DNA of 64,000 nucleotides from Parcubacteria group bacterium Gr01-1014_8. GTDB lineage: Bacteria; Patescibacteriota; Minisyncoccia; Phycocordibacterales; UBA2100. Location: positions 64,001 to 128,000 of the forward strand of contig VMGC01000002.1 in the NCBI GenBank assembly GCA_007376385.1. The letters run 5' to 3'. The translations under genes and the position numbers were made by a program. Of the stretch, positions 1 to 64,000 are shown in pieces; positions within the stretch are counted from its first letter, which is position 1; each line of letters begins with the position of its first letter. The notes under the pieces are model-generated. The model had not been told where the DNA came from. It saw nothing but the letters and a program-made list of their open reading frames with translations, and did not search any database.

Positions 1-623
1 CAGAATCTCTTTCGTTCATCCTCGGTCAAATATTCCATACTTTGGGGAGCGCGAGGCGTGGCGGGATGTCCTCTCTCGAAAAGCTGCGTCAGCGTGCCGA
101 GAGGATCAGTTGCGGCTCGCGGTCGAAGTGTCGGAGAAATGCTGTCGATGTGTTTTCGAAGAAATGTTCCGATATCGCGAACAAATCGGTTCGATGAGTC
201 TACGGAGCCGATGGAATTTATCGAAAGAACACGGCGGCTTATTCCCGCATCAGCGGCGATCGCATCAGCAACCACGATGAGGAGAGCCTCGGCCATCGCA
301 TGCGGTGCGCCAACGATATGCAGCTCTATCGTGTGGCACGGAATGTTGGAGCGGTCACGCGCTGCATTTTTATTAAGACGCCAGATGAGGAGAACATCAT
401 TTTGATTACGGGCGGCAGAGATGCACAATTTAGCAGACAGCATCAAAGAACGTTCGTCCCGCCTCGCAAATGACATCTCGGGCTCTCGTTTTGACGAGGG
501 AGCTTGAAGACGAACGCGCTGCAATTTGTCGATGGGCGTGAATCCGTAATATTCAGCGATGCGGATGGCGCTTCCGAGAAATCCTGATGTGTTCGGGTGC
601 CGTGTGTCTTTTAGACGGATCAT
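1..623 (-). CDS. Histidyl-tRNA synthetase-like protein (HisS/HisZ family), N-terminal part; ORF is open at the window edge and continues past position 1
   Basis: Minus-strand translation runs from ATG at 621-623 (MIRLKDTRHP...) to position 1 without a stop. It contains 'EMSFARRDERSLMLSAKL' (similar to the HisRS 'EMYTFEDRxGxSLTLRPEGT' region) and 'VLSINSIGSV' (similar to the HisRS 'LELNSIGS' region), in HisRS order. LRPEGT and the motif-2 Arg residues are degenerate, so it may be a HisZ-type paralog. Confidence 0.4.
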   Translation of the reverse strand, partial: MIRLKDTRHPNTSGFLGSAIRIAEYYGFTPIDKLQRVRLQAPSSKREPEMSFARRDERSLMLSAKLCISAARNQNDVLLIWRLNKNAARDRSNIPCHTIELHIVGAPHAMAEALLIVVADAIAADAGISRRVLSINSIGSVDSSNRFVRDIGTFLRKHIDSISPTLRPRAATDPLGTLTQLFERGHPATPRAPQSMEYLTEDERKRF

Positions 624-759
624 ATTAGATTTTGTTAGCGAATAAAATGAGCTTAGAAAATCTTATACCCTGTTAAATACGACCTTTCCAAGGTCGTCCA
701 GCCTCCGGCGGGATTTAACAGGGTTTAGAAAAATATAGTCGCTCATATTCATTCGCTCG
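624..759 (-). terminator. Intergenic hairpins downstream of lepB: cgacctt-gga-aaggtcg nested inside the 11-bp inverted repeat ccctgttaaat/atttaacaggg
   Basis: Inverted repeats seen directly. On the minus strand the inner hairpin is followed by a T-rich stretch. Confidence 0.3.
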
Positions 760-1416
760 TTATATTTCTAAATACCGCGCTTCTGCCGGAAGCACGCCCA
801 ATTTCGAAATAGGGAACAATCGCAGGAGGACACGTCCGACGATATTTTCGCGCGGGAGAATTCCCCACGTACGAGAGTCTGATGAAACGCGGCGATTGTC
901 TCCGAGTACAAAAAATTGATCGGACCCGAGCGTAACGGTTGTGCCCATTGGCCCGCCAATATTCTCAAGCGAGAGATATGGCTCATCGAGATAGAACCCC
1001 TCTGTGTTCTCAGCATTTTGGATCCTGACGCCTTGGCTATCTACCTGAACTGTTTCTCCGGGGAGGCCGATAATTCGTTTTATAAGTGTTCGGGAGTATT
1101 CTTGCGGCAAGTGAAAGACAATAACGTCACCACGCTGAGGTTCCTCAAAGCGGTACGATATCCTATCAGTTATCAAATAGTCCCAATTATTGAAGTTGTG
1201 TTCCATCGAACTGCCTGCAACGACGTACGGAGCTGCAATAAAGAAGCGAATGATGAGCGCGAGGATGAGCGCGAACACCGTGTAGCCGAAAAGAGCGCCG
1301 CGACCACTCGACGACTGTACGGGCTCGAGAGAAATCGAAGAAATGTGTCGCAGCGCGGCGTCAGACCCACTATTTTCCTGGTTTCCTTCCCGTCCATTTT
1401 GAAAAAGTTCACTCAT
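760..1416 (-). CDS. lepB: Signal peptidase I
   Basis: N-terminal TM segment, 'GSSMEHNF' Ser box, 'GDNRRVSSDSRTWG' GDNR/SxDSR box. Confidence 0.9.
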   Translation of the reverse strand: MSELFQNGREGNQENSGSDAALRHISSISLEPVQSSSGRGALFGYTVFALILALIIRFFIAAPYVVAGSSMEHNFNNWDYLITDRISYRFEEPQRGDVIVFHLPQEYSRTLIKRIIGLPGETVQVDSQGVRIQNAENTEGFYLDEPYLSLENIGGPMGTTVTLGSDQFFVLGDNRRVSSDSRTWGILPRENIVGRVLLRLFPISKLGVLPAEARYLEI

Positions 1417-1728
1417 AAAGTGACTTCAGGCGGGTACATCGCGCGCATTCTACTACTTAACAGTAATTGACACCAAGCGGGAGGGGTGTTGTATGTGGAA
1501 AACAATATATTTTTTCTCGCACGGATATTTTTTTGCTAAAAAAGTTCGCTCGGTATTCCTCTCGCTGAACCCGAGCGCATATTTCCGGCGATATGTGCCC
1601 TTATGCTTCAACGCGCAACTCCTCACTTCATTCGGAGACCCAGGCTTGCGCGTTTCCAGAGATTCAGCGAGAGGAATACCCGCTTGAATGAAAAATATTT
1701 ATTGGCGAGCGTTGCGAGTGACGCGAAA

Positions 1729-1775
1729 ATGTACTCATTTTCATGTCCGAGCCGGGGAGCCAAAACAGGGTCGAG
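1729..1775 (+). repeat. Conserved ~40-nt element, copy 1: hairpin gaaaatg-tact-cattttc followed by the box TCCGAGCCGGGGAGCCAAAA
   Basis: Same element at 13437-13478 and 50171-50210. Consensus: GTA(A)CTCAyTTyc..TTCCGAGCCGRGGAGYCAG.AAA. Confidence 0.6.
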
Positions 1776-1940
1776 TGCCCTTTATCTGCTATGATGTTTC
1801 GTTATGACCCGGTAGTAGAATTTCGGCTTGTCTTGTCTAAATCGAATAACACAATTAATCTATATATTCAAAGATGACCCTATGACGTTTTTACGACCAC
1901 GACCTGCGCGTCGCGCCAGCCGAAATTCCACTAACCGGGT

Positions 1941-2534
1941 ATGACATGGGTGATCGTTGGCCTCGGAAATCCAGGAGAGGAGTATGAGCATACTCGCCAC
2001 AACACCGGCAGAATGGCTGTCCAGCACTTTGTGCGCTCAAAAAAGATAGGTGAGTGGAAAGAAGATGCAAAAGCGAAGTCGCTTGTCGCGCGAGGCATGG
2101 TTGAACGCTCGCTCGCCGCGTTCGTGTTGCCTGAAACGTTCATGAACAAGTCGGGAGGCGCGCTCACGAAATTCGTAAAGAGCATGAAAGCAGCAGAAAA
2201 TCTCGTTGTGGTCTACGATGAGCTTGATCTGCCTCTTGGAGCGATGAAAATTTCGTATGACCGTGGTAGCGGTGGACACAAAGGCATTGAATCCATCATG
2301 CGTGCAGTCAAAACGAAAAAATTCTGGCGCATTCGCATCGGTGTTTCGCAGTCTACGGCTGGAGGAGAGATAAAAAAACCTCACGGCGGCAAAGCGGTGA
2401 ACGATTTTATACTTGATATATTCAAACCGCACGAACACGCGGTTCTAAAGACCGTATTCAAGCGCGTCGAGAACGCACTCGAAAGTATCATCGTCGACGG
2501 ACCTGAGAGAGCGATGAATCAGTTCAATTCATAA
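1941..2534 (+). CDS. pth: Peptidyl-tRNA hydrolase
   Basis: N-terminal 'WVIVGLGNPGEEYEHTRHNTG' Pth signature; 197 aa. Confidence 0.9.
   Translation: MTWVIVGLGNPGEEYEHTRHNTGRMAVQHFVRSKKIGEWKEDAKAKSLVARGMVERSLAAFVLPETFMNKSGGALTKFVKSMKAAENLVVVYDELDLPLGAMKISYDRGSGGHKGIESIMRAVKTKKFWRIRIGVSQSTAGGEIKKPHGGKAVNDFILDIFKPHEHAVLKTVFKRVENALESIIVDGPERAMNQFNS
2455..2534 (+). repeat. Direct repeat 1 (native pth 3' end); a diverged second copy is at 3775-3851
   Basis: About 75% nucleotide identity over ~78 bp. The copies encode FKRVENALESIIVDGPERAMNQFNS and FKRVEHALETIILDGGMKAMNQFN. Confidence 0.7.
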
Positions 2535-2539
2535 AGCTC

Positions 2540-2992
2540 ATGAGCGAGCAAAAACGTGGCCGCGATAAAACTCCGCCGTTGTCGTTGAAAACGGTACTTA
2601 AAGAAGGAGACATTCTTCTCGAAACATGGCTGGATGCACATCACAAACAATTTCTCGGAAAGGTTGAAATCGAACCGCACGAGGATTTTCATTATCTTCG
2701 TGATACGGAAAGTTTAGTTACAACGAAAGGAATTGCGGGCGTTATGATCGATACGGTGAATCGTTTCCTTGAATCCGAAAAGAAAATAGGACTCCTTACG
2801 GAAGTAATAAGTCCTGATTCTCAGTACGCAAACGGTATGTATGAGCGGCGCGGTTGGAAACGCGTCCATCCGCACATGGCCGTACTGGTATACGTGCCGA
2901 ATGGTCTTAAAACCCCGTCGGCATCTGAGGCATTCGCAATGCGGCGAACGGTGCGTTATTTTGCTCGCCGTTGGCCCAATGCTTCTGATTGA
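2540..2992 (+). CDS. Hypothetical protein inside the pth-tail-flanked insert; weak GNAT-like C-terminal motif (..IGLLTEVISPD..ANGMYERRGW)
   Basis: 150-aa ORF directly after pth. No firm motif. Confidence 0.35.
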   Translation: MSEQKRGRDKTPPLSLKTVLKEGDILLETWLDAHHKQFLGKVEIEPHEDFHYLRDTESLVTTKGIAGVMIDTVNRFLESEKKIGLLTEVISPDSQYANGMYERRGWKRVHPHMAVLVYVPNGLKTPSASEAFAMRRTVRYFARRWPNASD

Positions 2993-3025
2993 ACGACTTA
3001 AGCAACAGGTTTCAGAGTCATCCGA

Positions 3026-3050
3026 ATGTCCGAGGTTCGACCTCGGACAT
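3026..3050. repeat. REP-like 25-nt palindromic hairpin atgtccgagg-ttcga-cctcggacat (left flank of the RAYT gene)
   Basis: 10-bp stem with 5-nt loop. It is the exact reverse complement of the element at 3736-3760. Confidence 0.8.
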
Positions 3051-3057
3051 GTTGTGC

Positions 3058-3735
3058 TTAATCGGTATTAAGCTTGTATGCAAGCCACTCATTTATGTGC
3101 TTTTTGAATTCGGAAGGTGTTGAGAAATATTCCGGCATCGCTTTAGCGTCAATCAGCTTATTTTCAGGACGTTCCACTCCCGAAAAATCGAGATAGCTTG
3201 AATAAGGATACCTTTCTAGAGATTTTAAATTCGCGAGAGCAGACAAAGTCTCCTTTTCAAACGTCTTCGTAAGTGCGACTGGATTCAGATGCACGTACGC
3301 TATGAGGTATTTGAGATACCGATCATCTTTTGCATGAACGGCTTTGAATTTTCCTTGAAGGAGTGCTCCGTTGCGTTCATGTCGTTTGTTGAAATACATC
3401 GTATAGCCTGTTATGACTTTCTGCATGAATTTACTTATCCCGCCCACGCCAATTTCTCGGAGTATCAGGTGAAAATGATTTGGCATGAGGCAATACGCCG
3501 CGACGTCCACAAGTGGAGAGCCACGCGGCAGTTCCAAAGCTTCACGCAGTGAGTATCTACTTAGCCGTTCATCGAGCCGTTCTTCCTGGTTGCAGGAATA
3601 AAGGAGGGTTAGGAACCGCTCATAGTCACCGCGTGAGCTAAAAATCGAGCGCTTCTCGGTTCCCCGATTGTAGACATGATATATCTCATCGCTTGCGAAC
3701 TCTATTTGCCGTGTCACCCGGTGATTATAAAACAA
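3058..3735 (-). CDS. REP-associated tyrosine transposase (RAYT) / IS200-IS605 TnpA-like HUH Y1 transposase
   Basis: 'CLMPNHFHLIL' HuH motif and a C-terminal 'YLIAYVHLNP' tyrosine region. Flanked immediately on both sides by inverted REP hairpins. Confidence 0.8.
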   Translation of the reverse strand: MFYNHRVTRQIEFASDEIYHVYNRGTEKRSIFSSRGDYERFLTLLYSCNQEERLDERLSRYSLREALELPRGSPLVDVAAYCLMPNHFHLILREIGVGGISKFMQKVITGYTMYFNKRHERNGALLQGKFKAVHAKDDRYLKYLIAYVHLNPVALTKTFEKETLSALANLKSLERYPYSSYLDFSGVERPENKLIDAKAMPEYFSTPSEFKKHINEWLAYKLNTD

Positions 3736-3760
3736 ATGTCCGAGGTCGAACCTCGGACAT
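3736..3760. repeat. REP-like 25-nt hairpin atgtccgagg-tcgaa-cctcggacat (right flank of RAYT; inverted copy of 3026-3050)
   Basis: Seen directly. Starts 1 nt upstream of the RAYT start codon. Confidence 0.8.
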
Positions 3761-3774
3761 TGTGGATAAAATAG

Positions 3775-3851
3775 TTTTCAAGCGCGTCGAGCATGCGCTT
3801 GAGACAATTATCCTCGATGGCGGAATGAAAGCGATGAATCAGTTCAACTAG
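3775..3851 (+). pseudogene. Diverged duplicate of the pth 3' coding end (direct repeat 2), ending in TAG
   Basis: Aligns to pth 2455-2534. No upstream pth body, so it is a displaced gene tail. Confidence 0.65.
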
Positions 3852-3898
3852 ATATCCAGAGCGGCAAGATCATGTTGTTTCTGTGCAATAATAAACGC

Positions 3899-4336
3899 AT
3901 GGCGGATCCGTCAGAACAAATGCGACCAAATTATCTGCGTCCAGATCCGGAGCTTGAGATAAAGCAGACTCCTGATGAGTGGGGAGTCTTTTTGGCAACG
4001 AGATCTTTTAATGATATTAAGAGTAGATTCGAATTAGAGATTGGCAACATTGAACGCCGAATTAGTGGTGCAGAGGAAGACATGCGTAATCTCTCAGGAA
4101 AATCAGATGATGTTTCAAGAAAATGGCGTGAATACTCTATGCAAACACTGCAGAGTTGTTTAAACGAAGTAATTCCGGCACGTCTGCCGGGTTTTCAGAG
4201 AGGCGTGGATAGAGTCAATGCACGTCAAGAATTTACCGAACTGCAAAAGGAAGAGATTGCGGCAATCGTCGATAGGCTAAAAATAGCTCGTGGCCAAGCT
4301 GAAAGCGCACTAGCGAAATTTACGCTACCGGCTTGA
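3899..4336 (+). CDS. Hypothetical protein (start taken at MADPSEQ)
   Basis: ORF only; no recognisable motif. Confidence 0.35.
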   Translation: MADPSEQMRPNYLRPDPELEIKQTPDEWGVFLATRSFNDIKSRFELEIGNIERRISGAEEDMRNLSGKSDDVSRKWREYSMQTLQSCLNEVIPARLPGFQRGVDRVNARQEFTELQKEEIAAIVDRLKIARGQAESALAKFTLPA

Positions 4337-5534
4337 GCGTCATCCTTCGCTCCTTGGGTTCGAAGAGCGTGATAGAGAACGGATACACTTTGCCGAGCTC
4401 TAATTTTGCGCGAAGTTCTGCTTCGTCCTTGAATTCAGAGACGTGTACGAGTCCTGCAACGCCTTCTTCGATAGATGCAAGAGCGCCATGCTTGTTGTAT
4501 TTGATGATGACCGCATTCACCGTCTGATCTTTTTTATACTGTGCAGCGGCAGATTTCCACGGGTCGTCGGTGAGCGCCTTTATGGAGAGGGATACTTTAT
4601 CGTCTTTTATCTCGATGACCTTTACATTCACTTTCTCGCCGACTTTGTAGCGAGTTTTAGGATTCTCAACGAGCGCCCAATCCATTTCTGAGATGTGCAC
4701 CAATCCCTCTAAGCCTTCTTCGAGTTTTACGAATACGCCGAAGTCTGTTGCGCCAGTCACGATGCCTTCAAGCGTATCGCCGACGTGATATTTCTCAACA
4801 AGGGAGGAGCGCTCCGTGCTTCCTGCGCCCTTCTCGCTGAAAATAAGTTTTTGTTCTTTCGGATTTGCGGTAATGATGAGAACTTCCAGGCGCTGGCCGA
4901 TAAGTTTTTTCAATTCCACGAATATCTTGTCCTTATCTCCATCCGGCACTCGCGGATAGTGCGCAGGTGCGAGCTGGGAAGCAGGAAGAAATCCCTGCAA
5001 GCCGTTCCAGGCGATGATGAGACCTCCCTTGTTTGCATCAGTGATGGGAAGTTCGAGCACTGTTTTCTTTTGCGATGCTGTTTCCGCCTCGTTCCAGATG
5101 AGCGCTTGGCGCGCTTCGCGGAGAGAGAGCTCAATGTAACCTTCAGTGTTGTCGCTTCCAACGACCTTAGCTGTAACAGTGTCTCCGATGTGAACGTTCT
5201 TGAGAGCCTCTCGTGCAGAGAGGTATTCACGGCCGTAGATAATGCCTGTCCCGAATGGGTGGAGGTCAACGAACACGCGCGCGCGGCCCACCGCAATAAC
5301 GGGTCCTTCGACAACGTCATCATTTGCAGGAGGTTTAGGCGCGCTCTCCATGAGCTCAGCCATCGGGCCCTGCTTTGCTGCCGCTACTGCTTCTTCTTCA
5401 ACGTCTTCGAGCTCTTCCTTTTCCTTAACTTCTTTTATTGCTGTGACCATCGTTGTGTCAGCTGTGGGTACTTCCGCTCCTTCCGTGTCTGTCGCCGAGA
5501 TTTTCTTGACGGCACTCCGTCTTAGAAAATCCAA
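4320..5534 (-). CDS. rpsA: 30S ribosomal protein S1 (four S1 domains, short form)
   Basis: Repeated S1 domains (..GxVxGxVxxIxxFGxFVxL..), e.g. 'GLVHISEMDW', 'GLVHVSEF'. Confidence 0.8.
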   Translation of the reverse strand: MDFLRRSAVKKISATDTEGAEVPTADTTMVTAIKEVKEKEELEDVEEEAVAAAKQGPMAELMESAPKPPANDDVVEGPVIAVGRARVFVDLHPFGTGIIYGREYLSAREALKNVHIGDTVTAKVVGSDNTEGYIELSLREARQALIWNEAETASQKKTVLELPITDANKGGLIIAWNGLQGFLPASQLAPAHYPRVPDGDKDKIFVELKKLIGQRLEVLIITANPKEQKLIFSEKGAGSTERSSLVEKYHVGDTLEGIVTGATDFGVFVKLEEGLEGLVHISEMDWALVENPKTRYKVGEKVNVKVIEIKDDKVSLSIKALTDDPWKSAAAQYKKDQTVNAVIIKYNKHGALASIEEGVAGLVHVSEFKDEAELRAKLELGKVYPFSITLFEPKERRMTLKPVA

Positions 5535-5712
5535 GTGTAGTCGCGCAGCGAGCTACTGTGAGGCGGGTGAGTATAAACCCAAGCGTCCTATTAACTAGTA
5601 ATTAAAAATGCCCCTTGGGGCGTCGAGCACTATATATTGTATTAAACTTTGTTGCAAGAGGATGATGCCGCGAGAGTCAACGGATCGCTAAGAAACTGCT
5701 ATAATCCCGACC

Positions 5713-6348
5713 ATGATTCTTACCTACCACGAGGGGGGATGCATCCGAGCGAGTGCGGGCGATACAACTCTTGTTTTCGGGCCGGTCTCGAAGCAATCGA
5801 AAAATTTCAAGCCGACGAGTTTCGGTGCGGATGTTGCGTTCATTTCCGTGAACCATCCCGATATGAATGGCGCAGAAGAAGCCGGCCGCGGCGAGAAGCA
5901 GCCGTTCATCATCGCGGGCCCCGGCGAGTATGAGGTGAACGGCATCATCGCGGCCGGATTTTCGTCGAGATCGAAATATGACCTGTCCGGTCAGGGAGGC
6001 AGAGACCGTATCAATACAATATATGCCGTGGATTTTGATGGACTTTCTGTTCTTTACCTTGGCGCAGAATCAGAATCTGACATGCCGAAGGAGCTTCTTG
6101 AAATGGACGCGCCCGATATCCTCATTACGCCGATAGGAGGGTCAGGCGTTCTTTCTGCCGCCGATGCGCAAAAGCTGGCAGTGAAACTTGAAGCAAAAAT
6201 AGTCATTCCGATCTTCTTTGATGCAAAAACGCTGAAGACATTCCTAAAAGAGGCTGGTTCCGAAGGTGTAAAGCCGGTAGACAAACTGACGCTCAAGTCA
6301 AAGGACGTTGCCGGCAAGGAAAATGAGGTCGTCGTCTTGAGTGCATAA
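5713..6348 (+). CDS. Metallo-beta-lactamase-fold hydrolase (UPF0173-like)
   Basis: About 210 aa. N-terminal 'LTYHEGGCIRASAGDTTLVFGP' resembles MBL-fold UPF0173 proteins. Confidence 0.45.
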   Translation: MILTYHEGGCIRASAGDTTLVFGPVSKQSKNFKPTSFGADVAFISVNHPDMNGAEEAGRGEKQPFIIAGPGEYEVNGIIAAGFSSRSKYDLSGQGGRDRINTIYAVDFDGLSVLYLGAESESDMPKELLEMDAPDILITPIGGSGVLSAADAQKLAVKLEAKIVIPIFFDAKTLKTFLKEAGSEGVKPVDKLTLKSKDVAGKENEVVVLSA

Positions 6349-6766
6349 ACCGAGCGGTACGTCGCTAAAAGTGTGGCAAAATGGAGATATCCGTTTCTAC
6401 GGCTCGCACTCTATGGTAGTTCAAAAAGCAATCGCTAACTTAAAGGATAAATCGAAGGATGAAAAAAAGGCCGTCGCGAGCGGCATTGCGATCGGCGTTG
6501 TTGCGATCCTTCTAATTGGGTGGGGATTTCTTTTTGTGAAAAAAATCCAGCAGGGCGGAAAGATGAATCTCGGCGGCGGCAGACAGGCAGAGTTCGATTT
6601 TTCGAGTGTTCGTGATGCGCAGGAGCAGTTGAAGCAAGGCATTAATGCTACACAGGATGAGTTGCGGGCGATCCGCGAGTCTGCTGTATCAAATCAAGCG
6701 CCGACCGAACAGCAAGTGGACCCGTATACTCCAGAAGACCAGTTTGGCACGGATGGTTCGTTGTAA
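6341..6766 (+). CDS. Hypothetical membrane-anchored protein
   Basis: Single TM segment (GIAIGVVAILLIGWGFLFV); no motif. Confidence 0.35.
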   Translation: MHKPSGTSLKVWQNGDIRFYGSHSMVVQKAIANLKDKSKDEKKAVASGIAIGVVAILLIGWGFLFVKKIQQGGKMNLGGGRQAEFDFSSVRDAQEQLKQGINATQDELRAIRESAVSNQAPTEQQVDPYTPEDQFGTDGSL

Positions 6767-6995
6767 GTGCTCGACAAGTGGGTGGAGAGGTATCTAATTA
6801 GACGCGGAGGGAGAACACGCCTTGAGCGTGGGTTCTGGATCGTCTGCTCGTGGATGCGTCTAACGCGCCGACTTGCAGATACATTCAGAAATAATCCCTA
6901 CTGAGGGGCTCACGGATCTGGTCTTGCCGTGAGCCTTTCTCCCTATAAAAAAAGCTCCCAAAAAGAGGGATTTTGTGATACAATTTCGCTGATAT

Positions 6996-9509
6996 ATGGC
7001 ACGGGAAAAGAAGGGAATTCCGCCTGGCGGCCTGTCCGGCCAGGGAGACGGCGCCCCGGTGGCGCCGCTTAACGTTGTATCCCGCTCCATCACGACTGAA
7101 ATGCGCGAGTCGTATCTTGACTACGCGATGTCAGTCATTACCGCCAGGGCGCTTCCAGATGTACGCGACGGGCTGAAACCTGTGCACCGCAGGGTCCTTT
7201 TTGCCATGCAAGAACTGGGACTTACCGCTTCCGCGAAGACGCGAAAATCTGCAACTGTTGTTGGTGAGGTGCTGGGTAAATATCATCCCCACGGCGACGC
7301 TAGCGTGTACGATGCGATGGTGCGTTTGGCGCAGGATTTCTCTATGCGGTATCCCTTGATAGTTGGCCAGGGAAATTTCGGTTCCATTGACGGCGATAAT
7401 GCAGCAGCGATGCGATATACGGAGGCAAAAATGTCACGCTTGGCAAGCGAGATGATGAAAGATATTGAGAAGGATACCGTTGATTTTAGACCCAACTACG
7501 ACAACACCAAGCAAGAACCGACTGTTCTTCCTGCGGCGGCTCCGAATCTTCTCATCAATGGGACACTCGGCATTGCGGTCGGTATGGCATCGAACATTCC
7601 GCCGCACAATATTCGAGAAGCATGTCAGGCCTCTGTTCATCTCGTTGAAAATCCCGATGCGACAACGGACGACCTTTTAAAATTTGTGCAGGGTCCTGAT
7701 TTTCCGACTGGCTGCATCGCATTCAACCAGAAAGACCTCGCGCATGCATATTCGACTGGTCGCGGGGGCGTTGTTGTTCGCGGCGATGCGGAGATCGTCG
7801 AGGGGAAAAAGGAGGACTACACCATCATCATCACATCCATCCCATATCGCGTGAACAAAGCGGACCTTTTGCAGAGGATTGCGGATCTTGTACACGAAAA
7901 AAAACTGGAAGGCATCAGAGACGTCCGAGATGAGTCAACCAAGGATATCCGTGTCGTCGTTGAGCTGAAAAATAATGCAAATGCTCAGACTGTTCTCAAT
8001 TATTTATACAAACACACGCAACTCGAAGAAACGTTCCACTACAATGTCGTCGCGCTGGTGGACGGCGTGCCTCAAACACTGTCCCTGAAGGCCGTTCTTG
8101 AATCGTTCATATCTCACAGAAAAGAGGTTGTAACAAGAAGGACGACATTTGATCTGGATCGTGCGAAGGAGCGAGAGCACATTCTCCTGGGTCTAAAGAA
8201 AGCGCTCGATCACATAGACGAGATAATCAAACTCATAAAAAAGAGCAAAGACGTTAACGACGCGCGAGCGAGCTTGATGGCGAAATTCAAATTCTCGGAA
8301 ATTCAGGCGAACGCAATTCTCGACATGCGTCTGCAGAAGCTGGCCGGACTGGAGAGAAAGAAGATAGAAGATGAATTAAAGGAAGTGCAGGCGCTCATTG
8401 AGGAGCTGACGATACTTCTCAAAAGCGAAAAGAAACTCATGGACCTCATCAAGAAAGAGATCATCGAGATAGGCGAGAAATATGGCGACGAGCGACGTAC
8501 GAAGATCGTGAAGCGCGCGGCGCAAATGCTTTCGGCGGAAGATCTTGTTGCAGACGAGGACAGCGTGCTTGTTCTCACACAGGGCGGCTACATCAAGCGA
8601 ACGAATCCAAACGAATATCGCAGACAGAAACGCGGGGGAGTCGGTGTTGTGGACCTCGATACGAAGGAAGAGGATTTTGTCACGCAATTTCTTACCACGA
8701 GCGCGCACAGCGACCTTCTTTTCTTCTCCGATCGCGGCAAAGTGTATCAGCTGAAAATGTATGAATTGCCGGAAGGGAAGCGCGCAACCAAAGGTAAATC
8801 AATAATGAATTTCATATCTCTCGAGCAAGACGAGTCCATCACGTCAATTTTAGCGATGCCGAAGAATATGAAGGGAAGCGAAGGCTTGTCTCTTTTGATG
8901 GCGACAAAAGATGGAACGGTCAAGAAAACAGCCGCCGACAAATTCAAAGAAGTGAGGAGGAGCGGGCTTCTTGCGATATCGCTTGATAAAGGTGACTCGC
9001 TCATTTCGGCGCAATTCGTGCGAAAAGGGGATTCGGTCGTGCTCACTACCTCGAAGGGGCAATCTATCCGTTTTAAGGAATCGGATGTGCGTGAGATGGG
9101 GAGACAAGCCGCAGGCGTCCGCGGCATGAAACTCGGCGGAAGCGATGTTATTGTCGGCGCCGGAGTCGCGTCTGGCGCTGTTAACGATGGTGAACTTCTC
9201 GTCATATCTTCAACCGGATACGGAAAGAAGACCAAGCTCTCTGAATACAAGATACAAGGCAGGGGTGGAAGCGGCATCAAAACAATGTCAATAACACCGA
9301 AAACAAAACAACTTATCGGTGCGGCGGTCATTGCAAAGAAAGGCGGCGAACTAGTGGCGATGTCGAAAAAAAGCCAGACCATCCGAACGGGTCTCGATGA
9401 GATACCAACTCTTTCCCGGGCAACACAGGGCGTGCGCGTGATGAAAATGCGCGAGGGCGACCAGGTAGCGTCATTTGTTGTGTTCGAAGGAGCTGAAGAG
9501 GAGGCGTAG
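6996..9509 (+). CDS. gyrA: DNA gyrase subunit A
   Basis: '[29 protein letters not shown]', 'AAAMRYTE', C-terminal beta-pinwheel repeats; 837 aa. Confidence 0.95.
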
Positions 9510-9523
9510 TTTACGCGCGTTCC

Positions 9524-10141
9524 ATGGATCTCTTGCTGCAGGGATTTGTTCTTGGGGCCGTAGGGGGCATTGTTCCTGGCGCCGTTCTGACTATCTTGCT
9601 GGTGAGCGCTTTGCAGGGCGGTTTGTACTTGGGGCTTCGAACCTTTTTCTGGGCAATGCTTTCAGAGATCGCGGTCGCTGGCGCGCTGCTTCTTCTCGCT
9701 ACTCAAATACCTCTCAATGAACGTCTGTTTATGGGCATGGGTCTCGTCGGGGGTTTTGTTCTCGTATATTTTGCCTTTAAGGTTTTCACATTGAAGTCGG
9801 TCGGTATACCCGAGCATGAACGAACAGTATTTACTCCCCTCAGAATTCTTATTTTATCTGCGACAAATGCTCCGCTCTACATCTTTTGGATATCAATATG
9901 TTTTCCGCTCATATGGCAGCTGGCTGCAAGCTGGGGTCTTTCTGCAGCAGCAGTGTCGTATTTTGTTGCATTTGAACTTGGGTGGGGAATCAGCACATTC
10001 ATGATGCTTATGCTCTTTATCTTTTCACGCTCCGTGCTGATGGATGAACGGATAATGCGCAAGGTATTTGTCGCACTCTCGATAATTCTTGCGGGGTTCG
10101 GTATCAAGATGTTCATAACGTCAGTTCAGTTATTTCAGTGA
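9524..10141 (+). CDS. LysE/RhtB-type translocator-like membrane protein
   Basis: Six predicted TM segments; N-terminal 'GFVLGAVGGIVPGAV' resembles the LysE motif. Confidence 0.45.
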   Translation: MDLLLQGFVLGAVGGIVPGAVLTILLVSALQGGLYLGLRTFFWAMLSEIAVAGALLLLATQIPLNERLFMGMGLVGGFVLVYFAFKVFTLKSVGIPEHERTVFTPLRILILSATNAPLYIFWISICFPLIWQLAASWGLSAAAVSYFVAFELGWGISTFMMLMLFIFSRSVLMDERIMRKVFVALSIILAGFGIKMFITSVQLFQ

Positions 10142-10156
10142 GGTATACTGATTGCA

Positions 10157-10729
10157 ATGGATCCTGTTGATGCAGGAGTTGCTTCGCATGAGAGTTTTGC
10201 GCATCCGCACCGCAACGTTGCGGTTCTTGGGGTGCAACCGGGCATGAAGGTTGCCGACTTTGGGGCCGGAAGCGGGGCATATGTACATGCAATAACGGAC
10301 GCGCTCTCTGGCACGGGTACCGTATATGCCATCGACGTTCAAAAGGACCTTCTGCGGCGGATCAAGAATGATGCAACAAAGCGCGGTTTTCATAACGTGG
10401 AAGTGGTGTGGGCCGACCTTGAAAAACTAGGCGCATCAAAGATAAAAGAACAGGTGCTCGATCTTGTTCTCATCTCTAATGTGCTGTTTCAATTGCATGA
10501 CAAACACGTCATATTTGAGGAGGCAAAGCGCATATTGAAAAAGGGAGGGCGGCTCGCTGTCATCGATTGGAGCGATTCGTACGGGGGCATTGGTCCTACC
10601 AAATCAGACGTAATGAAGAAGGAAGATGCCATCAAGCTTGCGAGGAGATCCGGATTCGAACTCCCGCGAGAATTTCAGGCGGGAGCGCACCACTACGGAT
10701 TAATTTTCAGAGTAAAGATGGGATCGTAG
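10157..10729 (+). CDS. Class I SAM-dependent methyltransferase
   Basis: Motif I 'VADFGAGSGAY'; acidic post-I residue; about 190 aa. Confidence 0.65.
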   Translation: MDPVDAGVASHESFAHPHRNVAVLGVQPGMKVADFGAGSGAYVHAITDALSGTGTVYAIDVQKDLLRRIKNDATKRGFHNVEVVWADLEKLGASKIKEQVLDLVLISNVLFQLHDKHVIFEEAKRILKKGGRLAVIDWSDSYGGIGPTKSDVMKKEDAIKLARRSGFELPREFQAGAHHYGLIFRVKMGS

Positions 10730-10743
10730 TATCATAAAAAATC

Positions 10744-12042
10744 ATGACCAAACTTTCATTTTTTCAGATAGTCGTACTCTCATCCTTCGGTGCTCTCGCG
10801 ATCGCGGGCGTAATGATATTTGCGTTCGTGGTCGGCGGCTCCGGAGGCGAGGGCATAGGAGAAGTGAAAATTTGGGGCACGCTGGACGCTGGCGCATTTG
10901 CAACGATACTCCGTCAGCTTGCGGAAGAGGACACTCGCATGAAAGCTGTAACGTATACCCAGAAAGATCAATCAACCTTCGATCGGGATGTGACCAATGC
11001 GCTCGCGTCCGGTGCGGGGCCTGACCTGTTCGTTCTCCGCAGTGATTTCGCAGAAAAGGAGGCAGCGAAGGTGTCGGCAATACCGTATGCGCTATTTTCG
11101 GAAGAACAATTTCAAAATACGTTCATCGAAGCGGCGAACGTATACATGGGTCCGGAAGGAGTGCGCGCCGTTCCGCTTGTTGTGGACCCGCTCGTACTCT
11201 ACTGGAATCGCGACATGCTGGCCTCATCGGGCTTTGCGAAACCGCCCGTGTTTTGGGACGAGTTGTTCGACATGGCGACAAAAATGACCAAAAAAGACGA
11301 TACGAATTCCATCATAAAGAGTACCATCGCGCTCGGTGAACATCAGAACGTGGATCATGCGAAAGAGATACTCTCGCTTCTCATCATGCAAGCTCAAGGC
11401 CGCATCACGCAAAGAGATGGTACGGGGAAATTGCAGACGGCGCTTGTGGCGCGCGCAGGAGATGTACAGCAGCCGACAGAATCGGCGCTCCGGTACTACA
11501 CTGAATTTGCGAACCCTATCAAAGCGCACTACACATGGAATCGCGCACTTCGAGAGAGCCGTTCAGCGTTCGCATCGGGAGATCTCGCACTTTATATAGG
11601 CCTCGCAAGCGAGGAGCCGTTGGTACGCCGCATCAATCCGAATTTGAACTTCGCTATTGCGCCAGTGCCGCAGATACGGGGCGGTGCTCGGAGCTTGAAT
11701 GTGGGACACGTATACGCATTTGCCGTACCAAAAGCGGCCAAGAATCTGCAAGGCGCTCTCACGGTTGCCTATACTCTTGCATCAATGGATACGTCAAAAC
11801 TATTCTCTAAGGCTCTTGGCATGCCTTCTGCAAGGAGAGATGTTCTTGCGGAGCCTGCGACGGGCAATGATGATCTTTTCAACAAGCAAGCCATCCTTGC
11901 GAGAGCGTGGGTAGACCCGGACCCGGAAAAAACTGATGTTATATTTAGAGACATGATACAGAGTGTCACCAGCGGCTCTGCGCGTCTCGGCGAAGCGATA
12001 CAGAGGGCGGATAAGACGATGAGCGACCTTCTCAGCATATGA
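10744..12042 (+). CDS. ABC transporter extracellular solute-binding protein (family 1)
   Basis: N-terminal TM/signal segment; SBP_bac_1-like body. No permease gene adjacent. Confidence 0.55.
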   Translation: MTKLSFFQIVVLSSFGALAIAGVMIFAFVVGGSGGEGIGEVKIWGTLDAGAFATILRQLAEEDTRMKAVTYTQKDQSTFDRDVTNALASGAGPDLFVLRSDFAEKEAAKVSAIPYALFSEEQFQNTFIEAANVYMGPEGVRAVPLVVDPLVLYWNRDMLASSGFAKPPVFWDELFDMATKMTKKDDTNSIIKSTIALGEHQNVDHAKEILSLLIMQAQGRITQRDGTGKLQTALVARAGDVQQPTESALRYYTEFANPIKAHYTWNRALRESRSAFASGDLALYIGLASEEPLVRRINPNLNFAIAPVPQIRGGARSLNVGHVYAFAVPKAAKNLQGALTVAYTLASMDTSKLFSKALGMPSARRDVLAEPATGNDDLFNKQAILARAWVDPDPEKTDVIFRDMIQSVTSGSARLGEAIQRADKTMSDLLSI

Positions 12043-12141
12043 CCCCATGAGAGAAATACTTTCGATATACCTATGAACATGATTGAACAGATCTACATGT
12101 GGGAGACAACAAAACATTCAAGCAGTCTCTCTCACGGGGTA
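12043..12141. repeat. Inverted-repeat pair unit U0, variant form: ACCCCATGAGAGA ... 71 bp ... TCTCTCACGGGGTA
   Basis: Right arm ends at the ATG of pilin gene 1 (12141). Confidence 0.55.
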
Positions 12142-12488
12142 TGACGAACATCAGACGAGTACTGAGGATCGCACACTGGACATTTTTCTTCGTGCTGCTG
12201 CCGTCCTTGGTTATGGCGCAAACGCTGCAAAATCCGACGCAGTTTCCGACCATTCAGCGTTTTATTGAAGGCGTACTGAAGGCGGTCGTATACATTGCGA
12301 TGCCTATCATTGCGCTTTTTATGGTGTATGCCGGGTTCCTTTTTGTTAAGGCGCGCGGAAATTCTGGAGAACTCGAGAATGCCAAGAAAAATTTTGTGTA
12401 CGTCATTATTGGCGCAATTCTCATCCTCGGCGCATGGGTATTTGCAACGCTTATCGGCGGAACCGTCAGTCAGCTCGTCGGCTCATAG
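12141..12488 (+). CDS. TrbC/VirB2-like pilin-type small membrane protein, paralog 1
   Basis: Signal peptide ..LLPSLVMA|QTL, two hydrophobic helices, conserved 'IIGAILILGAWVF..L' segment shared by all paralogs. Confidence 0.6.
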   Translation: MTNIRRVLRIAHWTFFFVLLPSLVMAQTLQNPTQFPTIQRFIEGVLKAVVYIAMPIIALFMVYAGFLFVKARGNSGELENAKKNFVYVIIGAILILGAWVFATLIGGTVSQLVGS

Positions 12489-12489
12489 C

Positions 12490-12795
12490 ATGACTACATT
12501 TAGACGCATTGGATATCTGATTCTCATCCTCGGCGCGCCGCTCGTCGTCGCGGCAGCGCCTCGCACCTATAGGGAACTTGTCGAATACCTCATTAAAATA
12601 ATGAATTACACGATAGGTACGTTGATAGTTCTTGGGCTGGTGACGTATTTTTACGGCGTTGCGCACAATATAATAAGATCTAAAGAAGGCGATTCAGGCC
12701 AGCAGAGGAGTTTTATTTTGATGGGTGTCGTCGTGATATTCGTCATGGTGTCGGTGTGGGGAATACTTCGTCTCCTTAGAACGACGTTCTTCTAG
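12490..12795 (+). CDS. TrbC/VirB2-like pilin-type small membrane protein, paralog 2
   Basis: Starts 2 nt after paralog 1. Contains 'ILMGVVVIFVMVSVWGILRLL'. Confidence 0.6.
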   Translation: MTTFRRIGYLILILGAPLVVAAAPRTYRELVEYLIKIMNYTIGTLIVLGLVTYFYGVAHNIIRSKEGDSGQQRSFILMGVVVIFVMVSVWGILRLLRTTFF

Positions 12796-12803
12796 TTTGA
12801 AAT

Positions 12804-13118
12804 ATGCGCGCGATCCGGGAACAGAGGAGACAATGCTTTGCCGGGGCTTCCGCCGTCATTTTCGGGATGGTCTCGCTTCCTTTTTTAGCGAACGCCCTCA
12901 CGCTCGCAGAAATGCGCGATGCGGCCGTACCCTTTCTGTATGGGATCATTGGTTTTTTCGGGGCGCTTGCATTCGGCATTTTTGGGGCAGGTCTTGTTGT
13001 TTATCTGGTTCGTATGAGTTTGGATAATCGTATGTATGGTATCGATATCATGATATGGGGGGTTACCATCCTTTTTGTCGTTGTCCTTCTCATCGGGCTT
13101 CTGGTGTGGATACAATAA
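12804..13118 (+). CDS. TrbC/VirB2-like pilin-type small membrane protein, paralog 3
   Basis: 'IMIWGVTILFVVVLLIGLLVW'. Confidence 0.55.
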   Translation: MRAIREQRRQCFAGASAVIFGMVSLPFLANALTLAEMRDAAVPFLYGIIGFFGALAFGIFGAGLVVYLVRMSLDNRMYGIDIMIWGVTILFVVVLLIGLLVWIQ

Positions 13119-13199
13119 GTGATTAGAAGGGGGGTTATTATGGCTGGAGGGCGAAATCGCGCGGGCCGCAGGCTTGCATGATCCACGAGCGAAGACGCA

Positions 13200-13420
13200 A
13201 AATCACGTATTCGTGCACGCCCATGAACCAATTTTGGTTTTTGACAACCAGATCTAGCGCGTAAGAAATGTAAAGGTGTATGCCATGTCAGCGAACCCGA
13301 GGCGTATTCGAAACGATCGGCCGAACCAAAATTTGGTGCTGGGTTATCCACACAGAACCGACCTTGGCGCCTTTTTGCGCTATCAGGGGGATACAATAAG
13401 ACTACTTACTGGCGACGTAA
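13200..13420 (+). pseudogene. Possible remnant of a deleted pilin paralog: a duplicate of the pilin-4 leader followed by a 12-nt match to the pilin-3 3' end (ggatacaataag), with no pilin body
   Basis: 13215-13350 aligns to 13530-13665 (gcccatgaaccaaYtttgg ... ggccRaaccaaaRtttggtgcKgggttatc). Confidence 0.35.
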
Positions 13421-13436
13421 GGCGAGAGAAACGACA

Positions 13437-13478
13437 GTGTAACTCACTTTCGTTTCCGAGCCGAGGAGCCAGCAAAAA
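13437..13478 (+). repeat. Conserved ~40-nt element, copy 2 (gtgtaactcactttcgtttCCGAGCCGAGGAGCCAGcaaaaa)
   Basis: See copies at 1729 and 50171. Confidence 0.6.
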
Positions 13479-13529
13479 TATTTTTTTACCAAGTCAACTT
13501 ATTGATATTTACTATGAGCGCACGACCTG

Positions 13530-13663
13530 CCCATGAACCAACTTTGGCCTCCAACAACGGTCATCGTGTAGGGAAAGAAAGTTTGAAATATGCCTTGTCA
13601 GCGTACGCTGGGGTGTCGCGAAATTTCTTGGCTAGGCCAAAGTTTGGTGCGGGGTTATCGACT
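13530..13663 (+). promoter_or_regulatory. Structured 5' leader of pilin gene 4: inverted repeats aaccaactttggcc / ggccaaagtttgg separated by ~76 nt
   Basis: Inverted repeat seen directly. The same architecture is present in the duplicate at 13215-13350. Confidence 0.4.
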
Positions 13664-14011
13664 ATGTGGGTGCTGATAGCGGGCACTTTTCTTTTGCCTG
13701 CACTCGTCTCTGCCCAGACTCTCCTGAACACGCTCGCGCTCGTCAATACGTTCCTCAACGCGCTCATCGGTCTTTTCATTACCCTTGCCATCGTCGCGTT
13801 CTTCTGGGGACTCATCAAGTACTTGGTCAATATGGGTTCCGAGAATGCGAAAGAAGGCATTCAGATAATGCTCTGGGGCATCATCGCAATTTTCGTCATG
13901 GTCTCCATTTGGGGAATCATCCGGTTGCTCCAAGCTACGTTCCGTGTCACATCAACTGACCCGGTCATTCCAAAAGGTATTCAGATCAACACTGGAGGGG
14001 GAAACTTTTAA
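13664..14011 (+). CDS. TrbC/VirB2-like pilin-type small membrane protein, paralog 4
   Basis: MWVLIAGTFLLPALVSA|QTL signal peptide; 'IMLWGIIAIFVMVSIWGIIRLL'. Confidence 0.6.
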   Translation: MWVLIAGTFLLPALVSAQTLLNTLALVNTFLNALIGLFITLAIVAFFWGLIKYLVNMGSENAKEGIQIMLWGIIAIFVMVSIWGIIRLLQATFRVTSTDPVIPKGIQINTGGGNF

Positions 14012-14074
14012 ACGTGGCCATTTTGATTCGAACCTGCGGGATTCTGGATTGGGGTTCCTAGGTCTGGGATAGCT

Positions 14075-14377
14075 ATGGAAGCTGGAATGATGGTGCTGCA
14101 GAGGTTCAAGGAATATATCCTTGACCCGACTATTTATCTTATCCTGACAGCAGGACTCCTTTTGTTTATTTACGGTCTTGTGCTCTTTATCTACAAGATG
14201 CGAGAGGGCAGCGACTATAAGGAGGGCCTGTCGCACATGCTCTGGGGCATAATCGGCATGTTTATTATGGTATCCGTGTACGGCATTATCGCGCTCATCA
14301 TAAACACGATCGGCGCTGACCCGACTCAACCTGATCTAAGCAGGATACCTGAAGCAAATCCCGGATTCTTTAAGTAA
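14075..14377 (+). CDS. TrbC/VirB2-like pilin-type small membrane protein, paralog 5
   Basis: 'HMLWGIIGMFIMVSVYGIIALI'. Confidence 0.55.
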   Translation: MEAGMMVLQRFKEYILDPTIYLILTAGLLLFIYGLVLFIYKMREGSDYKEGLSHMLWGIIGMFIMVSVYGIIALIINTIGADPTQPDLSRIPEANPGFFK

Positions 14378-14852
14378 TTGTCGAAATGACAGTCGGCCAT
14401 CGCCGCCTGTACTCCAGATAAACGAGTACTATTATCGCGCAGTCATATGCGGAAAGTGCGATAAGCCATAGTGAATGCGTCTGTGTGTACAGATACAGCT
14501 GAAATAGTGCAAAAAGAGCGAGGAGTACTGACGCGATGGGGAACATTATTTTTTTGTGCATTAAGAGCCCCGATGCGAGAATCAGATTTATCAGTGCACT
14601 AATGAATAAATACAGAGCGGCAAATTCTTTTCCCGCTTGCGTGACATGCGACACGTTTGAAAGCAGCACGTTGGCTAATACATCATTCGGGTCCTCTACT
14701 AACTCCTTTGAGACGACGCTTATTGCGAGGGCAGAAAGGGTTGCGCCGCTTGTGAAAAAGATGATTACCGCGCCGATCAATTCGGCAATTGCGTGAAGTC
14801 CTTTGAGGATGACAGCAACCTCGAAGAAGCGATGCAGAAATGACCGTTGCAT
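14370..14852 (-). CDS. DUF2127-like integral membrane protein (start taken at MQRSF, downstream of the tRNA)
   Basis: Four TM segments. The longer ORF extension overlaps tRNA-Leu, so it was trimmed. Confidence 0.45.
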   Translation of the reverse strand: MQRSFLHRFFEVAVILKGLHAIAELIGAVIIFFTSGATLSALAISVVSKELVEDPNDVLANVLLSNVSHVTQAGKEFAALYLFISALINLILASGLLMHKKIMFPIASVLLALFALFQLYLYTQTHSLWLIALSAYDCAIIVLVYLEYRRRWPTVISTIT

Positions 14853-14854
14853 AG

Positions 14855-14936
14855 TGGGCAGGGGGAGATTCGAACTCCCATGCCTTGCGGCGCCGCGTCC
14901 TAAGCGCGGTACGTCTACCAGTTTCGCCACCTGCCC
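14855..14936 (-). tRNA. tRNA-Leu (anticodon TAG), class II with long variable arm
   Basis: Hand-folded: acceptor GGGCAGG/CCTGCCC, anticodon loop cTTAGGa, T-loop GGTTCGAATCC. Confidence 0.8.
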
Positions 14937-15062
14937 GACAGGACGAATATACCATGACAAGGTACTATTTCGTGCTATATTTTTCGAACCGCCCACTCAC
15001 GAAATTCGTGTGGACGGGCAAACGGAGGCTAAGCAAATGAAAATGCCTTTCGCTCCGCATCA

Positions 15063-15135
15063 CCGCCCGTAGCTCAGTTGGTAGAGCAGCTCGCTCTTAA
15101 CGAGACGGTCGTAGGTTCGATTCCTACCGGGCGGA
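15063..15135 (+). tRNA. tRNA-Lys (anticodon CTT)
   Basis: Acceptor CCGCCCG/CGGGCGG, D-arm GCTCAGTTGGTAGAGC, anticodon loop cTCTTAa, T-arm GTAGGTTCGATTCCTAC. Confidence 0.8.
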
Positions 15136-15825
15136 CTGGATCGTGTCCTCTGCAACATCGTGTTTCTTTTTGCGCACAAGAATGAGTAGAACCCAAACGG
15201 CAATGAACGCCAGTACGAATTTCGGACCTATCGCCGCTATCGCTTTATCACCAAGAAAATATGCGAGCGTGGTCCACATCGTATTCCAAAGCAAGGTGGC
15301 AGCGATCGAATAGAGTGCGACCGTGCGAAATGGCATTGAAAGAATTCCTGCTGCGGTGGATGTGAGTGCGCCGAGGTTCGGGTGCCAATAGGTGAGGAAG
15401 ATGGCACGCGGACCGTATCGTATTAGTTGTGACTTTGCTTTTTCGAGGGCTTCTCGAAATCCCAGTGCAACAAGGAGCCGATACCAACCGTATTTGCCGA
15501 TGTAAAAATTAAACGTGTGAGCGACCAAAAAACCGAGAGATGTGATAAATAAGACCTCACCCAATTGTACGAGGTCGGAGCCCGCGAATATTGCACCGAG
15601 TACGATCACAAGACTGCCCGGATAATACCAGCCAACCATCAGCGCGGCTTCTAAAATTGCGCTCACAAATACCGTAAGCAGTCCGTAGTTGTCAAAATAC
15701 TCTCGTGCGAGCGAAATGATTTCCTCTTGCGGTGGCAGGTCGAGCAAAGTCCATACAAGATAGAACGAGACGAACGCCGCGAGCGAAAACAAAGGCAACC
15801 AAATGGCAGCTAAAATATCCTTCAT
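15124..15825 (-). CDS. DedA/VTT-domain family membrane protein
   Basis: Multi-TM protein with 'YYPGSLVIVLGAIFAG' and a 'FREALEKAKSQLIRYGPRAIFLTYWHP' segment typical of DedA proteins. The 3' end overlaps tRNA-Lys by ~12 nt. Confidence 0.55.
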   Translation of the reverse strand: MKDILAAIWLPLFSLAAFVSFYLVWTLLDLPPQEEIISLAREYFDNYGLLTVFVSAILEAALMVGWYYPGSLVIVLGAIFAGSDLVQLGEVLFITSLGFLVAHTFNFYIGKYGWYRLLVALGFREALEKAKSQLIRYGPRAIFLTYWHPNLGALTSTAAGILSMPFRTVALYSIAATLLWNTMWTTLAYFLGDKAIAAIGPKFVLAFIAVWVLLILVRKKKHDVAEDTIQSAR

Positions 15826-15830
15826 AAGGC

Positions 15831-16934
15831 TTACGTCGTATCAATTATTCGCGGAAGTTGTTCAGGAATATGCGCCAGAACTTCATAGGGAATAGTACCT
15901 ATCATTTTCGCTATGGATTCGACTGAGTTCTTATCATCGGGGTTGCGGCTCATAAGGATCACGTCGTCGCCGATCGCTGTCTCGGGAGCATCTGTTATAT
16001 CAACGCCGATCATATTCATGCTTACTCGCCCGACAATGGGGCAGGTCTTATCTTTGGTAGTTACGAATCCTGTATTCGAAAGCCTGCGGTCGATCCCTTC
16101 GAAATATCCGCCGGGGATGGTGGCGATGACCATAGGGTGTTCTGCTGTAAAGGTAGCGTTGTAGCCGACTGATTCGCCCGCGTTAATTCGCCGAATTGAA
16201 GCCACGACCGAGCGCATCTCAAGAACTGGTTTCAGATCCATCCTTTTATTATTTGACACATCGAATCCATACAGACCGATTCCGAGCCGAGCCATATTTG
16301 TGTTTGCTGCTGTTATAGATGCAAAGCCAGTCGTAGCGGCTACATGGCGGTATCGAATGCTTGAGAACGCGCGGTCAAAGAAATCCGATGCATCACTCCA
16401 ATTTTTCAATTGTGTATTGGTAAACGAAGGGTTTTCGCCGTCTGCATCGGCAATGTGCGTGCAGATACCTTCAACTGTAAGAAGCGGCTGAATTTTTATG
16501 AGCGCGATCGCTTCATTAAAATCGCTCTCGGCGATTCCTTGCCGATGCATGCCTGTATCGATCTTTATATGAACTCTGAGCGGAGTTTTGATGATTTTGG
16601 AGAGCTGTCTCAGCTCCTCAATGTCTGTTATAGCGAGCGTAGTATCAGAAGGGATACTGGATACGACGTCCGATGGCCTCACATACCCTACTATCAATAT
16701 ATTTTTCTTGCTGCGTGCTTTTCGCAATGCGACAGCCTCCGAAAGGGAATTTACGACCAGAAAAGGAATTGTTTCTGATTCTAAAATGTTCGAGACTTCG
16801 GGAAGTCCGTGTCCGTAGGCATTGCTTTTGACAACAGGAGCGATGTCGATGTTCGGATATACACGCTGGTATTCTTGCAGATTGTGCAGAAGATTCTCCT
16901 TTGAAATGCCGATTTGTATTAAGGAAGTATCCAT
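15831..16934 (-). CDS. alr: Alanine racemase
   Basis: PLP-lysine motif 'APVVKSNAYGHG'. Start taken at MDTSLIQ, just downstream of tRNA-Leu(TAA). Confidence 0.85.
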   Translation of the reverse strand: MDTSLIQIGISKENLLHNLQEYQRVYPNIDIAPVVKSNAYGHGLPEVSNILESETIPFLVVNSLSEAVALRKARSKKNILIVGYVRPSDVVSSIPSDTTLAITDIEELRQLSKIIKTPLRVHIKIDTGMHRQGIAESDFNEAIALIKIQPLLTVEGICTHIADADGENPSFTNTQLKNWSDASDFFDRAFSSIRYRHVAATTGFASITAANTNMARLGIGLYGFDVSNNKRMDLKPVLEMRSVVASIRRINAGESVGYNATFTAEHPMVIATIPGGYFEGIDRRLSNTGFVTTKDKTCPIVGRVSMNMIGVDITDAPETAIGDDVILMSRNPDDKNSVESIAKMIGTIPYEVLAHIPEQLPRIIDTT

Positions 16935-16936
16935 TG

Positions 16937-17019
16937 TGCCGGGAGTGGGACTCGAACCCACACGCCCTTGCGGGCATTCGATCTTAAGTCGAACGCGTAA
17001 ACCATTCCGCCATCCCGGC
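16937..17019 (-). tRNA. tRNA-Leu (anticodon TAA), class II
   Basis: GCCGGGATGGCGGAATGG...cTTAAGa...GGTTCGAGTCC...CCCGGCA. Confidence 0.8.
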
Positions 17020-17074
17020 ATTGTCTCGCCTTAGCTTTAGCGTCGGCGGACGTACTATTTCTACCACGCCGCTG

Positions 17075-17503
17075 CTATTTTTGCCCTTCGCGTTTTGCTT
17101 TTTCTTGCTCGTATACGCGCCTGCGTAATTCGCTTGTGGAAAAGCCGTGGTCTCGGGTGTTGAAATGCACGGGGATAGGGAGGTCGTGTCCGGTAAATTC
17201 CTTTCCCTTCCAGTCTGCGCCGACTATTCGGATATCAATACCGAGTTTGTTTTCTTTCAGCAAATTGTATAAATCTGCCTCTCTATCATATACGACGACC
17301 TCGTCCACGTATTTGACGCTTTCAAGGATTATTTTTCGCTCTTCAAGCGACATGACCGGCTTATTTTTTTCCGGCCGGTCGAGTGAAGGGTCGCTCTGGA
17401 GCCCAACGATGAGGTAGTCGCACACTTTTTTGCACTCCTGGAATACGAGCATGTGCCCGGCGTGACAGAGGTCGAATGCTCCAGCGGTGAATCCTTTCTT
17501 CAT
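17075..17503 (-). CDS. Cytidylyltransferase-like nucleotidyltransferase (TagD/RfaE-domain-II type)
   Basis: 'GAFDLCHAGH' HxGH motif; about 140 aa. Confidence 0.6.
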   Translation of the reverse strand: MKKGFTAGAFDLCHAGHMLVFQECKKVCDYLIVGLQSDPSLDRPEKNKPVMSLEERKIILESVKYVDEVVVYDREADLYNLLKENKLGIDIRIVGADWKGKEFTGHDLPIPVHFNTRDHGFSTSELRRRVYEQEKAKREGQK

Positions 17504-17599
17504 ACGTGCATCCTGCAACAATGGGATGGCGCAGTCAATTTCAACGTGTGGGCAGGCAGCCGTCTGGATAATTTCTTAAAACGGCGTTACCATCCGCGG

Positions 17600-18142
17600 A
17601 TGCACATAACATTCATCCAGACAGGGGGAACCATTGATAAAGATTATCCGCGTGGAGAAACGAATCATGGATACGAGTTTGCCATTACGGATGCTGCGGT
17701 AAAGTCTATACTGCCGTTTAGCCACGCGATGTTTACCTACGATATTGTTGAAGTCGCGAAGAAAGACAGTCTCGATCTCACCGATAGCGATAGGCAAAAT
17801 ATTTTGGAAGCAGTTCAAAAGGCTGGATCTAATCACGTTGTCATTACTCATGGCACAGATACCATGGTAAATACAGCAGAGGTACTGTCAGGAAACGTTG
17901 AAGGGAAAACAGTAGTCATGACTGGGGCCATGCTGCCAGAGAAATTTATTAATTCAGATGCACGGTTCAATGTAGGTATGGCCGTCGCGGCCGTGCAAAG
18001 CTTAGGCTCCGGTGTTTATATTGCACTTTATGGATGCGTCGTTCCCTGGAAGGAGTTCAAAGCGTTGAACAACGAATACGAATTGCGCTCGAGATCTGTT
18101 CTGACGCACGGCAAGGACTTCGATGATCCCGTTCGTTTTTGA
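17600..18142 (+). CDS. L-asparaginase / GatD-type N-terminal domain protein (single domain, ~180 aa)
   Basis: 'IQTGGTID' and 'THGTDTM' asparaginase signatures. No C-terminal domain. Confidence 0.6.
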   Translation: MHITFIQTGGTIDKDYPRGETNHGYEFAITDAAVKSILPFSHAMFTYDIVEVAKKDSLDLTDSDRQNILEAVQKAGSNHVVITHGTDTMVNTAEVLSGNVEGKTVVMTGAMLPEKFINSDARFNVGMAVAAVQSLGSGVYIALYGCVVPWKEFKALNNEYELRSRSVLTHGKDFDDPVRF

Positions 18143-18145
18143 GTG

Positions 18146-18219
18146 AGGCCTGGGCGGGAATTGAACCCGCGAATAGCGGTTTTGCAGACCGCCGTGTTAG
18201 CCACTTCACCACCAGGCCG
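18146..18219 (-). tRNA. tRNA-Cys (anticodon GCA)
   Basis: GGCCTGGTGGTGAAGTGG...tcTGCAaa...GGTTCAATTCC...CCAGGCCT. Confidence 0.8.
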
Positions 18220-18380
18220 ATGTGGGCAAATATAGCAGAGATTATTTGTTTTTGCGCGTCTGCCCGGTGAGTGAATTTCGGCTTGCGCGAAGCGCGTCGC
18301 GGTCGGCAGAACTGAATATTTACCTCGTTGAGGGGACAGGTTAATTATGTTGTGCAGTCTGAACAAGACAAGTCGAAATT

Positions 18381-18710
18381 CTACTTCCGGGTCAGTTCAT
18401 CTATTCGCTGTCGATTTTCTTCCCCAATATCAAGCACAAAATCGACGGTGGGAACGTTCATTAAAACCGTCTTTGCTTTCAAAAAATCGTGAAAGTCGGT
18501 TCGCACGCGCTTAAGGAACGCGATGGCATCTCCTTGCTGCTCCTTCGGAAGCACCGAAACGAATATCGACACATTTTTTAGGTTGGGGGAAATGTCTGCA
18601 CGGGTCACAGTGATGAGAGATTTGCGGTTTGATTCTCGAGCGATGAAGTCAGCTGCGTGGTGCGCCATCGCTTCGGCAACTTTAATTTGTCGGCGGGACG
18701 GAGCGTTCAT
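18381..18710 (-). CDS. rbfA: Ribosome-binding factor A
   Basis: 109 aa, 'R..RV.E.....a..i..e..d.....vTvt.v..s.Dl..a.if' pattern. Confidence 0.75.
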   Translation of the reverse strand: MNAPSRRQIKVAEAMAHHAADFIARESNRKSLITVTRADISPNLKNVSIFVSVLPKEQQGDAIAFLKRVRTDFHDFLKAKTVLMNVPTVDFVLDIGEENRQRIDELTRK

Positions 18711-18808
18711 ACCCCGTGAGAGAAACTATCTAAAGCTACTAAGCTTGGTCGCATGCTGTTGGAAAGGATTGATTTCATATATATTTTAAAGAATATTCTC
18801 TCATGGGG

Positions 18809-20317
18809 TCATACTGTTTTTGTTACGAAACATTCAAGCATGTCGCCCTGTGCGACCTCAAATTGCGAAGTTATCTCTGCGCCGAATTCGCCGCCTGTTT
18901 CGACTCTATCCACATTTTGCTTATGCGATTGCAAGTTTGTTATTTTTCCCAAGCCTACTTCTACTTTCCGCCTCGTTACTCGAACGGAGCACCCGCGCTC
19001 GATCTTCCCTTCGCTTACGGAGCCGCCAATGACGTGGATATTTTTTCGTGAGCCAAATTGTTTCAACACTTTTGCTCGGCCTAGCTGCTCTTCGATGTGC
19101 CTCTTAGGTGCTGCTTCCTTCAATAATTCCTCAAGTCGCTCCGTCAACTTATAGATGATGTCGAACGTCTCGATGTGAATACCGTGCTGTCTCGCTCGCT
19201 CGCGGGCCGTTGCGTCTACGGTTACGTTGAATCCGACAACGGTTGCGGGAGTTGCCGAAGACGCGATAGCCGATTTCACATCGTTCTCGGAAATGTTGCC
19301 GATTTCCGACTGCACGATGCGCACCGCCGCGTGCTCGTCTTTGATGCGCGATACTTCGTGAACAATGGCTTCAAGCGAACCCGATGCGTCCGCCCGAACG
19401 ATAATGGGCAAGATAAATTGTCCCTCTGGCGTTTCTCCTGAAAGGGAATCACTCTCGCGTTTTTGATGCGAGAACTCTTTTGACCGTGCTTCTTCCGCGT
19501 CGCGCTTGTTCTTAAATGTCTGAAATCCGATCCCGACAGTAGGCAATTCGTCGAAACCAACGAGAAGAACAGGGGTTGAGAAGCTGGCCTCTCGGATGCT
19601 TTTTCCCTTATGGTCTTCCATAATTCGTACCGGCGCGATTGCCCGCCCTGCTTGAATTGCCATGCCGCTTTTTAACGTTCCATCCGTTATCACCAGCGTT
19701 GCTGCAATGCCGCGTTTTTGGTCTCGGTGCGCTTCTATCACATATCCCGTCGCGGGTTTCGAGGCGTCTCCCTTATATTCCTGCAATTCAGCAACAAGGA
19801 GGACGAGGTCTAGAAGTTCTGTTACGCCGGTGCCTGTCTTTGCGGAGATAGCCGTCCACGGCACATCGCCGCCGAGCTTTTCAAGGAAGACGCCTCTTTC
19901 GAGCAAACTTCCTTGCGTTCGTGCTATGTCGGCATTCGGCTTGTCTATTTTATTTATCGCGACAACGAGAGGAATGGCGCTCTCCCGAATACTCGCAAGA
20001 GCTTCGACCGTTTGGGCCTTGACGCCATCATCTGCTGCAACTACAAGGATCGCGATATCAGCTATGTTCGCACCGCGTGAACGTATCGCTTGAAATGCAG
20101 CGTGTCCTGGTGTGTCGATGAACGTGATGCGCTTTTTAACGCCGTCTTTTTCGTGCTCGACTTCGTATGCCGCGACGTGCTGCGTGATGCCGCCTGCTTC
20201 TCCTGCGACGACGTTGGATTTGCGGATGAAATCTAAGAGCGTCGATTTACCGTGATCGACGTGTCCCATTACAACAACGATAGGGGGCCTCTCCGTGTTG
20301 TTGGTTGTTGGTGTCAT
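18809..20317 (-). CDS. infB: Translation initiation factor IF-2 (short form, 502 aa)
   Basis: G-domain 'VVVMGHVDHGKSTLLD', 'DTPGH', 'NKID'; IF-2 C-terminal beta-barrels. Confidence 0.9.
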   Translation of the reverse strand: MTPTTNNTERPPIVVVMGHVDHGKSTLLDFIRKSNVVAGEAGGITQHVAAYEVEHEKDGVKKRITFIDTPGHAAFQAIRSRGANIADIAILVVAADDGVKAQTVEALASIRESAIPLVVAINKIDKPNADIARTQGSLLERGVFLEKLGGDVPWTAISAKTGTGVTELLDLVLLVAELQEYKGDASKPATGYVIEAHRDQKRGIAATLVITDGTLKSGMAIQAGRAIAPVRIMEDHKGKSIREASFSTPVLLVGFDELPTVGIGFQTFKNKRDAEEARSKEFSHQKRESDSLSGETPEGQFILPIIVRADASGSLEAIVHEVSRIKDEHAAVRIVQSEIGNISENDVKSAIASSATPATVVGFNVTVDATARERARQHGIHIETFDIIYKLTERLEELLKEAAPKRHIEEQLGRAKVLKQFGSRKNIHVIGGSVSEGKIERGCSVRVTRRKVEVGLGKITNLQSHKQNVDRVETGGEFGAEITSQFEVAQGDMLECFVTKTV

Positions 20318-20352
20318 AGGGAGTTCGTGATGCCATACGAATTGGGCGAGTA

Positions 20353-20452
20353 TACCCCATGAGATAAAAAACTCATAGCCCAGTGATATAGGGTATTTGT
20401 CAAATCAAAATTCGTCGCGCAAAAAGTGTCAAGCGATCTATCTCACGGGGTA
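20353..20452. repeat. Inverted-repeat pair unit U1: TACCCCATGAGATA ... 72 bp ... TATCTCACGGGGTA, in the divergent infB / cysteine-desulfurase intergenic region
   Basis: Seen directly. The left arm is 35 nt upstream of the infB ATG. Confidence 0.65.
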
Positions 20453-20533
20453 TACGCCCAAAAGTCAAAATTTGAAAGTCAGCGGCGCGTGCAGTCACTT
20501 CCGAAATTAAGTATTTAAGCCTAGAATCACGGC

Positions 20534-21715
20534 ATGCTTGGTTTTTTTAAAAAGAAGCGGATTTACTTTGACTACGCAAGCGCGACTCCGGAGAGAGGGG
20601 AATCAGCGCGAGCAGTCGAAAAGGCACGTGCAACTTTTGGGAATCCCGGGGCAATACATGCTGAAGGGGTAGAAGCTAAGGCAGTCTTGGAGAATGCGAG
20701 AGAGCGTATCGCGCTCCAACTTGCATGCAAGGCGCGGGAGATCATTTTTGTCTCCGGCGGTACGGAAGCGAACAACCTCGCTATCCTGGGTTTTGCCCGC
20801 AAAATCGAAATGAAAGGCGATGAACTGATGCGTACACACTGGGTAACAAGTTCTATTGAACATCCGTCGGTTTTGGAATGTTTTGCAGATATAGAACGCA
20901 GGGGCGCTGTTGTGACTCATGTCGAACCGGACAGCCGGGGAATCATCCGACCCGAAGCCCTGAAGCATGCGCTTCGGCCAGAGACTGTTTTCGTTTCTAT
21001 CCAAAGCGCGAATCATGAGATAGGAACTATCCAGCCGATCCGCGACATCAGTGCTGTATTGAAAAAACACGAAGAAAAGTTCAAGGGCATTGTCATCTTC
21101 CACTCTGACATGGGGCAGACGCCTCTGTATCGCTCGCCGCGGGTGCATGGTTTCGGCGTCGACATCGCCTCCTTTGATTCGGGAAAATTGTACGGACCGC
21201 GAGGCGTAGGGTGCGTGTATTTGAATAATCGAACAGAACTCGCGCAAGTAATATTGGGCGGTGGACAAGAACGAGGACTCCGCGCAGGCACGGAAAATGT
21301 TGCGCTCGCGGCAGGTTTTGCGGAAGCCCTCGAGTGCATCTCGCGAGAAAGAGAGTCTGAATCAGCGCGAATTCATATTCTCCGCGATACACTTTGGTCG
21401 CACATAGAAAAAGGTATCGAGGGAGTCGAGTTGAACGGAAGCCTGAAGCACTCGCTGCCGCATATACTGAATATTTCTGTGCCGAATATTTCAAGCGAAT
21501 ACGTCACGCTCGTTTTGGATAATGCCGGCATCGCAATTTCCACAAAAAGCGCGTGCAAAGAAGGCGAAGAACGCCGTTCGCATGTCGTTGAAGCTCTCGG
21601 GGGAGAAAAGTGGAGAGCGGCGAACACACTGCGTTTCTCTTTGGGGCTCGCGACGACGGAAAAAGATGTCGCAGCCGCCGCGCGTGAACTTACCGCAGCC
21701 GTTGCCCGCCACTGA
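20534..21715 (+). CDS. Cysteine desulfurase (class V aminotransferase, IscS/NifS family)
   Basis: Class V fold and a C-terminal 'ISTKSACK..' cysteine loop; 393 aa. Confidence 0.75.
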   Translation: MLGFFKKKRIYFDYASATPERGESARAVEKARATFGNPGAIHAEGVEAKAVLENARERIALQLACKAREIIFVSGGTEANNLAILGFARKIEMKGDELMRTHWVTSSIEHPSVLECFADIERRGAVVTHVEPDSRGIIRPEALKHALRPETVFVSIQSANHEIGTIQPIRDISAVLKKHEEKFKGIVIFHSDMGQTPLYRSPRVHGFGVDIASFDSGKLYGPRGVGCVYLNNRTELAQVILGGGQERGLRAGTENVALAAGFAEALECISRERESESARIHILRDTLWSHIEKGIEGVELNGSLKHSLPHILNISVPNISSEYVTLVLDNAGIAISTKSACKEGEERRSHVVEALGGEKWRAANTLRFSLGLATTEKDVAAAARELTAAVARH

Positions 21716-21862
21716 ACTTGTGTCTGGTTTCGCGGGAGCAATTTTAAGTGATGTTTCAGCGTGCGCTTAAAGAGCAATTGATGTATGAATGAAGCACAAA
21801 GGCGAAACGAAAAATGCCAAAGTTAGTGCTCGGACGTTGCAAAATCTCGTCCATGATACTCT

Positions 21863-21960
21863 ACCCCGTGAGATAAAGTCATTCGGTGTATGTGGAGGTG
21901 ATGTTGCTTGGTGACTAATATCGAACGCGGCTCATAACTTTTCGCCATATCTCATGGGGT
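21863..21960. repeat. Inverted-repeat pair unit U2 (TACCCCGTGAGATA ... 72 bp ... TATCTCATGGGGT)
   Basis: Directly abuts U3. The junction reads atctcatggggtCTaccccgtgagat, itself a 12-bp palindrome. Confidence 0.65.
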
Positions 21961-21962
21961 CT

Positions 21963-22066
21963 ACCCCGTGAGATAACTGTTCGTCTTTTGTTTCGAATTG
22001 TAGTTCATGTATCCATAGTACAATGTCGGTAATGAGACATCTATACACCTCCTATCTCATGGGGTA
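21963..22066. repeat. Inverted-repeat pair unit U3 (TACCCCGTGAGATA ... 76 bp ... TATCTCATGGGGTA), 16 nt upstream of the 22083 gene
   Basis: Seen directly. Confidence 0.65.
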
Positions 22067-22082
22067 TATATAGAAGAAAGCT

Positions 22083-22943
22083 ATGGATATAGAAAGACTC
22101 AACAAATCTCAAATAGTTCTCCTGACGCTTTTGGTGAGCTTTGTTACCTCCATCGCAACGGGCATTGTCACCGTTTCCCTGATGGACCAGGCGCCTCCTT
22201 CCATCGCACAGACGGTGAATAGGGTTGTCGAAAGGACAGTCGAAAAAATGGTCCCATCCGGCCAGGCGGCAAGCGCGGCGGTTACTACAGAGAAAACGGT
22301 GGTAGTGAAGGAGTCTGATCTCATCGTAAGGGCGGTTGAATCCATATCACCATCTGTCGTTCGCCTCTATGCGACTGGGTTGGATGCCCCGGGCGACAAT
22401 GATAAAGAGGTCTTTCTGGGGCTTGGCGTCATTATTGCTGAAAGTGGGACCATCGTGACAGACGCTGCAGTGTTGCCCGCAAGCGGCTCTGTGGAGATCG
22501 CGCTCAGCACAGGGACGCGTATCCCAGTCTCCTTCGTATCAAGTGACGCTCTGAGCGGCATCGCGCTTCTTCAAGGTGCGACGTCAACCGCAGAGGGACC
22601 TGTATCCTGGAAGGCGGCTACGCTCTCGGCAGACAAGCCTGCTCTTGGGACGTCTGTTATCGCTATTTCCGGGCGCGGGGCAACGCGAATTGCCGACGGC
22701 ATTATAACGGCTCTTCCTGCCGCCGAGGCCAAAGACGAAGAGGCGATACTCGAAACCAGCATACCGTCCTCATCTATCGCATACGGAAGCCCGCTGGTGA
22801 ATTCGAGCGGAGAGATAGAGGGAATAAGTACGGGAGCGAGCCGCCTTGTGTCTGAGGGTTCGTTTCTGGCATCACTTTCTGTCATAATGTATACTACAAA
22901 AACAAAAGCGGCAGACGAAGACGAGAAAGCCGAACAGCAGTAA
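22083..22943 (+). CDS. Trypsin-like (HtrA-type fold) domain protein, probably catalytically inactive; N-terminal TM anchor
   Basis: 'SIAYGSPLVNSSGEIEGI' resembles the HtrA 'GNSGGPLVN..G.vIGI' region. His-box and Ser-box consensus residues are substituted (TDAAV, AYGSP). Confidence 0.4.
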   Translation: MDIERLNKSQIVLLTLLVSFVTSIATGIVTVSLMDQAPPSIAQTVNRVVERTVEKMVPSGQAASAAVTTEKTVVVKESDLIVRAVESISPSVVRLYATGLDAPGDNDKEVFLGLGVIIAESGTIVTDAAVLPASGSVEIALSTGTRIPVSFVSSDALSGIALLQGATSTAEGPVSWKAATLSADKPALGTSVIAISGRGATRIADGIITALPAAEAKDEEAILETSIPSSSIAYGSPLVNSSGEIEGISTGASRLVSEGSFLASLSVIMYTTKTKAADEDEKAEQQ

Positions 22944-22992
22944 TAAGTTGCCGCACGATCCGTCACTACCAGGCGGTACATAAGAAAAATCT

Positions 22993-25680
22993 ATGACACC
23001 ATTCAACAATTTCACCACCAAAGCAAAGGAGGCCATTCAAAGAGCTCACCAGCTTGCCGTCGAACGCGGCCACAACCAGGTTTCGACCCTTCATCTTCTG
23101 GCCGCTCTCATGATGCAAGAGGAAAGCATGGTTATCCCGATGCTGGACCAGCTTGATATTGATACGGCGCATCTTACCGACTCTATACTGGAACAGATAG
23201 AAGGAGGGACCGGGACGACCGTCTCGCCATCGTTCCAGCTGTATCTCACACCGGAGTTGGTGCGAGTGTTCGAAGGCGCGCCGCGCATCGCTGCAAGTTT
23301 CAACGACCAATTCGTTTCTCCTGAGCATTTGCTTCTTGGCGTTGCCGAGCATCCGGGCCCTGCTGTAGACCTTCTCCAGCGATTTCGTATCGATAGAGCC
23401 GCACTGGCTCGCATTCTTGCAGATATCAAAGAAGGCAAGATACGCGACGCAGAAGAGCCGAAGAAGCCGCGCGCGCTCACTCGCTTCGCTCGTTCGCTCA
23501 CCGAGCGCGCACGCGAAAACAAACTTGACCCTGTCATCGGGCGCGATACTGAAATAATCCGCGTCATTCAAATTCTTTCCCGCCGCACAAAGAACAATCC
23601 AATCCTCATAGGCGAAGCTGGAGTCGGAAAAACCGCCGTCGCAGAAGGTCTTGCCCAGCGCATGGCCTCCGGCGACGTGCCGGAATCGCTTCGCGGGAAG
23701 GAGCTCGTCCAGCTCGACCTCGGGCTTCTCGTTGCAGGTACGAAATACCGCGGAGAATTCGAGGAACGATTGAAGGCTGTCATGAAGGAAGTTGAGAAGG
23801 CGGAAGGGAAGATAATTCTATTTGTTGACGAGCTGCATACGCTGATAGGTGCAGGGGCAGCGGACGGCGCACTTGATGCGTCGAATATGCTCAAGCCGGC
23901 TCTCGCTCGTGGCGAGATACGCGTTGTCGGCGCAACTACTCTCAAGGAATACCAGCGCCACATCGAACACGATGCAGCGTTCACTCGCCGCTTTCAGCCT
24001 GTCTATGTGAACGAGCCCTCGCTCGACGATACAGTCGCAATTTTACGCGGTCTCAAGGAACGTTATGAGCTTTTTCACGGTGTCCACATTACAGACGATG
24101 CCATCATTTCTGCGGCACAACTTTCCAGCCGCTATATCACAGAGAGATTTCTGCCGGACAAAGCCATAGACCTCATAGACGAAGCCGCTTCCGCGCTCCG
24201 ACTCTCGCTTGAGAACAAGCCGCCAGCCCTCGAAGAGGCGCATCGCAAAGTAACCCGTCTCGAGATTGAAAAAGAGGCGCTCAAGAAAGAATCCGACGCA
24301 AGCGAAGGCAAAGCTCGCACGCGCGTCAAATCCATCGAGAAAGAGATAGCAGACCTTCGCGACGGAACGCGCGAGCTCGAAATGAAATGGAAGAACGAGA
24401 AAGAAACGTTGACCGAAATTGGTCGCCTCAAGAAAGAATTGGAAGCGGCTCGGCTTGAAGCAGAAGGTGCCGAAGCCAGAAGCGACCTTACGAAAACCGC
24501 TGAAATACGGTACGGTCGCATTCCGAATCTCGAAAGGGACCTCGACACAGCGTCGAAAAAACTTCGCAAATTGCAATCCACCAGGCGCGTACTCCGCGAA
24601 GACATCACGTCAGAAGATATTGCGGCAGTAGTCTCGCGCTGGACGGGCGTGCCGGTCTCTCGAATGCTCGAGGAAGAAGCAGAAAAACTCTCTCGCATGG
24701 AAGCCGACATAAAGAAACGCATCATCGGTCAAGACGAGGCAGTCCAGAAAGTTGCGGATGCCATCAAGCGAAGCCGCGCAGGGATTGCAGACCCGAACAG
24801 ACCAGTTGGCTCGTTTCTATTCCTTGGTCCAACCGGAGTTGGAAAAACAGAGCTCACCAAAGCGCTTGCAGAATTTCTTTTCAACAGCGAAAAGGCGCTT
24901 ATACGCGTAGACATGTCCGAGTACATGGAAAAGCACTCTGTCTCCAAAATGATTGGTTCGCCTCCAGGATATGTCGGACACGACGAAGGTGGGGGACTCA
25001 CGGAATTGGTTCGTCATCGTCCGTACTCTGTCATTCTCTTCGACGAGATCGAAAAAGCGCATCCGGAAGTATTCAACGTGCTTCTGCAGGTCTTGGACAA
25101 CGGCAGGCTCACAGATTCAAAGGGGCGCACCGTGAACTTCAAGAATACTGTCATCATCATGACGTCGAACATCGGCAGCGAGCACATAGACAAAATGTCG
25201 AATCTTGGCTTCAACCAGGGTCCGGCGGGTTCGGCACACGAACAGTACGAGCAGGTGAAAGTAAAAGTAATGAGCGCGCTCAAGGATTTCTTCCGACCGG
25301 AATTCTTGAACCGTCTCGATGAGATAGTGCTCTTCAACATCCTCTCGCCTGAATCGGTGCAGACAATAGTGCGCATTCAGGTAGACCAAGTCGTAAAGAG
25401 GCTCGAAGAAAAACACATCAAGCTCACGTTCTCGGATGCAGTTATCGAACACCTCGCAAAGGAGGGCTACAACCCGCAATACGGTGCGCGTCCGCTGAAA
25501 CGACTTATCCAGAGCAAAGTTCTAACCGCGGTTGCAAACATGATGGTCGCGAGGGGAGTCCTCGAAGGCGGCTCCGTCCATGTTGATATGAAAGATGGCG
25601 AATTCTCGTTCGATGTACGAAAGAGCGCTGAACGTGTACGAGGAGCAAGAGCGAGGGCGAAATCGGCGAGTGCTGCATAA
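22993..25680 (+). CDS. clpB: ATP-dependent chaperone ClpB
   Basis: Clp N-domain, two AAA+ modules (GEAGVGKT; GPTGVGKT) and a long middle coiled-coil; 895 aa. Confidence 0.9.
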
Positions 25681-25815
25681 AAAGGGTCGCTCGAAGGTAG
25701 TGCTTCCTCCGGGCACGGATTTTTCTTACTAGAAAAATCCTCAAAATCCTCGGTCGTCACCTGCGGGGTCCCCCCAGAAGCACAACCTCACTCGCTGGAG
25801 ACGGGGGAGCGTTCG

Positions 25816-26619
25816 CTACTTGTCTGTAGCCTTAGGTTTTTTCATCTTGAGTAAAATTTCTTCCACAGTATCCTTAAATTTGGCAGGCAGTTGATCCAAT
25901 ACTTCTCGAACTTCAGCCATAGTTTCTGCCTTCATTCCAGGGAACACCTCCTCTTTCAAGGTTTCGAGGCATCTTGGAATTCTCCACTCACCCGGGGTCC
26001 CCATTGTTTCCTTTATGGTCCGTAAAGGAATTAATATTGCGCCCATTCGTCCTTCCTTAGAATACATATATGTTTCCAGTTCACGAATTCGCATTTCAAG
26101 ATCGGTAATTGTGAGTTGTTGTCGATTTTGAGTCGCGCCTTGCGAGGCAACATCCTTCTGTTGTGATACAGAAGCGGTGGTTAACTTGGAAATTTTCTCA
26201 TCCACTGCACGTATTTCTTCAATCATTTCACCTTTTTCTTTTGACAATGCCAATGCAGTAGTTGCGGACGATTTAGCCAAAATATCCTCTTCCGATTTCT
26301 TTATTAGAAGCTTTGTGTCTTCGCGAATTTCGTTGGATAGAGCTCCAATCTCTGCCCTCAATGCGGTCACGGAAGACGTTACTTGGGATTCAAGTGCTTG
26401 GCGTGCATCTACGATACTTGACGACTGTTTTTCCAATTCTTTCTCTATGGGTCGTAAACTCATCAAATAAAATATCCCACCAAGAGCCAATACAACGGTA
26501 ATTGCAAATCCAATATGCTCAAGGGACGCTGTGTTTAATTGGTGAATCAAATCAAGCTGCCATCTTACAAGGTCAGATCCGGAAATTGGTGTAACTGCAG
26601 ATATTGTCGTTGTTGCCAT
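25816..26619 (-). CDS. Hypothetical coiled-coil protein with one TM segment
   Basis: ORF only. Confidence 0.3.
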   Translation of the reverse strand: MATTTISAVTPISGSDLVRWQLDLIHQLNTASLEHIGFAITVVLALGGIFYLMSLRPIEKELEKQSSSIVDARQALESQVTSSVTALRAEIGALSNEIREDTKLLIKKSEEDILAKSSATTALALSKEKGEMIEEIRAVDEKISKLTTASVSQQKDVASQGATQNRQQLTITDLEMRIRELETYMYSKEGRMGAILIPLRTIKETMGTPGEWRIPRCLETLKEEVFPGMKAETMAEVREVLDQLPAKFKDTVEEILLKMKKPKATDK

Positions 26620-26899
26620 ACGGAATGACACTACGCCTGCCGTCAGTTCCTTGCAAGCGACTAGCATTATTTATCGATGGGGGTTTAGATGCTTACGTAC
26701 ACCGCCCACTTTCCCGTCGTCCCGATCTGCTGTAAAGAGGGTCAGTAATTTAGGAGGGCAATAAATTGGCTTGATTACAGTGTTTTTATTGGTTACTATA
26801 GGTTAACCAATGAAATATGAGCAAAGAGAAAGGTGAGCCACTAGTATTTTTAACAACTCCGCAGATCACTCAGTTAGAGCAAAATTTCACATTTCGGTC

Positions 26900-27427
26900 T
26901 TGCCAAGAAGACGTACAGAAGCGTACAGTGCCGCTATGCAGACAGGCGAAGCTCTGAAGTGGTTTTTTCAAAACCTTTGGGTTGAGATACTATTTGGAGT
27001 TGTTCTGATACCTCTCACTGGCTGGGTGTTTATGTGGCTTTATCATCGTTTTTATAAAGCCCACATGATAACTCGTGTTCTTCGCGTGCATAATAATCCA
27101 ACTCGCACATGGCGGAAGGGTGTTTATGCGGCTGATCGGTTCATGGATATATTTGAAGCAGGCAGACCCGTTCGTTCCGAGGCAATATTGATGTATGGAG
27201 GTGGCGATGGAGGTGGTGCTTGGCACAATTCGTACCTCGATAAAGGGATACTGGAAAAATATGGGTTAGTTGAAACTTTTGAGGAGGGCGGACAAAGAAT
27301 GGTAAAGGCGACTCAGACTTCTCTCACAAAGGCGGTATATAAGATACTGTTCAGTCAAGACGAGCGAGAGAAGTTGAAAACAAACTCATTTTCGAGAGGC
27401 GATGGACGTCGTAATCTTACTCCCTGA
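26900..27427 (+). CDS. Hypothetical membrane protein
   Basis: ORF with an N-terminal TM segment, in a locally AT-richer region. Confidence 0.3.
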   Translation: MPRRRTEAYSAAMQTGEALKWFFQNLWVEILFGVVLIPLTGWVFMWLYHRFYKAHMITRVLRVHNNPTRTWRKGVYAADRFMDIFEAGRPVRSEAILMYGGGDGGGAWHNSYLDKGILEKYGLVETFEEGGQRMVKATQTSLTKAVYKILFSQDEREKLKTNSFSRGDGRRNLTP

Positions 27428-27887
27428 CATACACCACCCCAGCTCCTGTCTTCCCGATTTGTTTGATCTTGCCTTCCCTTTTGAGGATGGTGAGGTACCG
27501 CGTGGCGGTGGCATCGGAAACATGCAGGAGTTTCTCTACCTCGTCGTTCGTTATCTTTCCGCTCGCAGTCAGTGTTTCCAATATCATGTCTAGTTTCTTT
27601 CGTTTCCGGATCTGCGTTTTTTCGTGTGCTTTCTTCAACAATTCCGGCTTCGGGTCTGCGGGGGCAACAATCGGCTCATTTGTAGGGGTAAACGGCTCAA
27701 CGACCGGTCGTTGAGCCGTTTGGGCTTCAGCTGGAATTGCATCTACTGGCTCTGGAATCGTGATTTCCGGCGCAGGCGGCGCAGGTTCTGGCACTGCAGC
27801 TGCAGTAGGAATTTCTGGAGCGGATTGCGGTTCCACCGGCGGCGCAGGCGGTTCAGGCACTGAGGGAGGCGGCGTATCATCTGCCAT
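27417..27887 (-). CDS. Proline-rich protein with a C-terminal winged-HTH DNA-binding domain
   Basis: PEPPAPP-type N-terminus; C-terminal 'ITNDEVEKLLHVSDATATRYLTILKREGKIKQIGKTGAGVVY' resembles a DeoR/MarR-like wHTH. Confidence 0.45.
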   Translation of the reverse strand: MADDTPPPSVPEPPAPPVEPQSAPEIPTAAAVPEPAPPAPEITIPEPVDAIPAEAQTAQRPVVEPFTPTNEPIVAPADPKPELLKKAHEKTQIRKRKKLDMILETLTASGKITNDEVEKLLHVSDATATRYLTILKREGKIKQIGKTGAGVVYVRE

Positions 27888-27940
27888 AAAGCAATTTTAA
27901 CTCATCTGCGCCCGAGGCGGACAAAATTGGGACGACTCTG

Positions 27941-29164
27941 TCAGACTGACTCAAAAATAGTGGCGGTTCCAAAACCTCTGACTTTGCCCGCTGACCTCAG
28001 CCACTCCTGTTTCTCAAATAATTGTTCAATTGGACCTAGGCAGACGATCTTTATGTGCTTATTGCTTGCGACTCTTTTTAACTTTGTTACCGTACCTGCT
28101 GCGGTTTTAGGTGTAAAAGGACTGAATAAATAAAATACATCGCCGTCGGAAATATCTTGGTCGAGAACATTTCCCGCTCGAAATTCAACGTTCGGAAGAC
28201 CCAATTTTTCTTTTGCTTTATTGCAGGCTTCAACACGTTCTCGTACCAATTCGATACCAACGAATTTCGCCTCGGTTATCAATGCCCCATATAGAGGGAT
28301 TCTTCCATGTCCCGAACCCAAGTCGTAGAATACTTGCCCTTTTTCGGGCTTCAATGTTCGCAAGAGATTTCGTATCATCTCGTAGTCCGTTCCTTGGTAC
28401 GGCCATCTTTCACCCTTGTGTTTTATTGCTACGTCAGAGCCAACGAGGTTGATGTCGTCCAGATATCCCGTAACTCCAAGCAATGCATCCATTTTTCGTT
28501 CGTCAATTTTTGCATTCCCCGCATGTATGGCGGCGATGTCGCCCTTGATAAATGCTCTTTCTCTATCTGGGGTAATTTTGTTAGAGGGCTGGTCCCTATT
28601 AGCGTCGCTTTTATTTGAAGTGTTAGAAGGCGTATCTTCGTCGAGAAGTATTCTGAAATGCCGCTGTTCGCCGTACGGGGATACGAAATCGTGCTTTTCC
28701 AAAATCCTGCTTCCATAATGCCTTTCAATGCTATCGGCATATCCGTTGGCTTTTAAGGCATCTCTCGAAAGAAATATGCAGCCGCACTTACGCAATCCGC
28801 TCTCAAGTTTTTCCATAAGCGGACCGATGAGTCCTTTCCCTTGATGCTTGGGTTTTATCATCGTCGTTGTGACGTATGCAGTCTTCTGCGTTTCATCTAC
28901 ATCAGCCCATGAAAAGCCGACGACTATTCCTCGTGCATCATAGAGAAGGGCGGTGACGACATTATCCTCTTTCATTTCTATGACGTTATTGCTTGAGAGG
29001 GGAAGTGTCTTTTGGTTTAGCTGTTCAATTTCAGCTAACTGAATGGCAAGTTCAGCCCAATTTGCGGTGCGTTTGTCTAAAATTTTGCTTGAGAATCCCG
29101 CAATTGCTTCCGAATTTCTTTCTGGCTTGGCGCGGGGCGTCTTGTTTGATCCCAGGTCGGTCAT
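27941..29164 (-). CDS. GNAT acetyltransferase / class I SAM-methyltransferase fusion protein
   Basis: N-terminal half is GNAT-like (..MIKPKHQGKGLIGPLMEKLE..). C-terminal half carries MTase motif I 'VFYDLGSGHGRIPLYGA' and a post-I acidic residue. Confidence 0.5.
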   Translation of the reverse strand: MTDLGSNKTPRAKPERNSEAIAGFSSKILDKRTANWAELAIQLAEIEQLNQKTLPLSSNNVIEMKEDNVVTALLYDARGIVVGFSWADVDETQKTAYVTTTMIKPKHQGKGLIGPLMEKLESGLRKCGCIFLSRDALKANGYADSIERHYGSRILEKHDFVSPYGEQRHFRILLDEDTPSNTSNKSDANRDQPSNKITPDRERAFIKGDIAAIHAGNAKIDERKMDALLGVTGYLDDINLVGSDVAIKHKGERWPYQGTDYEMIRNLLRTLKPEKGQVFYDLGSGHGRIPLYGALITEAKFVGIELVRERVEACNKAKEKLGLPNVEFRAGNVLDQDISDGDVFYLFSPFTPKTAAGTVTKLKRVASNKHIKIVCLGPIEQLFEKQEWLRSAGKVRGFGTATIFESV

Positions 29165-29236
29165 GTGTTGAATTATACGCGATGGCGCGCGCCAGAGGTG
29201 GCCGGAAAGCAATACGTTACCGGAACGCTGATCGAA

Positions 29237-29258
29237 AACACCCTTGACGGGTGTTTTT
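29237..29258. terminator. Hairpin aacaccc-ttgac-gggtgtt followed by TTT, possibly bidirectional
   Basis: Seen directly. Lies between the tRNA-like remnant and the GNAT-MTase gene. Confidence 0.4.
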
Positions 29259-29269
29259 CAAACTATCTG

Positions 29270-29347
29270 TGCGCCGGACTGGATTCGAACCAGCGAAGAC
29301 CGAAGCCAACGCGTCTGTGCACAAGTCGCCTTGACCATAACCAGGCG
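29270..29347 (-). pseudogene. Degenerate tRNA-like remnant: intact T-arm GCTGGTTCGAATCCAGT, acceptor 3' strand CCGGCGCA and a tRNA-Tyr-like D-loop (TGGTCAAGGCGA), but no foldable acceptor or anticodon stem
   Basis: Shares its 3' acceptor with tRNA-Tyr at 29981. No valid cloverleaf after trying all registers. Inverted orientation relative to tRNA-Tyr. Confidence 0.45.
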
Positions 29348-29364
29348 TTATTTATTCTTTATGT

Positions 29365-30012
29365 ATGGTACGCATCCTAGCAATACCGAGAACGAAATGG
29401 AACGGAATAATAGGTCAGTACAAATCAGGGCTTTCGATGCAACAAGTTGCCGACAAGAATGGCGTATCGATTGATGTTATTACTTACATACTTCGTAAGT
29501 CTAAAGTGCCGCGGCGTTCATTTATTGACGCAAATAGAATTGCGTTTGAATCAAAGAAACCCTCTTTTGCGCTACGCAATCAGAACTCGGATTCATCAAA
29601 GGAGTTAGATTTGATTGGAGCGATGCTCTATTGGGCAGAGGGATATAAGAGAAATACGGCTAGCGGAATAGATTTTGCGAATAGCGATCCTGATATGGCC
29701 TTATTATTCTGGCGATTCCTGAAACATCGTTACAAACTCGACCTCAAGAGGCTCTATTTCTCTGTTTATCACTATGACGATCAACACTTATCCGCTCTTG
29801 TGAAGTTTTGGAAGCATAAGTTGGGTATCTCTGAGGAACTATTTCGACACTCATATATGAAGGGAAATTCGAATCCGAATGCGCGCAAGTTGCCATACGG
29901 TGTTTTACACATTCGCTATATGGATAAAAAGCTTTTGAGAGACGTGCTAACTTTGATAGAATCGTATAAACTACGGTTCTGCGTCGGTGGCGGAGTGGTC
30001 AATCGCAATTGA
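29365..30012 (+). CDS. HTH-domain protein, paralog A of a two-member family; possibly LAGLIDADG-like. The stop codon lies 30 nt inside tRNA-Tyr.
   Basis: N-terminal HTH 'LSMQQVADKNGVSIDVITYILRK'. The conserved block 'LYWAEGYKR...IDFANSDPDMALLFWRFL' matches paralog B 'IYWCEGAKR...FSFTNSDPELISTFLSLL'. Confidence 0.5.
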   Translation: MVRILAIPRTKWNGIIGQYKSGLSMQQVADKNGVSIDVITYILRKSKVPRRSFIDANRIAFESKKPSFALRNQNSDSSKELDLIGAMLYWAEGYKRNTASGIDFANSDPDMALLFWRFLKHRYKLDLKRLYFSVYHYDDQHLSALVKFWKHKLGISEELFRHSYMKGNSNPNARKLPYGVLHIRYMDKKLLRDVLTLIESYKLRFCVGGGVVNRN

Positions 30013-30064
30013 CTGTAGATCAATCGCCCTTTGGGCTACGCAGGTTCGAATCCTGCCCGGCGCA
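29981..30064 (+). tRNA. tRNA-Tyr (anticodon GTA), class II
   Basis: Acceptor GCGTCGG/CCGGCGC (one G-U pair), anticodon arm ATTGA-cTGTAGa-TCAAT, long variable arm, T-arm GCAGGTTCGAATCCTGC. Confidence 0.8.
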
Positions 30065-30115
30065 CAAGTAAGATGGTCAAATTGGGGAGCTTTTTCGCGT
30101 GCTACAATATTCCAG

Positions 30116-30499
30116 ATGAGAGCAGTGCGTTTTGCGCTCGCGTACCTAACTCCCGTTTCTTTAGCGCTTCTGCCGCTCGTTTCAAACGCTGCTTTGCCGG
30201 ATTCCATCGTTCCGTGTAAGGGGCTCGACTGCACAGTGTGCAGCTTGGCGACACTTGCTCAAAACTTGCTGAATGCGGGGATTTTCATGGCTATCTTCAT
30301 ATCCGCGCTTCTCTTTGCCTATGCAGGGTGGCTGTATCTCACCAACGAAGCTATCGGTCAGCAGCAGAAGGCAAAAGGCATGTTTCTGAATGTGGTAGTT
30401 GGACTCGTTCTCATTCTCGGCGCATGGCTCATCGTTGATACTTTGATGAAGGTTATGCTCGGAGGCAGCTACATGCCGTGGAATAGCGTTTGTTCATAG
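30116..30499 (+). CDS. TrbC/VirB2-like pilin-type small membrane protein, paralog 6
   Basis: Signal peptide MRAVRFALAYLTPVSLALLPLVSNA; 'VVGLVLILGAWLIVDTLMKVMLGG' matches paralog 1. Confidence 0.55.
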   Translation: MRAVRFALAYLTPVSLALLPLVSNAALPDSIVPCKGLDCTVCSLATLAQNLLNAGIFMAIFISALLFAYAGWLYLTNEAIGQQQKAKGMFLNVVVGLVLILGAWLIVDTLMKVMLGGSYMPWNSVCS

Positions 30500-30615
30500 G
30501 CCCTGCACGTCTTCGTATTGACCCCATTAGAGAAGGATCATTTCCTTCCAGCTTGTTCTGCGTATTCGCTCTTCAAAAATTGATCGAAATAGGACCAAAG
30601 CATTCTCTAACGGGG

Positions 30616-30644
30616 TTGACCTAGAGCCGCTATTTGGCTATAGT
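30616..30644 (+). promoter_or_regulatory. Canonical sigma70-type promoter: TTGACC - 17 bp - TATAGT, 14 nt upstream of the rpmG ATG
   Basis: Hexamers and spacing seen directly. Confidence 0.5.
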
Positions 30645-30658
30645 GCGCCCGAATCGAT

Positions 30659-30817
30659 ATGTCACAAGATCAACTCATAAAACTCGCGTGTTCGAAGTGC
30701 GCACGCATCAACTACTGGTCCCGCAAGAACAGAAAGCTTGTTACGCGCAAGATAGAAATGAAGAAGTACTGCAAGTGGTGTAAGGCGCACACCATGCATA
30801 AGGAATCTAAAAAGTAA
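30659..30817 (+). CDS. rpmG: 50S ribosomal protein L33 (zinc-ribbon form), 52 aa
   Basis: MSQDQLIKLACSKCARINYWSRKNRKLVTRKIEMKKYCKWCKAHTMHKESKK: two CxxC pairs and the 'K.EmKKYC..C..H..HKE.K' L33 signature. Missing from the ORF track because it is under 60 aa. Confidence 0.85.
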   Translation: MSQDQLIKLACSKCARINYWSRKNRKLVTRKIEMKKYCKWCKAHTMHKESKK

Positions 30818-30829
30818 GCCTTGCCCACT

Positions 30830-31140
30830 TGCAGTGAGAAGGGGCCGGGAAGCGGGAGCGACCAATCATTCTTAGCGGTACTCCGCTTTAGAATGATGAA
30901 GTACTCCTGTGGTGTTTCCCGTGGAGGAAGGCAGCGTGTGAGTTTTGGACGAGCATTGGAAAACCGTGGGCGACCAATTTTTCTTGCCGGTACTCCGGCT
31001 TAGAAAAATGGAGGTACCCTTGAGGTGTGACCAAGAAAATAACGAGGAACGAGTATATTTTCTGAAGTACTCTTGCGGTGTTTCCAAAGTTTTCTTGTGT
31101 TGCCGCAAGCATACGCCGCACAAAGAAGCGAAGAAATAGA
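30830..31140 (+). repeat. Three tandem degenerate partial copies of the rpmG gene, each containing an 11-bp-stem hairpin
   Basis: For example 'agaatgatgaagtactcctgtggtgtttcc' versus rpmG 'agaaatgaagaagtactgcaagtggtgtaagg'. The last copy ends 'CRKHTPHKEAKK*' versus rpmG 'KAHTMHKESKK*'. Confidence 0.6.
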
Positions 31141-31161
31141 AGCGCTTGATATACTGCGTGC

Positions 31162-31764
31162 ATGGTAGAGGAGCTCGGACGAGTGCGCTTGTCATACAAC
31201 AATGAGTTGGACAAGCTTCGTGCCGAACCGGAGAAATTGAGCGATTTACGCAAATTCATCGGCCTTGCCGCTCGCACTGCATATGGTGAATTATTGTTGA
31301 TTCAGGTCCGTGCGGGTATCCCAATCGTGAATGCCGCCCCGGGTCTGCTCAAACTGTTGGACCAGTCTGCGGACAAGGCCGAAGAGTATGAGAAATTAAT
31401 AAGCGGAATCGCATCGAAAGACGAACTCGAGGATAGGGAACGCGGTTTCTGCGTCCTCTTTGTGATACGACCGTTCTTAAATTACATAGCGGAGGTGCAT
31501 GCACACACGCCAGAGAACAACCATAATGCGCGGGCGGCACTCTTATCAATGATGAATGATTTTGTAGAGATAGCCGGACACATGGCCGGAAAAATCAAAG
31601 ATGAAACTGAACGGGATAGAGCCCAAAAAACGGTCGCTGAGTTGAAAGGCATGATAAAGAACAATGTGGTAGGGGAAGCACAATACATTGAGAGAGTAGA
31701 GATTTGTCGTGGCGCTGTTGGGCGTTTTTTCAACATCCTAGACGAGAGATGCATCGTTTGCTGA
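31162..31764 (+). CDS. Hypothetical protein
   Basis: 200-aa ORF; no motif. Confidence 0.35.
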   Translation: MVEELGRVRLSYNNELDKLRAEPEKLSDLRKFIGLAARTAYGELLLIQVRAGIPIVNAAPGLLKLLDQSADKAEEYEKLISGIASKDELEDRERGFCVLFVIRPFLNYIAEVHAHTPENNHNARAALLSMMNDFVEIAGHMAGKIKDETERDRAQKTVAELKGMIKNNVVGEAQYIERVEICRGAVGRFFNILDERCIVC

Positions 31765-31808
31765 TATTATATAACAGAAGTCTTACAACCATCAATTATA
31801 GTCTGATT

Positions 31809-32474
31809 ATGAAGTTAGTTGAGCATGAGCGCGCAATTTCGTTGCGCAAGCAAGGGCGTTCAATGAAGGAAATAGCAAACACTTTGTTTGTTGCAAAGAG
31901 TACAGTTTCGCTTTGGGTTCGAGATATTTCGTTGAGTAGACCTGCACGAAAACGCATACGTTTACTCTATACAAATGGACAGATCGCATCGCAAAAAGCC
32001 AATCGCGCAAAGACCGCACTTAAAGAGCGGCACGCACAAGAGGAAGCGAAACGCATCCTTTCAAAGATTCCGGATAATCGAGAGCTAAAGCAACTTTTAT
32101 GTTGTTTAATATATTGGTGTGAAGGTGCAAAGCGCTATGGGAACATGGGTAATTTTTCTTTCACAAATTCTGATCCCGAGTTAATCTCGACGTTTCTTTC
32201 ATTGCTGAGGGAATCGTTTGAATTGGATGAGGCAAAATTCAGGGTGTGTATGCATTTACACAGTTATCATGATGAGAAGAAGCAGTTGAAATTCTGGTCA
32301 AAAATGACTAGTATTCCAACTGAGCTGTTCATTCGTTCATATCGCAAGAGGGAGAGCGGTATAAGTATCCGAAGTGGGTATCAAGGTTGTATTTCCATCC
32401 GATATCACGATACTGCCTTTCTCCGTCAAATCTTGGCGATAGCGAGTGAATTTCTCAAGAAAAGGGGTCCATAG
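31809..32474 (+). CDS. HTH-domain protein, paralog B (start taken at MKLVEH; alternative starts at 31749 or 31704). Its TAG stop lies inside tRNA-Trp.
   Basis: HTH 'RSMKEIANTLFVAKSTVSLWVRD'. Shares the 'IYWCEG...FTNSDPEL' block with paralog A. Confidence 0.5.
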   Translation: MKLVEHERAISLRKQGRSMKEIANTLFVAKSTVSLWVRDISLSRPARKRIRLLYTNGQIASQKANRAKTALKERHAQEEAKRILSKIPDNRELKQLLCCLIYWCEGAKRYGNMGNFSFTNSDPELISTFLSLLRESFELDEAKFRVCMHLHSYHDEKKQLKFWSKMTSIPTELFIRSYRKRESGISIRSGYQGCISIRYHDTAFLRQILAIASEFLKKRGP

Positions 32475-32535
32475 TTCAGTGGTAGAATATCTCTCTCCAA
32501 AAGAGCAGATCTAGGTTCGATTCCTAGTGGGCCCG
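32465..32535 (+). tRNA. tRNA-Trp (anticodon CCA)
   Basis: Acceptor GGGTCCA/TGGGCCC (one G-U pair), D-arm GTTCAGTGGTAGAAT, anticodon loop cTCCAaa, T-arm CTAGGTTCGATTCCTAG. Confidence 0.75.
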
Positions 32536-32556
32536 AAACTGGTTTATAATGTTGCG

Positions 32557-32886
32557 ATGACTGATAAAGCTCCAGTAGTCAGAGACTATTTAGATCTCGA
32601 AAAGTTGCCGGATGGCTGGAAGAAGGCTCATGAGTATGTGGTGGAAAGACGATCTGAATTACAGAGAATTTACGACGAAGAGGGACAAGGTAAGATGTCT
32701 GTGAATTTTGTTGACCAATTCCGCGAAACGCTTAAGGCAATGAGAAACGAACCTGCCTTTTCTTCTCTTAAAGATTATTTTGTTTACGAATCGAGAAGGG
32801 GAAAACCGGTGATATATTCTTCCAAAATGCTTGAGATTGCATACGAAAGAACCTTACGCAATAGGTTTCCGCAAAGATATAGATAA
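32557..32886 (+). CDS. Hypothetical protein
   Basis: ORF only. Confidence 0.3.
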   Translation: MTDKAPVVRDYLDLEKLPDGWKKAHEYVVERRSELQRIYDEEGQGKMSVNFVDQFRETLKAMRNEPAFSSLKDYFVYESRRGKPVIYSSKMLEIAYERTLRNRFPQRYR

Positions 32887-33056
32887 GGGACTCTCTAATT
32901 TTGATTCGCGAAATTTCGGACTTTAAAACACCTCTAACTTTCGCGTAATTCGATTTCAACATCGCGCGGAGAGGCGGGCAAACGCCCCCCTGGCCCCTGG
33001 CCGGGCAGGCACAAGGTCCAATCGACATATTTGGAGCAAGTGGCATAGTAATTGAT

Positions 33057-33479
33057 ATGCCGTCGGCGGAACGCAAACCAAAAGTACTGATGCTCGATGA
33101 TGAAAAGCTGCTACTTGATATCTATAAGCAGAAATTTGAAAAAGGGGGGTACGAGGTATCAATGTTCTACACTGCAGATGATGCACTCAATGCACTCCGA
33201 AATGGGTACGAGCCTGACGTAATTCTGTTCGATATCACCATTCCCAATAGCAGAAGCGGGTATGATTTTTTGGAAACGCTACAGAAGGACAAATTGAGCA
33301 AGCACAGTCTAAAAGTCGCCCTCTCCAACGAAGGCCAAGACGGAGAAAGAGCGCGCACTGCAGAACTCGGCGCAGACGCCCACTTACTCAAGGCTAATTT
33401 CATTCCGTCAGAACTGGTGACCGTAGTGGATGAGATGCTGCGCAAGAGGAAAAAATCATGGTGGAAGAAGCAACGTTAG
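33057..33479 (+). CDS. Stand-alone response-regulator receiver (CheY-like) protein
   Basis: 'KVLMLDDE', 'ILFDITIP' and a Lys in 'LKANF' match the receiver-domain pattern. No output domain and no kinase gene nearby. Confidence 0.65.
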   Translation: MPSAERKPKVLMLDDEKLLLDIYKQKFEKGGYEVSMFYTADDALNALRNGYEPDVILFDITIPNSRSGYDFLETLQKDKLSKHSLKVALSNEGQDGERARTAELGADAHLLKANFIPSELVTVVDEMLRKRKKSWWKKQR

Positions 33480-33601
33480 ATTCCGCGGGGTGGCACGGCA
33501 ATCTCATTAAAAAATGCCAACATCGTCCCTCTGACCGGGCGGTCGCGGGGCACTCACGAATTTCTGGCCAAATGATGCCTGCATAGTATGATGCTGGCAC
33601 T

Positions 33602-34969
33602 ATGCATCTCTACGGCAATCAGACCGAGCTCGCGAAGAGGCATTTCAAAGTAGGTACCGAGCTCTGGCCGCGAGAGATGATAGAGGCGCAGGTGTTGATA
33701 AAAAAAGCCGCTGCCCAAACCAATACGGCGCTTGGGATCTTAGACAAGCGGGTTGCCGCATCTATTGAACGAGCTGCGGATGAAGTTCTTACAGGAAAAT
33801 TTGCAGACCAATTTCCACTCTCGATATGGCAAAGCGGCAGCGGCACGCAATTCAACATGAATGTGAACGAGGTGCTCGCGTCGCGAGCTACGCAGCTTCT
33901 CGGTAAAGGAGTCCTTCGGACACTCAAGGCGACACCTCAAAAGGGAGGAGTCGCCTTATCAGTTCATCCGAATGACCACATCAATTTGAGCCAGTCTACG
34001 AACGACTCCGTTCCAACAGCAATACACATTGCCGCGCTCTCGATGATAGTAGAAAAGCTTTTACCTGCCCTCGAAACACTCGAGAATTCGCTCGACAAAA
34101 AATCGAAGTCATTCAAAGGCATCATAAAAATCGGACGAACGCATTTGCAGGATGCAGTGCCGCTCACGCTCGGGCAGGAATTCTCCGGTTACGCGAGGCA
34201 AATTGAATTTGCGCGCGAGCATCTAGAAGCGGGAGGCAAGGGTTTATACGAGCTTGTGATAGGCGGGACTGCGCTGGGCACGGAACTAAATGCTCCAAAG
34301 GGATATCGCGCTCGAATAGTCAAGAATATCAACGTGCTCACTGGCATAAAATTCAAGCCGGCAAAAAATTTGTTCGCGAATATGGCTGCCCATGATGCCG
34401 TAGTCGCAACATCCGGCGCTCTAAAAATGGTTGCGACTGCGCTCATGAAAATAGCGAACGATGTACGATTCTTAGGAAGCGGCCCGCGAGCGGGACTCGG
34501 AGAGTTGGTATTGCCCGTGAATGAGCCAGGAAGCTCGATTATGCCCGGCAAAGTGAATCCGACTCAGAGCGAGATGGTGATGATGGTGTGCAGCCAGGTG
34601 TACGGAAATGACACCGCTATCGCGACAGGGGCAGCAACCATGTCGAACTTCGACATGCAGGCGGCGAAGCCGCTGTTTGCACTTTCGCTACTCCAATCTA
34701 TCCGATTGCTCGCTGACGCAACACATTCTTTCGAACATCATTGCATTCGCGGCATTTCAGCAAATAAGGAAAAATTGCGCGAAAACGCAGAGCGGTCATT
34801 GATGCTCGTTACACCTCTCAGTAAACACATAGGGTACGACAAGGCGGGTGAGATAGCCAAAAAAGCGCATAAGGAGAATACGACGCTCGAAGAAGCCGCT
34901 CTCGCGCTCGGGTACGTCACAAAGGAGCAATTTAGAAAGTGGGTCGATGTGAAGAAGATGCTCGGGTGA
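33602..34969 (+). CDS. fumC: Class II fumarate hydratase / aspartate ammonia-lyase family enzyme (FumC-like)
   Basis: 'IWQSGSGTQFNMNVNEV' and the 'GSSIMPGKVNPTQSEM' signature. About 20 aa shorter at the N-terminus than E. coli FumC; an in-frame stop 18 nt upstream rules out an extension. Confidence 0.75.
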   Translation: MHLYGNQTELAKRHFKVGTELWPREMIEAQVLIKKAAAQTNTALGILDKRVAASIERAADEVLTGKFADQFPLSIWQSGSGTQFNMNVNEVLASRATQLLGKGVLRTLKATPQKGGVALSVHPNDHINLSQSTNDSVPTAIHIAALSMIVEKLLPALETLENSLDKKSKSFKGIIKIGRTHLQDAVPLTLGQEFSGYARQIEFAREHLEAGGKGLYELVIGGTALGTELNAPKGYRARIVKNINVLTGIKFKPAKNLFANMAAHDAVVATSGALKMVATALMKIANDVRFLGSGPRAGLGELVLPVNEPGSSIMPGKVNPTQSEMVMMVCSQVYGNDTAIATGAATMSNFDMQAAKPLFALSLLQSIRLLADATHSFEHHCIRGISANKEKLRENAERSLMLVTPLSKHIGYDKAGEIAKKAHKENTTLEEAALALGYVTKEQFRKWVDVKKMLG

Positions 34970-34971
34970 AT

Positions 34972-35838
34972 CTATGCCAAGGGAACAGCATCAGAGATGT
35001 CTTTCTGATCTGGAAATTCCAGCCGTAGTCGTTCGATATCTTCTGTGTCCATTTCCCACTCAATAGCTCCAAGATTTTCTTTTAGATGATCAATATTTGA
35101 AGACTTCGCCAACGTTACGACGTTCTTCTGAGAAATCAGCCAATTAATGGCGATTTGGGCGGGAGTCTTTTTATATTTATCGCACATTTCAATTAAGACT
35201 TGCGGTGCATCAGCTAGAAGCGCGCCCTTTTCAAGAGGTCGCCATGCCGCAAGAAAAACATCATTCTTTTGACAGTAGTCTAGAAGTCCCTCTCGTTCTG
35301 GCTCACGAAATTCGAGGTTGTAATGGACTTGGTTGTATACGATCGGATTTGTGGCGCAACGTCGGGATTCTTCGAGAGCGGCTGTGTTGAAATTTGAAAC
35401 ACCCAGGTTCCTAATAAGTTCCCGGTTTTTCAGCTCATCCATCGCTGCCATTGTTTCTGACAGTAGAACATTGGGGACGTGCCGGTGCAAAATGTATAGG
35501 TCAAAATAATCTGTTCCGACTCTTGCAAGACTCGCTGTGCAGGCGTTGATGAGCGCATCGTGCTCCATGTGATCTGCAAAGACTTTTGAGGCTATGAATA
35601 ATTTCGAGCGATCGTATCCGCGTATCGCTTTGCCTACAAGTTCTTCAGCGTGGCCGGAGGCATATACTTCGGCTGTGTCGATGTGGGTAACTCCCATATC
35701 TATCGCAGCGCGGATGGCGGCGATGTCCGTGGCGTCATTGGTGGTATTGCGGTCATGTCTGCCTCCCATTTGCCATGTGCCTATGCCGAAAACAGGCATA
35801 GAAAAGCCGTTGATCAATGTTTTCTGTGGAATTTCCAT
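34972..35838 (-). CDS. Aldo/keto reductase
   Basis: 'FGIGTWQMG', '[21 protein letters not shown]', 'FIASKV' AKR pattern. Confidence 0.75.
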
Positions 35839-35873
35839 GCGATAGATTATACTGTACCTATCATTTTTTCCGC

Positions 35874-37160
35874 ATGAAGATCCACACTATACAGGCGCGA
35901 GAGATATTGGATTCACGGGGGAATCCGACAGTGGAAGCGGATGTGTATTTGGACGATGGAACAATGGGGCGTGCAGCGGTGCCGTCAGGAGCGTCTACGG
36001 GTGCACACGAAGCGCATGAACTTCGCGACGGAGATAAAAAACGTTATGGAGGGAAAGGCATTCTGAAGGTGGTTACGAATATAAAAGGAGAAATTTCTAA
36101 GGCGCTCATCGGCAAAAAAGCGGAACAGCGAGATATAGATAATGCTCTCATCAAACTTGATGGCACCGAAAATAAAAAGAGGCTTGGAGCAAATGCCATT
36201 CTTGCAGTCTCGCTCGCAACTGCTCACGCAGTCGCTCGCTCAAAGAAACAACACTTGTTCGAATATGTCCATGCTCTTTCTTCATCTCCTCGCAACATGG
36301 TGCTTCCTGTACCCCAGTGCAACGTGGTGAATGGTGGTGCGCACACAAACTGGGAATCGACCGACATACAGGAATTTATGCTCATGCCTATCGGGGCAAA
36401 GACCTTTCGTGAAGGTCTGCGGGCAATTACCGAAGTTTTCCACACACTAAAAGGTGTGTTGAAGGAAAAAGGCTACGGAACTACAGTGGGCGACGAAGGA
36501 GGCTTCGCACCAAAATTGAAAGGAAATGAGGAAGCGCTTACACTCATTGAAGAGGCAACTAAAAAAGCTGGTTACGCGCTCGGAAAAGATATAGTGTTCG
36601 CACTCGACTGTGCGGCGTCCGAACTTTTTGAAAATGGTTCCTATAAACTTCCGAAAGAGGGAAAAACCCTATCTTCCGCTGAAATGGCGGCATGGTATGG
36701 CGCGCTAAAAAAGAAGTACCCGATTGTTTCTATCGAAGACGGACTTGCGGAAGACGATTGGGACGGTTGGAAAAAACTCACTTCGTCGCTCGGAAAGAAT
36801 ACTCAGCTTGTTGGCGACGATTTGCTCGTAACGAACGTAAAATTTCTCGAGCGCGGTATCAAAGAAAAAGCTGCGAACTCGATACTGATCAAAGTGAATC
36901 AGATCGGTACGCTGTCAGAAACTGTTGATGCCGTAGATATGGCTCATAAAGCAGGCTGGACAGCCGTTATTTCCCATCGCTCGGGTGAGACGGAAGACAC
37001 AAGCATTTCGCATATTGTCGTCGGGCTTGGCACAGGACAGATAAAGACCGGCTCTGTCTCTCGCTCGGACAGAACCGCAAAATATAACGAGTTGCTCCGA
37101 ATTGAGGAAATCCTCGGTAAAAAAGCCATGTATGCTGGAGAAAAAGCCCTGAGATCATGA
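35874..37160 (+). CDS. eno: Enolase
   Basis: '[17 protein letters not shown]', '[17 protein letters not shown]'. Start taken at MKIHTIQ. Confidence 0.9.
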
Positions 37161-38671
37161 GCAGGAGAATAAAGCCGCTTGTATTGGTGGTGCTCGACGG
37201 CTGGGGGTATCGCGAAGACCCGGAACATAACGCAATTGCTGAAGCCAAGATCCCTTTCTTTGATTCGCTTTGGAAAAAGTATCCGCATAGTTTACTGACT
37301 GCGAGCGAGGAAAGCGTAGGACTCCCGGTAGGGCAGATGGGTAATAGCGAGGTGGGGCACATGACCATTGGTGCCGGCAAGGTCATTGATACGGATCTCG
37401 TGCGAATTACAAAAGCGATGCGAGGCGGAGAGTTCAGAGGCAATTCCGCGTTCAATGGATTGTTCCAGCACTGCCTGAGGCATAATTCGACACTGCATGT
37501 CATAGGGTTGGTGTCGACTGGGGGAGTGCATAGTCACATCGAGCATCTTTACGGGTTTCTGCGGGCTGCTAAGGACGCAGGCGTGAGCAATGTGGCGATT
37601 CACGCCATTACTGACGGGCGCGATACTCTGCCGAGAAGCGGCGCAGACTATCTTGTAGACCTCGAGAAAAATCTGAAAGAAATCGGCGTAGGCCGTATTG
37701 CCACGGTCTGCGGTCGCTTTTTCGCTATGGATAGAGATCAGAATTGGGACAGACTCGCACGGGCCGAAGCGGCAATGTTCAAGGGCGCTGCCCCGATGCG
37801 GACATCAAGGCCGTCAGATTTCCTTCGGGCACGCTATGCGGAGGGTACAATAGATGAGTTGCTGGAACCAATCGTCTGTACGGATCTTGAAGGCGGAGCG
37901 TGCACAATTCAAAAAAATGACGGGGTATTTATGTACAACTTCCGGGCAGATCGCGCGAGAATGTTGTCGAAGCGTATTGCGTCAATGTGCGATAAGGACA
38001 ACGTATTTCTCGTTACGATGACTGAATACGACAAGAATGTGAAAACCAATGTCGCATATCCTCCTGTCACCATAACAACTACGCTTGCGGCGGAGATATC
38101 GAAGGCGGGACTTTCTCAAGTGCACATTGCAGAAACGGAAAAATATGCGCATGCAACGTACTTTTTGAACGGCGGTCAGGAAAAACCCCATGATGGAGAG
38201 GAGCATGTACTCATAGAGAGCCGCAAAGACATAGCAACCCATGACATGGCACCGGAGATGCGTGCACGCGAAATAACTGATGCCGCGATAGAACGGATAC
38301 AAAAAGGCGTCGATTTTGTATTCATCAATTACGCAAACGTGGACATGGTGGGGCACACTGCAAACACAAAAGCAATAGTGAAGGCAGTCGAGACAGTCGA
38401 TTCAGAACTTAAAAGACTCGTTGAATCAGTACAGGGGGCAGGCGGCGCAGTATTTGTAACGGCAGATCACGGGAATGCAGAACAAAACTTTGATGTTGCA
38501 ACAGGCGAGAAGCATACAGCACACACCCTAAATGTTGTCCCGGCAATCCTCACAATTGACCGAGGCTTGCTTCGAGACGGGGGTCTTGCTGATGTGACGC
38601 CCACCATTCTTTCGCTCTTTGGATTGCACGTACCTAAAGTAATGACTGGTCAGAATCTCTACAGAAGTTAA
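37157..38671 (+). CDS. gpmI: 2,3-bisphosphoglycerate-independent phosphoglycerate mutase
   Basis: '[11 protein letters not shown]', '[11 protein letters not shown]'; 504 aa. Confidence 0.85.
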
Positions 38672-39528
38672 TAGTCTTTTGCCACAGATATCCATCGGAT
38701 TGCCGTATTTCGTCGCCAGTACGTCATTTGTCGCTTCGCGTAATGCCAGATGTCGCGTTCAAGTTCCTCTGCCATTTGTTTTTTCGTTACATCGCCTTGC
38801 AAGTACTGCGAAAGGTGACGATATTCCAGCCCTAGTTCGTGCATACGTTTCCACGATACTCCTTGTGAATGCAACCGTTTTACTTCAGTTATCATTCCTT
38901 GTTTCATTCGCGCCAGAAGTCGCTTGTGTATCTTTGCGCGGAGCACTGTGTTTCCCGGGTTAAGGCCGATCCATTCGATGTCATAGGGAAGCGGTTTTAT
39001 TCTCGCCGCTGGTACTTTTCCCAACTTTTTCGCGATCTCGATGGCACGGACGAGTCTTACCGGATTGTGCTTGTCTATCGAGAGTGCGCGCTTCGGGTCC
39101 ATAATTTTGAGCATTGCGTATAACTGTGACGCCGATTTTTTCGCTAGCTTTGAACGCAGCGCGGGGTCCGCAGGGACATTCGGGAGACTGATCCTCCCCA
39201 ACAGCGCGTCTATGTAAAAGCCTGTTCCTCCGCACACTATCGGCACCTTGCCTCGTGCCAGAATGTCATTAATGGCGTCACGACCTTTCTTTTGGAGATC
39301 GCTTGCCGTAAATACTTTTTTGGGGGAAGAGACATCAAGCAAATGATGTCGAATTCCCTTCATCTCGCGTTTTGTTATTTTGCCTGAACCGATATCGAGA
39401 CCTGTATAGACTTGCCGAGAATCTGCTGAAATTACCTCTCCATCAATTTTTCGTGCAAGTTCCACGGCAAACGCACTCTTTCCCGAAGAGGTCGGACCAA
39501 CGATGGCAAAAACCTTTGGCTGACTCAT
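38668..39528 (-). CDS. miaA: tRNA dimethylallyltransferase
   Basis: P-loop 'VGPTSSGKSAFAVELA', 'SADSRQVYTGLDIGSGK'. Start taken at MSQPKVF; the longer MGYIVPR start lies inside the IR motif. Confidence 0.85.
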   Translation of the reverse strand: MSQPKVFAIVGPTSSGKSAFAVELARKIDGEVISADSRQVYTGLDIGSGKITKREMKGIRHHLLDVSSPKKVFTASDLQKKGRDAINDILARGKVPIVCGGTGFYIDALLGRISLPNVPADPALRSKLAKKSASQLYAMLKIMDPKRALSIDKHNPVRLVRAIEIAKKLGKVPAARIKPLPYDIEWIGLNPGNTVLRAKIHKRLLARMKQGMITEVKRLHSQGVSWKRMHELGLEYRHLSQYLQGDVTKKQMAEELERDIWHYAKRQMTYWRRNTAIRWISVAKDY

Positions 39529-39541
39529 GCGAGGCACTATA

Positions 39542-39644
39542 TACCCCATGAGATAGTATCGACAATATTATTTCTGAGTCGATATATATTTTGGCCATGC
39601 TGTTATTTCGGTGGAAAGATGGAAAGTGTTTATCTCACGGGGTA
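39542..39644. repeat. Inverted-repeat pair unit U4 (TACCCCATGAGATA ... 75 bp ... TATCTCACGGGGTA), in the divergent miaA / DCC-gene intergenic region
   Basis: Left arm is 13 nt from the miaA ATG. Right arm is 10 nt from the 39655 ATG. Confidence 0.65.
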
Positions 39645-39654
39645 GACTACAGAT

Positions 39655-40035
39655 ATGGATAATAAGAAAATCGATATTTATTACGATGGTAGCTGTCCTA
39701 TGTGCACTGTCTTCGCGGATACTGTCGCGGATTCTTCAAAGGGTCAGACATTTGAGAATCAGGATGTTACAAAAGGAAAATTGCCTGACGGTGCGACATT
39801 TCAGCAAGTATGGAGGGAAATGTATGTCGTTGAAGATGGGAAGCAATATAAAGGCGCAAACGCGGTTCTTCGTGTTCTTGCGGAATATCCTCACTGGCGA
39901 TGGTTCGCGCGGTTTGGGATGCTACCCGGCATCAACAAAATAGCGCATCTGGTCTATCGCATCGTTGCAGCGAACAGACATCGCATTCCATGGCGCCGAA
40001 AGAAGGTCGAAACTAGTGCCGGAAGAGAGACTTGA
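39655..40035 (+). CDS. DCC1-like thiol-disulfide oxidoreductase family protein (DUF393)
   Basis: N-terminal 'IYYDGSCPMC'; about 126 aa. Confidence 0.55.
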   Translation: MDNKKIDIYYDGSCPMCTVFADTVADSSKGQTFENQDVTKGKLPDGATFQQVWREMYVVEDGKQYKGANAVLRVLAEYPHWRWFARFGMLPGINKIAHLVYRIVAANRHRIPWRRKKVETSAGRET

Positions 40036-40109
40036 ACTCTCAAGGGGTTGCCCCCGAACGATTTTGAGTCGTTTGCGTATACCATTTCGCCATTCCGGCA
40101 ATCTTGGCA
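40027..40109 (-). tRNA. tRNA-Leu (anticodon CAA), class II
   Basis: GCCGGAATGGCGAAATGG...actCAAaa...long variable arm...GAGTTCAAGTCTC...TCCGGCA. Confidence 0.8.
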
Positions 40110-40154
40110 AGTGTACAGTCCTTTCGGATTTAATTCAAAACCTGCGGTGATATA

Positions 40155-41153
40155 ATGCTTCTCATGGACGATTTCAAAGACAAGGCATATTTCAGCGACT
40201 CTATCTATTGGGTCGAAGTGGACCGCATAAAACCAAATCCATTCCAGCCTCGCAAAGAATTTGATGAGACGGCACTTGCGTCTCTTGCCGAATCTGTCCG
40301 TCAGTATGGCATTTTGCAGCCGCTTGTCGTAACACGAAAAGAGATCGAACGCCCCGGCGAAGGCATTTTCGTTGAATACGAGCTTATAGCTGGCGAGCGG
40401 CGACTGCGTGCGGCTAAACTTGCGGGACTCATTCAAGTGCCCGTGGTTGTAAGGCGTGCAGAAGACAGCGACAGAATGAAGCTTGAGCTCGCCATTATCG
40501 AGAATCTTCAGCGAGAAGACCTAAACGCGATAGATAGGGCAAAGGCGTTCAAACGGCTCGTAGACGAATTTGGTTTAAAGCACGGCGAGATAGGGAAGCG
40601 CGTCGGGAAAAGCCGGGAATACGTATCAAACACGCTTCGAATTCTTTCACTGCCGCAGGAGATGCAGGACGCGCTTCAGGCAGGTGAGATTACAGAGGGT
40701 CACACGAGACCTCTGTTGATGTTGATAGACAGACCAGAAGAACAGCGGACACTGTTCAAAGAAATAATCGCGCGCCGGCTGACCGTCCGCGACACGGAAC
40801 AATTAGCACGAAGAGTGGCCATAGAAAAGGTGCGGAAAACAGATCAGCTTTCGCCGGATCTCATGAACCTGGAGCGTCAGTTGACCGAACGATTGGGAAC
40901 GCGCGTACGTATCGAGAAAAAAGAACAAGGGGGAAAAGTCACGATAGATTTTTTCTCACCGGAAGACCTGGCGCATTTGTGTTTGGTCCTGGCGTCCCAA
41001 GAAAGAACGAAGGAAAAAGAAGAAAAAGAAACAGACATGCCAGAAGCGAGTGCAAAACCAGGTACACTGGCACAGACAGCTGAACCGGTCGTTACACACT
41101 CTACAGAAAGCCCGCCAGAAGATCTCTACTCAGTGAAAAACTTCACCGTTTAA
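40155..41153 (+). CDS. parB: Chromosome partitioning protein ParB/Spo0J
   Basis: ParB box 'GILQPLVVT....YELIAGERRLRAAKLAG'. No parA adjacent. Confidence 0.85.
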   Translation: MLLMDDFKDKAYFSDSIYWVEVDRIKPNPFQPRKEFDETALASLAESVRQYGILQPLVVTRKEIERPGEGIFVEYELIAGERRLRAAKLAGLIQVPVVVRRAEDSDRMKLELAIIENLQREDLNAIDRAKAFKRLVDEFGLKHGEIGKRVGKSREYVSNTLRILSLPQEMQDALQAGEITEGHTRPLLMLIDRPEEQRTLFKEIIARRLTVRDTEQLARRVAIEKVRKTDQLSPDLMNLERQLTERLGTRVRIEKKEQGGKVTIDFFSPEDLAHLCLVLASQERTKEKEEKETDMPEASAKPGTLAQTAEPVVTHSTESPPEDLYSVKNFTV

Positions 41154-41241
41154 TATTGTTTTGCGGTCTTCATAAGGAATACCATAATGGTGCCGGTCGG
41201 CACCATTATGGTACGAGTATAAAAAACGGCGTCACGATCAG

Positions 41242-42771
41242 TCAGGATTGTTTTTGTGCGGCGAGTGCCGCGCGGATCATCTTTTTTGCGAGAGTCGTTT
41301 TGGCGATATCCTGCCATTTGCGCGACGGCCTTGCAGAAGATTTCGTGATTATCTCGACCATATCGCCGTTTCGGAGAATACTGTCGAGTGATGCCATTTT
41401 TCCGTTCACCCGTGCGCCAGCCATTTTGTTTGCTATCTCGGAATGAATTGCATACGCGAAATCAATAGGTGTCGCAGCAAGAGGCAGGTCGATAACGTCT
41501 CCTTTTGGGGTGAATACGAATATACGATGGCTGAAAAAATCTGTCTTCAGATTTTCAAGATACTCGCCCGAACGGCCTTCCTGTTCATGTGCGTGCGCGA
41601 GCTCTTGCACCCAATCTGGAGCTGTGTGGCCGCTTTGTTCAGGAATTGTTTCGGGAAGTTTTTTTCTTCTGCCGGGGATGAATTGTTTTATCCACTCCAA
41701 GCTGCCGCCGCGGGAGCCCTCAACATATCCGAGCGCTTCTTTGTACGTGAGGTGGGACGCAATGCCGTATTGCGCCTCCCGATGCATGCTTTCTGTTCGT
41801 ATCTGTATCTCGAGCGCTCCGCCATCTCCCGTATAGACAGTCGTGTGAATACTCTGGTATCCGTTTGGTTTTGGGAACGCAATATAATCCTTTATTTTTC
41901 CCGGTACCGGTCGCCACTGCTTGTGGACAACACCGAGGACTGAATAGCAATCCGCAACAGTCGGAACGATGATGCGCAGAGCCAAAATATCGAATATCTT
42001 TCCCATTTCCCAATCTTTGCGGTCAAGTTTGCGAAATAGGCTGTACATGCCTTTCATTCGCGACTCGGTGCGGAATTCGCGAATGCCTGATTCAGCAAGT
42101 GCCCGCTTGAGGTCTTTTTCTGCTTTTTCAAGACGTTTCTCGGTCTCTTTCGTGCGTTCCTTCAAAAGTTCCCTAGTTTTCTCGTAATCTTCTGGATAGG
42201 CATAGGGAAATGCGGCATCTTCGAGGGCTGTTTTTGCGACGCTCATGCCGAATCGATCAGCAATAGGAGCGTATATTTCCAATGTCTCAAGGGCGATACG
42301 TTTTCTCTTGTGTTCTGGCACGTGTTCAAGTGTCGTCACATTGTGCAGCCTATCCATCAATTTAATGATGAGTACGCGAATGTCCTCGGCGGTTGCCGCA
42401 AAAAGCCTTCGAAGCGATTCAGTGTGACGCTCAAGTCCTCGATAGCGCAGCGCGCCAAGTTTCGTTACGCCGCGCACCAAAAACAATACCTCTTGGCCGA
42501 ATTCTTTTTCTATCGTTGCTGCAGAGACGCCAGCATCTTCCATCGAATCATGAAGAAGCCCGGCAGCTATCGTTTCCGCATCCATTCCAATTTCTGCTAG
42601 CGTGAAGCCGACTTCAGCAGGATGCAGAAAATATGGCTCGCCGGAATAACGCGTTTGGTCTTTGTGAGCATCTCTTGAGAATTCATACGCTTTGGAGATC
42701 ATGGAAACGTCCGCCGCTTCCTTCGACGTCATCGCAGACAATATCTCAGAGAGTGGGCGTATGTCGGCCAT
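41242..42771 (-). CDS. rel: (p)ppGpp synthetase/hydrolase Rel/SpoT family (HD + synthetase + TGS), 509 aa
   Basis: HD motif 'LHDSMED' and synthetase core 'YQSIHTTV'. Confidence 0.8.
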   Translation of the reverse strand: MADIRPLSEILSAMTSKEAADVSMISKAYEFSRDAHKDQTRYSGEPYFLHPAEVGFTLAEIGMDAETIAAGLLHDSMEDAGVSAATIEKEFGQEVLFLVRGVTKLGALRYRGLERHTESLRRLFAATAEDIRVLIIKLMDRLHNVTTLEHVPEHKRKRIALETLEIYAPIADRFGMSVAKTALEDAAFPYAYPEDYEKTRELLKERTKETEKRLEKAEKDLKRALAESGIREFRTESRMKGMYSLFRKLDRKDWEMGKIFDILALRIIVPTVADCYSVLGVVHKQWRPVPGKIKDYIAFPKPNGYQSIHTTVYTGDGGALEIQIRTESMHREAQYGIASHLTYKEALGYVEGSRGGSLEWIKQFIPGRRKKLPETIPEQSGHTAPDWVQELAHAHEQEGRSGEYLENLKTDFFSHRIFVFTPKGDVIDLPLAATPIDFAYAIHSEIANKMAGARVNGKMASLDSILRNGDMVEIITKSSARPSRKWQDIAKTTLAKKMIRAALAAQKQS

Positions 42772-42836
42772 ACGCTCTAAATAGTACGCTTGTCGCTTGT
42801 GTTTGAAAAGCTCTCCATTTGCAACGCAGAGTGAAT

Positions 42837-45002
42837 TTACTTCGCGAGTTTGTGCGGGTTATGCATTAGACATGATTTGTTACTGCAGCGTTCTGGGATA
42901 GTCTTAGTTCCTTGCATCATCAGTGATCCGCACTCGGGGCAAAGTTTTCCTGTCGGCCTGGCTTTAATCGCGTTTTTGCAATCAGGATAATTCGAGCATG
43001 AAAAGAAAGGCCCGAATTTTCCGCGGCGCTCCACCATTTCTCCTTTTTTGCACACAGGACACGCCACGCCCGTCTTACTCTTTGCCTCTTCGATCGGATC
43101 TTTTCTCACGAATTTGCATTTCGGATAATTACTGCATGCGATGAATCGTCCGAAGCGGCCTTCACGCTCCATCAGTTTTCCGTCTTTACATTCAGGGCAA
43201 GTTTCGCCGATATCTTTTGGCGGCGCAATTTCGCCTCCATCTTCTTTGCGCGCTCCCAGGCATTTGGGGAATTTCGCGCAACTCATAAAGCGCCCAGTGC
43301 GAGACAGTTTGTATACCATTAAGCCGCCGCATATCGGGCAGGGGAATTCAGCAGGTGCGGGACCCATATTTGTTAATTTCTCAATTTTGTCTTTTGCTTT
43401 TACTGCTTTTTTGAACGGAGAGTAGAAATCTTTTAGTGTTTTTTCATACTCTCGCTTTCCATCTGCGATCTCGTCGAGTTCATTTTCCATTTCGGCGGTA
43501 AATGTATCGCTGATGTATTCGGTAAAGTGCTCTTCAATGAACGAGCTTACCACGTCGCCGGTATGGGTTGGAACAAGTGTGCGGCCTTGTTTCTCGACGT
43601 ATCCGCGATTCTCCAGCGTCGAGATAATTGACGCATAGGTCGAAGGCCGTCCGATACCACGTTTTTCCAGTTCTTTCACCAATCCGGCTTCGCTATATCT
43701 CGGAGGTGGTTGTGTTTCTTTTTCCTCTGTGTTTGCTTTTACGAGCTTCAATGCATCGCTTTTTGCTACCTTTGGAAGTTGTACCTCTTCTCCGCGTGCC
43801 TCGGGGTCAGCCTTGAGCCATCCTTCAAAGAGTACGCGCGAACCGTTTGCAGCAAAATGCGGGACGGTGTCGCCTTCAACATTTGCAGTTATTTTTGTGC
43901 GAAGGACTTTTGCGTCTGTCATCTGGCTCGCCAAGGTGCGTGCGCGGATGAGCTGGTACAGCTTTTTTTGGTCGTCGGTCGTTCCAGCGGACGCCTTGTG
44001 CATATTCGTCGGCCGAACTGCTTCGTGGGCCTCTTGAGCAGATTTGCTTTTTGACTTGTATGCCCGCACTTCTACGTACTCTTTGCCAAAATCGCTTTCA
44101 ACAACATGTGCGATCTGCTCCACCGCCTCCTTTGCAAGACTCGGAGAATCCGTACGCATGTAGGTGATGTGTCCGACTTCATACAGTTTCTGTGCTGTTC
44201 GCATCGTTCGAGATGGCGAGAAGCCAAGCCGCGTCGAAGCGACCTGCTGCAGGGTTGATGTCGTGAACGGCGCGCGCGGAACTCTTTTTTGTTCCGATTC
44301 TTCGATGTCCACGACATGCCACGCCTTTGTGTGCGCCTCATCAAAAATTCGTTTCGCCTCCTTCTCGTCGCGCGGTTCTTCGCTGCAAATAACGGTAAAC
44401 GGTTCATCCTTCATTGTTTTGACCTCTGCGCTAAGCACCCAGAATTTTTCCGGAATAAATGCGCGTACTTCGCGCTCCCGCTCCATGAGTATGCGCAGCG
44501 CAGGGGATTGGACGCGACCAGCTGAGAGGCCGTAACGCACTTTTTTCCACACTAATCCCGAGAGGTCGTATCCAAACAATCTGTCGAGTACGCGTCTTGC
44601 TTCTTGCGCTTTGCGCAGGTTCTGGTCGATGAGTCGCGGATGAGCGAGTGCTTCTTGAACAGCATGTTCGGTTATCTCGTTGAATACGATGCGTTTTGGT
44701 TTTTTGAGTCCGATGGTCTCTGCCAAGTGCCATGCGATGGCCTCTCCTTCTCGGTCGGGGTCGGTCGCAAGGATGACCTCATCGGCACGGCCTGCGATCT
44801 CGTGCAAACCGTCAATCACGTGCTGCTTCTCTTTTACTATCTGGTAGCGCGGAATAAAACCGCCCTCGATATCAACGGCGTCCTTGTTGCTTTTCGGCAG
44901 ATCGCGGATATGCCCGACCGACGCGCGGACGGTGAATCCTTTTCCCAGATATTTTTCAATTGTCTTGGCTTTCGCCGGAGACTCAACAATTACCAATTTC
45001 AT
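42837..45002 (-). CDS. topA: DNA topoisomerase I
   Basis: TOPRIM 'LVIVESPAKAKTI', Tyr region 'HITYMRTDS', C-terminal Cys4 zinc ribbons. Confidence 0.9.
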   Translation of the reverse strand: MKLVIVESPAKAKTIEKYLGKGFTVRASVGHIRDLPKSNKDAVDIEGGFIPRYQIVKEKQHVIDGLHEIAGRADEVILATDPDREGEAIAWHLAETIGLKKPKRIVFNEITEHAVQEALAHPRLIDQNLRKAQEARRVLDRLFGYDLSGLVWKKVRYGLSAGRVQSPALRILMEREREVRAFIPEKFWVLSAEVKTMKDEPFTVICSEEPRDEKEAKRIFDEAHTKAWHVVDIEESEQKRVPRAPFTTSTLQQVASTRLGFSPSRTMRTAQKLYEVGHITYMRTDSPSLAKEAVEQIAHVVESDFGKEYVEVRAYKSKSKSAQEAHEAVRPTNMHKASAGTTDDQKKLYQLIRARTLASQMTDAKVLRTKITANVEGDTVPHFAANGSRVLFEGWLKADPEARGEEVQLPKVAKSDALKLVKANTEEKETQPPPRYSEAGLVKELEKRGIGRPSTYASIISTLENRGYVEKQGRTLVPTHTGDVVSSFIEEHFTEYISDTFTAEMENELDEIADGKREYEKTLKDFYSPFKKAVKAKDKIEKLTNMGPAPAEFPCPICGGLMVYKLSRTGRFMSCAKFPKCLGARKEDGGEIAPPKDIGETCPECKDGKLMEREGRFGRFIACSNYPKCKFVRKDPIEEAKSKTGVACPVCKKGEMVERRGKFGPFFSCSNYPDCKNAIKARPTGKLCPECGSLMMQGTKTIPERCSNKSCLMHNPHKLAK

Positions 45003-45333
45003 ATCAATTTATTTTCTGAAGCGCCTTTGCCGGCCTGTCCCGTTAGACACGAAGCTGTCTAACCGAGACGATCCTACTATTACAAGCTTCATACGAGCAC
45101 GATTGATATCCTAGAAGCCTAACACGTGTCAAGCGGATGTAATAAAAATGTTATTGACTCTCAGTGATATTTATATGAGTCTGGACGCAAGCAAGGGGAA
45201 GGAGGTGCGCAGTGTACAGGATCTTCTTGCTGGTTCGGTTGCTCTCCTTTTCGGGGGAAGTTACTTCAACGTGGGAGATCGATCTTCCGCCGAACGCTGA
45301 GTTTCCGCTCTGCATGCCTCCATGCAGCGCGTC

Positions 45334-46194
45334 CTAAATCGCACGAACCAATCCAAGCGTTTCCTGAATTAACCCTTTTATCTCCATCGTTGAAAGCAGA
45401 ATATTTGCTTCAGAAATAGACATTTCTAACTGAGATAGTAGTTCGTCGCGTGAGCAGGGCGAGGATAGTATTTCCAGCACTTTGCGCTCATCTGAAGACA
45501 AATCTTCTCGCAATGACGGACTTACGATGTCGGTCATTTCGATGCCGAGCGCTTTCAAGATGTCCTCGGGTTCCGTTACTGGCGTTGCGCCGAGTTTTAA
45601 AAATTGATGCGTTCCGCGGCTTTCGGCGCTGAAGATAGAGCCCGGAACGACTAACAACTCCCGATTATATTCGGTCGTAAGCCGCGCGGTGATAAGGGAG
45701 CCAGAACGCTCTTTTGCCTCGATGACCAGAGTCGCCAGGCATAATCCGGCCATGATGCGATTCCGCTGTGGAAATGTGTGATCGGCGGCTTTTTGCTTCG
45801 GCTCAAATTCTGACAACAAAGCTCCGCCCGCTTTTAAGATTTCTCGAGCCAGCCCAACATGCGCTCTAGGATAGATGACGTCCCAATCGAGACCAGACCC
45901 AGGGACTGCAACAGTGGGGAGTCCGGCGGAAAGGGCCGCTTTGTGAGCACATGCGTCTATGCCATAGGCGAGCCCCGACACGATGACGATCGGGTAGCCG
46001 CGGAGACCCCCTATTAGATGTTCGCACGCCTGTCGTCCGTAGGAACTTGCGGCGCGAGAGCCGACCACTGCGAGCCATACGTCGTCGTAACGGGGAAGCT
46101 CTCCCCGGACATACAATTGTTTCGGCGGGTCCGATATTTCGGCTAATAGAGGGTGGAAATGAGCTGCTTTGAGTTGGCGTAACGTGTCACTCAT
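45334..46194 (-). CDS. dprA: DNA processing protein DprA (Smf)
   Basis: 'VVGSRAASSYG', 'IVSGLAYGIDACAHKAAL', 'ERSGSLITA'. Start taken at MSDTLRQ. Confidence 0.8.
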   Translation of the reverse strand: MSDTLRQLKAAHFHPLLAEISDPPKQLYVRGELPRYDDVWLAVVGSRAASSYGRQACEHLIGGLRGYPIVIVSGLAYGIDACAHKAALSAGLPTVAVPGSGLDWDVIYPRAHVGLAREILKAGGALLSEFEPKQKAADHTFPQRNRIMAGLCLATLVIEAKERSGSLITARLTTEYNRELLVVPGSIFSAESRGTHQFLKLGATPVTEPEDILKALGIEMTDIVSPSLREDLSSDERKVLEILSSPCSRDELLSQLEMSISEANILLSTMEIKGLIQETLGLVRAI

Positions 46195-46210
46195 TGTACT
46201 ATCTATTGTA

Positions 46211-46274
46211 TACCCCGTGAGATAAACAGGTCTGACCTTCAACAGGAAAGCGGATGTGCATATCTCATGGGGTA
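46211..46274. repeat. Inverted-repeat pair unit U5 (TACCCCGTGAGATA ... 36 bp ... TATCTCATGGGGTA), half-length spacer, in the divergent dprA / serS intergenic region
   Basis: Seen directly. 16 nt from the dprA ATG and 32 nt from the serS ATG. Confidence 0.65.
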
Positions 46275-46306
46275 TGCCGTTATTTCCGGCGCTTCCCTTT
46301 AGACCT

Positions 46307-47578
46307 ATGCTTGACATCAAATTCATCCGAGAAAACAAAGATATTGTTGCGGCAGGCGCGCGGAAGAAGCATATAGATGTCGATATAGACAGACTTCTTC
46401 AGCTTGACGATAAACGCAGAGAGCTTCAACAGGCGCTGGAAGCTAAGAGGGCCGAGCAGAACAATGCATCAAATGCGATAGCAGGCGCAAAAAATGATAG
46501 AGAGCGGCAGGAGCTTATTGCTCGAATGCAGCAAGTCAAAGAGACGATGAAAATGGAAGAAACATCACTTGAGGAAATATTAAAAGAATGGCGAGCCTTG
46601 ATGGTGCGGGTTCCGAACGTTCCGGATATCTCAGTCCCTGATGGTGACAGCGATGCGGATAATAAGGAAGTAAAGAAGTGGGGAGAGGCAGCTGAATTTG
46701 AGTTTGAGCTGAAAAATCATTCCGAATTGATGTTGATGCATGACATGGCCGATCTTGAGCGAGGCGCAAAAGTTGCAGGCTTCAGGGGATATTTCTTGAA
46801 AAACGATGGGGCACGATTGGTGTGGGCCTTAGAAAGATTCGTACAAGATAGATTCATGAACCGCGAGGGGTTTGTTCCTGTCGTTGTTCCTTCCATGGTT
46901 CGTCGAGAGCCTTTTATCGGCACCGGATATTTGCCCCAGAGCGAAGAGGATCTGTATAAAACGCAAGATGGTGACTATCTTGCGGGTACCGCGGAAGTTG
47001 CCGCTATGGGATATTACATGGACGAAATAGTTGATAAAAGATTGCTGCCGATAAAATTCTTTGCATTCTCTCCGTGTTTTCGCCGTGAAGCGGGGAGTCA
47101 CGGCAAAGACACGAAAGGACTCTTTCGGATCCATGAGTTCGTGAAATACGAGCAGGTAGTCTTATGCGAGGCGAATCATGAAGAATCCGTGCGTCACCAC
47201 GAGGAGTTAACGGCGAATTCGGAAGCTCTCCTGCAGGAATTGAAATTGCCGTATCGCGTTGTGCTGAACTGCGGGGGGGACATAGGTCTCGGGCAAGTAA
47301 AAAAGTACGACATCGAAGCATGGATGCCGTCGGAGAAAAAATATCGCGAGACGCATTCATCATCGTATTTTCATGATTTCCAATCTCGGCGATTGAATAT
47401 TCGTTATCGAGATGATGACGGGACGCTTAAATTCGTCCATTCTTTGAATAACACAGCGCTCGCGATGCCGCGCATCCTCTGCCAAATAGTCGAGAACAAC
47501 CAACACTCTGACGGTTCAATATCAATTCCGGAGGTGCTCCGGGGCTACGTGGGAAAAGATGTGATATCCAAGCACTAA
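46307..47578 (+). CDS. serS: Seryl-tRNA synthetase
   Basis: N-terminal coiled-coil 'MLDIKFIRENKD', class II motifs ('FRREAGS', 'GTGYLP'). Confidence 0.9.
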   Translation: MLDIKFIRENKDIVAAGARKKHIDVDIDRLLQLDDKRRELQQALEAKRAEQNNASNAIAGAKNDRERQELIARMQQVKETMKMEETSLEEILKEWRALMVRVPNVPDISVPDGDSDADNKEVKKWGEAAEFEFELKNHSELMLMHDMADLERGAKVAGFRGYFLKNDGARLVWALERFVQDRFMNREGFVPVVVPSMVRREPFIGTGYLPQSEEDLYKTQDGDYLAGTAEVAAMGYYMDEIVDKRLLPIKFFAFSPCFRREAGSHGKDTKGLFRIHEFVKYEQVVLCEANHEESVRHHEELTANSEALLQELKLPYRVVLNCGGDIGLGQVKKYDIEAWMPSEKKYRETHSSSYFHDFQSRRLNIRYRDDDGTLKFVHSLNNTALAMPRILCQIVENNQHSDGSISIPEVLRGYVGKDVISKH

Positions 47579-47676
47579 TTTTGCCATTTTATTCGCTGAA
47601 CGATCCGGTTGCGAATGTGGCGGGTTTATAAAGGGAGACGTTATATAGAGAAAATAACCGGACACATATAGAAGCC

Positions 47677-48564
47677 ATGGCAAAATTTAGTGGGGGACCA
47701 TTACGTCGACTAAGCGTTCGTAGAAATTTGCCAACAGCAATACGCAGACGGCCTGTCTCCGGTCAGCTTGCGCTGGCGTTCCGGCCAAGGGAGAGGCTCG
47801 CCAGGCGCAGGCGCCGTGCGCGACTGCGCCTGGCGTTCATAGTGTTCTTATCGATCGCAGGTCTTGGGTGGGGAGCAGGGTTCCTTTCTTATAACGATAG
47901 ATTGACAATTCAAGACATACAGATATCTGGTACATCGGCACTATCGACGCGAGTGGTACAAGCCGCTTTCGAAGCGAATTTATACGATGGAGCGTACCAT
48001 TTTCTCTCTCGTGAAAATATTTTTCTGTACCCAAAGGGAACGTTAGCCGCAGAACTGAAAGAAGAGTTGCCACGCCTTAAAAGTGTTTCAATATCACGCG
48101 AGTCACTTCTTGCGCAGGCGGTTAAAGTGACCGTCGAAGAAAGGGGTGCGCAGTATGTGTGGTGCAATAGTGAGAGCTGTTACGTGATGGATTCTGACGG
48201 GTTTATCTTTGCTCCAGTCGATAATGCCACCACCGAATATACGTTTAGAGGCGGTTTGGCGGGAAATTCCTCGCCAGTCGGGCAGACATTTCTCCGCGGG
48301 AGGTTAAATAACATTGTGGAACTCTTTAAACGTCTCGATGAAGCAGGTTACAAAGCGACCGGAGCAACCGTGGAGAACGAGAAGGATTACCGCGTTCTGC
48401 TCGGAAAGGGATTTTCATTGAAAGTGACCTTTGATTCCGAACCGCACGAGGTAGTCCGAAATTTAGAGTTGATTCTTGATTCCGATGCGATTAAGGATGA
48501 CCTTGAAAAACTCGACTATGTGGATTTACGGTTCGGCAATCGCGTATACTACCAGCTACGATAG
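47677..48564 (+). CDS. FtsQ/DivIB-like cell division protein (TM anchor + POTRA)
   Basis: Arg-rich N-terminus, one TM segment, then 'IQDIQISGTSALSTRVVQAAF' POTRA-like start. No ftsA/ftsZ adjacent. Confidence 0.45.
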   Translation: MAKFSGGPLRRLSVRRNLPTAIRRRPVSGQLALAFRPRERLARRRRRARLRLAFIVFLSIAGLGWGAGFLSYNDRLTIQDIQISGTSALSTRVVQAAFEANLYDGAYHFLSRENIFLYPKGTLAAELKEELPRLKSVSISRESLLAQAVKVTVEERGAQYVWCNSESCYVMDSDGFIFAPVDNATTEYTFRGGLAGNSSPVGQTFLRGRLNNIVELFKRLDEAGYKATGATVENEKDYRVLLGKGFSLKVTFDSEPHEVVRNLELILDSDAIKDDLEKLDYVDLRFGNRVYYQLR

Positions 48565-48567
48565 CGT

Positions 48568-49122
48568 ATGACAGATCATCAAGGCGGGCGCGGAAACGGA
48601 AATGGCGAGAAAAAGGGGGAACTCACATCGAGCGATGTGTTTGCGGCTCGGCGCGAACTTCAGGAAAAGCAGCGGAAAATAGCATCACAGCAAAGGGATG
48701 AAAAAGCAGCAAGAGAAAAGCACGACAAACTTCAAGGAGAAAAAGTCAGTATCGGATTGGATAATTCTGCACTTGTGTGGCGGGTGAAGGATGAAACTGA
48801 AAAGTTTCTCAAAGAAAACGAATGGAAAATTATTCCTGAAATTGACGCTGCGCGGGATCGATTTGATAAGCAACTCGTTATCAGACAGTTCGGCGGCCCG
48901 GCCGTATCGGCCAGATCTGGACGATTTGCCCCGGTACTTGTGACTTTCTTTGGCGATGCGGATGATTCTCCAGCTGGGGTTGAAAAAAGGCGTGTTCTCA
49001 AGAATTGGATAGGGAATAAGTACGCGGGCATAGAAGGTAATGAGTGGCCAATTGTTGTCGATACGAGAGCAGATTACGAAGTGTACATAGAGTGGCAGCC
49101 GAAAGAGAGGCCCGCAGGCTAA
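48568..49122 (+). CDS. Hypothetical protein
   Basis: ORF only. Confidence 0.3.
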   Translation: MTDHQGGRGNGNGEKKGELTSSDVFAARRELQEKQRKIASQQRDEKAAREKHDKLQGEKVSIGLDNSALVWRVKDETEKFLKENEWKIIPEIDAARDRFDKQLVIRQFGGPAVSARSGRFAPVLVTFFGDADDSPAGVEKRRVLKNWIGNKYAGIEGNEWPIVVDTRADYEVYIEWQPKERPAG

Positions 49123-49125
49123 ACG

Positions 49126-50160
49126 TTGCTCGTCTCTCGTGTTATCGTGCGCAAAATGAAAAACTTCTGGGACACATTGCCGCGCCCTTTTTTCATACAG
49201 GCGCCGATGGAGGATGTGACGGACGCCGCTTTTCGGCGTCTCATCGCACGTTATGGCAAACCGGATGTGATGTTCACAGAGTTCACTTCAGCGGATGGTC
49301 TCGTTCTTGCACCACCTTCAGGACAGAAGATACTGCGGAAAAAGTTGGCGTTTGATGAGAGCGAGAGGCCTGTTGTTGCGCAATTATTTAGCGCGATGCC
49401 GGAGCGTATGGAAAAAGCTGCGGAATTGATAACCGAACTCGGATTCGACGGACTCGATATAAATATGGGTTGTCCAGTGGATGAGGTCGTGAAAAGCGGG
49501 GCAGGGGCCGCACTCATCAACGACCACGAGCTTGCGAGAGAGTTGGTTCGCGCGGCTGACCGAGGGCTCCGATCCGCCGGCCGGCGGATGCCTATCTCGA
49601 TAAAAACACGGATCGGGTATCGCGAAAATGAGCTTGCGTCGTGGCTGCCCGTTCTTTTAGAAGTGGAACCGGCGATGGTGGCAATTCATGCTCGAACTCG
49701 AAACGAAATGTCTGCAGTGCCTGCCAGATGGGACACGGTGAAGGAGGCAGTTCATATTCGAGACCGGCTCGGCTCGAAGACTTTTATTGTCGGCAACGGT
49801 GACGTACGGGATATTTCTCACGCGCGGGAACGCATAAAAGAAAGCGGCGCCGATGGTGTGATGCTCGGGCGAGCTATTTACGGAAATCCTTGGTTGTATT
49901 CAGGCCGGACGGATGCACCGTCCCCGAAAGAGCGCATCAACGCGCTCCTTGAACACCTCTCACTATTCGAAGAATTGATGCAGGGGACAACGAACTATGC
50001 GACCATGAAAAAGCATTTCAAGGCGTACATTTCTGGCTGGCCTGCCTGCCGCGACGAGCACGGCGCAGGCAGGGACGGCGCGAAAGATCTGCGGGTGAGG
50101 CTTATGGAGACGGAAGCGATATCGCAAGCAAGAGAAATTCTTACTGGCGACGTAGAGTGA
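49126..50160 (+). CDS. tRNA-dihydrouridine synthase (Dus family)
   Basis: 'PFFIQAPMEDVTDAAFRRL', 'DINMGCPVDEVVKSGAGAAL'. Confidence 0.8.
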   Translation: MLVSRVIVRKMKNFWDTLPRPFFIQAPMEDVTDAAFRRLIARYGKPDVMFTEFTSADGLVLAPPSGQKILRKKLAFDESERPVVAQLFSAMPERMEKAAELITELGFDGLDINMGCPVDEVVKSGAGAALINDHELARELVRAADRGLRSAGRRMPISIKTRIGYRENELASWLPVLLEVEPAMVAIHARTRNEMSAVPARWDTVKEAVHIRDRLGSKTFIVGNGDVRDISHARERIKESGADGVMLGRAIYGNPWLYSGRTDAPSPKERINALLEHLSLFEELMQGTTNYATMKKHFKAYISGWPACRDEHGAGRDGAKDLRVRLMETEAISQAREILTGDVE

Positions 50161-50164
50161 GAGC

Positions 50165-50188
50165 AGAGAACATGTACTCATGTTCTCT
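50165..50188 (+). terminator. Perfect 10-bp-stem hairpin agagaacatg-tact-catgttctct, 5 nt after the dus stop; forms the 5' part of conserved-element copy 3
   Basis: Seen directly. Followed by a pyrimidine-rich tract. Confidence 0.5.
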
Positions 50189-50210
50189 TCCGAGCCGAGG
50201 AGTCAGAAAC
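50171..50210 (+). repeat. Conserved ~40-nt element, copy 3 (catgtactcatgttctcTTCCGAGCCGAGGAGTCAGaaac)
   Basis: See 1729 and 13437. Confidence 0.6.
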
Positions 50211-50232
50211 TAGAGCCAGTTTACCAGTGATA

Positions 50233-50332
50233 TACCCCGTGAGATATAAACCTGTATGTCGCACTCTCGGCGCTCAATTTTGAGAAGATGTGACGCTATA
50301 GGCGGATAGAGCCGGACTATCTCATGGGGTAT
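50233..50332. repeat. Inverted-repeat pair unit U6 (TACCCCGTGAGATA ... 72 bp ... TATCTCATGGGGTA), 9 nt upstream of the dnaX ATG
   Basis: Seen directly. There is no divergent gene on the left side. Confidence 0.65.
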
Positions 50333-50341
50333 ACTCCTTCC

Positions 50342-51424
50342 ATGACTGCAAAAACCGAGACGAAACACACGACTCTCTACCGCGCGTACAGGCCGCGGAC
50401 TTTTGGGGAAACGCACGGGCAGGAGCATATCGTAAAAGTCTTAGAGGCGGAAATAAAACAGAAAAAACCTGCGCATGCGTATTTATTCGTCGGAAGCAGA
50501 GGGACGGGGAAGACAACATTTGCACGCATTCTTGCGCGAGAGCTTGGAGTAACAGATAAGGATTTGTACGAGATGGATGCCGCATCGCATACCGGGGTAG
50601 AAAACATCCGAGAACTTCGCGAAGGCGCAAACGTAATGCCCTTCGAATCGCCGTATAAGTTCTATATTATTGACGAAGCACACATGCTCTCGAAGGGCGC
50701 ATGGAATGCGTTTTTAAAAACGCTTGAAGAGCCGCCTCCTCACGTCATTTTCGTTCTTGCGACGACAGACCGGGACAAAGTCCCTGACACAATTCAATCG
50801 CGTTGCGAGATATATTCCTTCAAACAGCCGACCCGCGAAGTATTAGCCCAGGTCGTTTCAGATGTGGCGAAGAAAGAAGGGTACTCGCTCGAATCATCAG
50901 CATCTGAATTAGTGGCGCTTCTCGCAGAAGGTTCGTTTCGAGATGCGCTCTCGATATTGCAGAAAGTGTTGGCAGTCTCGAAAGACCCCAGTGAGACAGG
51001 AAAATTGTCTCACGGGGCAGGTAAGAAAGTTACAGTGGCGGAGGTTGAGGAGGTCTCAGGAGCTCCGCGAGGCGAACTCGTGCGCCGTCTCTTGAAGGGA
51101 TTGTCGGAGAAGAATGCAAAAGATTCGCTTTCGGCCATACAAGAAGCTGTTGATGAGAATCTGGACGCTCGCACGCTTGCAAAATTGTTGATACATCGAA
51201 TGCGCGTAGTGCTGCTACTTCGCTATGCACCTGATCTGGCGGGATCTTTTTCCAAAGAACTTACCGACGCTGATCTCGCGCTTGCTAAGGAAATCTCAAA
51301 AAATCCAGGCGTGACCTCTGAAACATTGCGAATGCTTCTTGAGGCGTACGGAGCAATGGCATACGCAGCGGTCCAACACTTACCACTTGAGCTCTCAGTC
51401 ATTGATATATGCGGCCGCGAATAA
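50342..51424 (+). CDS. dnaX: DNA polymerase III subunit gamma/tau, short form
   Basis: 'LYRAYRPRTFGE', P-loop 'GSRGTGKTT', 'DEAHML'. The MGYTPS extension lies inside the IR motif. Confidence 0.8.
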   Translation: MTAKTETKHTTLYRAYRPRTFGETHGQEHIVKVLEAEIKQKKPAHAYLFVGSRGTGKTTFARILARELGVTDKDLYEMDAASHTGVENIRELREGANVMPFESPYKFYIIDEAHMLSKGAWNAFLKTLEEPPPHVIFVLATTDRDKVPDTIQSRCEIYSFKQPTREVLAQVVSDVAKKEGYSLESSASELVALLAEGSFRDALSILQKVLAVSKDPSETGKLSHGAGKKVTVAEVEEVSGAPRGELVRRLLKGLSEKNAKDSLSAIQEAVDENLDARTLAKLLIHRMRVVLLLRYAPDLAGSFSKELTDADLALAKEISKNPGVTSETLRMLLEAYGAMAYAAVQHLPLELSVIDICGRE

Positions 51425-52194
51425 ATAAGAAACCGAAGAAAGCGAAAAAGGGAACGACGTGGGGCCACGTTGCGAATTGGTATCACGAACATGTCTCAGA
51501 GTCCGAAGATACCTATCATGAGCAAGTCATCAAGCCCGGGCTGCTGTCGGCTCTTGGCGGTCTGCGAGGTAAGCACGTGCTTGATGTAGCCTGCGGGCAA
51601 GGATTCTTTTCGCGCGCTCTTCAAAAAGAAGGAGCTCAGGTTACCGGAATTGATATAGCGCCGGAATTGATAGATATCGCGAAAAAGGCAGGTCCTGCTG
51701 ATATCGCATATGTTGTTGCGTCAGCAGATAGAATTCCTCTTTCAGATGTTACCTACGACATCGCCATCTGTGTGCTCGCGCTTCAAAATATCAAGAATCT
51801 TTCAGGAACGCTTGAACAAGTATCGAAGCTTTTGAAGAAGGGAGGCGTATTTGCGATAGTGTTGAATCATCCTGCCTTTCGCATCCCGCGGCGCTCTTCG
51901 TGGGGATATGATCCAGACATCAAAGTTCAGTTCCGCAGATTGGATGGGTACTTTTCGGAAAGTTCTCATATGATACAGATGCATCCCGGCTCTGATCCGA
52001 GTGCGACGACTCTTTCCTATCACCGCCCGCTTCAAACGTATGTGGCAGCGTTGGCAAAGCATGGTTTTTCCATCGTTGGTCTTGAAGAGTGGGTGTCGCA
52101 CCGCAAAAGCGAGAAAGGACCCCGCTCGGAAGCGGAAGATAGGTCTCGAAAAGAGTTTCCACTTTTCCTTATGTTGAAAGCGCGCAAAGACTGA
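51409..52194 (+). CDS. Class I SAM-dependent methyltransferase
   Basis: Motif I 'VLDVACGQGFFS', 'GIDIAPELI'. Confidence 0.6.
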   Translation: MRPRINKKPKKAKKGTTWGHVANWYHEHVSESEDTYHEQVIKPGLLSALGGLRGKHVLDVACGQGFFSRALQKEGAQVTGIDIAPELIDIAKKAGPADIAYVVASADRIPLSDVTYDIAICVLALQNIKNLSGTLEQVSKLLKKGGVFAIVLNHPAFRIPRRSSWGYDPDIKVQFRRLDGYFSESSHMIQMHPGSDPSATTLSYHRPLQTYVAALAKHGFSIVGLEEWVSHRKSEKGPRSEAEDRSRKEFPLFLMLKARKD

Positions 52195-52323
52195 TTGCTA
52201 AAAGGACAAAATATTCGTACCATCGAGTGCACTGCCGGACTAACCTCATGGTGGGATTGAAAAAAGAATTTGATTGCATATCACGCAGGGTCCGCAGGAA
52301 TCGTCGTTCTTTGCGCGCAGTGT

Positions 52324-52394
52324 TGCCGGATCGTCTAACGGTAGGACACTGCCCTTTGGAGGCAGGTATCTTGGTTCGATTCCAAGTCCGGCAA
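52324..52394 (+). tRNA. tRNA-Gln (anticodon TTG)
   Basis: U1-A72 acceptor TGCCGGA/TCCGGCA, anticodon arm CTGCC-cTTTGGa-GGCAG, T-arm CTTGGTTCGATTCCAAG. Confidence 0.8.
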
Positions 52395-52509
52395 CAATGT
52401 GCGCAAAGAGACGATAGGAGAGCCCTTTTGGAGAAATTCCGGCCGAAATTTTCTTGACACATACTGATCAGAGGTTACTCTTCGGTTATATCAGTTTACG
52501 AACATTTTT

Positions 52510-52935
52510 ATGTACAACCTCACCGTTACATCCGCGCTCCAGTTCAATGTGATCCTTGATAACGTCCCGGGGTCACTTGCGAAGATAGCAAAGGCCCTTG
52601 CCGGCGCTGGAGTCAATATAGAATCAGTAAGTCACACAGCCGAGGGAACTGGCGGAAAGGCAACACTACGGTTGGTTGCAGACGATCAAGCGGCGGCAAA
52701 GCAAGCTCTAACGAGTGCCGGTAATTCATTCACGGAAGAAGATATTCTTCTCATTACATGCCCGCAAAACAAACCAGGAACTCTTGCGGCTATCGCACAA
52801 GCTTTTGGTGATGCTGGGATCAATCTCGAGGATGTCTACTATTCTTCTTCGGCAACGCAGGCGAACACAGTCGTCTGTGTTCAGGTCAGCAAGGAAGATC
52901 TTGCAAAGGCGGGCGAGATTGCGAAGAGTCTCTAA
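52510..52935 (+). CDS. Tandem ACT-domain protein
   Basis: Two ~65-aa beta-alpha-beta-beta-alpha-beta ACT-like repeats (..NVPGSLAKIAKALAGAGVNIES.. ; ..NKPGTLAAIAQAFGDAGINLED..). Confidence 0.55.
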   Translation: MYNLTVTSALQFNVILDNVPGSLAKIAKALAGAGVNIESVSHTAEGTGGKATLRLVADDQAAAKQALTSAGNSFTEEDILLITCPQNKPGTLAAIAQAFGDAGINLEDVYYSSSATQANTVVCVQVSKEDLAKAGEIAKSL

Positions 52936-52958
52936 AGAGACTGTGTTACACTGGGCGC

Positions 52959-53354
52959 ATGAAAGGATACGTTGCAAATATCGAAAAGGCTGCTCTTGAG
53001 AACGAATCGTTTCGGAAGGTGCTCTATACTGCAAAAAATTGCCAGCTTGTCGTGATGAGCTTGCGGCCGGGAGAGGATATAGGCGAGGAGGTTCATCAGC
53101 TTGACCAGTTTCTGCGGATCGAGTCTGGCGAAGGGAAGACAATTCTGGACGGTGTCGAGTACGACATTGCGGATGGCTCGGCGGCGGTTGTGCCTGCGGG
53201 AACAAAACACAACATACTGAACACATCCACTAACAAGAAGATGAAGATCTATTCGATCTATGCGCCGCCAAATCATCGCCGCGATGTTGTGCACGAGACG
53301 AAGCAACAGGCGGAGGAAGACGATGAACACTTTGACGGAATAACTACAGAATGA
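52959..53354 (+). CDS. Cupin-domain protein
   Basis: 'LVVMSLRPGEDIGEEVH' and 'VVPAGTKHNILN' cupin motifs 1 and 2. Confidence 0.6.
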   Translation: MKGYVANIEKAALENESFRKVLYTAKNCQLVVMSLRPGEDIGEEVHQLDQFLRIESGEGKTILDGVEYDIADGSAAVVPAGTKHNILNTSTNKKMKIYSIYAPPNHRRDVVHETKQQAEEDDEHFDGITTE

Positions 53355-53358
53355 AGGT

Positions 53359-53607
53359 ATGTTGCCTATTTTGGTTCCTCGGCTCGGAATTGAAAATGAA
53401 TACACTTTCACTTCACTCGCAACGCTCGCCAATAAATATATGGAAAAGATAAAAATTGAACATCACACACTATCAGGAGGTCTCTGGATAGGGGCGTGGC
53501 TGTTCACGATCGGTTTTTTGCACCTAACATTTTGGAAAGGTGTTCTCGCCGTCGTGATATGGCCGTACTACCTCGGTGTTGCATTCGGCGGCTGGGTCCA
53601 CATATGA
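53359..53607 (+). CDS. Small hypothetical membrane protein
   Basis: Two TM segments; immediately upstream of nirK. Confidence 0.3.
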   Translation: MLPILVPRLGIENEYTFTSLATLANKYMEKIKIEHHTLSGGLWIGAWLFTIGFLHLTFWKGVLAVVIWPYYLGVAFGGWVHI

Positions 53608-53632
53608 AGTATTTGAGACAGTGCATTATTCT

Positions 53633-54871
53633 ATGAGTCAAATAATTCAAGCGTGGTCGCTCATTTATTCCCTGATAATTCAGGGTTTTGGGCTTGTGCT
53701 CGCGGGAATCGCCGCCGTCATCTTTTTATACGTTGTATTGCGCAAGCATCATTCATTTCGAGATACCATGCTCCTTGGTATCTTTTTTGCTGGAGCGATG
53801 CTTTTCTTTTGGTTTCCGATAGGAGTTCCGAAAAATCTTACGTATCCGTTCGGCTTGACCACGTATGGTCCTGCAGAAGGTCCTTCGCTGCCCTTAAAGA
53901 ATGTTTTTACATTTTTTTGGCATTTAGACTCATTTGAACGCGTTTCTGATATCGCTCGTTCACCGCTTGATGTGCCGCCGCCAACCGGCAGAACCGAAGC
54001 ATCGGACGTTTCCATCGAACTCACAACAAAAGAAGTACTCTCAGAGATTGCGCCCGGTGTTTTGGTTAACTATTGGACGTTCGACGGGACTGTGCCAGGG
54101 CCAATGCTTCGCGTACGAGAGGGGGATACTGTCTCGCTTACCCTTCATAACGACCAGTCGAGCTTGCATATGCATAGCATAGACTTACATGCGGTAACGG
54201 GCCCGGGAGGAGGCGCGACGGTGACCGATGTGATGCCGGGGGAAAGTAAGACGATGCGGTTCAAGGCTTTGAATCCCGGGCTTTATATTTATCACTGCGC
54301 CCACCCGAATGTGGCAAACCACATGTCGCACGGCATGTACGGACTTATTTTGGTTGAGCCAAAAGACGGATTACCGCAGGTGGATAAAGAGCTGTATGTT
54401 GTGCAGGGGGAGTTCTATACCGCGGCAGAGCGGGGAACCAAGGGCCTTCAGGCCATGGATGCGGGAAAGTTGCTCGACGGTATTCCTGAGTACATCGTTT
54501 TCAACGGACGAACGGGAGCGATCTCAAAAGACCGCGTTGTTGTGACCCAGGGCGAAAAAGTGCGAATGTATGTAGGAAATGGCGGCGTAAATCTCGTGTC
54601 ATCATTCCATCTCATAGGCGAGATATTTGATACGGTCTATCCAGAAGCCGCAATGGGGAGTGAGCCGCACAAGAATGTGCAAAGCACGATTGTTCCGGCT
54701 GGCGGGGCAACCATTGTCGAATTTACGGCAGATGTGCCGGGCACGTATGTGTTAGTTGACCATGCGCTTGCACGATTGGATAAAGGTGCATGGGGCACGT
54801 TATCTATCGTCGGCGATGCGCGTCCAGATATATTTTTCGGGACGCCGAGCGACCATCCTTCTGGACACTAG
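53633..54871 (+). CDS. nirK: Copper-containing nitrite reductase (NirK-type two-domain multicopper oxidase) with N-terminal TM anchor
   Basis: 'HNDQSSLHMHSIDLHAVTGPGGG' (resembles NirK HNIDFHAATG) and 'YIYHCAHPNVANHMSHGMYG' type-1 Cu Cys/His/Met region. Confidence 0.7.
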   Translation: MSQIIQAWSLIYSLIIQGFGLVLAGIAAVIFLYVVLRKHHSFRDTMLLGIFFAGAMLFFWFPIGVPKNLTYPFGLTTYGPAEGPSLPLKNVFTFFWHLDSFERVSDIARSPLDVPPPTGRTEASDVSIELTTKEVLSEIAPGVLVNYWTFDGTVPGPMLRVREGDTVSLTLHNDQSSLHMHSIDLHAVTGPGGGATVTDVMPGESKTMRFKALNPGLYIYHCAHPNVANHMSHGMYGLILVEPKDGLPQVDKELYVVQGEFYTAAERGTKGLQAMDAGKLLDGIPEYIVFNGRTGAISKDRVVVTQGEKVRMYVGNGGVNLVSSFHLIGEIFDTVYPEAAMGSEPHKNVQSTIVPAGGATIVEFTADVPGTYVLVDHALARLDKGAWGTLSIVGDARPDIFFGTPSDHPSGH

Positions 54872-55368
54872 AGTATTATCTCTGTATTTGGGAGTTTAGG
54901 ACGGATGACCTCGAGATCTTGAGTAGAGATGTTATTTCCCGACAGGTCAAGTTTTTGTAAATTACGCAGGTTTCCAAGCTCATGCGGGATGCCTGTCAGT
55001 TGATTGTTCGATGCGTCCAGAACGCGCAATTTTGAAAGCTGGCCAAGCTCCGCAGGAAGTCCGGTCATTTTATTGTTGCTAATATCCAATACTTCGAGAT
55101 CTTGCAGATGGCGTATCTCTGCGGGGAGCGCCCCCTCGAGTTGATTATGTGATAGATCTAACTGTGTAAGGTACGTGAGTTCAAGGATCTCTTTTGGAAT
55201 GCTCGTAAGCCCCTCATCCGCGCGGTTCAATGTTCGCTGCATGGAAACATCCTCCGCCTTTTTGATAACAGAAGGAATGTCTACGCCAACTTTTTGTCCA
55301 GTTGTTCCGTAGTAATATGCACTCGCAGCAACGATGATGAGAACAAACACCAAAAGAAGTATTCGCAT
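54868..55368 (-). CDS. Leucine-rich-repeat protein with N-terminal TM anchor
   Basis: Several 'LxxLxLSxNxLxGxIP' repeats (LTQLDLSHNQLEGALP, LEVLDISNNKMTGLP, LRVLDASNNQLTGIP). Confidence 0.6.
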   Translation of the reverse strand: MRILLLVFVLIIVAASAYYYGTTGQKVGVDIPSVIKKAEDVSMQRTLNRADEGLTSIPKEILELTYLTQLDLSHNQLEGALPAEIRHLQDLEVLDISNNKMTGLPAELGQLSKLRVLDASNNQLTGIPHELGNLRNLQKLDLSGNNISTQDLEVIRPKLPNTEIIL

Positions 55369-55437
55369 GCGCTCACTGTACTCCGATCGAGCGTTTCCGC
55401 AAGAAACCGGGAAAAGACGCATGATATTCTTACCGAC

Positions 55438-56004
55438 GTGAAAGAAACAGTAGCAGTCATAGCGTCACTCCTTGCTATTGCGGGGAACATTCCGTATGTA
55501 CGGGATGTTGTTACTCGGCGCGTTGAACCTCATGCGTACACGTGGTTCGTTTGGTCCATAGTTTCCGGAGTGGTTTTTTTCGGTCAGCTCGCAAAAGGAG
55601 CGGGCGTCGGCGCGCTTCCTACGGCAGCATCGGAGATATTCACACTCATCATTTTTATGTTCTCGCTGAAATACGGCTTCAAGCACATTACACGGACAGA
55701 CACATTTTTTCTCGTTGCGGCGCTTCTTGGTCTCATACCGTGGGTACTGACAAAGGACCCGACGATTTCCGTTATCGTTGCTGTTTCAATTGATGTGATC
55801 GCGTTCATGCCGACCCTGCGAAAAACATGGGAAAAGCCGGACACAGAAACACCTATCCTGTACGGCGCGAACGTTATACGCCACATACTCGCTCTCTTTT
55901 CTATGCAAGCCTACAACATAGCGACGACATTGCATTCGATCGCAATGATCATAATGAACGCAATGATGACGTTGGTCGTTGTCGGATATAGAAAAAAGAA
56001 TTAA
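55438..56004 (+). CDS. Hypothetical polytopic membrane protein (GTG start assumed; the ORF-track ATG at 55294 would overlap the LRR gene)
   Basis: Six TM segments; no motif. Confidence 0.35.
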   Translation: MKETVAVIASLLAIAGNIPYVRDVVTRRVEPHAYTWFVWSIVSGVVFFGQLAKGAGVGALPTAASEIFTLIIFMFSLKYGFKHITRTDTFFLVAALLGLIPWVLTKDPTISVIVAVSIDVIAFMPTLRKTWEKPDTETPILYGANVIRHILALFSMQAYNIATTLHSIAMIIMNAMMTLVVVGYRKKN

Positions 56005-56015
56005 TAACGACGGAA

Positions 56016-56435
56016 ATGAACAGTGCAATAGCAAATAGGATGAAGCAGGTGTCGTTACACGGACGTGCGCTTGCCCTGATCGCAGTTCTGTTTTTTCTTA
56101 TTCATACATGGGCCTACGTGAATGAGGTGTATCACAATGTCCCGCGTGTCGATGTCCCCATACACATACTGTTCGGCGTATGGCTCGCGCTCTTGCTTCT
56201 CCATCCTATATTTCGAGAACGCCGCCTTACGTTGCCTGCAATTTTTGGAGCAGTCATGGTCGTAGGAGTAGGATGGGAATTCCTGGAATATATTTACGAT
56301 ACCGTTCTTACGATCCCTCGAGGACTCCCAACTGCGCAACATGGTGTCGCAGAGACAATACGGGACCTGCTCTGCAATGGCACTGGAGCAGCCGTGACCC
56401 TAACGTTTTTTCGATCTAAGAAATATTTCTGGTAG
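56016..56435 (+). CDS. Hypothetical membrane protein
   Basis: Three or four TM segments. Confidence 0.35.
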   Translation: MNSAIANRMKQVSLHGRALALIAVLFFLIHTWAYVNEVYHNVPRVDVPIHILFGVWLALLLLHPIFRERRLTLPAIFGAVMVVGVGWEFLEYIYDTVLTIPRGLPTAQHGVAETIRDLLCNGTGAAVTLTFFRSKKYFW

Positions 56436-56444
56436 AATCGCGAA

Positions 56445-56990
56445 ATGGATCTGCCTGGTCGCGAAGAAGCACAAACGCTTCTTGAAAAACATGTTCAAGA
56501 TGAGTACCAGCGCTATCATGCGTTGATGGTAGGTACGGCGATGGCGGGGTATGCAAGATTGCTCGAAGAAGATGAAGACCTCTGGTTTTTAACAGGATAC
56601 TTTCACGACATTGATTTTGATGAACATCCCGATAAACATCCGGGAGAATCATTGAAATGGTTCAAAGAGTGGGGTTATCCGGAGGAATTGATCCATGCGG
56701 TAGAGGCGCATGCATACGGGTACAACGGATTTACAACGCTGCCGAAAACAAAACTCGCGGCCGCCCTCATCGCATGCGACGAAATAAGTGGCATTTTTTA
56801 CGCATACCGAAAATTGAATCCCATACCCTTTGCACAGATGAAAGCAAGTTCGATAAAGAAGCGTCTCAATGAAAAAGCTTTCGCCGCTAACATAGACAGG
56901 GAAACGATCTATAGCGGCTGCAAAGCACTCGGGGTTTCTGTGGACGATCATGTGTTGAATTTGATACATTTTTTCTCGACGCTGCCTTAA
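56445..56990 (+). CDS. HD-domain phosphohydrolase
   Basis: 'HALMVGTAMA...GYFHDIDFDEH' H...HD motif. Confidence 0.65.
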   Translation: MDLPGREEAQTLLEKHVQDEYQRYHALMVGTAMAGYARLLEEDEDLWFLTGYFHDIDFDEHPDKHPGESLKWFKEWGYPEELIHAVEAHAYGYNGFTTLPKTKLAAALIACDEISGIFYAYRKLNPIPFAQMKASSIKKRLNEKAFAANIDRETIYSGCKALGVSVDDHVLNLIHFFSTLP

Positions 56991-57059
56991 AGGTCAGTTC
57001 TGATTTTTTAGTCTGGCGTGGTATTGTGCATTTGCAACATTCGTGTTGTATGTGATCCT

Positions 57060-58304
57060 ATGGACAAATTTAGGGCTCAATTACGGCTTACCCGAGACGC
57101 GGCGCAGATACTTGCCACCCTCCCCATTTCAACGAGAAGGGGGATCTTGCGCACGCTCGCATCCCGTCTCAAATACAAAAAAAAGGACCTCTTGAGAGCG
57201 AATAAACGAGACATCGAAAAAGCGAAAAAACGCGGGAGAAACAATGCGTTCATAGATAGGCTTACGCTCACGGACAAAAGGTTTAATTCCATGCTTGTAC
57301 AGGTGAAAAATATTGCACGTTCACGTGATGTTTTGCACAGAGTTATCGAAAGCAGGCGGCTTCCTCAGGGAATGATATTGAAGAAAATAAGTGTCCCCCT
57401 GGGCGTCATCGGTATTATTTACGAATCACGGCCGAACGTGACCATTGATGTAGCTGCTCTTTGCATCATGTCCGGGAACGCGGCGGTCTTAAAGGGCGGT
57501 TCCGATGCACTGAACACAAACAGACTCTTGTCTCGATGCGTGCAGTATTCGCTGAAGCGGCGCGGAGCGCCACAGGCAGCGGTGAATTTCCTCGACACAA
57601 AAGACCGGAGCGTTGTTGAGGCGCTGGTGAAGGAAAACGAATACATAGATGTCGTTATTCCGCGCGGAGGGTATGAACTCGTGCGAAAGATCGTGCGGCA
57701 GTCGCGGATCCCCATCCTCTATCATGCGGAGGGAGGAGCGCGAATTTACGTCGACAAGCATGCGGACCTTAGAAAAGCCATTCAAATTTGCATTAATGCT
57801 AAAACAGATCATCCGGCGACCTGCAATTCGGTGGATACGGTATTGGTCCACGGGAAGATCGCGCGACGATTTATTCCGGAAATGGTACGCGTATTCAAAA
57901 GCGAGGGTGTGGAGGTTCGGGGCGACCCGGAATCAAAGCGATTTGCAAAGATACATAGCGCGAATGCGTCGGATTACAGTGCAGAGTTTCTCGACAGGAT
58001 TGTTGTGTTGAAAGTCGTGAAGAGTACGGAGGAAGCAATTGCCTTCATACGAAGGTTCAGTAAGAAACACACAGAGGGTATCGTGTCGCGTAACAAAAAA
58101 ACGGTTGCAGCATTCGTGAATTCGATCGATGCTGCAGGAATATTTGTCAATTGCTCGACGAGACTTCACGATGGAGGGATATTCGGCCTGGGGGCCGAGA
58201 TGGGCATTGCAACAGGCAAATTACATGCCCGCGGCCCAGTGGGTTTGAAGGAGCTCGCAACGTATAAATGGGTCATGTATGGAAGCGGCCAGATACGAAA
58301 TTAA
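57060..58304 (+). CDS. proA: Gamma-glutamyl phosphate reductase
   Basis: 'NCSTRLHDGGIFGLGAEMGIATGKLHARGPVGLKELATYKWVMYGSGQIR' ProA C-terminal signature. Confidence 0.85.
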   Translation: MDKFRAQLRLTRDAAQILATLPISTRRGILRTLASRLKYKKKDLLRANKRDIEKAKKRGRNNAFIDRLTLTDKRFNSMLVQVKNIARSRDVLHRVIESRRLPQGMILKKISVPLGVIGIIYESRPNVTIDVAALCIMSGNAAVLKGGSDALNTNRLLSRCVQYSLKRRGAPQAAVNFLDTKDRSVVEALVKENEYIDVVIPRGGYELVRKIVRQSRIPILYHAEGGARIYVDKHADLRKAIQICINAKTDHPATCNSVDTVLVHGKIARRFIPEMVRVFKSEGVEVRGDPESKRFAKIHSANASDYSAEFLDRIVVLKVVKSTEEAIAFIRRFSKKHTEGIVSRNKKTVAAFVNSIDAAGIFVNCSTRLHDGGIFGLGAEMGIATGKLHARGPVGLKELATYKWVMYGSGQIRN

Positions 58305-59121
58305 TGTGAAAAAAATAGTAATAATCGGCGGCGGGAACATCGGAAAAGCCTTGGCTCTCGGCATAGTGGGCTCTAAAATAGTATTACGACGGAATTTGGT
58401 TGTCTGCGATCACGGAAGCAGGAATCGCGCGCGGCTGGTAGCTCGGGGTATCAGCGTTGCAACGGAAGCTCGCGATGCCGCCGTTCAAGCCGACGTCGTG
58501 ATAGTGGCAGTAAAACCGAAGGATATGCGTACTGTGCTGAAGCGAATTGGCGATGTGCTTCATGAGCGAACCGTATTGATATCTGTCGCAGCAGGCGTTG
58601 CCGTGCGAGATCTGGAACGATTCTTTCCCCGCAAACGATCCGTGATACGAGTCATGCCGAATATCTGTGCTTCGATAGGAGAATCTATGTCTGTGTGGGT
58701 AAAGAACAGACATGCGAGCGCGGCTCATGTTCGTCTTGTAAAAAGAATACTCTCGTCAATAGGTGCAGAGCTTCAGGTGCATTCTGACAACGATATTGAC
58801 AGGGCAACGGCGATCTCCGGAAGCGGACCAGCCTATCTGTTCTATCTTGCAGAGCTTCTGATATTTGAGGCAAAGAGGCTTGGGTTCTCGAAAGTCGATT
58901 CGAATATGATGGTCAGGCAAACTCTTTTCGGGAGCGGAGCAATGATCAAGGACCTAAAAAGAGAGCCGACTGATCTCCGAACATCAGTAACTTCTCCTGG
59001 CGGCACGACAGCAACCGCCCTTCGCGAGTTCAAGAGAGCGAACCTGAAAAAGATGATACATACTGCTATCAAGGCTGCGGCTAAGCGTGCTGGAGAATTA
59101 GCTGCGATAAACAGAAAGTAA
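58279..59121 (+). CDS. proC: Pyrroline-5-carboxylate reductase
   Basis: Rossmann 'IVIIGGGNIGKAL', 'SPGGTTATAL' ProC signature. Confidence 0.8.
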   Translation: MEAARYEINVKKIVIIGGGNIGKALALGIVGSKIVLRRNLVVCDHGSRNRARLVARGISVATEARDAAVQADVVIVAVKPKDMRTVLKRIGDVLHERTVLISVAAGVAVRDLERFFPRKRSVIRVMPNICASIGESMSVWVKNRHASAAHVRLVKRILSSIGAELQVHSDNDIDRATAISGSGPAYLFYLAELLIFEAKRLGFSKVDSNMMVRQTLFGSGAMIKDLKREPTDLRTSVTSPGGTTATALREFKRANLKKMIHTAIKAAAKRAGELAAINRK

Positions 59122-59124
59122 ACC

Positions 59125-59883
59125 ATGTACAAAAGGATAATCGTGAAAGTGGGCACGGGAGTCGTCTCAAAAGAAAGCGGAGAGCTCGATCTGAATATAT
59201 TCAGGCATCTGGTAGAGCAAGTCGTGGCGCTTCGCAATAAAGGGATGGAAGTTGTCATTGTCACTTCGGGAGCAGTCGGGGCCGGAAAAAGCGTCCTCAC
59301 CCCGAAAGGAATAAATTCAGAGGTTATCCGAAAGCAGGTTTTAGCTGCTGTCGGCCAAGCGAAACTTATGAACATATACGCTGACCTCTTTTCAAAACAT
59401 GGATATCTCTGTGCGCAGGTTCTAACCACAAAGCAGGATTTTCGCGATGAAGAACACTATGCAAATATGAAGAATTGCTTCAAAGCACTTCTCATGGACA
59501 GCGTCGTTCCAATAGTGAATGAAAACGATGTTGTGGCGACGACCGAGCTCATGTTCACCGATAACGATGAACTTGCCGGCCTCGTAGCGACGCAACTTGA
59601 AGCCGACCTGTTCGTGATACTTACGACCTCTGACGGAATTCTCGATAGCGACAAAAAGACCATCCCAGAAATAAATCTTTCCAATAGCGCGAGTGTTTCA
59701 GGGCATATTACGGGAGAGATATCAGCGTTTGGACGAGGGGGAATGCGTTCAAAATTCACTATTGCAAAGCAACTCGCAAAGAATGGAATTGCCGTGTATA
59801 TAACGAACGGAAAAAAGAAAAATGCTTTGATACATAGTATTGATGGGAAGGCAGGCGGCACATATTTTGCGCCGGTGACATAG
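59125..59883 (+). CDS. proB: Glutamate 5-kinase (no PUA domain)
   Basis: 'RIIVKVGTGVV', 'VVIVTSGAVGAG', 'DNDELAG' amino-acid-kinase motifs. Confidence 0.85.
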   Translation: MYKRIIVKVGTGVVSKESGELDLNIFRHLVEQVVALRNKGMEVVIVTSGAVGAGKSVLTPKGINSEVIRKQVLAAVGQAKLMNIYADLFSKHGYLCAQVLTTKQDFRDEEHYANMKNCFKALLMDSVVPIVNENDVVATTELMFTDNDELAGLVATQLEADLFVILTTSDGILDSDKKTIPEINLSNSASVSGHITGEISAFGRGGMRSKFTIAKQLAKNGIAVYITNGKKKNALIHSIDGKAGGTYFAPVT

Positions 59884-59966
59884 GGGAGGGGTCGTTCTTC
59901 AATAATTGAATGTGCGAGGTTGCGCCTGTCTCTTGTCAGGGTAAGGGGGTGTCGTATAGTGAACGC

Positions 59967-60263
59967 ATGACGAAGAACCCTTATATCAACGCTTCGCTCG
60001 CCGCCGCGTATATCGCCCTCGTTGCGACAGTGATGACCGTCGGCGAGAAGTTTGGCCCTGATGGGTCTATCTTGGTGCCGATGGCTGTTCTTTCTCTGTT
60101 TGTACTTTCCGCCTGTGTCATGGGATTCATTTTCTTCTTTGAACCGGTTCAAATGTATCTTGATGGCGCAAAGAAAGAAGCCATTTCTCTCGCATATAAG
60201 ACTATTGGCACTTTTGCGGTCATTACGGCATTATTTTTTGCGACATTACTTTTTGTCGCCTGA
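59967..60263 (+). CDS. Hypothetical small membrane protein
   Basis: Three TM segments. Confidence 0.3.
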   Translation: MTKNPYINASLAAAYIALVATVMTVGEKFGPDGSILVPMAVLSLFVLSACVMGFIFFFEPVQMYLDGAKKEAISLAYKTIGTFAVITALFFATLLFVA

Positions 60264-60338
60264 TCTTGCCCGATGTTGGAATGGCCAGTTGACGCATCGG
60301 TGCTATGATTGTCTGAGTATTATTTAATTCATTGGAAT

Positions 60339-61385
60339 ATGAAAAAAGCATTAATGTTGATGACCTTAGGCGCGCTCGTCTTTGGTGTAAGCGCAGGGTT
60401 AGCCTATGCAAAGCCGCAACAGGTAACAAGCGGAGGAAAAACATATTACGTTGTTGCTTCAACCGATCAGGCGATTGATTCGGGTGCAGAAGTATGTGCT
60501 TCGATGGGGAAGCAGTGCATCGGATACACGGGATTTTCAAACGACGCGTGTAAGAAGGTGCATGCTGATGCCGCGACAAAATCAGACATGAATGGCAGTA
60601 AAGCTGGATTTTATTGCGACGGTTCACCGCAAGGAGGCGTGTGCGCGAGCGAGGTGAATACGTGCCACGTCTGCCCGAATTGCAATGTGGGCGTGACGTG
60701 CGACGAATCGATAGGCGGTCTGTATCGAGAAATGTATGTTGAATGTTCCTCCAGCGATGACACTATTGCAGTTCCAGCGCGGTGGCGCAGCGTCTTTTCT
60801 TTTCCCGGCAGGTGGTGGAGCGGGATGCGTGATACAGTCGCGCGAGCGTTCGATCGTTACCGCGAGATCCTCGGTCGGTTAACAATGGTAACTGTGAAGC
60901 ATGTCGTTATTCAAGTACAAGGTCCAAATGGCACCGTAAGCGCGGACATTCCTGAGGACTCGCTCGTATGCGAGTTCTATCAAACGAACAAGAAACTTGT
61001 GACGTGCGGCGCGCTCGCAGCAGCGGACCAATTTTGCGTGACAGCATTTGACTCTCGATTCGCGACTGCAGCGCTCTGTCAGGACAACGGCATCATTATC
61101 TGCAGCAAACCGTGCACGACGGATCCACAGGAGTTGAAGCCGCAGAGATGCGCGTTCGACAATGACCGACCGAGGGGAAAACAAGCGGCGCCTCTCGATT
61201 TCTGCACCGAGACAAAAACCATTCAAGTTGATACGGGTGACACGGTAAAAAAGAAAGCAGGGCAAGAGTGCAAGCATGGCGGCGAGTGCAATACGGGGTA
61301 TTGTCTTGGACAGCCGTCGGACAACGGAATTAAGTATTTCTGCTCGTGCAAGCAAACGACGCTCGACTTTACGTGTGGCACGTAG
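60339..61385 (+). CDS. Secreted cysteine-rich hypothetical protein
   Basis: Signal peptide MKKALMLMTLGALVFGVSAGLAYA. More than 30 Cys, in CxxC/CxC patterns. Confidence 0.35.
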   Translation: MKKALMLMTLGALVFGVSAGLAYAKPQQVTSGGKTYYVVASTDQAIDSGAEVCASMGKQCIGYTGFSNDACKKVHADAATKSDMNGSKAGFYCDGSPQGGVCASEVNTCHVCPNCNVGVTCDESIGGLYREMYVECSSSDDTIAVPARWRSVFSFPGRWWSGMRDTVARAFDRYREILGRLTMVTVKHVVIQVQGPNGTVSADIPEDSLVCEFYQTNKKLVTCGALAAADQFCVTAFDSRFATAALCQDNGIIICSKPCTTDPQELKPQRCAFDNDRPRGKQAAPLDFCTETKTIQVDTGDTVKKKAGQECKHGGECNTGYCLGQPSDNGIKYFCSCKQTTLDFTCGT

Positions 61386-61441
61386 CGGTGGTGGGGGGCA
61401 TGGAGCGTGCTTCAGAAGGTGCCGAGTAGTACACTGAAGCC

Positions 61442-61975
61442 ATGGGTAAATACGTCCTCGCTCTTCTTGTCTTGATCGGAGCGATAGTCGCAGCTGTCTG
61501 GTGGAGCGGGATTTTTGCTGTTGATATGGACCCATCGATTGCGACCGACTATAGAAATGCAACATACGAGATAGACCTACAGCCGATAAAACTAGAAAAT
61601 GGGCGAGCGGAATCGTTTGTCGTTTCGGACTCCGACGCGAAAGCCATCACACAGTATTTTGGCAATGACGCAATGGGAGACCTGAACGGCGACGGACTTG
61701 CAGATGTTGCCTTTCTTCTCACACAGCAAAGCGGAGGAAGCGGAACCTTCTATTACGTGGCCGCCGCACAAAAGGCTGGCAACGGCTATAGGGGAATGAA
61801 CGCGGTGTTGTTGGGGGACAGAATTGCGCCGCAGAGCACGGAGATCCATAATATGCAGATCATCGTCAATTACGCAGAGCGCAGGGGCGATGAGCCGATG
61901 ACCGCACAGCCGTCTATCGGTGTTTCGAAATATTTCCGCATCAATAACGGTCGGCTCACTGAAGAGGGTATATAG
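61442..61975 (+). CDS. Hypothetical secreted/membrane-anchored protein
   Basis: N-terminal TM or signal segment; 'GDLNGDGLADVAF' FG-GAP/VCBS-like Asp-Gly motif. Confidence 0.3.
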   Translation: MGKYVLALLVLIGAIVAAVWWSGIFAVDMDPSIATDYRNATYEIDLQPIKLENGRAESFVVSDSDAKAITQYFGNDAMGDLNGDGLADVAFLLTQQSGGSGTFYYVAAAQKAGNGYRGMNAVLLGDRIAPQSTEIHNMQIIVNYAERRGDEPMTAQPSIGVSKYFRINNGRLTEEGI

Positions 61976-62022
61976 CGCGTGTTGCATGGCCACGGGGGGA
62001 GGGGTGAATTGAGCGGTCCATC

Positions 62023-63162
62023 GTGATACGCTCAATATCCATGCGGGCGACAAAAGTTCATTTTGCTTCTTCCGATAGCGCGGACATGTACTATATGGTC
62101 CAGTGCCGAATCCCGGACCCTTTTTTTGTTATAGATTCAGGACGCGAAAAAAAAGTATTTCTGAATGTCCTGGAGATAGATGCGTTTCGAGAAAGAAATA
62201 CAAATGACACGTTTGAGGTCATACCGGTGGAGCCGCTCATGAAGAAAGCAAAGGCCATTGACGGTAAAGGAAGCAGAGCGGCGAAACTTGCCTACGTGAT
62301 ATTTGAGCAGTACGACTTGCTGAAAAAAGAGATAACAGTGCCTCGTGAATTTCCGTTGGACGTTGCGGATTATCTGCGCTCAAAAGGTGCAGTTCTTAAC
62401 GTATCGCATCCATTCATTCACGAACGCGCGACAAAAACCGCGGAGGAAATCGAGCTTCTTCGGGAAAATCTAAAAAAGACAACGAAGGGATTTGAGCTTG
62501 TGGAGAAAATATTACGCGCCGCCAAGATAAAAGATGATTCCCTTTTTCATGATGGAAAAGAACTAACGAGCGAGTACATAAAGGATGAAGTCGAAAAGTC
62601 CTTATTCCTCGAGGGGATGGAGGATGTCGAAGGAATGATCCTCTCGTCAGGAAAGCAATCGGCGATGCCCCACCACAAAGGAGAGGGGTCCATTAAACCA
62701 AACACAGCCATCATTTGTGACATTTTCTTCCGCGATCGAAAGAATCGATATTTTGGCGATATGACGCGCACGTACGTCAAAGGTACGCCAACTGAAAAAG
62801 TTAGGCAGATGCACGAAACAGTAAAAAATTCTCAAGATGCGGCATTTGCCGCCATAAGGCCAGGTGCTCTCGCAAAACATGTTTTTGAGGCGTCAGCAAA
62901 AGCGATCCGTGATGCAGGATTCGATGTAGGGGACAAAGGATACATTCACAGTCTGGGGCACGGACTTGGTCTCGAACTGCACGAAGCGCCAAATGCAGGA
63001 CCCAATTCCGAGGACGTTTTAGAAGTTGGGAATGTTATTACTATTGAGCCCGGTCTTTACTATCCGGAGTGGGGAGGCGTGCGTATAGAGGATGTTATTG
63101 TAGTTGGTGAACATGGCGTTGAGAACTTGACCAATTATCATCGTGAGTATCTTATTACCTAA
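62023..63162 (+). CDS. M24-family Xaa-Pro aminopeptidase/dipeptidase
   Basis: 'HSLGHGLGLELHEAP', 'ITIEPGLY', 'GGVRIEDVIVV' metal-ligand motifs. Confidence 0.75.
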   Translation: MIRSISMRATKVHFASSDSADMYYMVQCRIPDPFFVIDSGREKKVFLNVLEIDAFRERNTNDTFEVIPVEPLMKKAKAIDGKGSRAAKLAYVIFEQYDLLKKEITVPREFPLDVADYLRSKGAVLNVSHPFIHERATKTAEEIELLRENLKKTTKGFELVEKILRAAKIKDDSLFHDGKELTSEYIKDEVEKSLFLEGMEDVEGMILSSGKQSAMPHHKGEGSIKPNTAIICDIFFRDRKNRYFGDMTRTYVKGTPTEKVRQMHETVKNSQDAAFAAIRPGALAKHVFEASAKAIRDAGFDVGDKGYIHSLGHGLGLELHEAPNAGPNSEDVLEVGNVITIEPGLYYPEWGGVRIEDVIVVGEHGVENLTNYHREYLIT

Positions 63163-63286
63163 TTATGCCTGTACACACGAAAAGGCCTTATATGCATGCG
63201 GTCAGCCGTTCAAGAATGAACACAACTGATCCAGAGACTTGGTTGCTTTTTGGAAGTAATGTTGGCCAGCGGCTAGGCCTTTTCGT

Positions 63287-63580
63287 GTGATAGGTATGCA
63301 AGAAAGAATAGAGGCGATCGAGCGGGAGCTGGAAGCAATAAAACAAAGAAATTCTCGGGTGGAAGGGGATAAAGCATGGGAAACAAGCCCTGTGCGCGCG
63401 GCTATTCTCGCAGCCATTACGTTTGTAGTGACTTCCGCCGGCCTCATGATGATCGACAATGAGAATCCGTTTCGCAACGGGATCATAGCGGCGATCGGAT
63501 ATGTACTTTCAACGCTATCATTTTCATTCCTGAAGCGACGCTGGATCGTCTCGTACGTCGCGCGACTCGGCAAGAAGTGA
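63287..63580 (+). CDS. Hypothetical membrane protein with an N-terminal coiled-coil
   Basis: ORF plus two TM segments. Confidence 0.3.
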   Translation: MIGMQERIEAIERELEAIKQRNSRVEGDKAWETSPVRAAILAAITFVVTSAGLMMIDNENPFRNGIIAAIGYVLSTLSFSFLKRRWIVSYVARLGKK

Positions 63581-63712
63581 ACCCCGTTAGAGAACGCCCT
63601 GCCGAACACGGCTTCAGTCGTCTTAGGGGTGGCTTTTCTCTAACGGGTGAATAACTCGCTGTACAGAGCTTCCAGCATGGTATTCTTTGCAGATTAACAT
63701 CATCTCTTTCGT

Positions 63713-64000
63713 ATGAGTTCACTCATGCTTCCTCAATTATTAGGTTTGTATTTTTTGATAGTCGGGGTCATCGTCGTTGCCAGGCGCGCATCGATAATGC
63801 CTGCGCTGTCACAGATAGTCGCGAACAGGCCGCTTCTCCTTGTCATCTCGCTTGCAGAACTCCTTGCAGGGCTGGCCATCATCCTCAATTACTCAGAAGT
63901 GTCATTTACGACAGAAGGGGTTATTGCGGTCATAGGCTGGATGCTCGTCGTGGAAGGCATTTTGTATCTTGCAACGCCTATGCGTGTTGTTCAAAAGTTC
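63713..64000 (+). CDS. Hypothetical membrane protein, 5' partial (ORF open to the window end)
   Basis: ATG at 63713 (MSSLMLPQLLGLYFLIVGV...) with 96 codons and no stop. Absent from the ORF track because it is truncated. Confidence 0.35.
   Translation, partial: MSSLMLPQLLGLYFLIVGVIVVARRASIMPALSQIVANRPLLLVISLAELLAGLAIILNYSEVSFTTEGVIAVIGWMLVVEGILYLATPMRVVQKF

Follow-up and report, generated by a model that had tools for sequence, protein, structure and literature searches.

A short hairpin repeat of CPR bacteria: a probable non-autonomous insertion element of the IS200/IS605/REP single-strand type

The repeat described here is probably a non-autonomous miniature insertion element of candidate-phyla-radiation (CPR) bacteria, spread by single-strand transposition of the IS200/IS605/REP type. 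Its copies are insertions, specific for TTAY, structured on one strand and patchily distributed. Several features together argue for transposition of the IS200/IS605 type: the target is specific, the ends are not inverted repeats, the hairpins are confined to one strand, and the flanking TTAY has a complementary tract inside the element. The stretch of DNA analysed (the window, 64,000 nt) comes from the small CPR genome of Parcubacteria group bacterium Gr01-1014_8.

Copies and architecture of the repeat

A sequence-only reading of the window had described an element of about 40 nt in three copies. All three are present as described, and a pattern search with the box CCGAGCCGRGGAG, which matches the + strand exactly three times, returned a fourth match with one mismatch on the - strand (53375-53387). 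A covariance model generated from the copies and run with filters off detects four copies, not three, at E = 2e-22 to 1.6e-17, far beyond chance, and no fifth match better than E = 1.3 in the 64 kb. The extent first proposed is limited to the apical stem of the first hairpin (HP1) and its 3' strand, whereas the full unit measures 80-83 nt in the window (Table 1) and, through extra hairpins, up to about 300 nt elsewhere. Conservation begins about 27 nt further 5', with TTAY-TGGCGA(C)G...GCGAGNGA, and continues 3' through a second small hairpin (HP2) to a terminal TTTAY. It sets in sharply at TTTAY and stops at TTTAY; the unit begins directly after a TTAY tetranucleotide and finishes in TTAY. 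In copies 2 and 3, TTAC directly precedes the element (13406-13409 and 50141-50144) and the 3' end is TTTAC, while copy 4 follows TTAT on its own strand (53432-53435) and terminates in TTCAT. Copy 1 has an HP1 variant (1703-1765) with the 5' box GGCGAGCGTTGCGAG, and its HP2, cAGGGtcgagtgCCCT, is followed by TTAT.

Table 1. Positions of the repeat copies and of the transposase-like locus in the window
Feature	Position	Strand	Basis or remark
TTAT flanking tetranucleotide of copy 1	1699..1702	+	Presumed target / left cleavage site; read from sequence
Copy 1, 83 nt	1703..1785	+	Covariance model, 71.4 bits, E = 5.5e-18
25-nt palindrome ATGTCCGAGGTTCGACCTCGGACAT	3026..3050		7 nt past the stop of the RAYT-like gene
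RAYT-like Y1 (HUH) transposase gene, 225 aa	3058..3735	-	Profiles and motifs
Inverted copy of the 25-nt palindrome	3736..3760		Directly upstream of the RAYT-like gene
Copy 2, 80 nt	13410..13489	+	Covariance model, 85.5 bits, E = 4.5e-22
Copy 3, 80 nt	50145..50224	+	Covariance model, 86.7 bits, E = 2e-22
Copy 4, 81 nt	53351..53431	-	Covariance model, 69.8 bits, E = 1.6e-17

HP1 is an imperfect hairpin of 65 nt, and HP2 is small and variable. A basal stem (NNGC/GNNR), two conserved internal loops (5' GACGTAGRGCGAGNGA, 3' TCCGAGCCGAGGAG) and a variable apical stem-loop make up HP1, in which about 25 conserved nucleotides, AGGAG among them, are unpaired. The 14-nt box, to which no structural role had been ascribed, is the 3' strand of HP1 and pairs or stacks with the conserved 5' strand. 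The apparent invariance of the boxes in L121-L240 is inflated, as the boxes themselves were the search pattern. For HP1, 21 pairs are predicted, 12 of them with compensatory (double) changes. In a 22-pair structure 95.9% of cells are paired, and 0 of 500 shuffles performed as well. Within the stems, G.T oppositions outnumber A.C oppositions (78 vs 32), which indicates that one strand folds. Located between HP1 and HP2 is a purine-rich tract, GAAA in the TTAC type and A-A/T-A-N in the TTAT type, that is complementary both to the flanking TTAY and to the terminal TTAY. HP2 frequently presents an A-tract/hairpin/U-tract shape and occurs in most copies; an AT-rich subtype lacks it and can be arranged in tandem arrays (L123, L178). 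No terminal inverted repeats were found: TGGCGACG... at the 5' end shows no relation to the reverse complement (GTAAACYGG) of the 3' end, ...CCGGTTTAC. Rfam 15 annotates only tRNAs in the whole window at the gathering threshold, yields no relevant match around copies 1 and 2 at E <= 10 and, in the search suggested for the region of copy 1, returns nothing in 1400-2000.

Insertion sites and distribution

The dus locus provides a direct comparison of empty and filled sites. In L243, L250 and L251, dus and dnaX are directly adjacent with no element between them, and DnaX is 87% identical in two relatives with the empty site. L251 reads ATTCTCAC joined directly to CAGTGATATAC, and the window reads ATTCTTAC, then 80 nt, then CAGTGATATAC. 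Copy 3 is therefore an exact insertion, and it changed the final codons of dus: it entered 5 codons ahead of the ancestral stop, and the new C-terminus is ...TGDVE followed by the stop. The hairpin that had seemed to be placed like a terminator, 5 nt past the dus stop, loses this meaning, because that stop exists only through the insertion. The empty sites carry TCAC, not TTAC, with one T(C)AC exactly at the junction in L251/L250. Copy 4 lies between cupin and nirK, antisense to both of these + strand genes, and its last bases form the TGA stop of the cupin gene; without the copy, as read from the sequence, the ending ...DGITTE-TAA is restored. Copy 1 is situated in the divergent lepB(-)/pth(+) spacer and copy 2 between two small membrane / T4SS-pilin-like genes. 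Beyond the window, the element of L210 separates a SAM-riboswitch-like terminator from the start of metK, at a site that in L187 carries no element. As side effects of insertion, gene ends have been rewritten (dus, cupin) and 5' leaders entered.

Of 132 unique copies, 82 have TTAT as their 5' tetranucleotide, 21 have TTAC and 12 have CTAY. The 5' flank conforms to YTAY in 115 of the 132, and the flanking Y and the internal R are complementary in 117. Because the element itself finishes in TTAY, any single site is also compatible with a 4-bp duplication. In several copies, however, the left-hand tetranucleotide is CTAY or TCAC and the right-hand one TTAY, which favours a target next to the element's own terminus rather than duplication of the target site.

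The search for further copies proposed in the sequence-only reading was productive, with more than 150 beyond the window. All labelled ones originate from Parcubacteria/Kaiserbacteria-type MAGs and the remaining ones from metagenomes, e.g. groundwater; about 15 copies at 13 loci fall in about 11 CPR MAGs and about 130 copies in 120 metagenome loci. No copy was found in viral, plasmid and phage collections. The core of the element is common to CPR loci and metagenome contigs, and the copies range from 26% to 61% G+C. Close relatives (L241-L244, L246, L247, L250 and L251; about 106 kb) contain 0 copies, compared to four in the 64-kb window.

Orientation and gene context

The orientation of the element relative to genes is random. 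Flanking genes are arranged same/same in 30 copies, opposite/opposite in 24, divergent in 16 and convergent in 13; 51 copies share the orientation of their upstream gene and 48 oppose it, the corresponding counts for the downstream gene are 51 and 46, and about 45% of the copies lack a co-oriented downstream gene. Copies 1 and 4 have no co-oriented gene upstream. Neighbouring genes are functionally unrelated to one another, and no conserved promoter was detected upstream of the copies, nor one at a fixed distance. Several copies are positioned 12-27 nt before start codons, the genes being read from the downstream sequence as rpsL, rpmE and adk. An intrinsic terminator or 3'-UTR element was rejected based on the upstream orientation counts (51 vs 48) and the A residues, rather than U, that follow HP1. 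Likewise, a riboswitch or 5'-leader element was rejected based on the downstream counts (51 vs 46) and the unrelated functions of the neighbours.

The roles initially suggested for the box can be revisited in this context. A processing site or the start of a small RNA is at odds with random orientation, the lack of a conserved promoter and the antisense position of copy 4. The TTGACA-17-TGTATG site, thought to delimit an RNA of about 250 nt together with copy 1, is kept in relatives without the element and thus belongs to the lepB/pth spacer and not to an element-terminated RNA. The notion of a protein-binding site may hold in the sense of a recognition structure for a transposase or recombinase.

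With local skew as a weak proxy, the element lies on the G-rich strand in 29 versus 13 of the 42 loci with absolute skew > 0.04 and in three of the four window copies. A bias towards the lagging-strand template is described for the IS200/IS605 family in one account (PMC5027513). The lagging-strand template would carry the G-rich leading-strand sequence, and if so, the mild bias observed has the direction expected for this family.

A RAYT-like transposase gene in the window

The only transposase-like gene in the annotated parts of the window encodes a RAYT-like Y1 (HUH) protein with the HUH motif HFH and the tyrosine motif AYVHLNP. It matches Pfam PF01797 above the gathering score (24.1 bits, cut-off 23; E = 4.1e-5) and NCBIfam REP_Tyr_transpos NF047646 at E = 4.3e-10, below the equivalog cut-off; the best PDB profile match, 4ER8 TnpArep, is weak (E = 0.06). 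The syntenic position of the gene is conserved, and the 25-nt palindrome that flanks it also flanks its orthologs in L245 and L247. In the 64 kb this palindrome occurs twice, both times at the RAYT-like gene, and it has at most TCCGAG(G) in common with the element. The gene is a candidate for the enzyme that mobilizes the element. Its own flanking palindromes differ from the element, however, and no cognate TnpA with matching element ends was found in the window. RAYT-bearing relatives are element-free as well: L245, L247, L248 and L249 (72 kb) contain no HP1 copy, so a genome with this RAYT clade need not have the element. Additionally, among about 150 copies, neither an autonomous copy (HP1...transposase...HP2) nor a protein family enriched beside the copies was found.

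Comparison with known elements

Similar to IS200/IS605 elements and PATEs, their non-autonomous derivatives, the repeat inserts 3' of a specific tetranucleotide, lacks terminal inverted repeats and has hairpins on one strand at both ends (PMC3201880, PMC5934647, PMC7290912). It also shares with them an internal tract complementary to the cleavage/target site, with an A.A opposition in the TTAC/GAAA type, as well as small size and many dispersed sites. IS608, an element without inverted repeats, integrates 3' of TTAC at sites chosen by pairing between guide and cleavage site (PMC3201880, PMC5934647); TTAC, the target of this Helicobacter pylori element, is also that of copies 2 and 3. In contrast, the hairpin of IS608 is about 22 nt long and set 19 nt in from the end, while HP1 begins at the cleavage site, spans 65 nt and has two conserved internal loops; known Y1 recognition hairpins are far smaller than HP1 with its roughly 25 conserved unpaired bases. 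The IS608 guide is located 5' of the hairpin foot, whereas the tract of the repeat is placed 3' of HP1 and 5' of HP2 and would serve both ends. Moreover, the right end of IS608 is TCAA, while that of the repeat equals the target tetranucleotide, and, unlike for IS200/IS605, no autonomous parent or cognate TnpA was found.

REP sequences are usually specific to a species or genus. The repeat resembles REP/BIME-RAYT systems in its high copy number as intergenic hairpins in both orientations, in a GTAG motif and in the syntenic RAYT-like Y1 gene between inverted palindromes in the same genome. However, those palindromes are not the dispersed element, a REP is a short palindrome (about 20-40 nt) after GTAG whereas HP1 of about 65 nt contains GTAG in its first internal loop, and the core recurs over loci of 26% to 61% G+C. 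Rickettsia palindromic elements (RPEs) are small structured repeats of a reduced genome that can enter coding sequences in frame inside genes and supply codons. The repeat likewise supplies new codons at the ends of dus and cupin, yet it has no sequence relationship to RPEs, and its copies reside at gene ends and in spacers with a defined TTAY target.

Proposed mechanism and alternative explanations

The combined features point to an HUH mechanism, in which the repeat would be mobilized as a single strand by 'peel-and-paste' transposition, in the manner of IS200/IS605/REP elements. The folded top strand would be bound by a Y1 HUH transposase provided in trans, and the internal tract would pair with the tetranucleotides and thereby pick cleavage and target sites, as G_L/C_L do in IS608. 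Against this stand the left tetranucleotide at the hairpin foot, the complementary tract 3' of HP1, the need for a single tract to act at both ends, the weak strand bias, the TCAC of the empty sites and the AT-rich subtype without HP2.

An enzyme other than an HUH transposase, e.g. a tyrosine recombinase whose substrate is a folded single-stranded site, is an unlikely alternative. The site would resemble an integron attC or a CTX-phage site, with crossover inside the basal stem between TTAY and the following T. HP1 is broadly laid out like a folded attC, with the crossover point in a conserved basal stem, unpaired bases that are likewise conserved, and a stem-loop at the tip that varies. The site of insertion is inside the stem, and no matching Y1 transposase was found. 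RYYYAAC/GTTRRRY boxes are absent, though, no integrase was detected among the roughly 45 window ORFs scanned, and the copies occupy many scattered TTAY sites instead of one platform and carry no cassette ORF. It is very improbable that the repeat is a conventional MITE of the DDE type with duplication of a 4-bp TTAY target: TTAY on both sides of most copies and a single tetranucleotide at the empty site would suit it, but the ends lack inverted repeats, several copies have unequal tetranucleotides on the two sides, and the right-hand TTTAY is base-paired within HP2 and hence part of the element.

It is also unlikely that the unit is primarily a functional structured RNA (an sRNA, a 3'-UTR or terminator, a processing site or a protein-binding site in mRNA) whose spread is secondary. 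Strong covariation, G-U pairs favoured on one strand and the conserved unpaired nucleotides including AGGAG are what such an RNA would display, the shape of HP2 could end transcription both ways, and several copies lie shortly ahead of rpsL, rpmE and adk, as read. Nevertheless, covariation and G.T pairs are equally explained by a hairpin of single-stranded DNA, and the missing Rfam family and fixed-distance promoter, the random gene orientation (with about 45% lacking a co-oriented gene downstream), the element-free close relatives and the precise insertions that disrupt gene ends all disagree with a primary RNA function.

There is a small chance that the roughly 25 conserved unpaired bases of HP1 form an active or guide-like RNA or ssDNA structure beyond a handle for the transposase. 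Such a structure could, for example, be an RNA encoded by the element and acting together with a nuclease or recombinase specific to CPR, or a nucleic acid that processes itself. If this were true, the repeat would represent a mode of hairpin-guided insertion, with no described counterpart, in which one internal tract chooses both the donor ends and the target.

A repeated structured element

Alignment of the four copies in the window defines a common unit, TTAY-TGGCGA(C)G..GCGAGNGA, followed by a variable hairpin and then TCCGAGCCGRGGARYCAR-AAA, which occurs here in two subtypes (copies 1 and 4 versus copies 2 and 3). With its relatives elsewhere it makes up a family of insertion elements in Parcubacteria that are miniature in size, structured and targeted to TTAY. 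The sequence-only reading had described three copies as a 'tact'-loop hairpin with a strictly conserved box behind it, and these stretches are present as it gave them; the observation is real but incomplete. The similarity starts ~27 nt upstream of the start given there, the hairpin exists but is merely the apical stem of a longer one, and the box CCGAGCCGRGGAG, with three exact occurrences on the plus strand, has a fourth copy with one mismatch on the minus strand (53375-53387). With a covariance model built from 18 copies, the E-values of all four in the window lie between 2e-22 and 1.6e-17, and a search of the 64 kb with filters off returned no other match below E = 1.3.

Fold and termini

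The conserved 5' and 3' parts of the element pair with each other in a long imperfect hairpin of ~65 nt (HP1). It consists of a basal stem that differs among copies (CTGGC/GYCAG, TTGGC/GCCAA, TTGAC/GTCAA, TAAGC/GYTTA), a 2-bp GC/GC clamp and an apical stem of 12-14 bp capped by a variable loop, and most of its conserved bases are located in two internal loops. RNAalifold, applied to 18 sequences, gives 21 pairs, of which 12 show compensatory double changes; a structure of 22 pairs has 95.9% of its cells paired, and shuffles and slid registers are all far worse. By this covariation the box, previously described as having no obvious structural role, is the 3' strand of lower HP1. The 110 unique metagenomic copies contain 78 G.T pairs against 32 A.C pairs, which assigns the fold to the strand as written. 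The Rfam scan proposed for the element yielded no match at the thresholds tried, gathering and relaxed.

In aligned flanks, conservation has a sharp 5' limit at (T)TTAY. HP1 is usually followed by a small variable hairpin (HP2), whose 3' strand continues into a terminal TTTAY; in the window HP2 amounts to a few base pairs, and elsewhere it comprises 1-3 nested GC-rich hairpins. An AT-rich subtype without HP2 is arranged in tandem arrays, with three units of 81 nt at locus L123 and two units at L178, the latter array lying directly upstream of a putative rpmE, as we read the downstream sequence. The 5' tetranucleotide of 132 unique copies is TTAT in 82, TTAC in 21 and CTAY in 12, and complementarity between its last base and the base at the start of the tract following the basal stem holds in 117/132. 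By inspection, the terminal TTTAY pairs with this internal tract too, and the two together make the foot of HP2. The element ends show no inverted-repeat relation. Target specificity and one-strand folding are shown to hold across the family.

Distribution

Copies exist beyond the three first noticed: in addition to the fourth in the window, they were found at 13 genome loci and on metagenome contigs. The genome scan, in which each species was represented by one genome and the query was a 17-mer from the box, was too unspecific, and the 13 true CPR loci stand among 120 listed matches, most of which are chance or coding matches. These loci are labelled Kaiserbacteria (the nearest named relatives of the window genome), Parcubacteria, Paceibacterota, 'Patescibacteria group', two 'Saccharibacteria' bins and one 'Gammaproteobacteria', the last of which is probably mis-binned. 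A two-box pattern retrieved at least 120 metagenome contigs, with groundwater and sediment among the sources, and the covariance model located 113 + 19 copies on metagenome contigs; the viral contigs, plasmids and phages searched held zero copies. Because the boxes served as the pattern by which metagenome loci were picked, their near-invariance in that set is partly ascertainment. In the unbiased sets (window and genome loci), the 3' box is nearly constant and the 5' box more variable.

Insertion sites

Syntenic contigs for copy 3 were located through DnaX homologues. The dus stop overlaps the dnaX start in three relatives, L243 (DnaX 78% identical), L250 and L251 (both 87%). The junction without the element reads AAAATTCTCAC|CAGTGATATAC in L251, and the window, with copy 3, has GAAATTCTTAC[TGGCG...CCAGTTTAC]CAGTGATATAC. 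Removal of the 80 nt of copy 3 gives back ...EILTSDIPREI* as the end of dus, for which the relatives have the comparable ...TVLDDILR*. The dus stop, earlier taken to precede the copy 3 hairpin as it would a terminator, is therefore part of the insertion, the present end ...TGDVE* being encoded by the element itself. Insertion is shown at this one site. Additionally, copy 4 supplies the TGA of the cupin gene, which by sequence reading would otherwise end ...DGITTE followed by TAA. At locus L210, the element stands between a SAM-riboswitch-like terminator and the metK start, and L187 has other sequence at that site. Eight close-relative loci (~106 kb) contain no copy, with ~6.6 expected at the window density. 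For copy 1, a clean empty junction was not found in L244 and L246 because the lepB-pth spacer is rearranged relative to these relatives, and a comparison at rpsG-fusA (L043 versus L204/L177) was set aside, the loci not being truly syntenic.

Several side observations concern these sites. The stretch between copy 3 and dnaX includes CAGTGATATACCCC, a partial duplicate of the old dus end (cf. GGGGTATACTCC, which directly precedes the dnaX ATG), and a segment between 12-nt inverted repeats (CCCCGTGAGATA ... TATCTCATGGGG); the junction may have been rearranged, or have received an insertion, a second time. The stretch with the inverted repeat upstream of copy 1 is missing from the lepB-pth spacers of L244 and L246, has no further occurrence in the window or comparison loci, and may be another inserted hairpin element. 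The metK leader is conserved between L210 (1800-1925) and L187 (12410-12540), TCAAGAGCGCGGTGAGAGTTCTGGCTC...AAGGTGCCCCAACCAGCCC, and by eye resembles a SAM-I riboswitch.

Element copies and other features of the window
Feature	Position (strand)	Observation
Element copy 1	1703-1785 (+)	Between divergent lepB and pth
Element copy 2	13410-13489 (+)	
Element copy 3	50145-50224 (+)	Between dus and dnaX
Element copy 4	53351-53431 (-)	Antisense, between cupin gene and putative nirK
Conserved spacer region	1466-1545	TTGACAC...GGTGTTGT(A/G)T, then GCACGGATATTTTTTTGCT; both conserved in lepB-pth spacers of L244, L246
Inverted repeat, 18 bp, perfect	1552-1680	GGTATTCCTCTCGCTGAA (1552-1569) / TTCAGCGAGAGGAATACC (1663-1680), ~93 nt enclosed; directly upstream of copy 1
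32-nt repeat, 30/32 identical	1805-1836; 18363-18394 (reverse)	~105 nt upstream of pth; rbfA 3' end upstream of tRNA-Cys, opposite orientation
RAYT-like gene	3058-3735 (-)	Y1 (HUH) transposase-like ORF
25-nt palindrome ATGTCCGAGGTTCGACCTCGGACAT, inverted copies	3026-3050; 3736-3760	Bracket RAYT-like gene
Palindrome, 16 bp, perfect	27690-27721	AAACGGCTCAACGACC/GGTCGTTGAGCCGTTT, gapless (inverted-repeat scan)
ParB gene	40155-41153	
Palindrome, 16 bp, perfect	41180-41213	TACCATAATGGTGCCG..CGGCACCATTATGGTA (inverted-repeat scan)
Segment from copy 3 to dnaX	50225-50323	~95 nt missing in relatives
Two-domain multicopper oxidase gene	53576-54871	Adjoins cupin gene

Relation to neighbouring genes

The element does not behave like an RNA tied to particular genes. 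ORF calls made around 132 copies in a crude but uniform way put the flanking genes in same/same (30), opposite/opposite (24), divergent (16) and convergent (13) arrangements; the upstream gene is co-oriented in 51 cases and opposed in 48, the downstream gene in 51 and 46. This random orientation speaks against the earlier suggestion of a terminator or non-coding RNA, and it also rules out a riboswitch with terminator. The genes adjoining the copies are mutually unrelated, and the copies share no conserved promoter-like signal in the region from -60 to -13. The promoter-like site once linked to copy 1 falls in a region that is indeed conserved in L244 and L246, and this is a regulatory region independent of the element. 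Resemblances to known RNAs fared no better. In a tRNA-like reading, with a CCA-like end and an anticodon-like loop, the 'CCA' turns out to be one strand of a covarying stem, and the loops are variable; the likeness to 5S rRNA helix I and loop A, seen by eye, is met by no 5S match at E <= 10. Kink-turn and hairpin-ribozyme readings of the internal loops have the wrong registers, and the G.A positions required for a kink-turn are variable (GTAAGG and GTAGGG variants).

Elsewhere in the window, the 32-nt repeat, which contains TAGAAT, may be a shared promoter. The product of the multicopper oxidase gene, for which Pfam gives multicopper-oxidase/cupredoxin domains only, is read here as a putative NirK-type copper nitrite reductase. 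The sign of the GC skew is constant across the window, even though ParB is encoded there.

Mechanism and candidate enzyme

In kind, the element comes nearest to IS200/IS605 derivatives and REP elements among known systems, its large left-end hairpin being distinctive. As in the IS200/IS605 family, of which PATEs are known non-autonomous derivatives, the element is inserted 3' of a fixed tetranucleotide, is without inverted repeats, has its hairpins on one strand and carries an internal tract complementary to the flanking and terminal tetranucleotides. IS608 inserts 3' of TTAC and chooses its site via internal guide pairing (PMC3201880, PMC5934647). In contrast to IS608, the left tetranucleotide lies directly at the hairpin foot and the complementary tract between HP1 and HP2; HP1 is also much larger than known recognition hairpins. 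We infer an HUH mechanism, in which the element would be moved by IS200/IS605-type single-strand transposition. The element strand is the G-rich strand in 29/42 loci with clear skew, a weak bias. For the IS200/IS605 family, a lagging-strand-template bias has been described (PMC5027513), and if, as we infer, the lagging-strand template carries the G-rich leading-strand sequence, the skew would have the direction expected from it.

A candidate enzyme, the RAYT-like ORF, came to notice through synteny with L245. It matches Pfam Y1_Tnp just over the gathering score and, at E = 4e-10 but short of the equivalog cut-off, the NCBIfam model 'REP-associated tyrosine transposase'; it carries the motifs HFH and AYVHLNP, and its profile best matches, weakly, E. 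coli TnpA-REP (4ER8) among solved structures. Gene and palindrome also occur together at the corresponding place, between pth and an S1-domain gene, in L245 and L247; L244 and L246 have neither there. Patescibacteria contain many members of the family (7182 matches at E <= 1e-10), with conserved syntenic positions. The flanking palindrome is not the dispersed element, and four RAYT-bearing loci (72 kb) hold zero HP1 copies. Among proteins encoded up to 1.5 kb from copies, no family is enriched, and phmmer searches of all locus ORFs with approximate sequences of IS608 TnpA and E. coli RAYT gave no match. A paralogue in L245 (12261-12926) has its own, different palindrome, and L187 has, downstream of its RAYT-like gene (~3540-3697), ~7 tandem copies of the 13-mer TGAGTCCTTGATG, followed by hairpins built on GAAACCGAAATCAAGG...CCTTGATTTCGG.

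Implications

The genomes of CPR/Patescibacteria are very small, and the usual description is that they contain little mobile DNA. A density of about one copy per 16 kb in the window, the absence of the element from the sampled regions of relatives with 78-87% DnaX identity, and the rewritten gene ends and leaders point to recent genome change. The element is also a source of annotation artefacts, namely false C-termini and spurious small ORFs, and the covariance model can be used for masking or tracking it in CPR metagenomes. If the IS200/IS605-like reading is true, the family would represent a compact natural case of target choice by base pairing of a single internal tract, and its unusually large, conserved left end would offer a tractable substrate for finding the mobilising enzyme.

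Follow-up and report, generated by a model that had tools for sequence, protein, structure and literature searches.

RAYTs are regarded as domesticated, vertically inherited genes, and their REPtrons as not moving as units. Shyamala, Schneider and Ames are said to have described, in 1990, REP sequences at the join points of tandem duplications in enterobacteria, and, to our knowledge, IS200/IS605 elements make no target duplication. The reference REPtron is that of the TnpA(REP)/RAYT proteins of E. coli and Pseudomonas, which are class 2 TnpA-Y1 enzymes (PMC6006769, PMC5581495); in this class the Y-motif reads Y---NP, whereas it reads Y---Q in class 1, and atypical REPs that lack a GT[AG]G foot are known from subclasses 2.6 and 3 (PMC6006769). 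Orphaned 3' regions in T6SS and Rhs arrays have been proposed to result from homology-facilitated illegitimate recombination (PMC5361080).

The locus described here lies in a window of 64,000 nucleotides (the whole stretch of DNA that was analysed) from a Kaiserbacteria-like Patescibacterium, a tiny groundwater bacterium, and is a fast-changing, variable spacer between a pth gene and a convergent S1-domain gene. The features of the locus are the following:

1941-2534, plus strand: pth, encoding peptidyl-tRNA hydrolase (Pfam PF01195, 173 bits; product identical to the Pth of Gr01-1014_8)
2454-2534, plus strand: tail copy 1, the last 27 codons of pth, collinear with the related loci L031 and L032 together with ORF150
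2540-2992, plus strand: ORF150, a divergent GNAT-fold protein (by predicted fold; no Pfam match)
2998-3024, minus strand: orphan 3' end of an S1 gene, 8 codons (RMTLKPVA) and a stop, 1 nt from the left hairpin
3026-3050, no strand: left REP hairpin, ATGTCCGAGGTTCGACCTCGGACAT, 11-bp stem, loop TCG
3058-3735, minus strand: RAYT gene (Y1/HuH, class-2-like; Pfam Y1_Tnp and motifs)
3736-3769, no strand: right REP hairpin with the conserved flank TTGTGGA; the hairpin proper (3736-3760) is the exact reverse complement of the left one, loop CGA
3765-3851, plus strand: orphan 3' end of pth (tail copy 2), ending in KIVFKRVEHALETIILDGGMKAMNQFN and a stop, with no pth body upstream
3872-4336, plus strand: ORF154, a small ORF and second spacer 'cassette', which overlaps the S1 stop by 17 nt
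4320-5534, minus strand: gene for an S1-domain RNA-binding protein (Pfam S1 on the called product; start according to gene callers, 5450)

The two perfect, inverted 25-nt hairpins that the earlier note had described around a Y1/HuH transposase were both confirmed; the two copies differ in the loop only, because the stem is palindromic. As single-stranded DNA, each was predicted to fold at -12 to -13 kcal/mol (z about -5 to -7) into a stem of 11-12 bp closed by a 3-nt loop. No further copy was found in the window, as had been claimed: at up to three mismatches these were the only 2 matches in 64 kb, with 0 expected from shuffles, and the hairpin core had no third copy in the window or in the 8 kb upstream (72 kb of the source genome covered). 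In the sister genome GCA_964373725.1, at least 10 exact copies were located on 8 contigs, dispersed without a RAYT and in some cases inside long ORFs, and 4 copies of the window hairpin were found in JACRFH01 by a scan of GTDB representatives, to which Gr01-1014_8 does not belong. No GT[AG]G foot was present 5' of the stems, which begin with ATGTCC or GTGTCC, and the family consensus also lacks GTAG. The position of the left hairpin fits a terminator-like pattern after ORF150, and a search of the window with Rfam returned tRNAs only.

The enzyme between the hairpins carries the signatures of class 2 TnpA(REP): an HuH motif with a hydrophobic middle residue (PNHFHLIL, H87-F-H89) and Y---NP (YVHLNP, Y147-VHL-N151-P152). 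Residues H87, H89, Y147, N151 and P152 were invariant in an alignment with 16 relatives. Among sequence models, Pfam Y1_Tnp passed marginally (24.1 bits against a cut-off of 23), NCBIfam REP_Tyr_transpos stayed under its cut-off (39.6 bits against 80), a profile search of the PDB gave a weak match to 4ER8 in which the HuH and Y motifs were aligned (E = 0.23; ISDra2 TnpA was similar), phmmer against the PDB gave no matches, and a single-sequence structure model was unusable (pLDDT 37). The earlier note had placed the hairpins directly against the stop and start codons. This holds for a TTG at 3735, which abuts the right hairpin, but the stop lies 7 nt from the left hairpin, and the probable start, as judged by alignment with relatives, is a GTG at 3717, 18 nt inside the right hairpin. 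With a dN/dS of about 0.10 between the window and the related locus L005, the gene is under purifying selection.

The hairpin-gene-hairpin layout was repeated at dozens of loci of the same family. Among 83 loci, a hairpin was detected upstream at 65 of 79 and downstream at 66 of 74, and 57 loci had both. An inverted orientation was considered as a family rule and rejected, the two loops having the same orientation at 24 loci, an inverted one at 21 and another arrangement at 12. The family hairpins follow the consensus NNN[A/G]AGGT-NNN-ACCT[T/C]NNN, with an invariant AGG/CCT apex, a T/A closing pair in 64 of 67 and a 3-nt loop; those of the window are of the ATGTCCGAGG type. The family is large, with matches to 18,654 clusters at 50% identity at E <= 0.001, and its members are common in groundwater Patescibacteria. 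A literature search found no paper that connects RAYTs with Patescibacteria. The window RAYT and its hairpins form an ordinary member of a very large, apparently undescribed Patescibacterial RAYT family, and the class-2 signatures, the family layout and the dispersal of the same hairpin in the sister genome bear out the earlier description of the locus as a minimal REPtron.

None of 80 metagenome RAYT loci adjoined pth or S1, and among 46 such loci with both flanks available, long flanking repeats came only from paralogous pilin or LamG genes; orphan gene tails are therefore not a trait of the family. In the window, hairpin, RAYT and hairpin make up a module of 744 bp (3026-3769). Its similarity to the module of L005 (82%) begins at the left hairpin, at its base, and ends 9 nt beyond the right one (3769), and a flank CATTGKGGA at the right hairpin is common to both. 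In both loci, relics of neighbouring genes start at the module ends.

The relic on the right is a second pth 3' end. As the earlier note had observed, two diverged tails are present, the second beyond the RAYT: positions 2454-2527 and 3774-3847 are 76% identical over 74 nt. The topology that the note had described also holds, with pth completed by one tail and a displaced tail left behind. The peptides AMNQFN and VFKRVE each occurred only at the two tails in a six-frame translation of the window. The limits of the second tail (about 3765 to 3851) were set by comparison with relatives. Its closest match is the pth tail of the related locus L009 (85% identity), with which it has the residues GGM in common, as against 75% identity to tail 1; among 25 codons compared, 8 differ synonymously only and 6 change the residue.

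On the left, the last codons of an S1 gene, overlooked in the earlier note, stand against the hairpin. In the six-frame translation, RMTLKPVA and its stop occurred only here and at the real S1 end (4320-4346). The relic shares 20 of 27 nt with the real tail and 22 of 27 with the tails of L031 and L003, the peptide being identical; all 7 nt differences from the live tail are silent. Both relics remain perfect coding sequence, with frame and stop intact, and most of their differences from the live ends are synonymous. They were therefore once functional gene ends in diverged lineages, and are not decayed duplicates made in situ.

The spacer varied widely among relatives. It was empty in the P0014 contig, where pth and S1 are 199 bp apart, and contained one small unrelated ORF in L003, L009, L114, L117 and L031; among these single-ORF spacers, only the ORFs of L003 and L009 resembled each other. 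L017 and L113 contained a small ORF and a RAYT next to S1, with a single pth tail and no orphan tails. ORF117 was found with a RAYT in L113 and without one in L003. The S1 gene is 78-82% identical to its relatives at the nucleotide level. ORF150 had two homologues in 5.8 billion proteins (70% and 66% amino acid identity), both directly 3' of pth: one in L031, which reads pth-ORF150-S1 without a RAYT, and one in L032, beside a RAYT. Its structure model, of medium confidence (pLDDT 67), resembled GCN5/RimI/AAC folds with a TM of about 0.45-0.5. ORF154 matched only itself in 5.8 billion proteins and belonged to no Pfam or NCBIfam family, and ORF150 and ORF154 had no similarity to each other.

L005, from a sister genome, has the same topology as the window. 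Its order is pth, GNAT180, an S1 tail of 124 nt, REP, RAYT, REPs, a GNAT tail of 26 nt and S1, with a perfect 167-bp direct repeat against both ends of the module (the scaffold contains a run of N, and the assembly may be imperfect). ORF150 and the L005 GNAT had no significant sequence similarity and agreed in predicted fold only.

Synonymous divergence was then compared along the locus. For the RAYT gene, pS between the window and L005 was 0.49 [0.40-0.57], against 0.74 [0.71-0.78] for the pooled core genes, which are at saturation, so that relative ages are rough; HisRS, which had been compared out of frame, was left out of the table. For ORF150, pS between the window and L032 was 0.51 [0.40-0.62], against 0.75 [0.63-0.88] for the adjacent 3' part of pth. 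Both genes have a lower synonymous divergence than the core genes beside them, and the spacer therefore exchanges DNA between lineages; the module, in particular, would have been exchanged after the lineages of the window and L005 split. A comparison of the 5' and 3' halves of pth against five relatives, for mosaicism, found all pairs saturated at silent sites. The suggestion in the earlier note that the REP-RAYT pair was a recent arrival stands only in part: the association is not new, since a RAYT is present here even in lineages with a Pth identity of only about 62-65%, but the module was exchanged later, as its lower pS indicates.

ORF150 had been described as cargo of a 1.24-kb insert together with the RAYT; however, it follows pth in the RAYT-less L031, and the RAYT beside it in L032 is only 38% identical to that of the window at the amino acid level, i.e., of a different subtype. 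ORF150, found without a RAYT and with two RAYT subtypes, is thus a GNAT-like part of the variable spacer and not cargo of the RAYT. This distribution, like that of ORF117, also speaks for an exchange of DNA between lineages at the locus.

Taken together, the alignments place the REPtron (3026-3769) exactly at the join of two overlapping blocks of the form pth-small gene-S1. The left block runs from pth through ORF150 to 27 nt of S1, and is collinear with the RAYT-less haplotype L031: window positions 1936-3023 align unbroken to L031 946-2033, of which the last part (2008-2033) is, in L031, also where the S1 gene starts. The right block consists of the last ~87 nt of a pth, ORF154 and a complete S1. 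A donor of the form pth-ORF154-S1 was not found among the relatives because ORF154 has none, and we thus infer that this block came from another, unsampled haplotype. The blocks follow other haplotypes as far as the hairpin edges, and a short candidate microhomology, ATCC, is shared at the left junction.

The explanation that we favour, to which we give about an even chance, is that alternative haplotypes recombined one-sidedly and were joined at the hairpin edges, rather than an integrase-like insertion into pth. When DNA of relatives recombined into the locus, homology within pth or S1 would have anchored one of its ends, and the other would have been joined, illegitimately, to a REP hairpin at its outer edge. 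The process would be homology-facilitated illegitimate recombination; equivalently, a break would have been repaired from a RAYT-less template, and the repair would have run on into the conserved gene that follows. Every event would add a cassette, and the donor's gene on the far side would stay behind as a short relic beside the hairpin. Hairpin edges might be preferred as joints because the RAYT nicks single-stranded DNA there, which is speculative, as is the assumption that this organism undergoes natural transformation and that its RAYT nicks at the hairpins. Applied to both loci, one-sided recombination requires a pair of separate events in the window and another pair in L005, each of which must have ended at the edge of a hairpin.

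The perfect 167-bp repeat of L005 would be explained more simply by a single event, and a REPtron that moved as a unit and made the duplication in one step, which we consider unlikely, could provide it. It would have inserted at widely staggered breaks, with a long duplication of the target as the result, or an unequal crossover would have taken place between module copies at two nearby sites on different chromosomes, so that the element ends up at the join of the duplication. The direct repeat abuts both module ends in L005, the same discrete ends recur in the window, the pS of the RAYT is under that of the core genes, and different RAYT subtypes occupy the same locus, all of which would agree with such a movement. 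However, the 'copies' in the window contain the unrelated ORF150 and ORF154, and most differences between the two tails are silent, so that at no time did a single genome have them as one sequence. Furthermore, an unequal crossover requires parents with a truncated pth or S1, the insertion points in the window and L005 have no target motif in common, and REPtrons are not known to transpose as units (PMC6006769). A broader proposal combines movement with recombination: REP-RAYT-REP would be a mobile unit with defined ends, passing from one Patescibacterial genome to another, whose RAYT-nicked edges capture incoming DNA, and hence a cassette-accreting platform at convergent gene junctions, where spare 3' ends keep the essential neighbours intact. 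We regard it as distinctly doubtful.

The earlier note had itself proposed that an element inserted into pth while carrying a replacement 3' end. In its full form, which now seems quite improbable, a 1.24-kb element (pth tail, ORF150 and REP-RAYT-REP) would have integrated into the pth 3' end of a pth-ORF154-S1 chromosome by Campbell-type or site-specific recombination, in the manner of elements at tRNA genes, and would have displaced the native tail downstream. The direct pth-tail repeats do flank 2535-3764, with tail 1 completing the gene; there are relatives with only one tail and without a RAYT (L003, L009), the combination of tail 1 and ORF150 recurs in L031 and L032, and ORF150 is younger than the adjacent pth by its pS. 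Nevertheless, no integrase was found within 2535-3851, where the only match to a Pfam or NCBIfam family was Y1_Tnp and the sole enzyme of the segment is thus the Y1 protein, and the repeats, at 76% identity, have no identical core. The S1 relic inside the supposed element is left unexplained, ORF150 follows pth without any RAYT in L031, L005 duplicates S1 and GNAT ends and not that of pth, and L017 and L113 have a RAYT at this locus yet one pth tail. As stated, the proposal is not supported.

If the spacer had been duplicated in tandem in situ, and each copy had then diverged and turned over its genes, both gene ends would be directly repeated around the module, as they are, but this course is highly improbable: an unselected orphan should gain random changes, whereas the relics keep frame and stop with mostly or wholly silent differences, tail 2 is closer to the L009 tail than to tail 1, and ORF150 and ORF154 are without similarity. 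Finally, a chimeric assembly of co-existing strains, conceivable for a metagenome-assembled genome given that several spacer haplotypes co-exist in nature, is the least credible account, because two further assembly records (possibly not independent, perhaps from the same sample) match the sequence at 100% identity over 12.5 kb, the relic-hairpin junctions are unique sequence, and the repeats are short and 74-76% alike and cannot mislead an assembler, misassembly through the pth tails being excluded by their identity of only 76%.

The REP/RAYT system is thereby extended to ultra-small bacteria by a large family with its own hairpin type, whose module appears, at this one locus, to have been exchanged between lineages, with a synonymous divergence below that of the core genes next to it. 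The position of the module coincides exactly with the apparent recombination joints, and two essential genes are preserved via spare 3' ends. If hairpin edges are the joints, as one-sided recombination would have it, the locus provides a concrete in vivo readout of RAYT activity and shows how compact genomes may gain small genes without disrupting their neighbours; if they are not, it is an ordinary REPtron in a recombination hot spot.

Compared with the REPtrons of E. coli and Pseudomonas, the window has the same HuH and Y---NP motifs, cognate palindromic hairpins on both sides and purifying selection, and the hairpin is scattered without the gene in the sister genome. Unlike those RAYTs, proteins of the window family have 220-230 amino acids with a conserved C-terminal extension, and the window protein falls under the NCBIfam equivalog cut-off, with an E of about 0.2 to 4ER8. 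The hairpins, in contrast to those REPs, have an AGG/CCT apex and a 3-nt loop with no GT[AG]G foot, their copy number is very low (2 in 72 kb, about 10 in the sister genome), and there are signs of whole-module exchange between lineages. As in IS200/IS605, a Y1 HuH enzyme lies between subterminal hairpins and the module ends are discrete, at or near the hairpins; unlike in those elements, the motif in the window is Y---NP rather than Y---Q, no tnpB-like ORF was found near the RAYT, and the window contains no second copy of the gene.

The organization also recalls Rhs, CDI and T6SS effector-immunity arrays (PMC5361080), in which an incoming module, anchored in a conserved gene, delivers a cassette along with a new 3' end, the displaced 3' end stays as a downstream orphan, and haplotypes of different lineages end up as a mosaic. 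Here, however, the genes are housekeeping genes (pth, S1) and not polymorphic toxins, orphans are found on both sides of the module, and the joints coincide with REP hairpins. Integrative elements at tRNA and tmRNA 3' ends likewise have one 3'-end copy that completes the gene and a displaced copy beyond the inserted DNA, but the locus has no integrase, no identical core (attL/attR) and no coherent element, ORF150 occurring without the RAYT. As in the REP-joined duplications of enterobacteria, a REP lies at the join between duplicated segments; whereas those duplications are large and involve two distant REP sites in one genome, the blocks in the window are short and come from diverged lineages.

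The spacer between pth and the convergent gene of an S1-domain RNA-binding protein (S1) was found to run in the order pth (tail 1), ORF150, S1 tail relic, hairpin, RAYT (a domesticated Y1/HuH transposase gene), hairpin, pth tail relic, ORF154, S1. Its features are as follows.

1941-2534, plus strand: pth (Pfam PF01195)
2540-2992, plus strand: ORF150, 150 aa, directly after pth
2998-3024, minus strand: S1 tail relic (RMTLKPVA and stop), 1 nt from the left hairpin
3026-3050: left hairpin, 25 nt, ATGTCCGAGGTTCGACCTCGGACAT
3058-3735, minus strand: RAYT, Y1 transposase ORF (Pfam Y1_Tnp 24.1 bits, cut-off 23)
3736-3760: right hairpin, exact reverse complement of ATGTCCGAGGTTCGACCTCGGACAT
3774-3847: second pth 3' end (tail 2), 76% identical to 2454-2527
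4320-4346: true S1 end (RMTLKPVA and stop)

The hairpin with its exact reverse complement around the transposase and the second pth 3' end downstream, both described in the earlier note, were thus recovered. Two other assembly records match the first 12.5 kb of the window at 100% identity, and the source, Parcubacteria group bacterium Gr01-1014_8, has Candidatus Kaiserbacteria as its closest named relatives. Just upstream of pth lies one copy (1695-1769, plus strand) of a conserved element of about 70 nt, TTAYTGGCGA...GTGTAaCTCAT.TTC..TTCCGAGCCGAGGAGCCA, also found at 13394-13475 (plus), 50129-50209 (plus), and 53365-53439 (minus); it has no match in Rfam, and its possible identities are a common promoter, a leader, or a small RNA. 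The region just upstream of pth (1805-1903) is also 71% complementary to 18296-18394, some 16 kb distant, the two forming an inverted repeat of 99 nt. A short motif, TCTCACGGGGTAT, possibly with a regulatory or promoter-linked role, occurs on both strands at about 12111, 20422, 21857, 30600, 39614, 46200, 50222, and 63568.

A six-frame translation of the window contained RMTLKPVA nowhere but in the S1 relic and at the true end of S1. Over its 27 nt, the relic agrees with the live S1 end at 20 positions and with the S1 tails of two relatives, L031 and L003, at 22, all differences being silent. Tail 2 retains its frame and stop; it differs from tail 1 at 19 of 75 nt (8 codons changed synonymously only, 6 with a residue change) and shares 85% identity, and the residues GGM, with the pth tail of another relative, L009. 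Window positions 1936-3023 moreover align in one uninterrupted stretch with 946-2033 of L031, of which 2008-2033 already belong to the S1 gene of that genome, as its 3' end. Neither relic resembles an unselected copy decaying in place, and both look like the ends of working genes from other lineages. The topology of the relics and their foreign origin are shown.

The spacer was then compared among relatives.

P0014 contig: no gene called between pth and S1, 199 bp apart
L003, L009, L114, L117: one small minus-strand ORF between pth and S1
L031: ORF150 between pth and S1
L113: ORF117 and a RAYT of another subtype, no relics
L017 (Pth 62-65% identical): ORF136 and a RAYT 69-70% identical to that of the window, no relics
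L005 (sister genome GCA_964373725.1): GNAT180, 124 nt of S1 tail, hairpin, RAYT, hairpins, 26 nt of GNAT tail, S1

Similarity between the window and L005 (82% at the nucleotide level) extends from the base of the left hairpin to 9 nt past the right one and ends after a common flank, CATTGKGGA; in both genomes, the relics start where it ends. These limits define a 744-bp module (3026-3769) with fixed ends, which in two genomes sits where two overlapping spacer blocks meet. Since the S1 breakpoints differ (27 nt in the window, 124 nt in L005), the events were independent.

The earlier note had taken ORF150 for cargo carried along with the transposase, a reading contradicted by L031, where the order is pth-ORF150-S1 without a RAYT and 3 nt separate the two stop codons. 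Only two ORF150 homologues were found among 5.8 billion proteins, each directly after pth; in the second, L032, hairpins and a RAYT follow, the latter only 38% identical to that of the window over the C-terminal 91 residues. A structure model of ORF150 of medium confidence (pLDDT 67) resembles GNAT acetyltransferases. No relative of ORF154 was found anywhere in the protein search, so its haplotype of origin is unsampled. Silent sites of core genes are saturated between the window and L005 (pooled pS 0.74 [0.71-0.78], 1,547 codons), whereas RAYT gives a pS of 0.49 [0.40-0.57] with a dN/dS of about 0.1; likewise, ORF150 against L032 gives 0.51 [0.40-0.62] and the adjacent 3' part of pth 0.75 [0.63-0.88]. 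Cassettes and RAYT subtypes are combined variably: one cassette can accompany differing subtypes or stand without a RAYT, and one subtype can accompany differing cassettes. This reshuffling, together with the lower pS, indicates that the spacer is a hot spot of gene flow among diverged lineages.

The locus pattern is more interesting than the earlier note saw, and its mechanism we can only infer. For the relic-hairpin joints, we favour one-sided recombination with joints at the hairpin edges. Homology in pth or S1 would hold one end of a strand arriving from a relative, and the opposite end would join illegitimately at a hairpin edge; equivalently, a break would be repaired off a RAYT-less template, copying on into the next conserved gene. 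A published proposal invokes the same mechanism to explain how 3' regions came to be orphaned in T6SS and Rhs arrays (PMC5361080). This mechanism would account for the window and L005 by a single process, and L017 and L113 would lack relics because no such events took place there. Speculatively, nicking by RAYT might render the hairpin edges recombinogenic. One weakness of one-sided recombination is that several events are required, all terminating at hairpins. Another is L005, where a perfect 167-bp direct repeat adjoins both ends of the module and resembles the product of one event; this repeat borders a gap in the scaffold. The main rival explanation, in which the module moved as a unit and created the duplication, fits L005 but not the window, whose two blocks carry unrelated ORFs and tails from different lineages. 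Insertion of an integrative element into pth with a replacement 3' end, as first proposed, is weakened and mostly wrong, given the RAYT-less ORF150, the lack of an integrase, repeats only 76% identical, and an S1 relic left unexplained.

The RAYT protein has the HuH motif H87-F-H89 and the Y motif Y147-x3-N151-P152; Y---NP is the signature of class 2 TnpA(REP) proteins and Y---Q that of IS200 transposases (PMC6006769). A profile of 16 sequences matched the E. coli TnpA(REP) structure 4ER8 at E = 0.23 only, with the HuH and Y motifs aligned. Among 1.84 billion cluster representatives, the family comprises 18,654 clusters at E ≤ 0.001 and 332 at E ≤ 1e-30, matches being mostly 210-240 aa long, and at least 395 relatives were confirmed in a JGI metagenome scan. 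Our literature search found no papers tying RAYTs to Patescibacteria. The hairpins flank the ORF as noted earlier, with one minor correction: alignment with relatives places the likely start at a GTG (3717), 18 nt from the right hairpin. Between that GTG and the hairpin (3717-3735, minus strand), 6 nt before the start codon, lies a perfect TATAAT, whose position suggests that the promoter may be leaderless or overlap the hairpin and that the gene may regulate itself, although a generic sigma-70 scan found no full promoter there. On two Patescibacterial contigs, a RAYT lies between tandem paralogues, type IV pilin-like genes (L092, 932-1304 and 2289-2658) and LamG-domain surface proteins (L089, 3254-3843 and 7157-7743); RAYTs may prefer variable, repeat-rich neighbourhoods.

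Folded as single strands of DNA, the two window hairpins each have a stem of 11-12 bp and a loop of 3 nt. As the earlier note had it, the 64 kb hold no other copy, even with 3 mismatches allowed (0 matches expected), nor do the 8 kb upstream. The exact hairpin is dispersed in sister genomes: in a genome collection that does not include the source genome, GCA_964373725.1 has at least 10 exact copies, spread over 8 contigs, and Kaiserbacteria JACRFH01 has 4. Across 83 family loci (stem of at least 7 bp, 3-nt loop), a hairpin was found upstream in 65 of the 79 with enough flank, downstream in 66 of 74, and on both sides in 57, at median distances from the protein-match ends of 37 nt upstream and 21 nt downstream. 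The apex AGG/CCT is invariant, a T/A pair closes 64 of 67 hairpins, and all four Watson-Crick pairs occur in the outer stem; the pairing itself is partly by construction, the hairpins having been selected as palindromes. The paired loops point the same way at 24 loci and are inverted at 21, with 12 loci showing other arrangements, so a perfectly inverted layout is not a rule.

Copies of the REP hairpin within long ORFs (L020 5342-5358; L025 386-452, three in tandem; L030 7700-7716; L023 7763-7779), and one within a RAYT gene itself (L113 2455-2479), are unusual for "extragenic" palindromes. Right of the L005 RAYT (6620-6850), a stretch of N has tandem 19-nt half-hairpin units, GAACCTCGGACATTGGGGA, on either side, which represent a genuine REP array or else an assembly artefact. 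Inverted repeats of another type, TAGCTTCTAGGTGCTAGCTTCTAG, bracket the small pth-S1 gene in several relatives (L003 2484-2515, 3005-3050; L009 6594-6625, 7065-7100; L113 1524-1550; L005 5193-5223, 5760-5790, 6868-6898, with more intergenic copies at 2410, 4508, 4565, and 9061). They form a second dispersed repeat family of the relatives, absent from the window.

With regard to known systems, the locus is not an integrase-type island and the module is not an IS200/IS605 element. The orphan tails are like C-terminal displacement scars in how they work, but differ in that housekeeping genes are affected, that there are tails on either side of the module, and that their positions coincide with REP hairpins. 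The minimal REPtron of the earlier note stands on the class 2 motifs and flanking hairpins; its RAYT classification holds for the Y---NP signature but not for the NCBIfam REP_Tyr_transpos equivalog (39.6 bits, cut-off 80). The module is thus a class-2-like RAYT REPtron in the sense of PMC6006769, by its motifs, its flanking hairpins, and the REP dispersal seen for its hairpin type in a sister genome, and differs in the equivalog score and in the absent GT[AG]G foot; it comes from a lineage whose REP is atypical in lacking that foot.

Follow-up and report, generated by a model that had tools for sequence, protein, structure and literature searches.

Paired inverted repeats in the window

The 64-kb window (the whole stretch of DNA analyzed here) contains ten paired repeat units of 60-101 bp, and a smaller version of 36 nt sits within dnaX. 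Terminal inverted repeats of 12-13 bp, (A)CCCC(A/G)TGAGATA and its complement, form the arms of the units; measured between the 12-nt cores, eight spacers have 70-77 nt, one has 36 nt, and one has 43 nt. A search with TACCCCRTGAGATA, allowing up to two mismatches, yields 17 matches in the window versus 0.41 expected (3 in the largest shuffle), confirming that the repeat pairs reported in the initial annotation are real. Sixteen of the 17 matches form eight inverted pairs, and no arm in the window is unpaired; the pair is indeed the unit. All seven units listed previously exist, at most 1-2 nt from where they had been placed, and three more are found (cores 18712-18808, 30522-30615, and 63582-63647).

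The first long unit (12038..12144, plus strand; core 12043-12139, consisting of CCCCATGAGAGA, 73 nt, and TCTCTCACGGGG) is bounded by the stop codon of a solute-binding-protein gene on one side and by the start (ATG) of a pilin-like gene on the other. It has TATGA direct repeats on both sides, and this implies that an ATGA overlap of stop and start codons existed ancestrally and was duplicated. A new long unit (18707..18813, minus strand; core 18712-18808) separates the infB stop from the rbfA start and is flanked by direct repeats of TCATA (TATGA on the gene strand); the infB-rbfA gap in the relatives L118, L119, and L120 is 2-4 nt. The long unit at 20351..20454 (plus strand; core 20355-20450; target-site duplication TATA) occupies the intergenic region between the divergent infB and cysteine desulfurase genes, where the empty site reads GGGCGTATACTCGCG in L118 and GGCGAGTATACTCACG in L120, compared to GGGCGTATA-unit-TATACTCGCC in the window. 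Two long units stand in tandem, at 21860..21963 (minus strand; core 21864-21959; duplication TCTA) and 21960..22068 (minus strand; core 21964-22064; flanks TCTA/TATA, one mismatch), the latter 16 nt upstream of a trypsin-like protease gene, and the gap from the desulfurase to the protease gene is 367 nt in the window versus 15-45 nt in relatives. Another new long unit (30518..30619, plus strand; core 30522-30615; duplication TTGA) carries the compensated variant arms CCCCATTAGAGA/TCTCTAACGGGG. Its neighbors are a pilin-like gene and rpmG, and its right-hand TTGA together with CC forms the -35 element of a TTGACC-17-TATAGT promoter.

The long unit at 39540..39646 (plus strand; core 39544-39642; flanks TATA/TAGA) is located between the divergent miaA and DCC1-like genes, which in L202 are separated by 43 nt without a unit. 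A short unit with a 36-nt interior (46209..46276, minus strand; core 46213-46272; flanks TATA/TATG) lies between the divergent dprA and serS genes, whose gap is 17-28 nt without a unit in L201, L203, and L204. The long unit at 50231..50333 (minus strand; core 50235-50329; duplication TATA) lies between dus and dnaX, and its empty site reads GCTATACTCTCCCCATG in L202 and GCTATACTGCCCGAATG in L204, compared to GATATA-unit-TATACTCCTTCCATG in the window. The last unit, short and new (63578..63651, no strand assigned; core 63582-63647, consisting of CCCCGTTAGAGA, 43 nt, and TCTCTAACGGG; duplication TGAA), has variant arms like those of 30518..30619, of the G/C type on both sides. The 'MGY' N-terminal extensions at 38668-39549 (minus strand) and 50324-51424 (plus strand), already described as false, are artefacts of the open reading frame track.

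The mini element in dnaX (50986..51021, plus strand) consists of CCCCAGTGAGACA, a 7-nt loop, and TGTCTCACGGGG, followed by CAGG. It inserts 36 nt in frame, adding 12 residues (PSETGKLSHGAG); the dnaX genes of L201, L202, and L204 are without these 36 nt and have TCGAAAGATAAAAAG there. The topA gene of L201 contains an in-frame mini insertion of 13 aa, and each of these two mini insertions (36-39 nt) is missing from the other genomes.

The arms are conserved and the interiors are not

At least 109 unit loci are present in other genomes, among the matches listed. In a logo of 127 units, the only conserved positions are those of T-N-N-A-CCCC-R-TGAGATA; no other position inside or outside the arms is conserved, and the interior stays below 0.16 bit throughout. 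The two arms pair with each other in more than 95% of the units at each position, except for the polymorphic A/G site. The initial annotation had noted that the spacers are unrelated, and within the window they are indeed as dissimilar to one another as random sequence, with no fold signal, but this does not extend to other genomes, where copies share interiors (88-100% identical within single MAGs). The proposed fixed helical phasing of the arms is not borne out: the spacing of 150 units varies within a range of about 10 bp, and there are distinct classes near 10, 40, and 75 nt.

All ten window units have perfectly matched arms despite their unrelated interiors. In four variant units, a change in one arm is answered by the complementary change in the other (GAGAGA/TCTCTC in two of them, TTAGAGA/TCTCTAA in two), and the change in the dnaX mini form is likewise matched on both sides (GAGACA/TGTCTC). 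Neutral decay of a selfish element does not predict intact, matching arms around unrelated interiors, and this sequence pattern hints that selection or homogenization acts on the arms of the window copies.

Evidence that the units are MITE-like mobile elements

Identical 4-nt direct repeats lie immediately outside CCCC...GGGG in 80 of 143 units, whereas shuffles give 27 on average and at most 37. These repeats have the form TNNA, with TATA being the most common. Non-palindromic direct repeats (TCTA, TGTA, TACA, TGAA, TTCA, TTGA, and others) account for 32 of the 143 units compared to 2.4 expected, and five units have inverted-only flanks. We also compared the syntenic sites in relatives (69-87% protein identity), the check for mobility that had been suggested: for all seven window units that could be tested the site is empty and the target is present in single copy, as in GCTATACTG versus GATATA-unit-TATACTC. 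In the reciprocal case, the relative L107 bears a unit where the site in the window is empty.

The units are small (below about 300 bp), lack an ORF, occur as many dispersed copies with terminal inverted repeats and target-site duplications, and are polymorphic for presence and absence. Because of the duplications, the empty orthologous sites, the recently amplified copies, and a larger ORF-bearing element that shares their ends (see below), we conclude that they are MITE-like mobile elements, neither regulator sites nor promoter cassettes. Of the three readings left unranked in the initial annotation, the MITE-like mobile unit is supported, while the site for a looping regulator or nucleoid protein and the bidirectional promoter cassette are not, since the corresponding promoters of close relatives have no unit and the spacing is unphased.

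A GIY-YIG nuclease gene is bracketed by the same arms in other genomes

A complete GIY-YIG ORF is bracketed by the same arms in L043, L084, L104, L110, and others, with such loci in other phyla; the wider family of elements reaches across Patescibacteria and into several other phyla. The ORF-bearing element is about 280 bp and encodes a stand-alone protein of 87 aa (range 84-91 aa) that matches PF01541 (E 5e-17 to 4e-18) with no accessory domain. Its closest structures are the UPF0213 proteins 1zg2 (E 4e-10) and 1ywl and SLX1 7wme. Alignment A1 shows invariant Y6, Y8, Y19, G21, H33, E53, R64, and E65, and the catalytic columns (Y, Y, G, R, H, and E) are all invariant; with both the domain and the catalytic residues present, the product is a predicted nuclease of the stand-alone Slx1-like/UPF0213 group. 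The distance from the left arm to the downstream ATG is 0-15 nt, and the right arm forms the last four codons (Y-L-T-G), with the stop codon supplied by a flanking TAA or TGA. The YLTG terminus is found in 94 of the 120 best homologues, and the arm nucleotides do not vary in the ORF-bearing elements, third codon positions included. A scan of metagenomes, independent and seeded with the protein, gave 69 ORFs, 63 with the right arm, 65 with the left arm, and 60 with both. In L053, a different repeat, a perfect 21-bp inverted repeat, surrounds another GIY-YIG ORF in the same layout. The ORF-less units may descend from the ORF element by internal deletion, but the similarity of their interiors to it is weak (z about 1-2.6).

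We consider it likely that the units are mobile hairpins that insert at TNNA and belong to a wider family with a GIY-YIG ORF inside the same arms. The nuclease, possibly acting in trans, would mobilize the ORF-less units and would recognize their ends as a folded hairpin or cruciform, which would explain both the compensated arm changes and the constrained length. Conserved information is lacking from the interior, whose length comes in classes of about 72, about 36, and about 8-13 nt.

The strongest alternative, in our view unlikely, is that the units are MITEs moved by a DDE or HUH transposase encoded elsewhere, with the GIY-YIG gene as a passenger or a homing endonuclease lodged in them. 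DDE elements typically combine short terminal inverted repeats with a 4-bp duplication. In addition, direct-repeat flanks are not seen on the ORF-bearing copies (flanks TTCA/TTTA...TAAA/TGAA), the 64-kb window has no GIY-YIG gene, and the GIY-YIG genes seen in close relatives are of a different, tRNA-adjacent type without these arms; these points also count against a role of the nuclease in moving the units. Against the DDE or HUH alternative, no transposase gene was seen between the arms in an informal inspection of about 200 loci, the second GIY-YIG subfamily in L053 has the same layout with another inverted repeat, and the 60 of 69 members that keep both arms come from very diverse metagenomes. 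An ORF that ends in the right arm and takes its stop codon from the flank, with both arms so often kept, argues for long co-evolution rather than chance capture. An IS630/Tc1-mariner-derived MITE was rejected: it should duplicate TA, whereas the duplications observed include TTGA, TGAA, TCTA, TGTA, TACA, and TATGA.

Insertion sites, promoters, and host signals

In the reading that we prefer, mobile hairpins associated with a GIY-YIG nuclease, the elements enter TNNA tetranucleotides, chiefly TATA, and duplicate them. In this compact genome, the TNNA sites that can take an insertion are for the most part the TATA within -10 boxes (TATACT) and stop/start overlaps of the form ATGA. Insertion is tolerated there because the duplication leaves the signal intact on both sides. 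This target choice places the arms next to -10 hexamers and start codons; the proximity to start codons described previously is real, and we attribute it to insertion-site choice, not to arm function. The TATACT upstream of infB and dnaX is already present at the empty sites of relatives, indicating that the -10-like hexamers beside the arms are the pre-existing target. Host effects of the hairpin in 5' leaders and intercistronic spacers would be by-products.

A further alternative, which we regard as rather improbable, makes these effects the reason for the units' persistence: whatever their origin, the hairpins would now be retained because they serve the host as structural signals in RNA or DNA (processing or stabilizing stems, terminators, or insulators), as proposed for REP. 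The perfect matching of arms in 10 of 10 window units around random-like interiors, the compensated variants, and the location of units within transcribed leaders and the infB-rbfA intercistronic spacer are all in its favor, but variant parent elements could pass on matched variants whole. The absence of units from the equivalent sites of relatives speaks against a site-bound conserved function. The polarity of the A/G site relative to transcription is mixed, wobble versus A-C mismatches at the other positions show no strand bias, and the U-tract of intrinsic termination is absent. There is also no Rfam match: with the Rfam 15 covariance models, only tRNAs reach the gathering threshold, and the best E values are 2 for the units and 0.06 for the ORF element.

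That the arm pair is the operator of a global DNA-looping regulator or nucleoid protein, or a bidirectional promoter cassette, is highly improbable: the arms do lie beside -10-like hexamers, 0-35 nt from start codons, and their spacing is constrained, but the hexamers predate the units, the -35 and interior positions are unconserved, the spacing varies by about 10 bp in three unrelated classes, arms also face gene 3' ends and lie inside coding sequence, the same arms surround a nuclease gene in distant phyla, and target-site duplications flank the units. The unit logo, which shows no conserved -35 element, agrees with the earlier statement that no -35 hexamer sits 17 bp upstream, and a promoter scan shows no enrichment (19 found versus 22 expected); a sigma-70 bidirectional cassette, which should have a -35 element 16-18 bp upstream of each outward -10, was therefore rejected. 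Integron attC sites were also rejected, as the arms lack the R''/R' cores (RYYYAAC...GTTRRRY) that such sites have at cassette 3' ends and the neighbors are housekeeping genes in conserved synteny.

A possible new class of elements and its relation to known systems

We suggest tentatively, as a possibility that still leaves the greater weight on the side of doubt, that the ORF-less units and the ~280-bp elements form an undescribed prokaryotic mobile class with an 87-aa Slx1-like GIY-YIG enzyme and end recognition through hairpins or cruciforms. If so, it would be a GIY-YIG counterpart of REPIN-RAYT making a short staggered cut at TNNA, in which the nuclease drives plentiful ORF-less hairpin elements of quantized length. 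Such a class would be active throughout Patescibacteria and in six or more further phyla, and it could insert into promoters and also, in the 36-nt mini form, into essential genes without breaking the frame. No description of the element was found in the searchable literature, and we know of no prokaryotic GIY-YIG enzyme that acts as a transposase.

Several known elements share part of this design. The Correia elements (NEMIS) of Neisseria, about 100-150 bp, also have terminal inverted repeats, duplicate TA-containing targets, and create or adjoin -10 boxes with their ends, and they form hairpins when co-transcribed. However, their repeats are about 26 bp, versus 12-13 bp here, and differ in sequence, their interiors are conserved, and to our knowledge they have no GIY-YIG partner. 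Stowaway and Tourist MITEs are, like the units, defined only by terminal repeats, target duplication, and size, with interiors unrelated between subfamilies, but they are eukaryotic elements moved by DDE enzymes (mariner, PIF/Harbinger) with TA or TWA duplications instead of TNNA. The Rickettsia palindromic elements (RPEs) resemble the mini forms in dnaX and topA as in-frame palindromic insertions that add a peptide; they are unrelated in sequence and are 100-150 bp long, and we know of no nuclease partner for them.

The GIY-YIG homing endonucleases (I-TevI and Seg/Mob of phage T4) and UPF0213 proteins share the catalytic fold, motifs, and selfish behavior, whereas the homing endonucleases differ in having DNA-binding domains and in lacking both terminal inverted repeats and ORF-less derivatives. 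In a 2006 survey of the superfamily (PMC1564403), inheritance of the stand-alone Slx1-like proteins is treated as mainly vertical, and repeats at their flanks go unmentioned. REPIN-RAYT systems, in which REP doublets go together with a REP-associated tyrosine transposase, also share features with the units. As described in PMC3116915 and PMC3337134, REP doublets are dispersed intergenic short palindromic doublets with favored spacing and hairpin potential, and a single-domain nuclease gene is itself flanked by the repeats, whose arms are better conserved than the spacer. The bracketed gene here is a PF01541 GIY-YIG gene, whereas theirs encodes an HUH/Y1 (IS200-like) transposase, and the arm CCCCRTGAGATA is not self-complementary, whereas each REP is an imperfect palindrome. 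The units also differ in their clear 4-bp target duplications and in an arm sequence common to several phyla, in contrast to the lineage-specific REP sequences.

Paired-arm units in the window

A search of the window for TACCCCRTGAGATA with up to two mismatches found 17 sites, against 0.41 expected by chance, and 16 of the 17 form eight inverted pairs. Two more pairs with variant arms, at 30522-30615 and 63582-63647, bring the total to ten units, about 1.5% of the window sequence, and no arm is without a partner. The initial annotation had listed seven of these units; it overlooked the two variant pairs and the unit at 18712-18808. Eight of the ten units have spacers of 70-77 nt between the 12-nt cores; the remaining two have 36 and 43 nt. 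In a comparison of 127 non-identical units drawn from many genomes, information is confined to T-N-N-A-CCCC-(A/G)-TGAGA-TA, and no conserved interior motif, -35 element or signal beyond the flanks was found in this set. As had been noted initially, the spacers share no similarity: the window interiors are random-like in pairwise comparison in either orientation, and they fold no better than shuffled sequences (Z-scores -1.8 to +1.7).

All but one of the ten window units are polar, with CCCCATG in one arm and CCCCGTG in the reverse complement of the other; folded into a hairpin, one strand would therefore have an A-C mismatch and the other a G-T wobble. The remaining unit is of the G/C type. 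The A/G polarity is oriented variably with respect to both gene direction and the GC skew, which is positive throughout the window. At positions other than the A/G site, wobbles and A-C mismatches are balanced, and the RNA strand is therefore not assignable. Arm variants within the window are GAGATA, GAGAGA and TTAGAGA, with GAGACA in the short in-frame form described below, and every variant is matched in both arms, with no unmatched change in any window unit. The ten lineage-specific window copies have perfectly matched arms and mutually unrelated interiors, which may reflect selection on the stems (host use, as argued for REP), ongoing nuclease action, or many distinct source elements.

Target-site duplication and insertion sites

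Identical direct 4-nt repeats lie outside CCCC...GGGG in 80 of 143 units; 2000 shuffles gave 27 on average and never more than 37. Of these repeats, 32 are non-palindromic (TCTA, TGTA, TACA, TGAA, TTCA, TAGA, TGGA and TTGA), compared with 2.4 expected, and inverted 4-nt flanks number only 5 among the 143. Because direct repeats far outnumber inverted ones, the idea that the flanking 4 nt extend the stem was rejected for the Patescibacteria units; it is a possible reading of the larger, ORF-bearing copies, with their TTCA...TGAA/TAAA flanks. Perfect duplications border seven of the ten window units (TATA twice, TCTA, TTGA, TGAA and TATGA twice), and the other three are off by one base. The sequence fits both a 4-bp duplication around CCCC...GGGG and a 2-bp duplication around ACCCC...GGGGT. 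Nested arms and tandem arrays with GGGGTCTACCCC or GGGGTTCACCCC at the junction are found at three loci of other genomes (L038 2700-3290, L043 1720-2300 and L061 3210-3335), suggesting that the duplicated flank left by one copy is often the site where the next inserts, window 21960-21963 being an example.

The preferred target is TNNA, usually in the form TATA, the bases with which -10 hexamers of these genomes begin. TATACT is present at the empty infB and dnaX sites of relatives, and at the empty dnaX site the ATG lies 6 nt past the hexamer, a leaderless-gene geometry. After duplication the gene side reads GGGG-TATACT, which places the arm directly against a -10-like hexamer not of its own making. 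The duplicated TATGA at 12043 and 18712, of which the upstream gene retains TGA and the downstream gene retains ATG, is an ancestral ATGA stop/start overlap, and the duplicated TTGA at 30522 is the start of the rpmG promoter -35 (TTGACC-17-TATAGT). In this near-spacerless genome, such signals are places where insertion restores what it splits.

A hexamer of the TATACT or TATCAT type stands exactly 6 nt before the ATG, without a Shine-Dalgarno sequence, at several genes, including dnaX and serS (window 50330-50347; L202 11160-11180; L204 11620-11640; L203 6095-6115), the geometry that would be expected of leaderless mRNAs in this lineage. Small genes weakly matching T4SS-pilin or conjugal pilin-like families lie at window 12141-12488, 13502-14011 and 30110-30499, and two of them adjoin units. 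The false 'MGY' N-terminal extensions reported initially are borne out: an ATG within or adjacent to the arm, or an upstream GTG, mis-extends mechanically called ORFs (MGYIVPRM..., MGYTPSM...). With gene starts near units called by us from ORFs and homology, the true starts of the extended ORFs 38668-39549(-), 50324-51424(+) and 46256-47578(+) are at ~39530, 50345 and 46307, respectively, and the last fits the deposited SerRS of 423 aa.

Empty sites and recent amplification

The orthologous sites were compared in relatives with conserved gene order (IF-2 or SerRS identity 69-87%). Between infB and rbfA the relatives have 2-4 nt and the window has 98 nt, and the protease-desulfurase gap is 15-45 nt in relatives, whereas it is 367 nt with two units in the window; the relatives' dprA-serS and miaA-DCC gaps are 17-28 nt and 43 nt, respectively. 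The infB promoter reads GGGCGTATACTCGCG in L118 and GGGCGTATA-unit-TATACTCGCC in the window, and the dus-dnaX junction reads GCTATACTGCCCGAATG in L204 and GATATA-unit-TATACTCCTTCCATG in the window. All seven testable window units are thus absent from relatives, the outcome of the mobility test proposed in the initial annotation. The reverse case is a unit upstream of an S1-like gene in L107, where the window reads CACTATATATTG. Within single MAGs, interiors are 88-100% identical between copies, with six such copies in one MAG and two or three in others. In one relative (L119 5829-6548), rbfA is followed directly by a LAGLIDADG homing-endonuclease-like gene, which the window lacks at that position.

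A miniature arm pair is inserted in frame at 50986-51021 inside dnaX (50345-51424), with arms CCCCAGTGAGACA and TGTCTCACGGGG around a 7-nt loop, followed by CAGG. It is exactly 36 nt long and adds PSETGKLSHGAG between DnaX domains II and III, while the same spot in three relatives reads TCGAAAGATAAAAAG with no such insert. A second in-frame mini, GACCCCATTAGAGAGG...CCTCTAACGGGGCAGG, lies in topA of a Kaiserbacteria relative (L201 6290-6340), whose TopA gains 13 residues, DPIREASSSNGAG, that are missing from the topA of the window and of L203. Both minis end in GGGGCAGG and encode ...GAG.

Distribution and spacing

The closest relatives of the source MAG Gr01-1014_8 are Kaiserbacteria. A scan of genomes, one per species, with ACCCCATGAGA-N58-88-TCTCACGGGGT found at least 109 loci. 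The matches listed include Kaiser-, Nomura-, Pacei-, Harrison-, Campbell- and Komeilibacteria, 'Saccharibacteria' and other Patescibacteria, as well as MAGs labelled Verrucomicrobia, KSB1, Planctomycetota, Calditrichaceae, Melioribacteraceae and Actinomycetota, labels that may include mis-binned contigs; one of these matches is on a 2-Mb contig. No units were found in viral contigs. Because A...C polarity and 58-88 spacing were built into the scan pattern, polarity statistics are unbiased only for the window and for the unseeded extra units, of which 13 are heterotypic, 11 are G/C and none is A/T. Among the matches listed, the spacing between the 11-mers clusters at 73-78 nt (58-88 nt allowed). 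Across 150 units, shorter classes also occur near 40 and 10; this spread and these size classes are incompatible with the fixed helical phasing that had been proposed.

A GIY-YIG nuclease gene between the same arms

In L043, the same arm pair stands 261 nt apart around a complete 86-residue ORF, and the same layout is found in L084, L104 and L110-117 and, with TTAGA-type arms, in L067 and L106. The arm-bracketed ORF is predicted to encode a stand-alone GIY-YIG nuclease (PF01541, E ~1e-17); its closest structures are UPF0213 1zg2 and 1ywl, and also SLX1, and the catalytic columns are invariant among the aligned proteins. The protein falls in the 'Slx1-like stand-alone' group of the 2006 superfamily survey, in which flanking repeats go unmentioned (PMC1564403). 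The C-terminus is YLTG in 94 of the best 120 homologues, and its codons, TAT CTC ACG GGG, are the right arm. In an independent, protein-seeded metagenome scan with 69 analysable ORFs, the right arm forms the last codons in 63, the left arm lies at most ~80 nt upstream in 65, and both hold in 60. The ORF-bearing elements are 265-298 bp long (mode 278-281), and the stop codon, TAA or TGA, sits in the flank.

The arm bases do not vary, third codon positions included, in contrast to the freely changing codons next to them, which indicates that the constraint acts on the nucleic acid. Compensated arm changes occur in a few subfamilies (TTAGATA/TATCTAA, CCGG/CCGG and CCTG/CAGG), and no pairing beyond the arms was found in the ORF elements. 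In alignment A2 of these elements, only a handful of compensated changes occur, with 4 at a single pair and 1-2 at two further pairs, and the whole-helix shuffle test is not significant because most arm columns never vary. ORF-less interiors compared with the ORF element on the same contig are weakly similar to it (z ~1-2.6) and may derive from it by internal deletion. One element, encoding the arm-bracketed protein P0072 (L110-L117, ~5900-6300), lies within an RHS/YD-repeat frame that reads WSDGTAA, element, GRQFDYTFDDIGQL, with an in-frame TAA just upstream. Another GIY-YIG subfamily, in Campbellbacteria (L053 355-665), has its ORF between unrelated perfect 21-bp inverted repeats, ATCCAGCACTTAACTTTGCTC...GAGCAAAGTTAAGTGCTGGAT, and here too the right repeat extends over the final codons and stop; the coupling of nuclease gene and bracketing repeat thus recurs with a different repeat.

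A second stand-alone GIY-YIG type lies directly upstream of tRNA genes (L076, L089, L103 and L201 15300-15700), its 3' end running into the tRNA 5' end. Upstream of this gene is a partial tRNA 5'-half duplicate, split by the GC-rich palindrome CCTGCCTGCAGGCAGGCAGG. At window 52195-52323, a degenerate tRNA-Gln 5'-half duplicate without an ORF lies ~75 nt upstream of tRNA-Gln and looks like the footprint of such a tRNA-adjacent element.

Discussion

The units are MITEs by every testable criterion, and of the readings offered initially it is the MITE-like one that the duplications, empty sites, amplified copies and in-frame insertion support. The comparisons establish terminal inverted repeats, target duplication, insertion polymorphism, amplification and in-frame insertion, and also a tight physical and evolutionary link of the arms to a minimal GIY-YIG nuclease gene. 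We infer that this nuclease drives the movement of the elements, and it may act in trans where copies lack an ORF. It would read the paired ends as a hairpin or cruciform, by analogy with the structure-specific Slx1 relatives that read branched DNA, and would make a staggered cut within T^NN^A. Against this assignment, the window has no arm-type GIY-YIG gene, the GIY-YIG genes of close relatives are of the tRNA-adjacent type, and direct-repeat flanks are absent from the ORF-bearing copies. The main alternative for the enzyme is a conventional transposase that drives the units, with the GIY-YIG gene as a passenger.

An RNA-level role may exist as a secondary layer, but it is unsupported by strand, family or site conservation; Rfam gave no family at gathering or E-value thresholds for the window, the units and one ORF element. 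The looping-regulator and bidirectional-promoter options of the initial annotation are contradicted by the empty sites, the duplications and the absence of phasing and of a -35, and by the same arms flanking a nuclease gene in other phyla. A DNA-uptake sequence, CRISPR-like spacers, attC and a Y-RNA-like RNA were dropped given the target duplications and empty sites.

Movement by the GIY-YIG nuclease, if the link is causal, would give a role to the large family of stand-alone bacterial GIY-YIG (UPF0213/Slx1-like) proteins, which has no assigned function, and add a new enzyme class to prokaryotic transposition, in a very small system (87 aa plus 2 x 13 bp) that is easily tested in vitro. The elements account for a conspicuous repeat of the streamlined Patescibacteria genomes and reveal a route into very compact genomes, in which target signals (-10 TATA boxes and ATGA overlaps) are restored by the element's own duplication. 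They also call for caution in annotation, given the false 'MGY' starts and 12-residue insertions in essential proteins.

In the literature searched, which is incomplete and gives absence of evidence only, we found no GIY-YIG genes tied to MITE- or REPIN-like repeats, no description of MITEs in Patescibacteria and nothing relevant to the arm sequence. Should transposition turn out to be carried out by the nuclease, the elements could represent a new class. Although REPIN-like in behaviour, the units are not REPINs, having arms that are not REPs and a putative enzyme other than HUH. With Correia elements they share size, a TA-rich target and closeness to promoters; sequence and interior conservation differ. 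Their in-frame mini forms are the point of likeness to RPEs.
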